From assembly GCA_964035545.1 (NCBI GenBank), contig OZ037772.1:10290818-10354817 (forward strand): DNA of 64,000 bases, written 5' to 3'. The DNA comes from Bugula neritina. Taxonomy: Eukaryota; Animalia; Bryozoa. Position 1 is the first letter of the stretch, and every line of letters starts with the position of its first letter. This document shows positions 1 to 64,000 of this stretch, one piece after another. The translations under genes were made by a program, and so were the position numbers. The notes beneath the pieces are model-generated. The model did no database searches and was not told where the DNA came from. It saw only the letters and a list, made by a program, of their open reading frames with translations.

Positions 1-857
1 TACATTAACCGAAAGTTGTGCTGCCTTCGACTCAATAGCGATGTGAAGAGCAGATTACTCTTACACTACAATTCTTTCTCAACAGTAATATTATAATAAC
101 TATTATCCATCAGTTATTAAAAGCTGATGGTTACACATTTCTTTATTCAAAATCTTAAGCATGCGTAAAAATTGTTTATTAGATTACGTTGGCAGCTGTA
201 TATCCCAAGAGGAGTAAAATAGGTTGGCCAAAAAGTCACAAATCTGTGCGTTAACCATCTAACACTGGCGTGCACTTTTTTTCTTTGTTACTGCATTGAG
301 TTATACTATATTATATACTTGAAATAAGTTGTAGAGTGAGTGGAGTCAGTAAACCATTTTCTTTAATTGGCTTTGTATTTTATATGCAGAATATGATATC
401 GTATGACTATAACGAGTAGCATGTTATGGCGAAGGTATATAGAAGCTTATAAGATTCATAAACAGGTATTTTATAGTTGTGTATTTTACTTTTTATATCA
501 AAAGCATATCATGTAACCTGCCAGTATATTAACATATCCCAATCGTTGTCACATACTGGAGACCATTATAAACCAACAACCAATAGAATGAAACTTGCTT
601 ATCATTGGTATTTGCCATCATTGACCTAGTTTAAATACAAACCAATCAGAATTGATTTAAATACTGAGATTTATTTACAATAATACAGAAGTCATAAACT
701 CTAAATGATAAAAACTATAGTAGGCTATATAATATAACTATAATAAATTATCCAGCACTTTGACACAATGTCCGCTGTGACTTAGTGCACTCTGTTTATC
801 ACACTGACTAGGTTGAGACGGGTACAAGTTTCTCATACAGTACAATACTAGATAGCC

Positions 858-2840
858 TCAGCTCCCCTTGGCTACTTTCTTCAACTGGTGCCACCACTCC
901 AAACTCTTATTGTTGGTATTGAGAGAATGCTGAAGCTCTCTCCAATGTTCAGCTCCTCTCTTGTCACCGTCTGCACTGATGTACACTCTACCAACCACCT
1001 GTCAAGTAATGTCAGTGTGCGTTTATAGTGAGTGAGCAGGTGCCCAGCAGGTACCATGGATGGATGATTATTAGAAACTGAGCAAATAGTGACTAAATTG
1101 CTGAGCATTTTTGTTCAAGATATTAATTATAACGAAAAAATTTTTTCCAAGTCTACCAAAATTTTGATGAAGATAAAATTTAAACAGCAATTATTTTTAA
1201 AGTATATTCTTAGATAAAAGGCAACCGACCATAGCAATATAACTCAAGTGTTCAAGTGAGTCTAAATGACTTAAACTCAGCCTTAACATAGCTCGAGTTT
1301 CCAGGTTATGCTATAGAAATGTTGATATATGAAATAATATCTACAGAACAGCGGAACCCCTTGGTAGACGCCCTCACCTCATAACTACTGATTTTCACTT
1401 TACACAAGTCTACGACTATACTCATATCAGCTAAGTTCACATGTTGAGGCAGAGCTAGAACTATCTCCTGGTTGAAGAGTGGATTAGTAGTCACTTTGAT
1501 GTTATCTATAGTACGTTTCTTCTTCAACTTCTTTCCATCTTCTAGCACCGTCACTCTTACCGTTAGGCCTGAAATATTTTTAAAAATTAAGAGTTTGAGT
1601 ATCTGATAATTATAAAATATATCATATTCCTATAAAATATATCATATATCTCTAACAGGAATTGGTCCCCACCAGGAGTCGCACCACAGACTTCCGGCTT
1701 ACAAGTAAGCACGCTACCATTGCACCACAGGGGCTGTTGATTCAACTCAACAATACGTCCCACCCAGTTCTTTAAAACTCTGCTGGCTCTTCTACTACTG
1801 CCTCACACACCCCCTCTTCCCCCCCGGTCTTTCAATCACCTCGGATTACTATAACTGCTGTAAAACTTTACGAGAGGTTGAAATAACATGTAAAACTTTT
1901 TCCCCCACTAGGATTTAAACCTAAGACGAGTCCTCGGAGTTGGAAGCAGGTATGCTACCATTGCACCACATGGGGCTCTCTTTCATTATCCTTTCAAAAT
2001 TAAACCCTTTTTACACTTGAAAACAATTTCAAAATCTGACTGTTAAGCATGGAATATATTAGAAAACTTTAAAAGTTTGATTATCCAATAATTATAAAAT
2101 ATACATCACTCTCTTTTACATGCACTTTAGTAAAAATTATATATTTCTCACATTAATACAGCTCTTAAAGCGTCAACTATCGTTGAAGTTGCTTACCCAG
2201 TACTGCGATTTCGTCTTCTATGTGTAAATCTTTTGCTTTAGCAAAGAAAAAGGTGAGCGTAAGATTATCTTTAGCCTTTGTGCTCTTCATGGAAAACAGC
2301 AGCTCTCCGACATAATTCTAAAGGATAATTTGTAAAACATATACAATAATATAAATAAATAAATAAATAAAGTCCTGTACACATATATACTCTGCAGTTT
2401 GCAGCATTTATTATATATTTACATTTCTTTTGCATACATTATAAACACATTTCATATAGCTACATAAAAACGTATTAATTTATGATGAATGCAACACACA
2501 CAGGTGCATTGCATATGCATAATGTATATACTATAATATTAAATGTTATATTCATTATTATATGTAGTTTTATTTTATTTAGAATACTGTATTCACTGTA
2601 TACTGTGATTTTTAAATAATGAAACATACTCACCTCTTCGTGGTCATGTGACTCAGGTAGACATCTGTCAATGTGTTTCTCTACATACAATGACTCATCA
2701 TGTGGCAGACTATTTAAACGCAGTTGGACAACTCCAACCTTCTCCGTCTTCACAAACTGATCGTAGTCATACAGGTGACATAACAGATGTTTCCCTGAGA
2801 GATCGTCTAATTGAATACAGAACACCAGAGTTTTGTGATT
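858..2840 (-). CDS. Synaptotagmin-type tandem C2-domain protein, 3' part only (second half of C2A plus complete C2B); 5' exons not identified
   Basis: Four phase-compatible AG/GT exons: 2840-2634 (NHKTLVFCIQLDDLSGKHLLCHLYDYDQFVKTEKVGVVQL), 2317-2197 (NYVGELLFSM...LTLTFFFAKAKDL), 1568-1378 (VRVTVLEDGKKLKKKRT...TNPLFNQEI), 998-858 (VVGRVYI...GAEHWREL...WWHQL, TGA). GELLFS, the polybasic KKKxT, NPxFN and HW...WHxL motifs are typical of synaptotagmin C2B. Confidence 0.85.
1663..1736 (-). mobile_element. tRNA-derived SINE head / tRNA pseudogene
   Basis: The minus strand reads GCCCCTGTGGTGCAATGGTAGCGTGCTTACTTGTAAG...GGTGCGACTCCTGGTGGGG, with an A box and a degenerate B box. Related copies lie at about 1900, 18500 and 32140. 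Confidence 0.65.
1901..1978 (-). mobile_element. tRNA-derived SINE head, degenerate
   Basis: Shares TGTGGTGCAATGGTAGC and a decayed B box (GGTTTAAATCC) with the 1663-1736 element. Confidence 0.55.
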
Positions 2841-2943
2841 CTAGTAATGATACAGTCGAGTGATAACACTCATTTCACAAGCATGTAACAGAAACAAAAA
2901 TCGACATAATAGGTGGGATGATAAACACCGAATACAGTGTACT

Positions 2944-3052
2944 ACTGTACTTACTTAGTAAATACTATACCACTGTACTTACTTAGTAAATACTATACCA
3001 CTGTACTTACTTAGTATATACTATACAACTGTACTTACTTAGTAAATACTCT
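2944..3052. repeat. 28-bp minisatellite, about 4 copies (ACTGTACTTACTTAGTAAATACTATACC)
   Basis: Direct tandem repetition visible in the sequence, between the last PTGES2 exon and the first C2 exon. Confidence 0.9.
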
Positions 3053-3066
3053 ATCACAGCACTTAC

Positions 3067-5998
<2,932 letters not shown>

Positions 5999-7181
5999 CT
6001 TTGTTAAATGTACGAATTTGATCAGCTGTAGTAGCCTTCGCTTGATAAATACTCTACCCTTACAAATTGTGAAACTGGCTTAGGTAAATATTTAGAGGCA
6101 ACTTTAGGCTATTTAGGGTACATTAAGGTCGTTTTTAAGACGCGTATATCAGCAACTACCCGGCGTCTTTAAAGACGCAAATAGTTCTGTGTTATGTAAT
6201 ACTCGCATTCAGGTAGAGCACAACTCCTTCTTATTTGCGCAGAGGCGAGTCAAACAGTGCACTAGCTCCGGTGTGATGTAAGATTATCCCAATAAACTAA
6301 AACTTCTTATAGTTGTAATTATAGTTCAATAATTATACCCTTTGAAGAGCATTCTCCGTAATGATTATAGATCAATAAACACACTAGAGACTCAGATCAA
6401 AATAATAATAGCTATAGCTATAATAGTTTAAGAATTATACTAAAAAGCAAGTTTTTGCTGATAGGTTTAATAATTGGTGTATTTTTTATCAGCAACCAGA
6501 GAAAGTTGATAAAATACATCCAGCTGAATTTGTAGCCCAAGTTTGATTAATGAAGGATGTCATTAACCCTTCAAGATTTCCAATGTCAATTCAAAAAGAA
6601 ACACTATTATGCAAAATTAATAGATATATGTGTAACTAAATTGTGTAAATTAACAAAATTATGGGTATACATAAAAAATACAATATATTCAAATTGGAAA
6701 TGCATAGTTTACAAAAAATAGACCAAACATCTGTATCATATGAAATGCGCTAGAAATGAAAAATTAAGAAAATGTTATATAAGTAATGAGAGACTGCACA
6801 ATATTCTGTTAGAAGCATGTAAATTATAGTCCGAGTTTCAAGTCAACTGGTGAATAGAAAATTAGAATGAGCAGTAATACTATAGTGAAAGGACAGATTC
6901 AGTCTATGAACTAACCAGGGATAGTTTCTAGAGAAGAGAATTCCTCTAGCATGTCTAAAAATAGTACATGAAAGCTACAATAATGATTATACAGTGAACA
7001 ACATAAGCTAATTTACATAAACCAGACTTTGGTGTTCAGAAAAAATAACAGTGAAACTATATACTACGTATACCCCATAATCTACGTCTTAGATTTGTTC
7101 TTGATTGAAATAATATAGACTGAAAGCAAAGTATAAGCTGCACAGCATAAATTATCTGACATAATATATATGTCTACTATA

Positions 7182-7509
7182 CGCTACACTACACTACACT
7201 GCACTGCACTGCGCTGCGCTGCGCTGCACTGCACTGCACTGCACTGCACTGCACTGCACTGCACTGCACTGCACTGCACTGCACTACACTACACTACACT
7301 ACACTGCACTGCACTGCGCTGCGCTGCGCTGCACTGCACTGCACTGCACTGCACTGTACTGTACTGTATTATATATACTACACTATACTATACTATATAC
7401 TGTACTATACTATATACTATACTATACTATACTATACTATATACTATATACTATATACTATACTATACTATACTATACTATATACTATATACTATATTAT
7501 ACTATACTA
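7182..7509. repeat. Compound pentanucleotide microsatellite (CACTA/CACTG/CGCTG/TACTA)
   Basis: Directly visible; it generates the spurious ORF 7170-7607. Confidence 0.97.
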
Positions 7510-7587
7510 TGTGGTCCCCTTGGTCACCTTTCACCACTGGTGGCGGGATACTATCCTATATACTATATAACACACTTACGTCTACTA

Positions 7588-7636
7588 ATTTCTATCAGCT
7601 GAAGTGAAACTGAACTAATAGGGTCAGTAATTGCTG
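7588..7636 (+). pseudogene. Inverted fragment of the TRIM terminal exon end and 3' UTR start
   Basis: TTCTATCAGCTGAAGTGAAACTGAACTAATAG...GGGTCAGTAATT matches the FYQLK-stop ending and the downstream sequence of the minus-strand array genes, but on the + strand. Confidence 0.6.
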
Positions 7637-10600
7637 TGGGAGATATGGAGTCCTACTTCATGTTTCTATTGTACTTGTTGACCATGCTTAGTAGTTCTTT
7701 CACTATCCGAACTATATCATTATATCATTCTGCTACATTCAATGCCACTCACCACGTCTCCGATGCTTCGTAATTATGCTAATGGAGGTTTTTCATTTTA
7801 TGCAAAGGAACATTATCAATGGAATAAAATCACAACCCATGTGCTGCATTTAGTTGATCAACAATTGCGGACAAGTAGCATCTCTCGATGGTGGCCGGTT
7901 CCAATAGTTCAAGGTCACATGATGAACTCGTCTTAAGTTTCAATAGAATCTAAGCACACTAATTTTTAGCTCATGATCATTTATCTAATTACATATGATC
8001 AATGGCTTATTTCAAATAGCAAGAATTTCGCATGCATAATGCACAGGACAAACTAAATGCTGAAGCAGTGTGGCTCATTATCAGTGGCCAGGGTGTTAAA
8101 AATTTGGTTAGAATATGATATGAATTGACTACTAATGTATTAGTGCTTTGTAATCCATCCATGAGAATCTATTTGATGTATGGAAACATGGTGACAATGT
8201 CATTTTTCAGATGTTATATTCTACTTTAAACCAATAATTAGTTCAATCACAAAGCAAAAATTAAATGGAAAAACTATAAATATTTAGCCATTCAATTCTC
8301 AGTTCATTTTGAAGTTCAATAGACGGCTTTCTTTGGAGCTCAATCTTATTGTTACTGATGTGTTTTTAAAAGGTATTGCTAACTTATACTAACTTATTAT
8401 AGAACAGTAACTACCTGCATTATCATATTGTATAGCATTGTATTGTGTTTTATTGTATAGCATTGTATTGTATTTTATTGTATAGCATTGCATTGTATTT
8501 ATCAATTTCTTCCACCAATTAAAGAGAAAGTGACTTATTACTATAGTAAATATCACCCAAATATATTTATTATTTCTACTGTAGTATTACTAAAATGTGA
8601 ACAGCTCCATGAAGTGTTGTTTGTATATGTTGAGTTAAAATACATGAATATTGTAGCAGAGGTAGCATGTAACAGTGTTGATTATTAAATAGACAGAACA
8701 TGTCTTCTAATATATTTTCTATAACTATACTCAGATTAAACATACTTCCTTCTCACTGCTTAAACAGCTCTGGCCTATACTATTATAAGATAACTCACCA
8801 CAGTATATACAACTCTAATTAATAGCGACTATAATAATATTATGCTTTGTACAATGTTTACTATAGTAGAGATGAAAGGTTACAAGAAGCACACAAAAGG
8901 TTATACTAAAGCATTAAATTTTATACCATATGGTCTGATATATAATATAACATGTCAGTTTGATTGTTGTAGCTGCATGAAATTCAGTTTGAGTTTGTAA
9001 AAATGTTTAAAGAGTTTTGGTGAACAGAATGTGATGGTTGAAAAAACTTTATCTGAAACTTGTTTCTTTTGCAAAGCAGACACTGTTTTGGCTTCATCTC
9101 TGCTTTTATGTATTATATAAATTTAAATTATAAGTAACGATCCCATTACTGAAAAAGAATAATATCTCTGTATGTCAATACTTTGTAGATAGAAATTGTT
9201 TGCTTTTTCACCAAATGAAGGGTAGTTCAAGTTTGTAGAACAATCATATCTTTTGTAGAATAAGCTTTTTAGTGAAAGTTTTAATTCCAGCTTATAATAG
9301 CACTGAATAGTACGCTGTATAATAAGCTGGAGAAGAGAAAGCAGTTTAGCTGCACTCAAATTATTAGTATGGCAATATAATCTCTAGAAAAAAAGCTAGT
9401 CATTTGCATTATGATCTTTTCCACATTGTTTTATAAAGAGAATTTTTTCAGAGTAATAGAAACAGTTTATACTAATTTAAAATTGATTGTTTATGAACTA
9501 CTAACTAATTCCTATTTGTAACGTGTCTAATTATAGATGTGTGATATTTTATAGAAGGTGATAATAAAAATACTAAAGGATATTAAAAGTAAAACCGGAT
9601 ATAATTTTGGGATTTCTCTTTATTAACTGAAGAACCAATTGCTAAATAAAAATCAATCTAATCTTCATTAAATGAGCTGCTTATTGTAAGGAAATAATGT
9701 GCTATTTCTTGCTACTGATTATAATTTCATACCACAGCTGAAAACAGTTTCACATCATATCATATCTCAACGCAACACAGCAATCTGTATATATTATTAG
9801 CAAAATCTGATGCATTAGTAATTTCTAAGACAGCAAACATAGACACAAATAATTGGGCTTGATATAATTGCAAATAACAAAAGTTTAGTCAAGATAGAAA
9901 ATAATAGGAAATTGAGTGAAAATTTTGCAAATTTAAAGTACATAATATATATGTAGCCACAACCAATAAGATTATTATATAAAGTTTACATATTTGTAGA
10001 AATAGATTGTGTATAATTGATATAACACACAATAGCCTGGATTTTCCGGTATATAATGCACCAGTACAAGAACTTGAGTGATAATGATTGAATTGAAAAT
10101 AGTGCTTGTAAAATTTTTGACGGATCACGTGGTTATAGCCTGTCTAGTAGTCCACTGTGAAGTAGAAAGTTAAACATGCAGACGACTATAGTGAAGTGAA
10201 CTGACTTAGTTGACTGATTAAAGCAGAGATGTACTGGGAAGGTAACTCCATATGTATGACTCAACACGTTGTGTTCTACAAAGCATAGCAGAGATGTCTA
10301 GTATATACAATATCTGACATGTTATAATAACATAATACTATGAGACATTAGTATACGTTGTATGCATTATAAACAGTTGTTTTATAATTTAACTATTGAT
10401 TGATAACCAATCAGGGGAGATAACTGGTAATAATGTGCACACTACTATATAGTTGACCAACAATATTATCATAATACTATAGAGAGTCATAATATTTCTA
10501 TGCAATAAAATGCAATACAACACACAATATTATACAACAAGATGCAATGTAAAACTATTCAATACAAAGCAGCATTAGAAAGATGAATTAGAAAGGCACT

Positions 10601-10660
10601 CAGTACCTCTCACAACATTTACTAACCTTTATTAGAGTATCCCAGTCATTTAGTTCACCT

Positions 10661-13600
10661 TCACTTCAACTGATAGAATTTGACTTGTCCATTAGAATAC
10701 CATACTGGAACTACTAGAGTTGAGCCAGTGATGTGGAGATCAGGTATGTATAAAATGTTTTCAGTTATAAATATCCTGGTTAGTAACTTGCCTGTTGAGA
10801 TAAAATACAAAATGTTCTTTTTTTAGGAATCAAAGATAATATAAAGAGAGTGCAGTTTATTTGCAGCAAATAACTATAAATATGAATGAACTCATTTCAT
10901 CATATTATAACACGTATATTTCATACACTATATGTATTCTACACAGTAACTAACCTGTATGTAATGATAGTACACAGAATGAGGTATGTTTAGTAACATC
11001 AGCCACAACTACAAACTCATCTCTATAGCAGGTCACTCCACGAGGTTTAGTCACATCCTTACACTGCCAGATGATGTCACCTGATGAGGTGTCTACTTTG
11101 TATACTAGAGATGAGTTATACTGAGATATAATAATTGAGTTGTTATCTGCAGCAGACAGACGTACAATAGTATCAGTGAATAGAGGACAAGGTAGAGTGT
11201 TTACTACCTCCCCATTCAGAGAGTAGAATACTAGAGTTTTATTCAGCCTGTCAGGAATAGCTATCTGATTGTTTATAATGGCAAGCTGATATATCCACAA
11301 GAGTTTATTATCTGTATGAGTCCAGCTGTTAATGGACCTCCCTTCAAGGTCATGAACTCTTACAGTTGAATCAGAAGACAGAGTATATATCCTATCATTA
11401 TGTACTGAGATACTCCTCACACTGCTACCTTTAATAGAGATGAATGATTTAGTAACTCTGTTGTTCTCATCTATCCTGTCTACACCTTCATCACACCCAG
11501 CATATGTGACACCTTTATAGGTGTGAACAGACCTGCAGTATGGAGAAACTTCAACAGCTTTTATCAGTTCTACAGGCCTGGGTGGTGGAGGTGAGAGAAC
11601 CAGTCCTTGTTCAGGAGTTATACTTGCTGTCCTTTCATTGGTCAGCTCAATCTCTGTATTTCTTTGCTCCTCTGTGATAAAAATATTGACGTGCATGACA
11701 TGGTAATATAATATAAAACAGCTGATACATCAGAAAAGCTAGCAGATAAGTGCATAGCTATAGCACACTGCAATGATCATGCACTTTTCATTTAAAAAAT
11801 TATTATTATAATTTTGGCTTTTTAAACCAGATTATTTTTATGGAAAGCTACTATTGAAAAAAGTTTACTGCGGAAAAAAATCAGCAGCTGCATTCATGTC
11901 AACAAATTATTAAAATCAATTCTAATGATATTCTATTTTAGTAATATACTACTATATTAAATTAGGTTATGTTCACCAAAAACTTGTACTAGTATTCTCC
12001 AAGAGTAAGCACAGCTATTGCACAAATGTGTAAATCTATAGAATAGTTGAGAGAAGCTTACAGATGGGGGATATGTAGGCCACTCCCTCCTCAGTGTAAA
12101 TTAAACACTAAAGATTCCCACTACCATTATTTACCTTACAACTTGGTTTAATAGTATATTCTAGGGGTGTAGTGTACGTGGTAATAATACAAACTCAGTT
12201 TTGGATAATAATATAGTGCCTTCATCATGGTAAATTAAAAGGTTATGTATGATGTATTCTCATAAATAATATTTTAATATTATTTATAAAAATACATTAG
12301 TAAAATACCAGATGATGAAAATGTAACAGTTTGAAACATAGCTATAGCTTACATACATATATACCCCAAATTCAAGTCAAAATATGATTACTTGATTATG
12401 TTATTTATATACAGGTAGATAAAACATGTCATAAAAAGGAACATTGTTTATAGTTCTATTCAATATCTTGTTTTAAAGTTTTTTACATGGAGAACATATA
12501 AAACCAACCTTTCACTTCCGCAGATGTTACAAGACCAAACCGTGTCAACTTAGGAATCTCTTCTGTCAGCAGTCTATCAATCTCCTTCTTCATATCACGA
12601 TATGACTTGATGATGTCAACCTAACAATATTATAATACAGACAATGTGACACTGTGTAGCAGGTGTTATAGAGTTGTCTGCTGTTAGAGAATGCCAGTGT
12701 TGAGTATGAACAATGAGATCAACAACAATGCTATATTTGACACACACAAAACCATCTAAAAAGCAGCAGTGCAATGCAAAATGTTGAAGAACAGAGAGTG
12801 CAATGCGGTATTAGAGAAACAGACATCTACAGACTAAGCCTTGGGCTGCAAAGTAGCAAAGGTGTCGACTGTAGCGTCAGTGATGCGTGATAAATAAAGC
12901 TTTCATTTTTAAATCGCACTCGCTTTCAATAGAACGCAATTTACTGGAATGTAGCACTAAATTAAAGAAATTGGGCTCGCTGAATAGCTACCAGCCAATT
13001 AGGTGACGATGGCAGAGACGATTCGCACTTGTTGCTCAGCATTTTCAACGCAAGTTCGAACGTTTTCTCAACACCTTTGCTACTTGTGATTTTAATTTTC
13101 GCGTGCGAAAATACGCACTGTGTGGCCCTAGGCTAATGGGTGTAGTTTATGCTAATAAACGGTACTCTTAAGGAACACAGATTTCAAATTTGACAGTGTG
13201 CTATATGGTATTAAATACAGTATCCTAATATAGTAATATAAAGTATGCTATAGCATTGTAAACTGTCCTATAGTAATATACAGCGTCATATTATGGTGTT
13301 ATACTAAAGCATCCTGCATACGTATTACACAGTATTCTATGGCATTATACAGTATTTCATAGTATTATACATGCAGTATTCTAGAGTACTATACAGTATT
13401 ATATATTATAGGTATCATGGTATTATTGTATTATACAGTATCCTACGGTATTATAATACAGTGTCATATCGTGTTAGTACCAGGTGTCAAACATTTTCAG
13501 ACTGAGGGCAACTGAAATAGAGTACTCTGATGACGGAGGCCACTCTGTAAAATTTAGCTTGAGCTGGGGTCATATTGACAGTATTTTCAAATTACTTCAT

Positions 13601-16185
13601 TTAAAATTTTTATAAATGTTAAACAATGAAGTCCCATTAACTCCTACAGGCTGCATGTTTTAGCACGTACACAAACAACATTTAAAAGGTAACTTTTCCA
13701 TTCTAATTCATATATATCTGAGCAAAACTAATTTATGTTTATGTCTTTGAGGGTGACATAAATATTGAACATGCAACCCTACGTTATACAGCATGATATG
13801 TTATAGTATAGTTTCATTACTGCCTTTACTGGTTATTACCTGATTCACCTCCTGTTCACACATTACCGTATAGGACATTGTAACGTAAAATCGCAGCCAT
13901 TATGACAAATGTCTGAGCTTCCTGCATGGTGCTACAGTACGTTAGGGTCAAGCACTGCTTGATTCAAACTAGTTGCGGCGGGTTCCTATTGGACAGAAAG
14001 ATTTTTGCGTCAGCTCATTGAATAAAATTGTCCAATGAGGTGTCTTATTATTTACCTAATAGCCGACTTAGTAAATTTCAACCGGGACACATTAAAGATA
14101 TCTGATATTATACATTACGACGTACGATACGGCAATGTGTGAACAGGGGGCCAGTTTCTACTTATGTAGTCTTTCGATGGTATTTATACAGATAAAGAGG
14201 CAGTGAATAAAGAAATTATATAAAGACATTAAAATATATAAACTGTTACAGATTTTAACATCTATGCTCTACGACTAACCTCATGACTTTGGTCTAATTT
14301 AGCCTCTATTTCTTCTCTGTGATGGTAAAGCTCACGGTATCTAAACCCCACCTCCTCTACCATGAAGTTCACTGCTTGACTCTCAGTCTTTTCTCTCTTC
14401 TCCACCAGTTCTTTCTCCAGTTTGTCATACTTCTGTTGAATAGCTGCTATCTAAATACAGTCACATTAAATGTTAGACAAGTTAGAAAAATTTGAGGAGT
14501 GTCTGAGTGTACAATCATCTTGCATCTACCAAAAAAATTATTTATCTCAGGTGGTTATACAGAAAACTATAAATAAACTCTCACAGTTTCTATATGATCT
14601 TTATAATTATCAAATTTAAAAACCATGCAATAATCACCTGATCATCACGCTGTTTACATAGCAACATCAGCAGCTTCTTGGTTTCAGTTCGAAACTCATC
14701 AATGTTTGCAGCTATCTGTTTGTAATAACCAGATAAGTCGTCTTCTCTTGTCTTCAACTTTGTGACTTCCACCAGCTGCATTGTTAAATCTTTCAATGTC
14801 AAGAGTGTATGCTGTGATGTACCTAAAGTAATATATACAAAGTAATGTATAAGCTGTTGTGTACCTGAATCATGTAATATATATAGCAAGTAAACAGAAG
14901 AATAGACACTTACCATCATCACATACACCAGCTGTAGGTACACACTGAGTACAGAGTAGTTTGAGACAGACTTTACAACCTAAAGTATACTCTACGTCTG
15001 CATGTGTCTCACACATTCTCTTCTCTAACTTAGCAGCACGAGCTTTGTATTCTGTCATATTAATTCTAGAATGTTCTTCAGACAGATTGTCATGATCCTA
15101 TTATAAATTATATATAATATGGAGTATATAGTTTGTCATTTACTATTGATATTATATATACAACATAATGTATACATTTCAATGGTTAAAATGTCATGAT
15201 GACATAGTAATGTATAAAACATATATGCAATGTTACATAATATTTTATGTAAAATAATATATACAAATATATTGTACCTACAATATATTTGTATATATAT
15301 AAAACCATATTGTACCTACAATATTATAATAACTACTATGGCAGACGTGGTAATGTATTGAAGGAATCTGTAGAGTTATGTCCCTTTGATTATAATGTCA
15401 TCCCACTTTATATTAAATTGCACCAGAGTACTTTTTCGTGAAATAAAAACCATCAACTGACTTTTCAGCAAAATTACAAGCAAAATCAAAAGCCAAATTA
15501 TTTTGCTACAAGACTGATGCTTACTCAAATTCAGCCAGTTATCAAATTATATGGCGATACAAGCAAGAGGCATGGACAAACACATAAACTAAGCATGGTT
15601 AAATTTACTTACAATGATATGCTTAGCACAAAATAGTTTGGCACAAACTAAACAATACATCAGAGCAGGTGTGTTATTTACTCCTGACTTTGTACAGACT
15701 GCACAGAGTACAGACTTATCTATCTGTTTCATCTGGTCTGCTGTTGGTAACTTATCAGGTGTTGTATTGAACACTTGCCTGTAACGTAAATAGATTAATT
15801 GTTGATACATCATTGACTAGCTATATAGTATATAAAGTAATTATATATAAAGGTTCATAGTGTAATGCTATCTCTTCTATAACCTAGTATAGCAATACAG
15901 GCACTACATATAGCATAAACACATAATTATAGTAAATAACATCATAATATTTATATTATTATGAACATTATTATAAAATATATAATAATATGTAACATAT
16001 TATTAAGTTATCATATTATTCACCTACCGACATATTCCACATTTAAGAGCTTTTAGCCTTCCATAGAATTCATTCAAACACCTGTCACAGTGTGGGTGAG
16101 TACAAGGCAATGCCTTACATTCTTCTAACTTGAGTTTAGATAAACAAATAGTACATCTTACCATTGGTTGTGGTTTAGATGCCAT
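10661..16185 (-). CDS. TRIM-like E3 ligase copy 1 (RING-HC, B-box1, B-box2, coiled coil, NHL-like beta-propeller), apparently intact, 607 aa
   Basis: Exons 16185-16028 (MASKPQPMVRCTIC...LPCTHPHCDRC...CGICR, C3HC4), 15778-15613 (CAVC...YCLVCAKLFCAKH), 15097-14914 (CETH...CKVCLKLLCTQC), 14822-14638, 14450-14280, 12620-12509, 11671-10955 (propeller; KPRGVT) and 10791-10661 (FYQLK, TGA). Total 1824 nt, with canonical splice sites and consistent phases. Confidence 0.9.
12838..13133. mobile_element. MITE with TAA target-site duplication (PIF/Harbinger/Tourist-like), intron of copy 1
   Basis: TAA|GCCTTGGGCTGCA...TGTGGCCCTAGGC|TAA; the paralogs show the empty site ACTAATGGG (e.g. 26757, 35450). Confidence 0.8.
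13848..14150. mobile_element. MITE with about 24-bp TIRs, intron of copy 1
   Basis: CCTCCTGTTCACACATTACCGTAT ... ATACGGCAATGTGTGAACAGGGGG, flanked by TCA/CCA. It is absent at the paralogous site (CCTGATTCATTTTCTAC at about 36177). Confidence 0.85.
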
Positions 16186-16769
16186 TTTGTTCTACAAATA
16201 TTAAACAAAGTTGACACGATTCATATATTCATATTGGCATACTCATCATAATAATTATCACAGTGATGAAGTTGAAAATAAACAAGTTTCTGCTATGCTT
16301 TAACTTATAGAACATGAAATTTCAAAACAAGTATAGGTCAGTTTACAACCAAACTGTTGGTTGCATGGTGAGGTATTATTTGATCTTTTCAGCTTTTTAA
16401 CTTTTTAGACTTACTCCAAGTTTAGACTTTTTACAAAGCTCACTACTGCATAAATCTTTGTCTTGTACTTTTCACTTTGATGTATAGTTCTTTTCATAAT
16501 TAGTGTTTTAAATGTATATTCAACCATAACTGACACTCCATTCTTGCTCGCAAACCTAACTATAAGAGTTATGTTCTAGCAGTGCATGGAAACACAAACT
16601 ATAACCCACACCTCTAGTAGCTATAGCAAAACTGCAACAGTGGTGCTAGCTTTTTAGTAGTGATTGATAATCTTCACAAGTCAAATTCACAAGATATTAA
16701 CTGTGAAACTTTTGGACGTAAAGATTAACAATACCATGCAGTTGCTTCAACTAGAAATGTAAAACTTAC

Positions 16770-16960
16770 CAGCACTTAGCAATCACTTAGTGACTTTAGT
16801 TAGTTGATTCAAATTTGAGTTGAGTGAGTATAGATGACTGTTCAATTTGAAGGTAAATGTTCCCTACAAGTTTCCTCTACGAACTCGAAAGTGGAACTGA
16901 TGGTTCAAGTGGAAACTGCTCTTCAGTGAAACCTTGAAATAGTTAATGAGGGAATTTTAT
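16770..16960 (-). promoter_or_regulatory. Putative non-coding first exon and proximal promoter of TRIM copy 1
   Basis: A conserved splice donor (TG|GTAAGT at 16769-16764) lies upstream of the RING-exon acceptor. The block is conserved before copies 2 (30315-30510) and 4 (54297-54490) and contains clustered GAAA/GGAA motifs. Confidence 0.45.
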
Positions 16961-17614
16961 TTCTCCCTTACTTAGCCTTATCTGCTTTAAAGCCCTGCGT
17001 AATGTTTACCAAGTGTGATAAAGGATCACCTGGTATTTATGATAGCTGCAAAATACACTTAAGTTGGTGATAACTTGCCATGCAAAGGGTTAGTGTGTTG
17101 AGATTGTTTTTAAAGCTGAGTAAACATACCCGGGTTCAGTTGTTGTTTGTCAGCATTAATGAAGCCATTATATGCCTACTTCATTGTAACAAAAAGCTTG
17201 TTCAAAATATAATGTTTGTAAAATTATATAAAGCATAATTATATAACAGGGGTTACTCATTCCATTTCTTGGCATTTTTCATCTTGGTGATATAAAGCTA
17301 TATACTGTAAGCAAAGTATTTGCATTTGAAACAACAACCAAGAATGCCAGACTGTTGAATTTGTAACACAATTTGTTGTAATGATATTCTCAAATATCAT
17401 CAGTTAGCAACTTCTCAAGGAATTGATTCAACAAGATGCTTGATGTTTGGTTACCATGGTGATTGTTTACTTTATTGTATTAACTATTTGCTTTCACACA
17501 CGAAGCTTAAAAACAACATACAGAAATATTTAGAAATGCATAATTAATGCCAGAACTAAATCCTAAAAGGCACAAGTGTGAATTTGGAAAGTAATGGTAA
17601 CCAGGCACAGTGGC

Positions 17615-18000
17615 CATTATAGGGGTACAAAAAGTCAGTGTAACCTCAAGAGAAATTGTTGATTTAGAGTTGTGTTTTTATCTTCAGTAAATAAAATTTC
17701 ATAATTTTTCAGCCATTGTTTTTAGCACTTGGTGAACTTACATTTTAAGTAAGTGAGTTCATATTTGTTTTAACGACTTGTTGTAACTTTTCAAGATGTC
17801 ATCCAAGCATTTCGCTTTTTAAACTCAAAGGTAACAAGCCTAGTTTATTTAACAGATATTATCGTCATCACTTGTATCTGCCCTAATTAACTAGTATAAT
17901 AGCCAATTGAAAAGCAATTTTCATTCAGCTACCGTATACATTTGTTTTTCAAGTTGGCCATGTGCATGGGGCACAATGGGCCACCTGACCATATTCTACT
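17615..18000 (-). mobile_element. Old fragment of the 1.3-kb G-tailed MITE family (reverse orientation), co-duplicated at about 31250-31640 and 55135-55530
   Basis: GGGGTACAAAAAG...CAAGATGTC...GGGGCACAATGGGCCACCTGA is the reverse complement of the right part of elements 38338-39687 and 56506-57810. Confidence 0.7.
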
Positions 18001-18499
18001 CCTATCATTTTTATCATTTGGCTTGCCAAAAATTTTAATTCGAGGGAATTTTATTTCTCCCTTACTTAGCCTTATCTGCTTTAAAGCCCTGCGTAATGTT
18101 TACCAAGTGTGATAAGAGTCATATGGCATTTATGACTGTTATAAAATGCATGCAACTTGGTGATAAACTTGTGAATTGCGAAGGTCACATACTTTGTGCT
18201 GCATCCCTCACTCCCCAAACGTGAAGCTAAAGGTCTCATGTATTCATATCTTCAAATAAGTATGTATATTTCAACAGTTTATATCATATTGTTTTGAGTA
18301 GAGAATAATTTAATGTTTTTAATACATAAGCAATAATCAGGCTGCACGTCAAATATTGCTGCAGCTCTGTCAAACAATGATTATAGAAAATGCAAATAAC
18401 TACTGGTATAAATATGTGATTGAATATAGGGCTGGGGGGAACCTGAGTTCACTTGACATAAACAATTAATTTATGTGAAATGAAGGTAATCTGATAATA

Positions 18500-18576
18500 A
18501 TTTTCCGAAACTGGGATTCGAATCTGAAACTTGCGGCCTGCAAGTAAGTGTGCTAACTATTACACCACGGAGACCA
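18500..18576 (-). mobile_element. tRNA-derived SINE head (paralogous copy at about 32140-32213)
   Basis: The minus strand reads GGTCTCCGTGGTGTAATAGTTAGCACACTTACTTGCAGG...GATTCGAATCCC, with A and B boxes. Confidence 0.6.
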
Positions 18577-19218
18577 TTAGACTACTGTTAACTGACATCA
18601 ATATATATAAAAATTATGTGTAATTAAACTATGTTAACTTAACGACATTATGTATAATTACTAAAACATGCAGTAAAATAAATCTTTCAGATTAAAATGC
18701 TTCGTAATACAATGATGTTATGTAAATTAGAGTGTCCTAAGTCTACTTATAATATAACCATATTTTATAGGAAGAAGGCAACTCCTTTAGTATGCTCCAG
18801 ATATGGAATGTCTTACAAATAGTATAACATTGTATATTATTTAGTATATTAGTATGACACATTAGTATACCATATTATGTATAATGTCAACAGCTGCTTT
18901 ATAATTTGACTATCAGTAGATATATAAACAAGTGGAGATAACTGGTAATATGTACACTCCTGATTTACTACCATTGATTATACATACAAATCAGTAAAAC
19001 ATAATACAATTTACAATGTAAGAAAATGATACAATAAGCTACAGGTCACAAATATAACACAGTACAATAAAATACAATGCAATATAACATAATATATAAC
19101 ATAACGCAATACAATATAACACCACATGCAAAGCAATACTATACAAATACATAAAAGGGGAAACATTGCAACAAAAATTACTGACCCTTCTTAGAGTATC
19201 CAGTCTATTAGTTCACTT

Positions 19219-19345
19219 TCACTTCAGTTGATGAAATTTAACTTGTCCCTTATATACAAGAGCTTACTGGAACTACTAGAGTAGAGCCAATCTAGATGAG
19301 GTATGTTGTTTTTTTCAGGAAATGTCCCAATTATAGTAACTTTCT
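19219..19345 (-). pseudogene. Orphan, frameshifted TRIM terminal exon (relic of a deleted copy)
   Basis: GGCTCTACTCTAGTAGTTCCAG...GGACAAGTTAAATTTCATCAACTGAAGTGA matches the last exon but has indels. No propeller exon lies on its 5' side. Confidence 0.8.
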
Positions 19346-22300
19346 CATAATTATGAACACATTTATTGTAGAAATCAAGGAAATAAAAATTGTAAGTATG
19401 AGCAACTCTAAACCCTCAGCTGAAAGCTACAAAGCCAAATCTTAATAATTGAACTTTAAAAACAACTCATTACCTATAATTGCAGGAAACTGGAATATTC
19501 AATTATGGCGGAGTTATTAATTGACTCACTTTTTGTGTGTCCAATCGAAATAGTGGATCTCTTTTATAGGTGTATTATTAGCATTCATAGATATTATTTG
19601 CTAACTATTGAATGATGTTGATTTTTTCCCACCAATACAAGATAATATGACTTGATAGGTAAGCTCCCCCAAAGATCTTTATTATTTCTACTTTGGTATA
19701 GTATTACTAACATGTGACCATGCAGCTCCATAAAGTGTTGCTTCTATATGTTGAGTGAAAGTACATAAATATTGTAGATGATGTAACATACAGTGTTGAC
19801 TATTAAAGACAAAACATGGTTCCTAATAAATTTCTGTAACTACTCAGACTAGAGATGTTCCTATCCCACATCTTAAACAGCTCTGCCTACAATAATATAA
19901 AAAAGTAACTCTTCACAGGATACAACTTCAATTGCTAATAGCTATAATATGCTTTGTACAATGTTTACTAGTAGAGATGGAATTGGTTATTTAAGAGGTA
20001 CACAAAAAGTTATATTGAATCCTTAAATTTCATATCATATGATCTGCAGAGCTTGATATATAGCATGTCAGTTTGATTGTTGTTGCTGCATGGAATTTAG
20101 TTTGATTTTGTAAAAATGTTTTTAAAGAGTTTTGGTGAACGGAATGTGATGGTTGACAGAAACTTTATCTGGAACTTAGTATTTTGTGTGCAGCCGACAC
20201 TGTTTTGGCTTTATCTCTGATTTTATTATATAACATTTGAATTATAAGTACGGATAAATTACTAAAAAAGAATGTCTCTGTATGCCAATACTTAGTAGAT
20301 AAAAGTCGTTTTGCTTTTTCACCAAATGAAAGGTAGTTCAAGTTTGTAGAAATATCAGCTGCCATATCTTTTGTAGCGAGAGCTTTTTAGTGAATGCTTT
20401 AATTCCAGCTTATAATATCACTTAATAGTACACTGCATAATAAGATGGAAAAAGTAAGGCGAGTTAAGCTGCACTCAAATTATTAGTGGCTATAATCTCT
20501 ATAAGGAAAAAGCTTTTCACTTGCATTAAGATCCTTTGCACATCAGTTGAGAAAGAAGAACTTTTGCAGAGTAATAAAACAGTTTATACTAAATGAAAAT
20601 AGATGTGTGATAATTTCTAAAAGGTGATGGCAAAAAAGTTACAGAGTATTCAAAGTAAAACTAGATACAAGTTTGGATTTCTCTTTATTAGATGAAGAAT
20701 CAATTGCCAAATAAAAAGCAACATTATCTTTATCAAAGAAACTGCTTATTGTAAGGGAATAATGTGCTATTTCTTGCTACTGATTATAATTTCATACCAC
20801 AGCTGAAAACAGTTTCAAATCATACCATATCTGAATGCAACACAGCAATCTGTCCATATTATTAGCAAAATCTGATGCATTAGTAATTTCTAAGACAGCA
20901 AACATAAACACAGTTAATTGGGCTTGATAAAATTGCAAATAACAAAAGTTTAGTCAAGATAGAAAATAATAGGAAATTGAGTGAAAATTTTGCAAATTTA
21001 AAGTACATAATATATCTGTAGCCACCACCAATAAGATTATTATATAAAGTTTACATATTTGTAGAAATATATTGTGTATAATTGATATAACGCACAATAG
21101 CCTGGATTTTCCAGTATATAATGCACCAGTACAAGAACTTGAGTGATAATATTGAATGAAAGACACTACTTGTACTATATTGGCAGATCACGTGGTTATA
21201 GCCTGTCTAGTAGTCCACTGTAAAGTAGGAAGTTAAACATGCAGATGTCTATAGTGAAGGGAACTGACTTAGTTGACTCATTAAAGCAGTGATGTACTGG
21301 GAAGGTAACTCCTTATGTATGACTCAACATGTTGTGTTCTACAAAGCATAACAAAGATGTCTAGTATATACAATATCTGCCATGTTATAATAATATAATG
21401 CTATGAGACATTAGTATATACACTGTATTGTAAACCATTGCTTTATAATTTAACTATTGATTGGTAACTAATCAGGGGAGATAACTGGTAATAATGTGCA
21501 CACTAATAGTTAACCAACAATATTATTATAATACTATAGAGAGTCATGATACTTCTATGCAATAAAATGCAATGCAACACACAATATTATACAACAAGAT
21601 GCAATGTAAAACTATTCAATACAAAGCAGCATTAGCAAGATGAATTAGAAAGGCACTCAGTACCTCTCACAACATTTACTAACCTTTATTAGAGTATCCC
21701 AGTCATTTAGTTCACATTCACTTCAGCTGGTAGAACTTGACTTGTCCATTATAAGAGCATGCTGGAACTACTAGAGTAGAGCCAGTGACGTGGAGATCAG
21801 GTATATAAGTATATTCAACTGTAGATATCCTGGTTAGTAACTTGCCTGTTGAGATAAAAGACATAATGTTCTTTTTTAGGAATTAAAGATAATATAAAGA
21901 GAGTGCAGTTTATTTGTAGCAAATAACTAAATATGAATGAACTCATTTCATCATATTATAACACATATATTTCATACACTATATGTATTCTACACAGTAA
22001 CTAACCTGTATGTAATGATAGTACACGGAGTGTGTTAGGTTCAGCATCATCAGCCACAAGTACAAACTCATCTCTATAGCAGGTTACTCCATAAGGTTTA
22101 GCCACTTCCTTACACTGCCAGATGATGTCACCTGATGAGGTGTCTACTCTGTATACTAGAGATGAGTGAAGCTGAAATATAATGATTGAGTTGCTATCTG
22201 CAGCAGACAGACATACAGCAGTATCAGTAAGTAGAGGACAGGGTAGACTGTTTACTACCTCCCCATTCAGAGAGTAGAATACTAGAGTTTTTTTCAGCCT

Positions 22301-22802
22301 GTCAGGAATAGCTATCTGGTTGTTTATGATGGCAAGCTGATTTAGCCACTTTGATTTATTATCTGTATGAGTCCAGCTGGTGATGAATCTCCCTTTAAGG
22401 TCATGAACTCTTACAGTTGAATCAAAAGACAGAGTATATATCCTATCATTATGTACTGAGATACTCGTCACATTGCTACCTTTAATAGAGATGAATGATT
22501 TAGTTACTTTGTTGTTCTCATCTATCCTGTCTACACCTCCATTACACCCAGCATATGTGACACCTTTATAGGTGTGAACAGAAAAGCAGCCCAGAGAAAC
22601 TGTAACAACTTTTATCAGTTTTACAGACTTGGGTAGTGGAGGTGAGACAACCAGTCCTTGTTCAGGAGTTATCCTTGCTCTCTTTTCATTGGTCAACTCA
22701 ATCTCTGTATCTCTTTTCTCTTCTGTAATAAAATATTAACACACATGACAGGGTAATATAATATAAAACAGCTGATACATCAGAAAAACTAGCAGATATA
22801 TA

Positions 22803-25341
22803 CACAGTTAGTTTAAGGTCATTACTTTCCAGATTCATGCACTGCTTTATGTTATATATAAACGGTTTCCAGGGGATAGCTCGAACAGTTTTTGTCTCAC
22901 ATTAACAAATTTTACATGAAAAGATAGCTCTTGCATTCCTCTTTCATATACTTTTTTAATTTTTCAATAAAAAATTTTCTGAGAAAGTTGTTGCATAATA
23001 AGTAAAATTTTACACCCTCCATGTTCCACTGCTGTAGCACAGGGGATTCATTTTATAAAGTCTAAAAGTTAAACTTGACATTCCTTGATATGTTTTCTCT
23101 AATATACTTTCTTTGTTTTTTGAAATTCTGTTTATGCTCTTCACAATTTGTTAAAAACATACACCATTTTGCAAGTTTCACTGCAATTTTCTAAATTCTT
23201 CATATGGTGGTTCTAGCTACGCTCCTGTGACTAATTATAACATTCCTAGTACGTTTGCCGCTCTGCGCTATCACAATAACATATAGTACCCTCTCGCACA
23301 AATTGGCAATCTATTGGATTTCTGCCAATATAATGTTCCCTGTTTTACATTAGCACTTAGCTGAATCATCTCACTATGTTACAATAATATATTGAAAATG
23401 CCTCAGCACAACATAATTCTTTGTTTGTTTGGCAGAGTTAATTTCAGCTAAATCACTTCACTTTGCAGTCTTGTCAGTAAAGGTCTGTCTATAGCGCAGC
23501 AGGTGTATACTTTCAGTTTCTCTAATTCACATATGATTATTTTAAGTACATTGTATTCTATAAGATCAATTTAAGGTTTAGTCTAGTGTTCAGTATCTAA
23601 TTATTATGCATGTATGTTGTCTTACTGTTGAAAAAAAGTTAAAAAAAAACTTTACAATTATAGCCATATTTATTATACATGCGTGGGATTTGCATAAGTT
23701 GACAAAAAAAATTGCAACATAACAGGGTTGAACCATGACCAACCAACACGTCGCTGACGCCTCTAACCTCTGGACCACGCAGTCATCGTTAATGGAACGC
23801 GCACTATTTGAGTCACTATCATTACATAAATATTTCGCGCGCAAATGGGTTATAATTATTAGGCTGTCAATTCATGTTGATAGCAGTCAAAGCAAATGGT
23901 TTTGAACAAATAACCCAAAAGTTTAAAAATAAGTAGCTTGCGTATTACTAGCTACAAAAACAGGTCTGAAATAGACTGGTAAAGCAAGCTCTTATTGTAG
24001 AGTTTGCAGATGTGCTCTAAAATAAAACTTAAACTGTATGCTATTACATAAGTATTTGTATGCGAGAGATAAATGGACATTACTGAGTTTCTGGAAAACA
24101 ACATACTTGAAGTTAACTTTGACAATGGTGTGTTATTTTCATCATAGCTAGCCTATAGCATAAATCTCTAATCATATGAATCTTTATGAAGCCCACAGCT
24201 CATGTAAGGGTGGCAATGTAATTTGAAATGAACAATTATGTTGCTGCATTGTGTCTAAGGTATATTAGAGAGCAGAATTTCGTTTTACTAGCCTACCCCA
24301 ACGGCATTCTACAATGCAGCTTATATGCTGGCAGTTGTAATAAGTACTGCCAATAGCAAGGTTACTATCACTGCTAGCTCTGTGCAGCATGTAACCTCTT
24401 GAATAATTGCGCCAATTTTAAACTCTTGGAAGTTGGCCAAGTTATCATATCGCAGCCAGCCACCGGAGACAAAGCATCAGAGCTATTCATATAATATTAT
24501 ACTGATGCACTTGGTAGCAGAGTGGCTAATCTAATATAGTTCATAGTTCAACACCCTTTACTTTGGGAATACAGCCTCTTTTTTTAGGTTTACCTAACAA
24601 AGCATGAAAATATCTAAACTGATATTCTGATAATTTAGAGGTACATTTTGAAAACTAGGTTAATTGCACTTGCTTGCGCAACAACAATAATAAAATAGAT
24701 ATTATGCAGTATAATAAAAACACACATAATACTATATAATATATTATAATGATAATAATATAATATTATAAGTACCATTACTGCATTTTATAAATCACAT
24801 GGTTGCCAAAAAAATGTATCACAAATTTTGTAATTATACATCAAAAAGAGAACTAGCTAGGCAGCAGGTTAGAATAGAGTAAATTTTTAAAACATGAAAT
24901 CATGATTTGACTATTGTTTTATTTAGGCCAACCAACCTAGGAATACAAGATTGGGTTTTAGCTGACAGTTTATAACATTTAGCTTTTGAGCCAGCAGCAC
25001 TGGCACTTGTGAAGTATAGGCAAAGTTAGTGAAGCGAGACTAATAAGCACTCAAATACAAGGCATATTATTGAGACACAATAACAAGTCAGGAGCGTATA
25101 AATTGAATAGAATGTGGAAGGGGGACTATGTTTTTCAACAAGCTATAACTTAAACATGAATTGGCTTTTGAAAAAAATAAAAAAGTATATTGGAGAACAT
25201 AAGTTTCTTTATCTTTTCATATTTTTTTTGTTCCTGTGACATTCAACCTGTTCGAGCTATCAGTGGAACATTGTTCATATAGAACATAAAGCACCTGGCA
25301 AAGAGCCAGAAAATGAAAAGTATGACCTTAAACCAACTGTG
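22803..25341. mobile_element. 2.54-kb non-autonomous TIR DNA transposon, TA target-site duplication, in the intron before the propeller exon of copy 2
   Basis: TA|CACAGTTAGTTTAAGGTCA ... TGACCTTAAACCAACTGTG|TA with further subterminal inverted similarity (GATAGCTCGAACAG). The empty site AGCAGGTATATAAACATAC is at about 34326; a second, inverted copy is at 40593-43155. No long ORF. Confidence 0.93.
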
Positions 25342-25913
25342 TAAACATACATGTATATTGTGGTGCATCACTACACAAACAGCAGTGCTATAGCAGCACT
25401 GCAATGACCGTGCACTTTTCATTTAAAAAATTATTATTACAATTTTGCTTTCCATACCAGATTATTTTTATGGGAATCAACTATTAAAAAAATTTAAAAA
25501 ATCAGCAGCTCCCTTCATGTCAACAAAATATTAAAATCAGTTCTAATGATATTCTATTTAGTGATATACTACTATATTAAATTAGGTTATGTTCATCAAA
25601 AACTTGTATTAGTATTCTCCAAGAGTAAGCACAGCTATTGCACAAGTGTGTAAATCTATAGAATAGTTGAGAGAAGTATACAGATTGGGGGAGATGTAGG
25701 CCACTTCCTCCTCAGTGTAAATTAAATACTAAAGATTCCCACTAACATTATTTAATTCAAAACTTGGTGTAATAGTATATTGTAGGGATGTAGTGTGGCA
25801 ATAGTATAAACCCAGTTTTGGAAAATATCATTATATAGTAATGCTTTCATCATGTTAAATTAAACTATTATGTATAATGTATTTTTATAAGACAAATATA
25901 TAAAGTGAAATAC

Positions 25914-26201
25914 TAGTCAAACGCACTAACTCCTAAACTGAGGCTGCTCCTAAAAATATATGTCCTCGCTTAGGGCATATTTCTGAGAGCAGCCGTAGTC
26001 TATGAGTTAGATCGATTGCTCAGTAAGCACAAAGTCAAGGATTCGAGCCCGGGCAAAGGCCATTGGTGATGTTAGAAAGAGCATCCAGTCATAATTGCTC
26101 CTGTGCCTCATTTAAATAAGTCTTTAGCCCTCTTTAACAAAAACCTCAGGGGTTTCTCACAGAGATGGTGACTATAGACTTGCAAGAGTTTTTTTATATT
26201 G
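25914..26201 (+). mobile_element. tRNA-derived SINE insertion (MetaSINE-like central block), specific to copy 2
   Basis: Head GAGCAGCC...GGATTCGAGCCC followed by GGCCATTGGTGATGTTAGAAAGAGCATCCAGTCATAATTGCTCC. It is flanked by the direct repeat AGTGAAATAC and homologous to 43770-43970. The Meta-domain resemblance is from memory and unverified. Confidence 0.75.
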
Positions 26202-29200
26202 AGTGAAATACCAAACGAGGAAAATGAAAATGAAAATGTAACAATTAGCAACATATAGCTTACATACATAATATACCCGAAATCTAAAGGTCAAAATATA
26301 CTTCCGTGATGATGTTATAATTTAAATACGACAAGACATAACAAAATGTCATAAAATGACCATTTATTATAGTTCTATTCAATATGTTGTTTTAAATAAT
26401 TTTGCATGGATAACATATAAAACCAACCTTTGATTTTAACTGATGTTACAAAATCAAAATCCATTAACTTAGGAATCTCTTCTGTCAACAGTCTATCAAT
26501 CTCCTTCTTCATATCACGATATGACTTGATGATGTCAACCTAACAATTATACATATACATACAATGTGACACTGTGTATAGCAGGTGCTTGGGAGTTGTC
26601 TGCTTATATTATCGAGCATGTCAGGGTTGAGTATGGACAATGTGATCAACAACAATGCTGTATTTGACACCAACAAAATAATCTAAAAAGCAGGGCAATG
26701 CAAAATATTGAAGGATAGAGATTGCAATGCAGTATAAGGGAAACAGACTTCTACAAACTAATGGGTAAAGTTTACACTAATAAACTGCGCCCTAAGAAAG
26801 CACAGATTTCAAATTTGACAGTGTGCTATATGGTATTAAATACAGCATCCTAATATAGTATTATAAAATATTATCCTATAGTATATTGTGAAGTGTCCTA
26901 TACGATTATACACTATACTGTATCATATGGTATTAACTATTATACTGCAGCATCCTACAGTAGTTTACAGTATTCTATGGTATTATACAGTAACGTATAG
27001 TATTATATAATGTCCTATAGTACTATATACGGTATCCTATGATATTATAAGTATTAATTAGGGTATTATTGTATTATACAGTATCCTATATATTATAATA
27101 CAGTGTCATATAGCGTTATAGTACCGGGTGTCAAACCTTTTCAGACCGAGGGCAAATGAAGTGAAATATTCTATAATGAGAACGACCAGTCTGTTAAACT
27201 TAGCTTGAACTGTGAACACAGTGACAGTATTTTTTTAATTGCTTCATTCAAAATTCTTATAAATCATTACACAATGAAGTCCTATTAACTAATACAGGCT
27301 GTATATGTTTTAGCAATGTATACAAAAAGATATTTAATTAAGGGTGTTTTTCCACTTTAATTAGTATATCTGAGCAAAAAAATTTGCTTTATGTCTTTTA
27401 GGGTGGCATAAATGTTGGACAGCCCTATATTGTAGTAGTCCCATTATTGGTCATTACCTGATCCATTTTCTACTTATATAATCTTTCGATGTTATTTACA
27501 GATAGAGAAACAATAAATATATAAATTATAAAAAGACACTGAAATATTACATAAAATTGCTACAGATCCAAACATCTACTATCCATACTCTACAACTAAC
27601 CTCATGACTTTGGTCTAACTTAGCCCCTATTCCTGTTCTGTGATTATACAGCTCACGGTATCTAACCCCAACTTCCTCTACCATGAAATTCACTGCTCGA
27701 CTCTCAGTAGTTTCTCTCTTCTCCACCAGTTCTTTCTCTAGTTCGTCATACTTCTGTTGAATAGCTGCTATCTAAATACAGTCACAATAAATGTTAGACA
27801 AGCTAGAAAAATTTGGAGAGTGTCTGAGTGTATAACTGCATCTTGCATCTATAACCAAAAAGTAGCTTATCTCAGATGATTATAAAAAAGCTATAAACAA
27901 ACTCTCACAGTTTCTATATGATCTTTATAATTATGAAATTTAAAAACCATGTAATAATCACCTGGTCATCACGCTGTTTCCATAGCAACATCAGCAGCTT
28001 CTTGGTTTCAGTTCGAAACTCATCAATGTTTGCAGCTATCTTTTGTAATATCCAGATAAGTTGTCTTCTCTTGTCTTCAACTTTGTGACTTCCACCAGCT
28101 GCATTGTTAAATCTTTCAATGTCAAGAGTGTGTGCTGTGATGTACCTGAAGTAATATATACAAAGTAATGTATAAGCTGTTGTGTACCTGAATCATGTAA
28201 TATATATATAGCAAGTAAACAGAAGAATAGACACTTACCATCGACACATACCCCAGCTGTAGATACACACTGGGTACAGAGTAGTTTGAGACAGACTTTA
28301 CAACCCAAAATATACTCTACGTCTGCATGTGTCTCACACATTCTCCTCTCTAACTTAGCAGCGCGAGCTATATACTCTGTCATATTTATTCTAGAATGTT
28401 CTTCGGCCAGATTGTCATGGTCCTAAGACAAATATATACAAAAGAGTTTGTGGCTTACTAACGATATTACATCTAAGATTGCATATAATATACATTATAA
28501 TGGTCCTAATGTCATAATCTTATACTGCGTAAAGTATATATGCAATGCTATATGATATACTTTGAATAATACTAAAAACTATACGCCGTGCAATTTATAG
28601 TGGAATAGAATCATGAATGCAACAAGTAAATCATGAGAGTTATGACCCCTTAATCATATATTTTATCCAGGGTATTCCAAATTACAGCATAATGTATGCT
28701 AATCGATATTTGCTAAACTCTGAAAGCATAAAACCCAATCCATATGAAGAAATGAGTGGAAATAAGTGAATTATTTCGCTTGATCAATGAATTCAAATAT
28801 TGTGGATTTTGTATTGTGTAATTATTAAATTTTTTCTCTGTGAAATAACACCAAAATCCGAATATATTTGGATTTTCGGTAATTTGGCTACCCCAATCTA
28901 TCTATACAAAATATAAGGGTACATTCACAGATAACACAATAAATATTTTTAACTGATGGTGGCTAATTTACTCCAGAGTCTATAATAGACAAATAAAACT
29001 ACATTTGCACACGGCTAAAAATTACAGAGTGTTAACTTACAATGACATGTTTAGCACAGTACAGTTTGGAACAAACTAAACAATACATCAGAGCAGGTGT
29101 ATTATTCACTCCTGACTTTGTGCAAACTTCACAGAGTATAGACTTATCTGTCTTTTTCATCTGGTCTGCTGTTGGCAACTTATCAGGTGTGGTATTGAAT

Positions 29201-32200
29201 ACCTGCCTATAAAATAAATGATGAATTTATTAGTGATAGATCATTAACTATAGGCTATATAGTATATACAGTATAATAATTATATATAAAAGTTAACAGT
29301 GTAACACTATCTGTTATATAACCTGGTATAGCAATACAGGTATACTACATTTAGCATAAACACATATAGTAAATACCATCATATTATTCATATTATAATA
29401 AACATTATTATAAAATACCTACATAATATTATGTAACTTATTATATTATATATTATTATATTATTCACCTACCTATCTACGATATTTATATTACTATAAA
29501 CACTAATTATGAAATATATAATATTATGTAACATATTATTATGTTATGCTATAATTATTCACCTACCTACACATTCCGCATTTAAGAGCATTTAGCCTTC
29601 CATAGAATTCATTCAAACACTTGTCACAGTGTGGGTGAGTACAAGGTAATGCCTTACATTCCTCTAACTTGAGATGAGACAAACAAATAGTACATCTCAC
29701 CATTGGTTGTGGTTTAGATGCCATTTTGTTCTACAAATACTATGAAAAGTTGACAAAATCATAATTATATTGATATTGGCATACTCATCATAATAATTAT
29801 CACAGTGATGAAGTTGATAATAAACAAGTTTCTGCTATGGTTTAACTTATAGAACATAAGATTTCGTATAACAAGTATAGTTCATTTCACAACCAAACTG
29901 TTGGTTGCATAGTGAGGTATTATTTTATCTTTTTAGCTTTTTAACTTTTCAGACTCACTCCAAGTTTAGACTTTTTACAAAGCTCATTACTGCATAAATC
30001 TTTTTCTTGTACTTTTCACTTTGATGTACAGTTCTTTTTATAATTAGTGTTTTAAATGCATATTCAACCATAACTGACACTCCATTCTTGCTCGCAAACC
30101 AACTATAAGAGTTATGTTTTAGCAGTGCATTAAAACAAAAACTATAACCCACATCTGTAGTAGCTATATCAAAACCACAACAGTGGTGCTAGCTTTTTGG
30201 TGGTTACTGATAATCTTTACAAGTCAAAATTACAAGATATTGACTGTGAAACTTTGGCAAGTATAAAGGTTAACAACACCATGCAGTTGCTTCAACTAGA
30301 AATGTAAAACTTACCAGCACAATTAGCATTCACTTAGTAACTCCAGTTAGTTGATTTAAATTTGAGTTGAGTGAGTTTAAATGATTGTTCAATTTAAAGG
30401 TAAATGTTCCCTACAAGTTTCCTCTCCTTTATGAACTCAAAAATGGAACTGATGGTGCAAGTGGAAACTGCTCTTCAGTGAAACCTTGAAATAGTTAATG
30501 AGGGAATTTTATTATTCCCCTTCTTAGCCTTATCTGCTTTAAAGCTATGTCTAATGTTTACCAAGTGTGATAAAGGATCACCAGGTATTTATGATAGCTG
30601 CAAAATACACTTAAGTTGGTGATAACATTGCCATGCAAAGGGTTAATGCGTTGGGATTGTTTTTAGAGCTGAGTAAACATACAAGGGTTCAGCTGCTGTT
30701 TGTCAGAATTAATGAAGCTCATGTAACAAAAAGCTTGTTCAAAATATAATGATTGTCAAATTATATAAAGCATAATTATAACAGAGATTACTCATTACAT
30801 TTCTTGACATTTTTCATCTTGGGGTCATAAAGCTATATATTTAATGCACGAATCCAGCATAATGCAATGGATTTTTCATTCAATTCATGAGGTCATAGTG
30901 AACATCACAAACACCCAATAATACTCAACTACTTCCATACTGTATGTTAAGTATTTGCATTTGAAACAACAACCAAGAATGCCAGACTGTTGAATTTGTA
31001 ACAGAACTTTTTGTAATGATGTTCTCAAATATCATCGGTTAGCAACTACTCAAGGAATTGATTCAACAAGATGCTTGATGTTTGGTTACCATGGTGTTTG
31101 TTTACTTCATTATATTAACCATTCACCTTCACACATGAAGTCTACAAATAACATACAGAAATATATAGAAATGCATAATTCCTGCAAGAGTATAAATTCT
31201 AAAAGGCACAAATTTGAATTTAGAAAGCAATGGTAACCAGGCACAGTGGTCATGCGGGTACAAAAAATCAATGGAACCTCAAGAAAAATTGTTGACTTAG
31301 AGTTGTGTTTTATCTTCAAAAAAAATTACATAATTTTTCAGCCATTGTTTTTTAGCACTAGGTGAACTTACATTTTAAGTAAGTAAGTCCATGTTTGTTT
31401 TAAGGACTTGTTGTAACTTTTCAAGATGTCATCCAAGCATTTAGCTTTTTATACTCAAAGGTATAAACAAGCCTAGTTTATTTAACAGATATTATCGTCA
31501 TCACTTGTATCTGCCCTAATTAACTAGTGTAATAGCCAATTGAAAAGCAATTTTCATTCAGCTACCGTATACATTTGTTTTTCAAGTTGGCCATGTGCAT
31601 GGGGCACAATGGGCCACCTGACCATATTCTACTCCTATCATTTTTATCATTTGGCTTGCCAAAAACTTTAATTTGAGGGAATTTTATTTCTCCCCTATTT
31701 AGCCTTATCTGCTTTAAAACCCTACCTGATGTTTACTAAGTGTGATAAGAGTCAAATGGCATTTATGACTGTTATAAAATGCATGCAACTTGGTGATAAA
31801 CTTGCGAATTGCGTAGGTCACATACTTTGTGCTGCATCTCTCAATCCCCAAACCTGAAGCTAGGGTCTCAAGTATTCATATCTTTAAATAAGTATATGTA
31901 TATTTCAACAGCTTATAACATATTGTTTTGAGTAGAGAATAATTTAATGTTTTTAATACATAAACAATTATAAGGCTGCACGTCAAATATTGCTCCAGCT
32001 CTGTCAATCAAGGATTTTAAAAAGTGCAAATAGCTACTGGTAAGTATGTGATTGAATATAGGGCTGGGGGGAGGGGAACCTGAGTTAACTTGACATAAAA
32101 AATTAAATTATGTAAAATGAAGTTAATCTGATAACAATTTTCGTCCACAGGGATTCGAATCTGAAACCTCTGGCCTGCAAGTAAGTGTGCTAACCATTAC

Positions 32201-35200
32201 ACCACAGGGACCATTGGACTACAGTTAACCAGCGTCAACATATATAACATAATCTAAGGTAACAATTATGAGGCCAGCCTCCTCCAGAACGAGTAATATA
32301 TATTTCCAAAAACAACACATTAACATTAGCTCAAATACTCATATACTTGTAAACATAAAACAAGTTTGTAATAAAATATTAAACATAGAACCATCAATAA
32401 ATTGAAAAAAGGTAATAATTCAAATCTTTCACTCCAAAGAAGTCAGTGTCCTGTAGTCTTTCATCCTAAAATTACAAAACTATATGCAAAAAGTTGAAAG
32501 TTTGTGTTTTCATCAAAACAGTGAAGGGCTAACAGTTTAGTTTGATACCCAAGTTTAAAGAGTGGATCATTTGTCCATGTTTGACATTGGTATTCAGTTC
32601 CCTTCTGAATATCCCATATAAACATGTATCAATATATTCTAAGATTTACATATGTAAGTTAAATATTATGTGTAATTAAACTATGTTAACTTAACGACAT
32701 TATGTATAATTACTAAAAAAATGCAGTAAAATAAATTTTTCAGATTAAAATGCTTCGTAATACGTAATTAGACTGTCCTAAGTCTACTTATAATATAACC
32801 ATATTTTATAAGAAGAAGGCAACTTCTTTCGTATGTCCCAGATATGGAATGTCCTGCAAATAGTATAACATTGTATATCATTTAGTATAAGAGTATGACA
32901 CATTAGTATACCATATTATGTATAATGTCAACAGCTGCTTTATAGTTTGATTATCAGTTGATAAATAAACAAGTGGAGATAACTGGTAATATGTACACTA
33001 CTGGTTAACCATCATTGATTATACATACAAAACAGTAAAACAGAATACAACTTACAATATAAAACAATAATACAATACATATCACAAATATAACACAGCA
33101 CATGCCATAACATACAACGCAATACAACATACAATGTGACATGGTGTAATGTAATACAACACCATATGCAAAGTCATTCTACAAATACATACAAGGGAAA
33201 ACATTGCAGCAGGAATTACTGACCCTTGTCAGAGTATCCAGTCTATTAGTTCACGTTCACTTCAGCTGATAGAACTGAACTTCTCCATTAGAAGAGTGTA
33301 CTGGAACTACTAGAGTAGCGCCAGTGATGTGTAAATCCAATATGAGCCTGTTTTCAGTTATAGATATCCTGTTTAATAGCTTCCCTATAATAATTATGTG
33401 AAAATTTGTTGTAGAAATCAAGGAAATAAATGAAGTATAACTCAAAAGTAGGTTATCAAACAAACAATTAGTAAATTCACCATCGCACTAAATTGTAAAG
33501 TGCATAGAATAAACATGTATTTCACACAGTAACTAACCTGTATGCAATGATAGCACACAGACTGTAGCTGTAGGTTCAGCATTATCAGCCAGAAGTACAA
33601 ACTCATCTCTATAGCAGGTCACTCCATTAGGTTCAGCCACATTCTTACACTGCCAGATGATGTCACCTGATGAGGTGTCTACTCTGTATACTGGAAATGA
33701 GTCACTCTGAGATATAATAATTGAGTTGTTATCTGCAGCAGACAGATGTACAGAAGTATCAGTAAGTAAAGGACAGGGTAAAGTGTTTACTACCTCCCCA
33801 TTCAGAGAGTAGAGTACTAGAGTCTTATTCAGCCTGTCAGGAATAGCTATCTGATTGTTTATGATGACAAGCTGATTTTTCCACAGGAGTTTATTATCTG
33901 TATGTGTCCAGCTGGTGATAGGCTTCCCTTCAAGGTCATGAACTCTCACAGTTGAATCAGCAGACAGAGTATATATCCTATCATTATGTACTGAGATACT
34001 CCACACACAGCTACCTTTAATAGAGATGAACGATTTAGTAACTTTGTTGTTCTCATCTAACTTGTCTACACCTCCATGACACCTAGCATATGTGACACCT
34101 TTATAAGTGTAAACAGAATAGCAGTGTGGAGAAACTTCAACAGCTTTTATCAGTTTTACAGACTTGGGTGGTGGAAGTAAGACAATCAGTCCTTCTTCAG
34201 GAGTTATAGTTGCTCTTCTTTCATTGGTCAGCTCAATCTCTGTATCTCTTTTCTCTTCTGTAATAAAATATTGACATGCATGACATGGTAATATAATATA
34301 AAACAGCTGATACATCAGAAAAACTAGCAGGTATATAAACATACATGCATGTATATTTTGATGCATCACTATACAAAAAAACCATCAGTAGTATAGCAAC
34401 ACTGAAAGGATCATACACTTTTCATTTAAACAATTATTATTATAATTTTGGTTTTTTTAGACCAGATTATTTTTATGGGAATCAAATATTAAAAAAGTTG
34501 ACTACAGAAAAAAATCAGCAGCTGCCATTCATGTCAACAAATTAATAAAATCAGTTTTAATGATATTCTATTTTAGTGAAATATACTACAATATTAAATT
34601 AGGTTCTGTTCACCAACAACTTGTATTAGTATTCTCCAAGAGTAAGCACAGCTATTGCACGAGTGTGTGAATCTATAGAATAGTTGAGAGAAGCTTACAA
34701 ATTGGGGGAGATATAGGCCACTTCCCTTTCTCAGTGTAAAATACACACTAAAGATTCCCACCATATAACTTGGTTTAATGAGATATAGGGGTGTAGTGCG
34801 GCAATAATACAAACCCAGTTTTGGAAAATAGTAGTGCCTTTACCATGTTAAATTAAAATATTATTGATAATGTATTTTTATAACACAGATCAATAGAGCG
34901 AAATACCAGATGAAGTGAATGTAACAGTTGGCAACATAGGTAAAGCTTACATACAAATATAGCCTATATACCTCAAATTCACCAATCAAAATATATTCAG
35001 TTGATGATGTTACTTTAATATAGCTGTAGATAAAAATGTCATAAAAATTAACAACGTTTATATAGCTCTATTTGATATCTTGTTTAAAATAGTTTTGCAT
35101 GGATATAACATGTAAAACTGACCTTTGACTTTCACAGATGTTACAAGATCAAAATCCATTAATTTAGGAATCTCTTCTGTCAACAACCTATCAATCTCCT

Positions 35201-38200
35201 TCTTCATATCACGATATGACTTGATGATGTCAACCTAACAATATTATATATACAGACAATGTGACACTGTGTAGCAGGTGTTTGGGAGTTGTCTGCTATT
35301 ATAGAGAATGCCAGTGTTGACTATGGACAATGAGATCAACAACAATGCTGTATTTGACACTAACAAAACCATTTAAAAGGCAGCAGTGCAATGCAAAATA
35401 TTGAAGTATAGAGATTGCAATGCAGTATAAGGGAAACAGACTTTTACAAACTAATGGGTGAAGTTTATGCTAATAAACTATACCCTAAGTCAGCACAGCA
35501 CCATAAGAAAGCACAGATTTCAAATTTGACAGTGTGCTATATGGCATTGAAAACAGTATCCTAATATAGTGTTATAAAGTATGCTATAGCATTGTAAACT
35601 CTCCTATAGTAATATACAGTGTCATATTATGGTGTTATACTGCAGCATCCTGCAGTATTTCACAGTATTCTATGGCATTATACAGTATTTCATAGTATTA
35701 TACATGCAGCATCCTAGAGTACTATACAGTATTATATATTATAGGTATTATGGTATTATTGTATTATACAGTATCCCACGGTATAATAATACAGTGTCAT
35801 ATGGTGTTAGTACCAGCCGTCAAACATTTTCAGACTGAGGGCAACTGAAATGGAATACTCTGATGACGGAGGCTACTCTGTAAAACTTAGCTTGAGCTGG
35901 GGCCCCAATGACAGCATTTCTCAAATTACTTTATTCCAAATTCTTATAAATCATTACACAATGAAGTCTCATTAACTCCTACAGGCTGCATGTTTTAGCA
36001 TGTACACAAAGATACATGTATTTAAAAAGTATTTTTTCCACTCTAATTTATATATCTGATAGAGCAACATAATTTTATGTTTATGCCTTTGAGGGTAGCA
36101 TAAATGTTGGACAGTCCTGTGTTATACAGCATGATATGTTATAGTACAGTTTCATTACTGCCTCTATTGGTGATTACCTGATTCATTTTCTACTTATGTA
36201 CTCTTTAGATGTTATTTACAGATAGAGAAACAATGAATATAGAATTTATATAAAGACATTGAAATATATAAACTGCTACAGATCCTAACATCTACTATAT
36301 ATGCTCTGCAACTAACCTCATGACTTTGGTCTAATTTATCCTCTATTCCTTCTCTGTGATTATACAGCTCACAGTATCTAGCCCCAACTTCCTCTACCAT
36401 GAAATTCACGGCTTGCCTCTCAGTCTTTTCTCTCTTCTCCACCAGTTCTTTCTCCAGTTTGTCATACTTCTGTTGAATAGCTGCTATCTAAATACAGTCA
36501 CATTAAATGTTAGACAAGTTAGAATAGTTTGAAGAGTGTCTGAGTGTATAACCATCTTGCATCTACCAAAAAAGTAGCTTATCTCAGATGATTATAAAAA
36601 AGCTATAAACAAACTCTCACAGTTTCTATATGATCTTTATAATTATCAAATTTAAAAACCATGTAATAGTCACCTGATCATCACGCTGTTTACATAGCAT
36701 CCTCAGTAACTTTTTGGTTTCAGCTCTAAACTCATCAATGTTTGCAGCTATCTGTTTGTAATATCCAGATAAGTTGTCTTCTCTTGTCTTCAACTTTGTG
36801 ACTTCCACCAGCTGCATTGTTAAATCTTTCAATGTCAAAAGTGTATGCTGGGATGCACCTGAAGTAATATATACAAAGTAATGTATAAGCTGTTGTGTAC
36901 CTGAATCATGTAATATATATAGCAAGTAAACAGAAGGATAGACACTTACCATCGTCACAAACACCAGCTGTAGATACACACTGAGTACAGAGTAGTTTGA
37001 GACAGACTTTACAACCCAAAGTATACTCTACGTCTGCATGCGTCTCACACATTCTCTTCTCTAACTTAGCAGCACGAGCTTTATACTCTGTCATATTTAT
37101 TCTAGAATGTTCCTCAGCCAGATTGTCATGGTCCTAAGACAAATATATACATTATAATGGTCCTAATGTCATGATCGTATAATGCCTAAAGTATATATGC
37201 AATAGTATACAATTTAATAATATTCAAAGATATAATATTGTACAATCTATTACAATAAAAGCATGAATGTAAGAAATCAATCTTGAGAGTTATGTCTCTT
37301 GATCATAACTTTTATCTTATGTATAATAAACTACAGCATGCTGATCGATAAATGTTAGTAGGTAAAGACACAAAACCAATTCATGTGAGCAAATGAGTAA
37401 AAACAAGTGAAAATAAATGATTGTTTTTGATTGATGAACCAAATCAAATATTGTAAATAATTTGTTGCGAAGCCATTAAATTATTTCTTCGCAGAATATC
37501 ATCAAAATTTGAAGCTTTTAGTTTCAAAATATCACATATAAGGATATGTGCCCAGAAAACACGAAAAATAGTGTTAACTTACAATGACATGTTTAGCACA
37601 GTACAGTTTGGAACAAACTAAACAATACATCAGAGCAGGTGTATTATTCACTCCTGACTTTGTACAGACTTCACAGAGTATAGACTTATTTATCTGTTTC
37701 ATCTGGTCTACTGTTGGTAACCTATCAGGTGTTGTATTGAACACTTGTCTGTAACATGAATACTTCGATTGTTCATACATTATCTGCCATATGTTGTAGA
37801 TGACATGGTATATCAAGAGTGTATTATTAGAATAATAAGCAAAATATTTATGTGAATCTATTATTTATGCTGGTGATCACAACTGTTTACTCTTGTAGAG
37901 CAAAATTTCAATCTACAAGTTGCTGTGAAACACACACATTGCTCATCACTTTACACATCTCTACACAATATAATTTAATCAACTAGTAACTTTATTAATC
38001 AGTTGTTATATATATGATAGTCATCATAGACTAATATCAATACAGAATGCTTTTGTTAAGCAGTATGAAGATCCTAATAATCAATTAATAGATGCTAGCT
38101 TTGGCACAATGAAATCAATACAGAGTGCTGGTATGAAATAGCACAACATCCAGTATAGCCTTATAATAATGGATTAATAAATATAACACCATGGCATGGT

Positions 38201-38337
38201 ATATACACTGACATCAATACAAAGTATTTTTATTAATTAACATTATTCACTATATTATTGTCTTAGCATTTTGTCTGCTGTTAACATAATTATTGCTTTA
38301 CAATTTGGTGTTATATTTAATAATGGATTATTAAATA

Positions 38338-39687
38338 TAACGGGGGGGGGGGGGGGGGGGGGACACAATCGGCTGAATTTTACATTTTTTGCTCACATTC
38401 ATCTGTTTTTCAAGTTACTAGTTCAATAATCTCTAGTCTTAATGCTGCATCTGTTGTCTATTACAGGTATCAGTTTGTTGTTTCTATCTCTCTCACAACT
38501 TTCAGAATAATGAAATTTTCATGACAAAAGAATCGGTTCATTCTGCCCCGGTACCGGGGTACAACGGGCCACTGGGTGGGACTCAACAAATATATTGAAA
38601 CTTTGCAGATTTTGTTGCACCTGATTCTTATTTATTTAATATTATAAATGAATAAAAATATTCTTTCAGATCTAAAGCAAAATTCATGTTTTAGCTGAAC
38701 AGTTTGTGCCACCATGGATAGCAGAGGAAGGCAAAATCAAACGCACATCACTCGGTTTTACGGTGCCATTATTATTAGTTTAGTTTAATTTAGAACTAAA
38801 AATGTTTTTCATTTACACTTGAGAGGAACTTTTATCAAACATAAAAAACTTTAGTTACATGTGCTACAAAATTTTGAGTGGACTTTTTTCTATGAACTGT
38901 AGCTAAGGTGCATGGCTTCGGTTTGTGGCTGGGGTACGGAAGGGAGAGGGGGGAGCGAATGAGCAAATCACAATTTATTTTAGTCAAATACATGTATATT
39001 CCCTCAATGATATAATTTATAATGAATATCATGACTATCTACTAGTAGGAACAGCAGAGTGTTTTGTATTACGTATAAAATAGCATATATAGCTTTTAAC
39101 CTCACCAGATGTATAATATATTAGGGGAGCTTCAACTTGTAGTTTTGTAGTCTTACCATGATGTCTTTGATATTTTACAAAAAGGTCAGAAATGGCTATA
39201 TCTATAGATTTTAGTAACATTTCAACCAACTTTTTGGGCAAACAAACTAATAACAGTGATCAGGGTACAATAATCAGGTGGCCCATTGTGCCCGGTCAGC
39301 GTGGCCCATTGTGCCCCTGATGGCCAAATTGAACATAAATGTGGCTCAAGGAAAATTTGTTTTAGAGTTTGCTGTTATACTAATTAAGCAATGTAGAGAC
39401 AAGCAATGGCAACAATATCAGTAAAATCTAGGCTTGTTGCCTTTGAGTGTAAAAAGTTATAAAGCTTTAACGACATCTAAAAAACTTTACAAAAAGTAGG
39501 TAAAAACAGTTTTTTACTCACCTTTTCAACACGTATGTTTCGCAAGTGTTGAAACTACAATGGCTGAATATTTATGTCAATACCTTTTTATGAAAAAAAA
39601 TCACAATTCTAAGTCAATAAATTCTCTCACAATTTGGCCGGCTTTTTGTACCCCTATGACCGTTGTGCCCCCCCCCCCGTTACCCCT
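38338..39687. mobile_element. About 1.3-kb non-autonomous TIR element with G-rich ends (probably Tc1/mariner/pogo superfamily), intron 1 of copy 3
   Basis: Ends TAACG(n)ACACAATCGG ... CCGTTGTGC(n)GTTACCCC|TA, with the internal hairpin CATTCTGCCCCGGTACCGGGGTACAACGG. Highly similar to 56506-57810. Confidence 0.85.
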
Positions 39688-40592
39688 ACACTGAAATCAA
39701 TACAAGGTATCTTTATTAATAACTATTATTCACTAGATTAATGTCTTAGCGTCTTGTCTGCTGCTAACATAATTATTGATTTACAAGATTTGATCATGTT
39801 ATAACTTATACACCAAAAGAATAGAATCATGAAAACAAGAAATTATAACGTATAAGTAACAATCGATAATATATAGCCTATTGTGTATAATTCTAAGTGA
39901 TTTATTATAATTTCTTTGTGTTTTCTCTCTTTTATATTGTCGCAGCCTTATAAACTTATAACTGCCAGTCTATTTTCAAAGAGCATTCAAGAGAAAGAAA
40001 TGTTTTGCTTAACATTCATCAAATCAATACATCTCTCTCTTTATGGTCCTCAATTGAGTTTATTGATTGCCTCGTGACATGGCAGGTGTTCAAAAACTAA
40101 AGCAAAACTATCTCCATATTATTCTTTCAACAGAAAGTTGAACTTTTAACTTGGGTTTATTTTATTGACAACTTTGATACATCTTGAATAATTTAATGTC
40201 CTAAAAAACTGGGATCAGTATATAAACTGAGACCAGCTTCGTATTGCCAATAAACCTTCATCCTTACTGAAGTGAAATATTGGAAAGTTATAAAGAAATT
40301 ATGATGAACAAAGTATAGCTTTCTGCATTTGTCACCAAAAAACTATATGAAAAACTGTCCTAATGACCCTCAACTGCTATGGATGTCATCATAAAACCAG
40401 ATTACACATTACTGTATCTGCTTACAATACAAATATCTCATAATCTCCTTGTTACACTTGGTAATAATATATAGATAAAAGTTGTGATATGTGCTACATA
40501 TATAAGTATATACCATTAAATAATTGATAAAATAATTATGAATTAAATAATGTTATTCACCTACCGACATACTCCACATTTAAGAGCTTTTA

Positions 40593-43155
40593 CACAGTTA
40601 GTTTAAGGTCACACTTTTCATTTTCTGGCTCTTTGCCAGGTGCTTTATGTTCTATATGAACAATGTTCCACTGATAGCTCGAACAGGTTGAATGTCACAG
40701 GAACAAAAAAAATATGAAAAGATAAAGAAACTTATGTTCTCCAATATACTTTTTTATTTTTTTCAAAAGCCAATTCATGTTTAAGTTATAGCTTGTTGAA
40801 AAACATAGTCCCCCTTCCACATTCTTTTCAATTTATACGCTCCTGACTTGTTATTGTGTCTCAATATGCCTTGTATTTGAGTGCTTGTTAGTCTCGCTTC
40901 ACTAACTTTGCCTATACTTCACAAGTGCCAGTGCTGCTGGCTCAAAAGCTAAATGTTATAAACTGTCAGCTAAAACCCAATCTTGTACTCCTAGGTTGGT
41001 TGGCCTAAATAAAACAATAGTCAAATCATGATTTCATGTTTTAAAAATTTACTCTATTCTAACCTGCTGCCTAGCTATAGTTCTATTTTTGATGTATAAT
41101 TACAAAATTTGTGATACATTTTTTTGGCAACCATGTGATTTATAAAATGCAGTAATGGTACTTATAATATTATATTATTATCATTATAATATATTATATA
41201 GTATTATGTGTGTTTTTATTATACTGCATAATATCTATTTTATTATTGTTGTTGTGCAAACAAGTGCAATTAACCTAGTTTTCAAAATGTACCTCTAAAT
41301 TATCAGAATATCAGTTTAGATATGTTCATGCTTTGTAAGGTAAACCTAAAAAAAGAGGCTGTATTCCCAAAGTAAAGGGTGTTGAACTATGAACTATATT
41401 AGATTAGCCACTCTGCTACCAAGTGCATCAGTATAATATTATATGAATAGCTCTGAAGCTTTGTCTCCGGTGGCTGGCTGCGATATGATAACTTGGCCAA
41501 CTTCCAAGAGTTTAAAATTGGCGCAATTATTCAAGAGGTTACATACTGCACAGAACTAGCAGTGATAGTAACCTTGCTATCGGCTGTACTTATTACAACT
41601 GCCAGCATATAAGCTGCATTGTAGAATGCCGTTGGGGTAGGCTAGTAAAACCAAATTCTGCTCTCTAATATACCTTAGACACAATGCAGCAACATAATTG
41701 TTCGTTTCAAATTACATTGCCACCCTTACATGAGCTGTGGGCTTCATAAAGATTCATATGATTAGAGATTTATGCTATAGGCTAGCTATGATGAAAAGAA
41801 AACACCATTGTCAAAGTTAACTTCAAGTATGTTGTTTTCCAGAAACTCAGTAATGTCCATTTATATCTCTCGCATACAAATACTTATGTAATAGCATACA
41901 GTTTGAGTTTTATTTTAGAGCACATCTGCAAACTCTACAATAAGAGCTTGCTTTACCAGTCTATTTCAGACCTGTTTTTGTAGCTAGTAATACGCAAGCT
42001 ACTTATTTTTAAACTTTTGGGTTATTTGTTCAAAACCATTAGCTTTGCTAGTAACCCGAGACTATTGCAACAGTTGACTGCTATCAACATGAATTGACAG
42101 CCTAATAATTATAACCCATTTGCGCGCAAAATATTTATGTACTCATAGTTACTCATATAGTTGACAATTTATTAACGGTGACTGCGTGGTCCAGAGGTTA
42201 AAGGCTTCAGCGAGAAGCTGGTTGGTCATGGTTCAATCCTATTATGCTGCATTTTTTTTTGTCAATTTATGCAAATCCTACGCATGTATAATAAATATGG
42301 CTATAATTGTAAAGTTTTTTTTAACTTTTGTTCAACAGTAAGACAACATACATGCATAATACTTAGCTACTGAACACTGGGCTAAACTTTAAATTGATCT
42401 TATAGAATACAATGTACTTAAAATAATCATATGTGAATTAGAGAAACTGGAAGTACAACTGCTGCACTATAGACAGACCTTTACTGACAAGACTGCAAAG
42501 TGAAGTGATTTAGCTGAAATTAACTCTGCCAAACAAACAAAGAATTATGTTGTGCTGAGGCATTGTCAATAGATTGTAACATAGTGAGATGATTCAGCTA
42601 AGTGCTAATGTAAAACAGGGAACATTATATTGGCAGAAATCCAATAGATTGCCAATTTGTGCGAGAGGGTACTATATGTTATTGTGATAGCGCAGAGCGG
42701 CAAACGTACTAGGAATGTTATAATTAGTCACAGGAGCGTAGCTAGAACCACCATATGAAGAATTTAGATAATTGCAGTGAAACTTGCAAAATGGTGTATG
42801 TTTTTACCAAATTGTGAAGAGCATAAACAGAATTTCAAAAAACAAAGAAAGTATATTAGAGAAAACATATTAAGGAATGTCAAGTTTAACTTTTAGACTT
42901 TATAAAATGAATCCCCTGTGCTACAGCAGTGGAACATGGAGGGTGTAAAATTTTACTTATTATGCAACAACTTTCTCAGAAGATTTTTTATTGAAAAATT
43001 AAAAAAGTATATGAAAGAGGAATGCAAGAGCTATCTTTTCATGTAAAATTTGTTAATGTGAGACAAAAACTGTTCGAGCTATCCCCTGGAAACCGTTTAT
43101 ATATAACATAAAGCAGTGCCTGAATCTGGAAAGTAATGACCTTAAACTAACTGTG
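40593..43155. mobile_element. 2.56-kb non-autonomous TIR DNA transposon, TA target-site duplication, inserted in the RING exon of copy 3; inverted relative to 22803-25341
   Basis: GCTTTTA|CACAGTTAGTTTAAGGTCA ... TGACCTTAAACTAACTGTG|TAGCCTTCC; the empty site GCTTTTAGCCTTCC is present in copies 1 and 4. Confidence 0.95.
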
Positions 43156-43769
43156 TAGCCTTCCGTAGAATTCATTCAAACACTTGTCACAGTGTGGGTG
43201 AGTACAAGGTAGTGCCTTACATTCCTCTAACTTCAGTTTAGACAAACAAATAGTACATCTCACCATTTGTTGTGGTTTAGAAGCCATTTTGTCTTACAAG
43301 TAGAATAGTGTATGTTTTATTATTGTGTGGCATTAAAACATTGCAATAGCATGCATTACTTATTGCATAATATAACCAGTAAAAATATAGTATATCCAAG
43401 CATATGGAATTATATAACATGTACTATGTATACAGGGTACAATGTATGCTATACAGTGTAACATAATACATAAATAGAAGAATACAGGATAGGATAACCA
43501 GAGCCATGGTGTTCATCTACCATAGACATAAATACACAGTAAAGTTATTAAACTGGACAATTCAGCTAACACAAATCTATATGACATTCACTGTACTTTA
43601 ATTAGAAGTCTTTATTCTTACAATACAGCTTCAAGTACTTTACTTACATATTCAACTTGTGAAATACTTTTTTTCGATTAGTTGAAAAAGTGCTATTGTT
43701 AAAGCTGCTGTCATTATTATTGTTATGCTAAATATGTGTTGTATATCTATGGAAAATGCTTATATATTT

Positions 43770-43970
43770 GAGCAGCCTTGGTCTAGGGATTAGAGCGTAC
43801 GTTTGCCTAGTAAACATGAGGTCATGGGTTCGAACCCTGACTAAGGCCATTGGTGATGTTAGGAAGAGCATCCAGTCATAATTGCTCCTGTGCCTCATTT
43901 AAATAAGTCCTTAGCCTGATTTAACAAAAACCCTTCCCACCAGGGGTTTCTCACAGGAATAGTGACTATG
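43770..43970 (+). mobile_element. tRNA-derived SINE (same family as 25914-26201)
   Basis: GAGCAGCCTTGGTCTAGGG (A box), GGGTTCGAACCC (B box), then the shared body GGCCATTGGTGATGTTAGGAAGAGCATCCAGTC. Confidence 0.8.
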
Positions 43971-44359
43971 GAAGATCCCTGGATGATGCTTAGATAGTGT
44001 TACAAATTGCAGTAATCGTAATAAATTGAGCAGGAAAAGTAGATTGCGTTTTAATGAGGCTAATTTTTTGAACTGCAACTATACCTATTATATATTTGTG
44101 TGAACCTAAAACATACAAATATCCACGACGGTTACTAGATGTCACCCAGAGCACTTTTAGTGAGTGTCACATGGTGAAATGTATAAAAGCTAAAAGGTGA
44201 GAATACTTAAAACTATTCTTGAAAGGCAATAAATTTATTTCATTGTAAATAAGATAAATCATCACAGCTGCAGCAGCTAAAAAGTGACAAGTTAAAATTA
44301 GAAAATTGTTAGACTAATTACTTGTACCTTAGGATCAATGAAGTATTTTTCCAAATTCT

Positions 44360-44500
44360 CCCCTGAAAGCTACAAGAAACTAGTCTTAGCCTAAATGAAA
44401 CTGCATCTTAATAAACAACTCATGACTCATTGTAGGAAACTGGAAAATTCAATTAGGGCGGAGTTATTACCTTCTTTCTTTTGTGTATCCAATCAGAATA
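44360..44500 (-). promoter_or_regulatory. Putative promoter of TRIM copy 3 (AP-1-like TGACTCA, GGAAACTGGAAAATTC, GC box GGGCGGAG, CCAATCAG)
   Basis: Motif cluster about 1.1 kb upstream of the ATG, with a possible donor at 44327. Homologous blocks lie at about 19420-19550 and 58150-58280. Confidence 0.4.
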
Positions 44501-46297
44501 GCAGAACTATTCTATTGGCATATTAATATTGATAATAGATATTATTGTATATAGAACTTCATTATTTGCTAACTATTGAGAGATATTGAGTTCTTCCACG
44601 CAATAAAAGAGGTAGTGAGTGACTTAAATTAGTAAAGCTCATCCAAGTATATTTTTATTACTTCTACTTTAGTTTTGTATTACTAACATGTGACCAGCTC
44701 CATAAAGTGTTGCTTGTATATGTTGATTGAAAGTACATGAATAGTATATAGCTGATGTGGCATGTAGCAGTGTTGACTATTAAAGACAGAACATGGTCCC
44801 TATAATATATTTCCACAACTACTCAGACTAAAGATATTCCCTTCCCACTGCTTAAACAGCTCTGACCCCCAATAATATAACCAGAAAACTCACCACAACA
44901 CACAATTACTAGTAGCTATATGCATTGTACATTGTTTACTAATTATAGTGAAATGGAATTAGTAAAAGCTTGCAGAAAAGTTTATTATATTTCTAGTTTT
45001 CATATAATATTGTATGAAAAGCTTGATATATTAATTGTCAGTTTGATTGTTGTTGTTGTTGCATGGAATTCAATTTGAGTTTGTAGAAACGTTTAAATGT
45101 TTTAGTAAACTGTATGTAATGGTTGTCAAAATTTAACACAAAACTTAGCTTTTTAAGTTCACTTCACCAGGACACTGGTTGGATTTCCCACATTTATCAA
45201 TATAAATTTTTCTTATTGACTTACAAAATAAAATTTTTTCTGAGTTAGGATTTCTTGTAGCGATTGCTTTGCTTTTCAAAGGTCTAGAGAATAGCTCAGT
45301 TTTGTAGAAAGATCTGCAATGTTTAAAAAAAGTGACTGAACATCTGGCAGCTTTTCAGTATAATCTTCAATATTAGATATTATTTATAGCATGCAGCATA
45401 AACCCTGAAGGCAGAAGGTAAAGCTTAGCTATACACTCAAAATTATTAAATGTTTTATTCTTAATGAAGGAAACTATATACATGAGTTTTAGCTTATTAG
45501 TTCAATGATAATTACAGTTAATAAATTAAAATAAATATACTATAACTGGTGACAAAAAGCAATTTTCTAGGTAAAATTAAATTGTGTAAGGCTGGTTTAT
45601 TGCGAAAAATGACTTCAAAAAAGTCTGTGGTATAATAAATGTAATTGAGATAAATTGTTATTACTCATCCTGATATCATTACAAGGAAAATACGTATACA
45701 CAGGGAGAAAATCTACAAATTTCTACTTGTAGATAAAGTGGAATTCTTAGCAGACTAGTAAGCTAGTTGATATAACCAACACAGAATTGATTGCTTATAA
45801 ACTGCTGACTATATATATGTTACTGTCTGTAACGTGTCTGATAGTAGTGCAACTTTTAATTTAAAAAAACACCTATAATTAGAAAATATTTAAAATAAGA
45901 CCAGATAAAAGTAATTCTAGTTTATTATACAAAGAAGTAGTTATTTAGCAAACGGTTTTAGAAGGAAATGTTTATTGTAAGGAAATGATTCATTTGATAT
46001 TACTTAAAATAACTTTGAACAATCCCTTAAAAGACACTTCAGATGCATGACAACACATATGCAGCACTACAGCTGTACAGCACTCTGTTCATGCTATCAA
46101 GGAAATCTGATTACATTTAAGAATTTTCTTTATGACAACAAAAAGACCAAATGACATTTTTATGATAATTAGAAATAAAAAGCACTTAGGAAAGATAAAA
46201 AATAATATAACTAAATAAAGTTCTTGTAAATTTACAAACAATATATATATTTAACCAATTGAAAATTGAAAATGGTGTATAAATTTTACAGATTTGC

Positions 46298-46535
<238 letters not shown>

Positions 46536-47585
46536 CAGTTAATTAAACAAGATAACATGCTATAGGCTGGATATTTCAGTATACAATAGACTGAGGAAGT
46601 GTGAAATCATATAATAATCAATAAGAGAATAGAATATACAGTATAACATGTCGAGCTAGGGCAAGTAGATAGCCTGTCTTTAGCCCACTGTAAAGTAGGA
46701 AGTTGAAACATGCAGACGTCCATAGTGAAGGAAAATGAATAGGCTAATTAATTAGGATTGACAGTGTGGTGGTGCACTGGGCAGGTAACGTCCAATGTAT
46801 GCCTAAACTTGTGTTCTGCAAAATATATGATTCAAAGAGAATTACAATAATAATTTACAGTAGATATAATGAAAGTCTTTGTTTAAAGAAACAACTGGTG
46901 TAATATACGAGTACTAACATAGGGCGATCTACTAACATATGGGGAAGTGGTTGACCACCCTTAACTTTCTCGCCAACATGTTGTCTGAAAACAGTTTAGG
47001 CTGCCCATGCAAAAGATATTCTCTAACATCATATATATGTGTAAACAGCTGTTTGGAAAAGGAAACTCAAAGGTGAAAAATAAAGAGGTGGAAATCACTG
47101 CTAATAAGTGAAATGATTCAGTTCAAAATATTACAAGGCAATAAAATCTAACACAGTACTGAAGTGGTAGCTACTTAATGCTATATTTGACAGTACAACA
47201 CAATAAAAACAATCACAACCCAGTGCAATGTTGAACAATACAATGCAATAAAAGGCTGCATTTTTTCATTGCTTTTTAATACTTCTAAGAACACATCAAA
47301 AAATGAAAAATGAATTTAAAACAAACTAAAACATTGGATGACTGAATTTTCATATACGTTTTAGATGTGTTGTTTAAACTAAGATAATATGAGAGGTTTA
47401 AAAGAGAGTAAACTGAGAGATGATATCATGGTAATTAATGTGGCGTGGTAATGCTTGTGTATAGTGAAGAGAGTGCAAGGTAACTTGTTAGAGTCAAAAG
47501 ATTGATTAAAAACATGAAGTAGAAAGGCATTTGGTACCTCCCACAACACACACTCACCGATATTGGAGTACCCCAGTCTATTAGT

Positions 47586-50500
47586 TCACTTCCACTTCAG
47601 CTGATAGAAATCGACAGATGACCCAAATACACCGCGGCTAAACATGACTAGAGTAGAGTCAGTGACGTGTATATCAGAACTGTAGTCAATAGGCATCCGG
47701 GTTAGTAACGTCCCTGGAAATATGATACACATATATTTTAGAAATATGATGGACATTTGTTGTAGAAATTAAACCAATAAATTATATAAGTTGTGGAGTT
47801 GAGTGATATCAAGCAAAAATATTCAAAAACTAATTGTAGTGAATTCTAATGTGTGTATAACATGAGTATATGCATTTTTAATTATAGATAGTGTAATTCA
47901 ATGGTACTATATAAGTTAACACGAATCAAATCATTACATTGAATTGCAATGTGTGTATGTATTATGCATGCTATCTACACAACCTGTATGTAATAATAGT
48001 ACGCAGAGTGCGGTAGGTTTAGTATTGTCGGCCACAAGTACAAAATTTTCTTGATAGAAGGTCACTCCACGAGGCTTAGCCACTTCCTTACACTGCCAGA
48101 TGACGTCACCTGATGAGGTGTCTACTTTGTATACTAGAGATGAGTCACACTGAGATATAATAATTGAGTTGTTATCTGCAGCAGACAGACGTACAGGAGT
48201 GTCAGTCAGTAGAGGACAGGGTAAAGTGTTTACTACCTCCCCATTCAGAGAGTTATAGAAGACTAGAGTTTTATCCAGCCTATTGGGAATAGTTATCTGA
48301 TTATTTACAGTGACATGCTGATTTGAATTGTTTATGTTATCTATATGAGTCCAGCTGGTGATGAACCTTCCTTCAAGGTCATGAACTCTTACAGTAGAAT
48401 CAGTAGATAAAGTATATATCCTATCATTATGTACTGAGATACTCCACACAGTACTACCCTTAATAGAGATGAATGATTTAGTTACTTTGGTGTTCTCATC
48501 TATCCTGTCTACACCTCCACTACACCCAGCATATGTGATACCTTCATAGATGTGAACAGACATGCAGAATGGAGAAACCTCAACAGTGTTTATCAGTTCT
48601 ACAGACTTGGGTGGTGGAGGTGAGACAACTAGTCCTTGTTCAGGAGTTATACTTGCAATTCTTACATTGGTCAGTGCAGTCTCTGTATCTCTTTTCTCTC
48701 CTGTAATAAAAATATTGACATGTATGATACTGTAATAAAATATAAAAACAGCTGATACATCAGAAAAACTAGCAGATATGTAAACATATACATGTATATC
48801 TTTGTGTATCACTATTCACAAACAGCATTGCTGTAGCAACACTGCCATGATTATACACTCTCTATTTAAAAATTGATATTATAATTTTGGTTTTTAGACC
48901 AGATTATTCTAATGAGAATCAACTATATTGAAGAAGGTGTACTGCCGAAAAAATCAGCAGCCGCATTGATTTCAACAAATTATTAAAATCAATTCTAATG
49001 ATATTCTATTTAGTGATATACTACAATATTAAATTAGGTTATGTTCACAAAAACTTGTATTTGTATTCTCCAAGAGTAAGCACAGCTATTGCACAAATGT
49101 GTAAATCTAAGAAGTAGTTGAGAGAAGCTTACAGATTGAGGGAGATATGAGCCACTCCAGCCTCTTAGTGTAAACCAGACACTAAAGATTTCCACTATTA
49201 TTATTTACCTTAAAACTTGGTTTAATAGGATATAGGGGTGTAGTGTGGCAATAATAAAAACTCAGTTTTCGAAAATAATAGTGCTTTCATTGTGTTTAAT
49301 TAAAATATTATTTATAATGTATTTTTATAACACAGATCAATAGAGTGAAATACCAGATGAAGAAAATGTAACAGTTTGAAACATAGGTATAGCTTACATA
49401 CATATACCTCAAATTCAAAAGTCAAACTATACTTACTTGATCATGTCACTTAAACACAGCTAGATAAAAAATGTCATAAAAATGAACAACGTTTATAGTT
49501 CTATTCAATATCTTGTTTTAAATAATTTTGCATGGATAACATATAAAACTGACCTTTGATTCCCACTGATGCTACAAGATCAAACTCTATCAACTTAGGA
49601 ATCTCTTCTGTCAACAGTCTATCAATCTCCTTCTTCATATCACCATATGACTTGATAATGTCAACCTATCAATATTATATATCCAGACAATGTGGCACTG
49701 TGTAGCAGGTGTTTGGGAGTTGTGTGCTATTATAGAGAATGCCAGTGTTGAGTATGAACAATGAGATTAACAACAATGCTGTATTTGACACCAACAAAAC
49801 CATCTAAAAAGCAGCATTGCAATGCAAGAGATTGCAGGAGCGAGAGTAAAAAGCACAATTGCAAACAGAAAGTTTTTACAAACTAATGGGCAATGTAACA
49901 GTTTTTAGTTACTTTACAGCCCATGTTTACATTTTTCCTATTACATTTTTATATAGTGACTCAAGGCAATTGCAATTTGCTGGTAGAAGCTGGGAACTTG
50001 TTGGGGCCATTGGGGTCAATGGGGAAGTTTAGGTGACCAATGGGAACAGTGCAAATTGTCTTCTATTATCTCACTGCGGCCATGCTTTGTCAAGAAAACT
50101 GGTTCCTGGGCAGTAGGGTATTTTTAGCCATTAAAATATGATGTGCTAGCATGATATTCATGCATGTGTTTTATAGCTATATTTTTACACTTCATTCATT
50201 AATCAGAAGTCAGTCTAAGGCTAAAGGAGAACAAAAGGTTGCTATACTCTTTTGTACTTTTCTAGTAAATGTTTTGTAATCTCTTGTGATTTGTTTTGTA
50301 ATTAACTGTGCTGAGTTAATAGGCTGTAATACATTTTGTCTTTGTCATGTTTCATACTATATACATTATATTATATATTACATACATTATATTATATATG
50401 GGTCATTTTACCTAATTTAGTACACACTGGATATTTTCAGTTTTTAGCTATTTTTCACAAATTAGCTGGTAATGAACATTGGTTTTTGCCTAAAACTAGT

Positions 50501-53500
50501 AAAGCACCAATCAATACACCGAAACAATTAAGGTTCTTCTTAATTTTGCTTGATTACCCATGTTTTTTTTATATATTTAGCTTATTAGGAGTGCGAACCG
50601 TTACGAAAAAACTGTAACGGTCCGTAACCAAAAGTAGCTGATTAATTAGAAAACAACATGGGAAATGAAGCAAAATTAAAAAGAACTTTGATTATTTAGG
50701 TGTATTTATTGGTGTTTTATTAGTTTTAGCTAAAAAAATCATGTCCATTAGCAGTTAAATTGTGAAAAATAGTTAAAAACTGAAAATATCCAGTGTGTAC
50801 TAAATTAAGTAAAATGACCCATATCACATTATTCACATTACTCAATCATTCTGTATTCAAATTATAATGCTTACGATAATTACAGACTTTATGGTGTTGG
50901 TTTATGAGTTAAAGTGTTAACGGTCTGTAAAGCTGGTGAACTAGAATAAACTATAATAATACCAACTTTCACCTGTTCCATCTAACTACATTCATAAAGG
51001 CATCAGTAAAGTTTAGTCATCTAAGTAAGCTTGCAAGAGTGCTTAGCAGACAGGTAAACTGTTAACCTAATTATATGCGTTGTCCAATGCTACTATATAA
51101 TAAAGTATCTGCAGTGCTTCATGATACTATAAACTGTAGTTGCATTGCCCTATATGATATTATATAGCATCACGCAGTTTATTGCTCTCATTCGTCTGTT
51201 TTTCAAGTTACTTATAGCTCAATAATCTTTAGTCTAAATGATGCATCTGTTGTCTTTCACAGGTATCAATTTGATGTTTCTATCTTTTTCCTGGCTTTCA
51301 GAATAATGAAATTGGCCCACTGTGCCCAGATACCAGGGTACAATGGGCCTTTGCAAAAATGTGTCATCTTCTGCATGCATGCTGAGAAGCTCACAACCAT
51401 CCTCCTTTTACGAGGCAGGAATACATGCTCTCATGAAACGATGGACAGCAGCTGTGGACAATAGAGGAGACTATATTGAGAAATAAAGTGTGTTCCTAAG
51501 TTGTTGCTGATCATTTTGATATATAGTTTAAGTATTCAGAAAATAAAAATTCTCTGATCTTACACAACAGGCGTTACTTTTTGAACTACCCTTGTATATA
51601 AAACTGAAAAACATTACATCGCCAAACTGCCACAGATACACACAGTCTAACATCTACGACCCAACCTCTGCAACTAACCTCATGACTTTGGTCTAACTGA
51701 GCCTCTATTCCAGTTCTGTGATTATACAGCTCACAATATTTAGCCCCTACTTCCTCTACCATAAAGTTCACCGCTTGACTCTCAGTCTTTTCTCTCTTCT
51801 CCACCAGTTCTTTCTCCAGTTCGTCATACTTCTGTTGAATAGCTGCTATCTAAATACATTTACATCAAACATAAGACAAGATAGAATGTTTTGATCAAAG
51901 TGGCTGAGTGTATAACTATGTTGTATCTACTAAAAAGTATATTTTCTCAGTTCAGTATAAAGAGAATTATAAACAGACTCTCACATGCAGTTCTTTTATA
52001 TGATCTTTATATAATTATGAAACTAAAAGATTATATAATAGTCACCTGATCATCACGCTGTTTCCATAGCAACACCAGCAAATTCTTGGTTTCAGTTCGA
52101 AACTCATCAATGTTTGCAGCTATCTGTTTGTAATAACTAGATAAGTTGTCTTCTCTTGTTTTTAACTTTGTGACTTCCACCAGCTGCATTGTTAAATCTT
52201 TCAATGTCAAGAGTGTGTGTTGTGATGTACCTGAAGTATATACAAAGTAATGTATAAGCTGATGTGTACCTGGATCATGTAATATATTATTATATAGCAA
52301 GTAAACAAAACAAATAGACACTTACCATCGTCACATACATAAGCTGTAGATTCACACTGAATACAGAATAGCTTGAGACAGACTTTACAACCCAAAGTAT
52401 ACTCTACGTCTGCATGTGTCTCACACGTTTTCTTCTTTAATTTAGCAGCACGAGCTTTATACTCTGTCATATTTATTCTACAATGTTCCTCGGCCAGATT
52501 GTCATGATCCTGAAATAAATATATATAGAGTAGTACGCATTTTACTAATGATATTGTATATTAGATTGCATGTACACATTATAATAGCCTAAATGTCATG
52601 ATCTCATACTGCGTAAAGTATATATGCAATGCTATGTGATATATTTCGAATAATACTAAAAACTATACTGAGCAATATAGTGCAATATAGAATCATGAAT
52701 ACAACAAGTAAGTCATGAGATTTATGTCCCTTGATCATATATTTTATCCAGAGTATACTAAATTACAGCATGATGTATGCTAATCGATATATGCTAAAAC
52801 CTAAATGCACAAAACTAATTCATAAAGGTAAATGAGTGGAAATAAGTGAATTCTTTCGCTTGATCAATGGATTCAAATATTGTGGATTTTGTATTGTGAA
52901 ATTATTAAATTATTTCTCTGTGAAATAACACAAAAATCCGAATATACCTGGTTTTCTGGCAATTTGGCTACCCCAATCTATCTATACAAAATATAAGGAT
53001 ACATACACAGAAAACACAATAAATATTGTTAACTGATGGTGGCTAATTTACTTTAGAGTCTATAGACAAATAAAACTACATGTGCACACATGCGCATAAA
53101 AACGCACAGCTAAAAACTACAGAATGTTAACTTACAATGATATGCTTAGCACAGTACAGTTTGGAACAAACTAAACAGTACACCAGAGCAGGTGTATCAT
53201 TCACTCCTGACTTTGTACAGACTCCACAGAGTATAGACTTGTCTATCTGTTTCATTTGGTCTGCTGTTGGTAATTTATCAGGTGTTGTGTTGAACACTTG
53301 TCTGTAACATAAATGGTGAATTTATTGTTGATTCATCATTGACAAGCTATATAGTATATAAAGTAAATATATATAAAGGTCCATAGTGTAATGCTATCTG
53401 TTCTATAACCTGGTATAGCAATACAGGTACTACATAGCAGAAACACATATATTATAGTAAATATAGCATCATGATATTTATATCATTATAAACGTTATTA

Positions 53501-53712
53501 TGAAATATTTAATATAATGTAACATATTATTTTGTTATGATACTATTCACCTACCGACATATTCCACATTTAAGAGCTTTTAGCCTTCCATAGAATTCAT
53601 TCAAACACTTGTCACAGTGTGGGTGAGTACAAGGTAATGCCTTACATTCCTCTAACTTCAGTTTAGATAAACAAATAGTACATCTTACCATTTGTTGTGG
53701 TTTAGATGCCAT
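47586..53712 (-). CDS. TRIM-like E3 ligase copy 4, apparently intact, with a divergent terminal exon
   Basis: Exons 53712-53555, 53301-53136, 52509-52326, 52230-52046, 51849-51679, 49665-49554, 48700-47984 and 47713-47586 (ends FYQLKWK, TGA). Exon lengths and phases match the paralogs. Confidence 0.88.
50400..50820. mobile_element. 421-bp foldback MITE, nearly fully palindromic, flanked by ATAT
   Basis: ATAT|GGGTCATTTTACCTAATTTAGTACACACTGGATATTTTCAG ... CTGAAAATATCCAGTGTGTACTAAATTAAGTAAAATGACCC|ATAT; the inverted arms extend about 170 bp or more. Confidence 0.9.
51180..51350. mobile_element. Left-end fragment of the 1.3-kb G-tailed MITE family
   Basis: TGCTCTCATTCGTCTGTTTTTCAAGTTAC...TTTCAGAATAATGAAATT...GGGTACAATGGGCC matches 38390-38570. 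Confidence 0.75.
51375..51594 (+). mobile_element. Mariner transposon 3' remnant (transposase C-terminus and right TIR)
   Basis: Translates LRSSQPSSFYEAGIHALMKRWTAAVDNRGDYIEK-stop (51486), the typical mariner FY..GI..L..RW......G.Y.EK ending. It is followed by the TIR-like GCGTTACTTTTTGAACTACCCTTG|TA. Confidence 0.85.
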
Positions 53713-56505
53713 TTTGTTCTACAAATATTAAAAAAAGTTGACACAATCATATATTCATATTGGCATACTCATTATAATAATTATCACAGTGATAAAGTTG
53801 AAAATAAACAAGTTTCTGCTATGGTTTAACTTGTAGAACATGAGATTTCATAACAAGTATAGTTCATGTTTACAACCAAAATCTTGGTTGTATGGTGAGT
53901 TATTATTTTATCTTTTTAGCTTTTTAACTTTTCGGACTCACTCTACCTTCACACTTGTTACAAAGCTCATTACTGCATAAATCTCTGTCTTGTACTTTTC
54001 ACTTTGATGTATAATTCTTTTTATAATCAGTGTTTTAAATGCATATTCAACCATAACTGACACTTGGTTCTTGCTAGCAAACCCAACTATAAGAGTTATG
54101 TTCTAGCAGTGCATTAAAACACAAACTATAACCCACACCTGTAGTAGATATAGCAAAACTACAACAGTGGTGCTAGCTTTTCAGTAGTTACTGATAATCT
54201 TCACAAGTCAAATTCACAAGATATTAACTGTGGAACTTTCGAATGTAAAGATTAACAATACCATGCAGTTGCTTCAACTAGAAATGTAAAACTTACCAGC
54301 ATTCACTTAGTAACTCTAGTTAGTTGATTTAAATTTGAGTTGAGGGAGTATAGATGAGCGTTCAATCTGAAGGTAAATGTTCCCTATACAAGTTTCCTCT
54401 ATGAACTCGAAAGTGGAACTGGTGGTTCAAGTGGAAACTGCTCTTCAGTGAAACCTTGAAATAGTTAATGAGGGAATTTTATTATTCCCCTTCTTAGCCT
54501 TATCTGCTTTAAAGCTATGTCTAGTGTTTACCAAGTGTGATAAAGGATCACCTGGTATTTATGGTAGCTGTAAAATACACTTAAGTTGGTGATAACATTG
54601 CCATGCAAAGGGTTAGTGTGTTGAGATTGTTTTTAAAACTGAGTAAACATACGAGGGTTCAGTTGCTGTTTGTCAGCATTAATGAAGCCATTATGCCTAC
54701 TTCATTGTAACAAAAAGCTTATTCAAAATATAATGTTTGTTAAATTATATAAAGCATAATTATAACAGAGATTACTCATTACATTTCTTGACATTTTTCA
54801 TCTTGGTGTTATAAAGCTATATATACTGTATGTTAAGTATTTGCATTTGAAACAACAACCAAGAATGCCAGACTGTTGAATTTGTAACACAATTTGTTGT
54901 AATGATGTTCTCAAATATCATAGGTTAGCAACTTTTCAAGGAATTGATAAAACGAGATGCTTGATGTTTGGTTACCATGGTGATTGTTTACTTTATTGTA
55001 TTAACCATTCACCTTCACACATGAAGCTTAAAAACAACCTACAGAAATATATAGAAATGCATAAATAATGCAAGAGCATAAGTTATAAAAGGCACAAATA
55101 TGAATTAAAAAATTAATGGTAACCAGGCACAGTGGCCATAGGGGTACAAAAAGTCAGTAGAAATGCAAGAGAAATTATCGACTTAGAGTTGTGCTTTTTT
55201 TTTCAATAAAAAGAATGACATATAATTTTTTAGCCTTTATACTTCAACACTTATAGAACTTACATTTTAAATAAGCGAGTCCATATCTGTTTTAACGATA
55301 CTTGTTGTAATCTTTTCAAGATGTCATCCCAACTTTTGGCTTTTTATACTCAAAAGTGACAAATAATCTAGTTTTGTTACAACTTAGAGATATTGTTGTT
55401 ATTGCTTGTATCTGCTTTAATCAACTATAGTATAATAGGAAGTTCAAAAGTAAATTTTTACTGAAATATGCATTTGTGTTTAAGTTGGCCATGTGGGGAA
55501 CAATAGGCCAGCTGACCATTGCACTCCCATTTTATTTAAGAGATTGTATTGCTCCCCTTATTTAGCCTTATCTGCTTCAAAGGTAACAATTATGAGGCCA
55601 GCCTCCTTGTGAATGAGTAATATATATTTCCAAAAACAACACATTAACATTAGCTCAAATACTCATACACTTGTAAACATAAAACAACTTTGCAATTGAA
55701 GTGTTAAACATAGAACTTCCAATAAATTGAAAAATAGGTGACAATTCAAATCTTTCACTCCAAAGAAGTCAGTTTTCTGAAGTCTTTCATCCTGAAGTTA
55801 CAAAACTATATACAAAATTTGAAAGTTTGTGTTTTCATCAAAACAGTGAAGGGCTGACAGTTGAGTTTGTAACCCAAGTTTAAAGAGTGGATCATTTGCC
55901 CACGTTTGACATCATTGTCAGTACTCTTCTGAATATCCAATATAAATATATATAACAATATATTCTAAGATATACATATGTATGTTAAAAATTATGTGTA
56001 ATTAAACTATGTTGACTTAACGATATTATGTATAAATACTAAAACATATGCAGTAAAATAAATCTTTCAGATTAAAATGCTTTGTATGAAAATGTAAAAA
56101 TCATAAATTAACGAAGGTGCAATAGCTTTTGTACTACGATGAGATTGTGTAAACTAGACTGTCCTAAGTCTATATATGATATAACCATATATTATAGGGA
56201 GAAAGCAACTCCTTTAGTATGTTGCAAATATGGAATATCCTGCAAAGAGTAGAAAATTGTATATTATTTAGTATAATAGTATGACACATTAGTGTACCAT
56301 ATTATGTATAATGTCAACAGCTGCTTTATAATTTAAATATCAGTTGATAAATAAACAGGTGGAGATAACTGGTAATATGTACACTCCTGGTTTACTATAA
56401 TTGATTATACATACAAATCAGTTAAATAGAATGCAATTTACAATATAAAAGGTAATGCAATGCGGATAAGTAATAAAACAAAGCACAACAAAATAAAATG
56501 CAATA

Positions 56506-57810
56506 GGGGTAAGGGGGGGGGGGCACAACGGTCCGAATTTTGCATTTTTTGCTCTCATTTATCTGATTTTCAAGTTACAAGTTCAATAATCTCTAGTCTT
56601 AATGCTGCATCTGTTGTCTATTACAAGTATCAGTTTGTTGTTCCTATCTCTCTCACAACTTTCAGAATAACGAAATTTTCATGACGAAAAAATCGGCCCA
56701 TTGTGCCCCGGTACCGGGGTACAATGGGCCACTGAGTGGGACACAACAAATATATTGAAACTTTGCAGATTTTGTTGCATCTGATCTTTATTTATTTAAT
56801 ATTACAAATAAATACAAATATTCTTTCAGATCTAAAGCAAAATTCAAGTTTTAGCTGTACAGTTTGTGCCACCTCGGATAGCAGAGGAAGGCAAAATTAA
56901 ACGCATATCACTCGGTTCTACGGTGTCATTATCACTACTGTTTAGAACTAAAAATGTTTTTTTTATTTACACTTCAGAGGAACTTTTATCAGAAAAAAAA
57001 ACTTTAGTAACATGTACTACAAAATTCTAAGTTGACTTTTTTTATGAACTGTAGCTAAGGTGCATGCATGGCTTCGGTTTGTGGCTGGAGTACGGAAGGG
57101 AGAGGGGGAGCGAATGAGCAAATCACAATTTATTTTAGTCAAATACATGTGCATTTTCTCAATGGTGTAATATATTATAATGAATATCATGACTATCTAC
57201 TAGTAGCAACACAGAGTGTTTTGTATTATGTACAAAATAGCAAAGCTTTAACCTCACCAGATGTATATATTAAGGCAGCTTCACCTTGTAGTTTTGTAGT
57301 CTTACCATGATGTCTTTGATATTTTACAAAAAGGTCAGAAATGGCTATATCTATAGATTTTAGTAACATTTCAACTAATTTTTTGGGCAAACAAACTAAT
57401 AACAGGGATCAGGCTACAATAATCAGGTGGCCCATTGTGCCCCGGATGCTCAAATTGAACATAAATGTGCCTCAAGAAAAATTTATTTTAGAGTTTGCTG
57501 TTATACTAGTTAAGCAATGTAGAGACAAGCAATGGCAACAATACCAGTAAAATCTAGACTTGTTGCCTTTGAGGGAAAAAGTTATAAAGCTTTAACGGCA
57601 TCTTAAAAATTTTACAAAGAGTAGGTATAAACAGTTTTTCACTCGCCTTTTCAACACGTATGTTCCGCAAGTGTTGAAACTACAAAGGCTGAATATTTAT
57701 GTCAATACCTTTTTATGAAAAAAAAATCACAACTCTACGTCAATAAGTCCTCTCACAATTTGGGCGGCTTTTTGTACCCCTATGACCGTTTCCCCCCCCC
57801 CCCTTACCCT
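56506..57810. mobile_element. About 1.3-kb non-autonomous TIR element with G-rich ends, TA target-site duplication
   Basis: TA|GGGGTAAG(n)CACAACGG ... CCGTTTC(n)TTACCCT|TA with the internal hairpin CCCATTGTGCCCCGGTACCGGGGTACAATGGG. It is absent from the paralogous block at about 19080. Confidence 0.88.
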
Positions 57811-57947
57811 TATAATCTACAATGTAACAATATGATGCAATTCAATATAACACTATATGCAAAGTGATACTACAAATACATAAAAGGGGAAATATTGCAG
57901 CAAAAATTACTGACCATTTTTAGAGTGTCCAGTCTATTAGATCACTT

Positions 57948-58074
57948 TCACTTCAGCTGATAGAATTCATTTTGTCCATTATATACAAGAGCTTACTGGA
58001 ACTACTAGAGTAGAGCCAATGTAGATGAGGTATAATGTAGTTTTCTTCAGTAGATGTCCCAATTAGTAACTTCC
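57948..58074 (-). pseudogene. Orphan, frameshifted TRIM terminal exon (second relic)
   Basis: AG|GGAAGTTACTAATT...CCTCATCTACATTGGCTCTACTCTAGTAGTTCCAG...TTCTATCAGCTGAAGTGA. It shares its internal deletion and flanking junction with 19219-19345. Confidence 0.82.
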
Positions 58075-60564
58075 CTATAATTATGAACACAATTATTGTA
58101 AAATTCTAGGGAATAAATAGTGTAAGTATGCGTATACCCTAAATCCACAGCTGAAAGCTACAAAACCAAGATTTAATAGTTTTTTTTATAAACAACCCAT
58201 ACCTAATTGCAGGAAACTGGAATATCCAATTAAGGCGGAGTTATTAATTGACTCACTTTTTGTGTGTCCAATCAGAATAGTGGATCTCTTTTATAGGTTA
58301 GTTATTAGCATTCATAGATCTTATTGTACATATAGAACCCAATTATTTGCCAACTACTGCGCATGATGTTGACTTTTTTCTATCAATACAAGATAATATG
58401 AATAATATGACTTTTTTTTACTAGTAAAGCTCCCTCAAAGATCTTTATTATTCTATTGTTATAGTTTAGTATTACTAACATGTGACCATGCAGCTCCATT
58501 TAAAGTGAAGCTTGTATATTTTGAGTGAAAGTACATAAATATGTGGCTGATATCCATGTAGCATGCAGTGTTGACTATTAAAGACAGAACATGTCTTCTA
58601 ATATTTCTATAACTATACTCAGATTAAATATAGTCCCTTCTCACTGCTTAAACAGCTCTAACCTATAATATTATAAGATAACTCACCACAGTATATACAA
58701 CTCTAATTACTAGCAACTATAATATTATGCTTTGTACAATGTTTACTATAGGAGAGATGAAAGGTTACAAGAGGCACACAAAAGTTGTATTAAAGCATTA
58801 AATTTTATATCATTATATGGTCTGATATATAATATAACATGTCATTTTGATTGTTGTTGCTGCATAGAAATCAGTTTGAGTTTATAGAAATGTTTAAAGT
58901 TGTTTTGGTGAACAGAATGTGATGGTTGACAAAACTTTACCTGAAACTTAGTTTCTTGTGCGAAGCAGACACTGTTTTGGCTTCATCTCTGTTTTTATTA
59001 TATAACATTCAAATTCTATATAAAGATAACTTACTGAAAAAAAACTCTCTGTATATTCCAATACTTAGTAGATAGAAGTCGTTTTTCTTTTTCACCAAAT
59101 GAAGGGTAGTTCAAGTTTGTAGAAATATCAGCTGCCATATCTTTTGTAGCAAGAGCTTTTAAGTGAAAGCTTTAATTTCAGCTTATAATATCACTTAATA
59201 GTACACTGTATAATAAGCTGGAAAACGTAAGGCGAGTTTAGCTGCACTCAAATTATTAGCTGCTTTATTCCTCTAGAAAAAAAACTATTCACATGCATTA
59301 AGATAGCTTCCACATTGATTTAAAAATCAGAATTTTTGCAAAATACTAAAAACAGTTTATACTAAATAAAAATTGATTGTTTATGAAATACTGACCAATT
59401 CCTATATTTGTAACATGCCCAGTAGATGTGTGATATTTTATAGAAGGTGATAACAAAAATATTACAGAGTATTCAAAGTAAAACTGGGTAAAATTTTGGG
59501 ATTTTTCTTTATTAGACAGAGAATCAACTGATAATTAAAAAGTAATCCTATCTTTATCAAAGAAGCTGCTTATTGTAAAAAGATAATGTGCTATTTCTTG
59601 TTATACTGATAATAACTCCATATAATAACTGAAAACAGTTTCACAGCATGTCACGTATCTCAATGCAACACAGCAATCTGTTCATATTTAATAACAAAAT
59701 CTAATGCATTAGTAATTTCTAAAACAGCAAACATAGAGACAATTAATTTGGCTGGATAATTGCAAAGAACAAAAGTTTATAGCCAGGAGAAAAAATATTA
59801 GAAAATTTAAAGAAAATTTTGCAAATTTAAACTACATAATATATATGTAGCCACCACCAGTAAAAACTTTTACAGCCTATAAAGTTTACAGATTAATTAT
59901 AGAAACGTATCGTGTATAATTGATATAACACACAATAACCTGGATTTTCCGCTATATAATACACCAGTAAAAGAACTTGAGTGATAATAATGAATGAAAA
60001 CACTAATTGTACTATAATGGCAAATCACGTGGTTATAGCCTGTCTAGTAGTCCACTGTAAAGTAGGAAGTTAAACATGCAGACGTCTATAGTGAAGTGAA
60101 CTGACTTAGTTGACTCATTAAAGCAGTGACGTACTGGGAAGCTAACTCCTTATGTATGACTCAACATGTTGTGTTCTACAAAGCATAGCAGGGATGTCTA
60201 GTATATACAATATCTGCCATGTTATAATAATATAATACTATGAGACATTAGTATATATACACTGTATTATAAACCATTGCTTTATAATTTAACTATTGAT
60301 TGGTAACTAATCAGGGGAGATAACTGGTAATAATGTGCACACTACTATATAGTTGACCGACAATATTATCATAATACTATACAAATTCATAATATTTCTA
60401 TGCAATAAAAAGCAATGCAACACACAATATTATACAACAAGATGCAATGTAAAACTATTCAATGCAAAGCAGCATTATATAGAAAGATGAATTAGAAAGG
60501 CACTCAGTACCTCTCACAACATTTACTGACCTTTATTAGAGTATCCCAGTCATTTAGTTCACCT

Positions 60565-63500
60565 TCACTTCAGCTGATAAAATTTAACTTGTTTATTAGA
60601 AGACCAAACTGGAACTACTAGAGTAGAGCCAGTGAGGTGTAGATCAGGTATGAAACTGTTTTCAATAGATATCCTGGTTAGTAACTTGCCTGTTGAGATA
60701 AAAGACATAATGTTCTTTTTTTAGGAATCAAAGATAATATAAAGGAAATATATAAATATGAATGAACTAATTTCATCAAATAATAATATGCATGCATATC
60801 ATACACTTGGTATATTCTACACAGTAACTAACCTGTATGTAATGATAGTACACAGAGTGTGTTAGGTATAGTATCATCAGCCACAAATACAAACTCATCT
60901 CTATAGCAGGTCACTCCACAAGGTCTAGCCACTTCCTCGCACTGCCATATGATGTCACCTGATGAGGTGTCTACTTTGTATACTAGAGATGAGTGAAGCT
61001 GAGATATAATAATTGAGTTGTTATCTGCAGCAGACAGACGTACAAGAGCATCAGTAAGTAGAGGACAGAGTAAAGTGTTTTCTACCTCCCCATTCAGAGA
61101 GTAGACTACCAGAGTCTTATTCAGCCTGTCAGAAATAGCTATCTGATTGTTTATGATGACAAGCTGGTTTATCCGCTTCGATTTATCTGTATGAGTCCAG
61201 CTATTGATAGACTTTCCTTTAAGGTCATGAACTCTTACAGTAGAGCCAGTAGATAGAGTATATATCCTATCATTATGTACTGAGATACCCATCACATTAC
61301 CACCTTTAATAGAAATGAACGATTTAGTTACTTTGTTGTTCTCATCTATCTTGTCTACACCTCCATAACACCCAGCATATGTGATGCCTCTATAGGTGTG
61401 AACAGACATACTGCAGTATTGAGAAACTTTAATAGCTTTTATTAGTTCTACAGACTTGGGTGGTGGAGGTGAGAGAACTAGTCCTTGTTCAGGAGTTATA
61501 CTTGCTGCCCTTTCATTGGTCAGCTCAATCTCTATATTTCTTTTCTCTCCTGTAATAAAATATTGACATGCATGACATAGTAATATAATATAAAACAGCT
61601 GATACATCAGAAAAACTAGCAGATAAGTACACATACATGCATATCTTTGTGCACCACTACAAAAACCAGCAGTGCTATAGCAGCACTGCAATGATCATGC
61701 ACTTTCCATTTGAAAATTTATATTATAACTTTGGCTTTTTAGACCAGATTATTTTTATGGGAATCAACTATTGAAAAAAATTTACTGCAGAAGAAAATCA
61801 GCAGCTGCGTTCATGTCAACAAATTATTAAAGTCAATTCTAATGATATTCTATTTTAGTGATATACTACTATATTAAATTAGTTTATGTTCACCAACAAC
61901 TTGTATTAGTATTCTCCAAGAGTAAGCACAACTATTGCACAAGTGTGTAAATCTACAATGTAGTTGAGAGAAGCTTACAGATTGGGGGAGATGTAGGCCA
62001 CTCGCCCTTTCAGTGTAAATTAAACACTAAAGATCCCCACTACCATTATTTACCTTATAACTTAGTTTAATAGGATATTGTAGGGGTGTAGTGTGGCAAT
62101 AATACAAACCCAGTTTTTGAAAATAATAGTGCCTTCACCATGTTAATTTAAAACATTATTTATAATGTGTTTTTATAACACAGATCAATAGAGTGAAATA
62201 CAAGTTCATGAAAATGTAACAGTTTAAAACATAGGTATAGCTTACATACATATATACCTCAAATTCAAAAGTCAAAAAATAATTACTTAATTATGTTACT
62301 TGAATACAGCTAGATAAAAAGTGTCATAAAAGTGAACAACGTTTATAGTTCTATTCAATATCTTGTTTCAGGTAGTTTTGCATATTAATAACATAAAACT
62401 GACCTTTAACATCTATAAAACTGACCTTTGAGCTCCACAGATGTTACAAGATCAAAATGTGCCAACCTAGGAACCTCTTCTGTCAACAGTCTATCAATCT
62501 CCTTCTTCATATCACGATATGACTTGATGATGTCAACCTAACAGTATCATATATAATACAGATATTGTGACATTATGTAACAGGTGTTTGGAAGGTATAT
62601 AGTTATAGTTATGGAGAATGGCAGTGCTGAGAATGAACAATGAAATCAACAACAATTCTATATTTGACACCAACAAAACCATCTAAAAACAGCAGTGCAA
62701 TGCAAAATATTGAAGGATAGAGATTGCTATGCTGTATTAGGGAAACAGACTATACTGCCAACTATAAATGGGTAAGGTTTATTCTAATAAACTGTACCTT
62801 AAGGGAGCACAGATTTCAAAGCTGACGCTAATGTGCAGTGGGCTATGCTATTAAATACAGTATACTATAAATATAGCATTATACAGTATCATATAGTATT
62901 ATACTGCAGTATTCTATGATACTATACAATATTCTATGGTATTATACAATATCATATAGTGTTGCGTAGTGTCCTATGGTACTATACAGTATGCTATGAT
63001 ATTAAGAGTACTATGGTATTATTGTATTATACAGTATCTTACGGTATTATAATGCAGTGTCATATAGTGTTAGTACACTGGGTACCTTGCAGACCGACAG
63101 CAAATAAAATGGAATACTCTGGTGACTGGAGGCCACTCTGTAAAACTTAACTTGGGCTGAGCCACAATGACAGCATTTTTCAAATTACTTCATTCCAAAT
63201 TGTTATAAATCATTACACAATGAAGTCCCATTAACTACTCCAGGCTGCATGTTTTAGCATGTACACAAAGATACATGTATTTAAAAAGTATTTTTTCCAC
63301 TCTAATTTATATATCTGATCGAGCAACATAATTTTATGTTTATGCCTTTGAGGGTGGCATAAATGTTGGACAGTCCTGTGTTATACAGCATGATATGTTA
63401 TAGTACAGTTCCATTACTGCCTTTATTGGTTATTACCTAATTCATTTTCTACTTATGTACTCTTTAGATGTTATTTACAGATAGAGAAACAATGAATATA

Positions 63501-64000
63501 GAATTTATATAAAGACATTGAAATATATAAAAATTCTACAGATCTTAACATCTACTATATATGCTCTACAACTAACCTCATGACTTTGGTCTAACTTAGC
63601 CTCTATTCCTGTTCTGTGATTATACAGCTCACAATATCTAGCCCCAACTTCCTCTACCATGAAATTCACTGCTCGACTCTCAGTCTTTTCTCTCTTCTCC
63701 ACCAGTTCTTTCTCCAGTTTGTCATACTTCTGTTGAATAGCTGCTATCTAAATACATTCACATTAAATGTTAGACAAGTTAGAATAGTTTGAGGAGTGTC
63801 TGAGTGTATAACCATCTTGCATCTACCAAAAAGGTAGCTTATCTCAGATGATTATAAAAAAAGCTATAAACAAACTCTCACAGTTTCTATATGATCTTTA
63901 TAATTATGAAATTTAAAAACCATGTGTAATAATCACCTGATCATCACGCTGTTTACATAGCATCCCCAGTAGCTTCTCGGTTTCAGCTCTAAACTCATCA
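60565..64000 (-). CDS. TRIM-like copy 5, 3' part (coiled coil and propeller); the 5' end is beyond the window
   Basis: Exons 64000-63937 (partial), 63747-63577, 62537-62426, 61549-60833 and 60689-60565 (FYQLK, TGA); all are open. Confidence 0.85.

Follow-up and report, generated by a model that had tools for sequence, protein, structure and literature searches.

A tandem array of TRIM-type genes with a hypervariable NHL-like propeller face in the bryozoan Bugula neritina: a candidate recognition repertoire

Bugula neritina carries five tandem paralogous units on the minus strand at positions 10661-64000 of the window, which is the whole stretch of 64,000 nucleotides that was analysed. The units are spaced by 11-14 kb. 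Each gene has eight exons with about 607 codons and encodes, according to exon translations and models, a RING, two B-boxes, a predicted coiled coil and a six-bladed propeller. The propeller is related to NHL domains but divergent, and not a textbook TRIM-NHL member; gene family and fold are assigned with near certainty. Diversifying selection has very likely acted on the top face of the propeller. As an overall explanation, a diversified TRIM-type E3 recognition repertoire is favoured with some reserve.

Gene structure and array layout

Copies 1, 4 and 5 are intact genes; two of the five window copies are damaged (copies 2 and 3, Table 1). The propeller is encoded jointly by exons 7 and 8. 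An apparent stop of exon 7 carries a conserved GTTAGT donor, and the following 128-nt exon 8 completes blade 5 with its strand D and supplies most of blade 6. This donor and the exon 8 acceptor (YAG/G) are kept in nearly all of 30 loci. Copy 4 has a 4-bp insertion at the exon 7 donor (GTTGTG) and an exon 8 of divergent type. Exon 4 of copy 5 continues to 64121, and its exons 3 to 1 lie at 64215-65450 (extended coordinates) beyond the window end. Copy 2 has canonical splice sites at all eight exons. A 1-bp deletion near 28041-28042 in its exon 4 leads to a premature in-frame TAG at about 28036-28038, and the copy is probably a pseudogene, unless the deletion is an assembly error. The RING relic of copy 3 is located 5.4 kb upstream of exon 2 and lacks its final Cys pair and its donor. 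Exon 8 relic fragments with stops occur between genes.

Table 1. Coordinates of the five paralogous units and of the exons of copy 1
Feature	Position	Strand	Evidence or exon positions
Copy 1, intact 8-exon gene, 607 codons	10661..16185	-	exon frames; RNA-contig joints; Pfam
Copy 1 E1, RING	16028-16185	-	
Copy 1 E2, B-box1	15613-15778	-	
Copy 1 E3, B-box2	14914-15097	-	
Copy 1 E4, predicted coiled coil	14638-14822	-	
Copy 1 E5, predicted coiled coil	14280-14450	-	
Copy 1 E6, predicted coiled coil	12509-12620	-	
Copy 1 E7, linker, N-terminal closing strand, blades 1-4, blade 5 strands A-C	10955-11671	-	AF2 model pLDDT 90.3
Copy 1 E8, blade 5 strand D, blade 6 strands A-C, stop codon	10661-10791	-	conserved donor/acceptor; relative's six-blade model
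Copy 2, probable pseudogene, all 8 exons	21718..29724	-	E7 22006-22722; E8 21718-21845
Copy 3, exons 2-8 intact	33257..37748	-	E7 33538-34257; E8 33257-33384
Copy 3 RING-exon relic	43156..43287	-	132/158 nt left
Copy 4, intact	47586..53712	-	E7 47984-48700; E8 47586-47713
Copy 5, exons 8 to 4, all exons intact	60565..64000	-	E7 60833-61549; E8 60565-60689

The five-copy array, the core motifs, the recurring variable spots and the in-frame indels were found as listed by the first-pass annotation, and the same columns vary likewise in 30 paralogs. The indels comprise +3 nt before blade 1 (copy 5), -3 nt before blade 3 (copies 4 and 5), +3 nt in blade 3 (copy 4) and +3 nt in blade 5 (copy 3). DNA identity of the propeller exon among the window copies is 87-90%.

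The five window genes represent only part of a larger family. The 216-Mb genome contains at least 151 matches to the propeller exon, nearly all of them open frames; stops are present in a few family members. About 36 of these matches are close paralogs, located in two clusters on one contig. The named relatives are all proteins of the bryozoan Watersipora subatra (560-660 aa), some of them labelled TRIM2-like.

Identity of the propeller

A family profile built from 137 sequences matches the NHL domains of Brat, TRIM3, Thin, TRIM2 and TRIM71 with E values of 2.4e-10 (Brat) to 1.9e-7. The complete propeller was modelled on a relative, yielding six blades (pLDDT 92.3). In a fold search against 48,161 chains, the five best matches were Brat (Z 28.0), Mei-P26 (27.3), TRIM2 (26.9), Lin41 (26.0) and TRIM71 (25.8), all of them NHL domains of TRIM-NHL proteins, with an rmsd of 2.2-2.4 over 236-247 residues. 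The blades are short (about 40 residues) in a propeller of about 250 aa. The Pfam NHL model (PF01436) did not match any of the five window exons and six full-length relatives, for which only weak generic propeller models were obtained. The original description of the propeller as NHL-like is thus borne out by profile and fold, but not at the level of the Pfam model. The C-terminal domain is this propeller; a B30.2/SPRY domain was searched for and gave no match.

Diversifying selection on the top face

In NHL domains, the top surface that binds ligands is by definition made up of the D-A and B-C loops (PMC4015489). In the bryozoan family, variable columns carry 6-13 different residues across 30 paralogs, next to invariant columns, a pattern not attributable to chance. 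Codon likelihoods for these paralogs were calculated with author-written GY94 F3x4 code with pruning, holding no term for gene conversion or multi-nucleotide changes; they gave an M0 omega of 0.73 and favoured M2a over M1a (2dlnL 394), placing 8.2% of sites at an omega of about 5.8. M2a was favoured for exon 8 too (2dlnL 54). Trees built separately for three segments pick essentially the same sites, and a grid allowing for synonymous-rate variation still yields a 2dlnL of 157. When sites were picked in one half of the paralogs and evaluated in the other, their dN/dS was 2.11 and 1.59, compared to 0.5 elsewhere. Codon models had been proposed as a check in the first-pass annotation; with M1a and M2a on 30 paralogs, omega is above 1 at the variable sites.

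Faces were assigned by strand topology from DSSP strings of predicted models, and a site was termed selected when the posterior for omega above 1 was over 0.9. Sixteen of the 18 selected sites in exon 7 are located in top loops, between strands D and A or B and C, the first-pass annotation having placed the variable residues in periodic propeller loops; none is among 33 bottom-loop or 36 linker sites (Fisher p 1e-9). For topology classes fixed beforehand, dN/dS was 1.19-1.30 in top loops, 0.41-0.44 in strands and 0.34-0.37 in bottom loops; the bootstrap interval over independent pairs for the whole top-loop class (0.91-1.6) includes 1. The pN at selected sites (0.41) exceeds the divergence of introns and flanks in the same pairs (0.17-0.29). 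Aromatic residues (24.7 vs 9.0%) and basic residues (17.4 vs 8.2%) are enriched at the selected sites. Relatives at about 40% identity show their top variability in the same columns. Scattered or buried sites and uniform neutral divergence had been named as outcomes that would speak against a diversifying face. In the predicted models the sites are clustered on one face rather than scattered, and divergence is far from uniform.

An apparent excess of this kind might be an artefact of gene conversion sparing loop patches, of mutational hot spots or of misalignment, or it might be relaxed constraint misread as selection. The tree is star-like and weakly supported, with internal branches making up 8.5% of its length, and several loops carry indels. 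Synonymous divergence of the exons (0.15-0.19) is no higher than that of introns and flanks and mostly below it (medians 0.17-0.22 over independent pairs; means 0.24-0.32), while pS at the selected sites is somewhat raised (0.25-0.30). Such an artefact is nevertheless improbable. The PHI test gave no recombination signal (p 0.83), the three segment trees agree, and the excess survives both site-specific synonymous rates and cross-validation. Invariant Cys, Val and Pro residues stand between hypervariable neighbours in ungapped columns. Bottom loops, which likewise lack secondary structure, show the same degree of conservation as the strands.

[quoted passage not shown]

The translation of exon 1 holds the full Cys/His spacing of a C3HC4 RING. 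Pfam scans of the window genes were performed on single exons. Exon 1 alone matched zf-RING_5, zf-RING_2 and zf-C3HC4 at E values of 1e-3 to 8e-3, under the curated cut-offs (copy 1, E 1.2e-3). Exon 2 matched an ANCHR-like B-box just under the curated cut-off (E 1.9e-3), and exon 3 matched zf-B_box (E 1.7e-4) with 22.1 bits, short of the cut-off of 24.1. Full-length relatives match RING models and, just under curated cut-offs, zf-B_box. Judged from translation, charged and heptad-like residues abound in exons 4-6, which span about 155 residues and in which Pfam finds nothing else. The TRIM architecture proposed at first stands accordingly, with RING, B-box1 and B-box2 exons recognized by translation and sub-threshold Pfam matches and the coiled-coil exons predicted. 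In TRIM proteins, the RING recruits an E2 enzyme and the coiled coil forms an antiparallel dimer. Neither a signal peptide nor a membrane segment was found in the exon translations; the protein begins directly with the RING.

The N-terminal exons had been described as nearly identical. Their identity among the window copies is 89-97% for DNA and 72-96% for protein, which does not sustain that wording, but their conservation is evident from a dN/dS of 0.25 for the RING-to-coiled-coil exons, at a pS of about 0.19, the same as in the propeller exon. They are distinguished by purifying selection rather than by near-identity.

Contigs from four sequencing runs of four studies, presumed to be RNA, cover the exons and leave most intron bins uncovered. 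GT..AG joints from E1-E2 to E5-E6 are present in these contigs, each in 2-4 runs. Many contigs differ by 1-5% from the window sequence; expression is thereby shown for copy 1, or for alleles or paralogs very near to it, rather than for every single gene.

A decaying array would consist of redundant duplicates in neutral drift, with variable spots free of constraint. The frameshift in copy 2, the broken RING exon of copy 3, the exon 8 relics and the stops in a few members fit such a course. Exon 7, however, is open in 30 of 30 close copies, with no nonsense change against about 76 expected under neutrality. N-terminal exons, strands and bottom loops have a dN/dS of 0.25-0.44, splice sites are conserved and transcripts are spliced, and neutral drift cannot raise omega well above 1. 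Decay is very improbable, and for the family as a whole it is already contradicted.

Comparison to known TRIM families and proposed function

Brat, Mei-P26, LIN-41/TRIM71, TRIM2, TRIM3, TRIM32/Thin and NHL-2, the TRIM-NHL proteins (class VII TRIMs), resemble the bryozoan family in domain order and propeller and include its best profile and fold matches. Canonical TRIM-NHL genes are conserved and developmental, with three in flies and four in C. elegans (PMC4015489), whereas the family described here has at least 150 propeller-exon matches, tandem arrays and a hypervariable top face. It differs further in its short blades and the unmatched Pfam NHL model, and no filamin/Ig domain was found by Pfam between coiled coil and propeller in the exons and full-length relatives.

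In group 2 TRIMs, the E3/coiled-coil half is conserved and positive selection is concentrated in loops at the surface of the C-terminal domain used for recognition. TRIM5alpha, TRIM22 and the fish finTRIMs of this group are, like the bryozoan family, clustered, lineage-specific and fast-evolving TRIM ligases (PMC2533329). They possess B30.2/SPRY in place of an NHL-type propeller, so that the bryozoan family may work alike but is not a member; group 2 TRIMs are reported absent from invertebrates (PMC2533329). An antiviral role is established for TRIM5alpha and, by analogy, may be suspected for the bryozoan family. By the textbook division, NHL-class genes are slow, conserved and developmental, and TRIMs that evolve fast, lie in clusters and are driven by pathogens are confined to the SPRY genes of vertebrates (PMC2533329). 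Bugula would represent an invertebrate that has reached the same evolutionary solution with another recognition domain, combining a constant ligase chassis and a hypervariable surface.

In the proposed mechanism, purifying selection preserves the half with catalytic and scaffold functions as well as the strands and bottom-face loops of the propeller. A short linker joins the coiled coil to the compact NHL-type propeller, closed by an N-terminal strand. The D-to-A and B-to-C loops together make up the top face, and some 20-25 of their residues, spread over all six blades, would be altered by diversifying selection and small in-frame indels. Because these loops diversify while the chassis stays constrained, each paralog may present a different putative binding surface on one ligase chassis. 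Encoded in the germline, the family would serve as a repertoire of modules for substrate recognition that tandem duplication and gene loss keep renewing, and we consider a recognition repertoire probable. Gene structure, family size, the NHL-type fold, spliced transcription and the placement and excess of non-synonymous change are what the analysis shows; E3 activity, ligand binding at the top face and an immune purpose are what we infer from these features. Most likely, such a repertoire would recognize fast-evolving non-self inside the cell, in the form of viruses, mobile elements or intracellular microbes, and then trigger restriction or signalling through ubiquitin. The immune role itself is tentative, and 'antiviral' and 'immune' are terms applied by analogy.

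The same repertoire may instead serve endogenous or social purposes, namely host mRNA control as in Brat/LIN-41, germline or reproductive conflict, or self/non-self discrimination between colonies. Canonical TRIM-NHL proteins are developmental RNA regulators (PMC4015489), and the basic and aromatic bias at the variable sites suits RNA binding, which in TRIM-NHL proteins runs through an electropositive top surface. Named relatives come only from a bryozoan, bryozoans being colonial (PMC13326412), and nothing in the analysis links the family to infection. This use is judged unlikely: RNA regulators with housekeeping roles (group 1 TRIMs, PMC2533329) evolve slowly and exist in single copy, and an arms race accounts better for an omega of about 5 at contact-type positions, for at least 150 copies and for gene turnover. 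Direct cell-surface allorecognition fits poorly with a RING-first protein free of signal peptide and membrane segment.

The non-self recognition repertoire has a specific and rather doubtful variant, a germline library in which RNA readers, specific for sequence or shape, are fused to a ubiquitin ligase and directed against viral or transposon RNAs in the cell. In this variant the NHL top face, which binds RNA in Brat, Mei-P26 and LIN-41, would have diversified over more than 100 paralogs. If true, such a repertoire for innate nucleic-acid recognition would, to our knowledge, have no described counterpart in any animal.

A literature search aimed at this bryozoan family only found no paper on it, and we know of no immune receptors described as such for bryozoans. 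The array is a concrete candidate for intracellular non-self recognition in Bryozoa. Sea-urchin TLRs, bivalve TLRs and the SRCR proteins of sponges and urchins likewise form families greatly expanded in tandem whose recognition surfaces vary, and their hosts lack adaptive immunity. These families are mostly membrane-bound or secreted, whereas the bryozoan family is predicted to be cytosolic, with recognition coupled directly to a ubiquitin ligase. As a natural experiment in re-specifying the face of a six-bladed propeller, it bears on NHL-RNA recognition and on the engineering of propeller binders.

Structure and integrity of the gene array

The window has a G+C content of about 32%, and its genes contain introns. 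Five paralogous units, copies 1 to 5, lie on the minus strand with a spacing of 11-14 kb. Copy 1 comprises 607 codons in eight exons (Table). The apparent stop at the end of exon 7 is also a consensus splice donor, CAG/GTTAGT. Of 30 paralogous loci, almost all retain this donor and a YAG/G acceptor about 160 nt downstream; therefore, the propeller runs on into an eighth exon.

Copies 1, 4 and 5 are intact, with exons 1-3 of copy 5 located just past the window end. Exon 4 of copy 2 carries a 1-bp deletion leading to a TAG near 28036, a frameshift checked by DNA alignment and in the correct reading frame. The RING exon of copy 3 retains 132 of 158 nt, has lost its donor and lies 5.4 kb from exon 2. 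The intervening segment has no ORF of at least 70 aa, and intron 1 of this copy was probably broken there by an insertion or rearrangement. Partial duplications have left two relics of exon 8 with 3' flank (75-78% DNA identity, in-frame stops) between the genes, one upstream of copy 1 and one upstream of copy 4. Exon 8 occurs in at least two sequence types, which have blade-6 B-C loops of unequal length. The second type, present in copy 4 and in the paralogous loci L022, L025, L028 and L029, ends in a longer Ser/Gly-rich loop. The distribution of the types shows no obvious agreement with the exon-7 tree.

Table. Positions of the array, of copy 1 exons and of further features (window positions unless contig C8 is named)
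Feature	Position	Strand	Remarks
Array of five units	10661-64000	-	
Copy 1 exon 1	16028-16185	-	RING, full C3HC4 spacing
Copy 1 exon 2	15613-15778	-	B-box1
Copy 1 exon 3	14914-15097	-	B-box2
Copy 1 exon 4	14638-14822	-	charged, heptad-rich; taken as putative coiled coil
Copy 1 exon 5	14280-14450	-	as exon 4
Copy 1 exon 6	12509-12620	-	as exon 4
Copy 1 exon 7	10955-11671	-	propeller
Copy 1 exon 8	10661-10791	-	propeller
Copy 4 exon 8	47586-47713	-	second sequence type
Segment between copy 3 exons 1 and 2	37750-43150		
Exon-8 relic, upstream of copy 1	19171-19306		
Exon-8 relic, upstream of copy 4	57901-58076		
MITE-like repeat	12850-13140		intron 6 of copy 1
TA-rich microsatellite	46266-46565		
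Tandem repeat	7170-7607		
207-aa ORF	5375-5998	-	upstream of array
Close-paralog cluster	C8 5.42-5.79 Mb	+	
Close-paralog cluster	C8 9.96-10.36 Mb	mostly -	

Selection on the propeller loops

Exons 7 and 8 of 30 close paralogs were used for the selection analysis. The evidence was drawn from likelihoods summed over ancestral states, from pairwise counts, from independent pairs and from validation on split samples. Pairwise counting by Nei-Gojobori gives exon 7 a dN/dS of 0.65 and exon 8 one of 0.81. In exons 1-6 of the window copies the ratio is 0.25, with an equal synonymous divergence (about 0.19). Four site classes were set from the strand boundaries of the structural model prior to any rate calculation, with faces assigned by strand topology, not by coordinates. 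Top loops (D-to-A and B-to-C) have a dN/dS of 1.30 over 435 pairs and 1.19 over 15 independent pairs (bootstrap 0.91-1.6). The corresponding values are 0.41 and 0.44 for strands, 0.37 and 0.34 for bottom loops (A-to-B and C-to-D), and 0.58 and 0.80 for the linker. The contrast between top and bottom is what matters: loops are present on both faces, and variation on one only.

Codon likelihoods for exon 7 were computed with our own code (GY94, F3x4, pruning, IQ-TREE topology), which models neither gene conversion nor multi-nucleotide changes, and gave an M0 omega of 0.73. The log-likelihood rises from -7932.7 under M1a to -7735.9 under M2a (2dlnL 394), with an omega of 5.8 at 8.2% of the sites. 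A posterior above 0.9 is reached at 18 sites, 16 of them in top loops and two at strand ends; none of the 33 bottom-loop and none of the 36 linker sites is selected (Fisher p 1e-9). Three segments with their own trees yield 2dlnL values of 150, 130 and 106 and an essentially identical choice of sites. In a grid with site-specific synonymous rates, a 2dlnL of 157 is retained; the maximum-likelihood weights of the grid are overfitted (42% of the mass at beta > alpha), and only its strong sites are quoted. Exon 8 yields a 2dlnL of 54, with sites in the loop preceding blade 6 and in the blade-6 B-C loop.

To avoid circularity, the paralogs were also split in two, and sites picked in either half were measured in the other. 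The dN/dS was 2.11 and 1.59 at the selected sites, and 0.49 and 0.54 off them. The first-pass proposal of hypervariable residues in periodic propeller loops is supported: the site ratios exceed one, the variable residues cluster on one face, and divergence is far from even. At the selected sites, non-synonymous divergence reaches 0.41, more than introns and flanks show for the same pairs (medians 0.17-0.22, means 0.24-0.29). Neutral expectation is about 76 nonsense changes among some 2,600 substitutions on the tree; the 30 exon-7 copies contain none. A PHI test revealed no recombination signal (p 0.83), and therefore no loop shuffling is claimed.

At the variable sites, which flank an invariant Cys, Val or Pro, aromatic (24.7 vs 9.0%) and basic residues (17.4 vs 8.2%) are over-represented. 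In relatives at about 40% identity, the most variable columns are the same ones.

Identity of the propeller domain

Pfam searches with the propeller exons and full-length relatives gave no NHL match, only weak matches to generic propellers. A profile of 137 family members searched against solved structures retrieved first of all the NHL domains of Brat (E 2.4e-10), TRIM3, Thin, TRIM2 and TRIM71. The NHL-type propeller of the first-pass annotation is thus recovered by the family profile, but not by Pfam.

Exon 7 of copy 1 was modelled by AlphaFold with a pLDDT of 90.3. The complete propeller was modelled from residues 335-626 of the database relative P0072, not from the window copies. This model (pLDDT 92.3) has 24 strands in six blades, and blade 6 is completed by the N-terminal strand. 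Foldseek with the exon-7-only model could not distinguish NHL from WD40, a distinction that required the complete model together with VIA-align. When the complete model was compared exhaustively with the structures of 48,161 chains, the best matches were Brat (Z 28.0), Mei-P26 (27.3), TRIM2 (26.9), Lin41 (26.0) and TRIM71 (25.8), with an rmsd of 2.2-2.4 over 236-247 residues. Further six-bladed propellers are close behind at Z of 25 or below, so the fold by itself is not decisive. Taken together, predicted fold, profile match and TRIM architecture are best explained by a divergent NHL domain.

Family members in the genome and in databases

Searching the 216-Mb genome with copy 1 exon 7 yields at least 151 matching places, almost all of them with an open frame. 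About 36 close paralogs (69-85% protein identity) form two clusters on contig C8, about 4.7 Mb apart and mostly opposite in orientation. Closest relatives often sit in the opposite cluster, e.g. copy 1 pairs with locus L006 at 5.59 Mb (98% support). The paralog tree is star-like, with 8.5% of its length in internal branches. Other contigs hold arrays of more than 100 matches at about 40% identity.

All named relatives are Watersipora subatra proteins of 560-660 aa, some labelled TRIM2-like, so that the genome most probably belongs to a bryozoan. Public databases also contain many exon-sized ORFs from JGI metagenomes that clearly belong to the same subfamily. About 50 exon-7-like ORFs (P0001-P0052) reach at most 84% identity to copy 1, the paralog with which they were compared. 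They reflect either a sibling species or strain, or strong gene-content differences between individuals. A literature search found no description of this TRIM-NHL-like family; in a paper on immune expansion in the oyster, 'trimAl' was the sole mention of TRIM.

Transcription

Contigs from four runs of four studies cover the exons, and in the three smaller runs most intron bins are without contigs. Joints with GT..AG ends on the strand of the gene were found for E1-E2, E2-E3, E3-E4, E4-E5 and E5-E6. E1, E2 and E3 occur together in one contig of 481 nt; the short contigs yielded neither the E6-E7 nor the E7-E8 joint. That the runs represent RNA is a guess; exon-only cover with canonical joints is the pattern given by spliced RNA. 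Many contigs mismatch the window by 1-5% and may therefore stem from alleles or very close paralogs. Expression is observed for copy 1 or its near alleles and paralogs, not assignable to single paralogs.

Possible function

By published definition, the D-A and B-C loops form the top surface of NHL domains. In Brat, this face binds RNA and Pumilio, and basic and aromatic side chains are abundant (PMC4015489). In the simplest reading, a constant RING/B-box/coiled-coil ligase would be combined with a top face particular to each paralog. The family may represent a germline repertoire of candidate substrate receptors whose members are replaced over time through tandem duplication and loss. The damage in copies 2 and 3 fits such a turnover, as do the exon-8 relics.

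Vertebrate SPRY TRIMs are likewise clustered and have a positively selected recognition domain, whereas the array described here would use an NHL-type propeller in an invertebrate. NHL TRIMs have been assigned to the conserved group, and the fast-evolving group was not found in invertebrates (PMC2533329).

Further features of the window

The MITE-like repeat is about 290 bp long and is bounded by inverted ends of roughly 65 bp. Of 860 first-look candidates, at least 40 were scored as copies (88-93% identity); they are spread over many contigs, and the contig depth of the repeat is very high in all four runs. Rfam gave no match in the window, this repeat included. The long microsatellite would translate to Ile-Tyr repeats in two frames, and the tandem repeat gives a low-complexity 145-aa ORF; both lack a coding look. 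The 207-aa ORF is rich in Ser, Asn and Lys.
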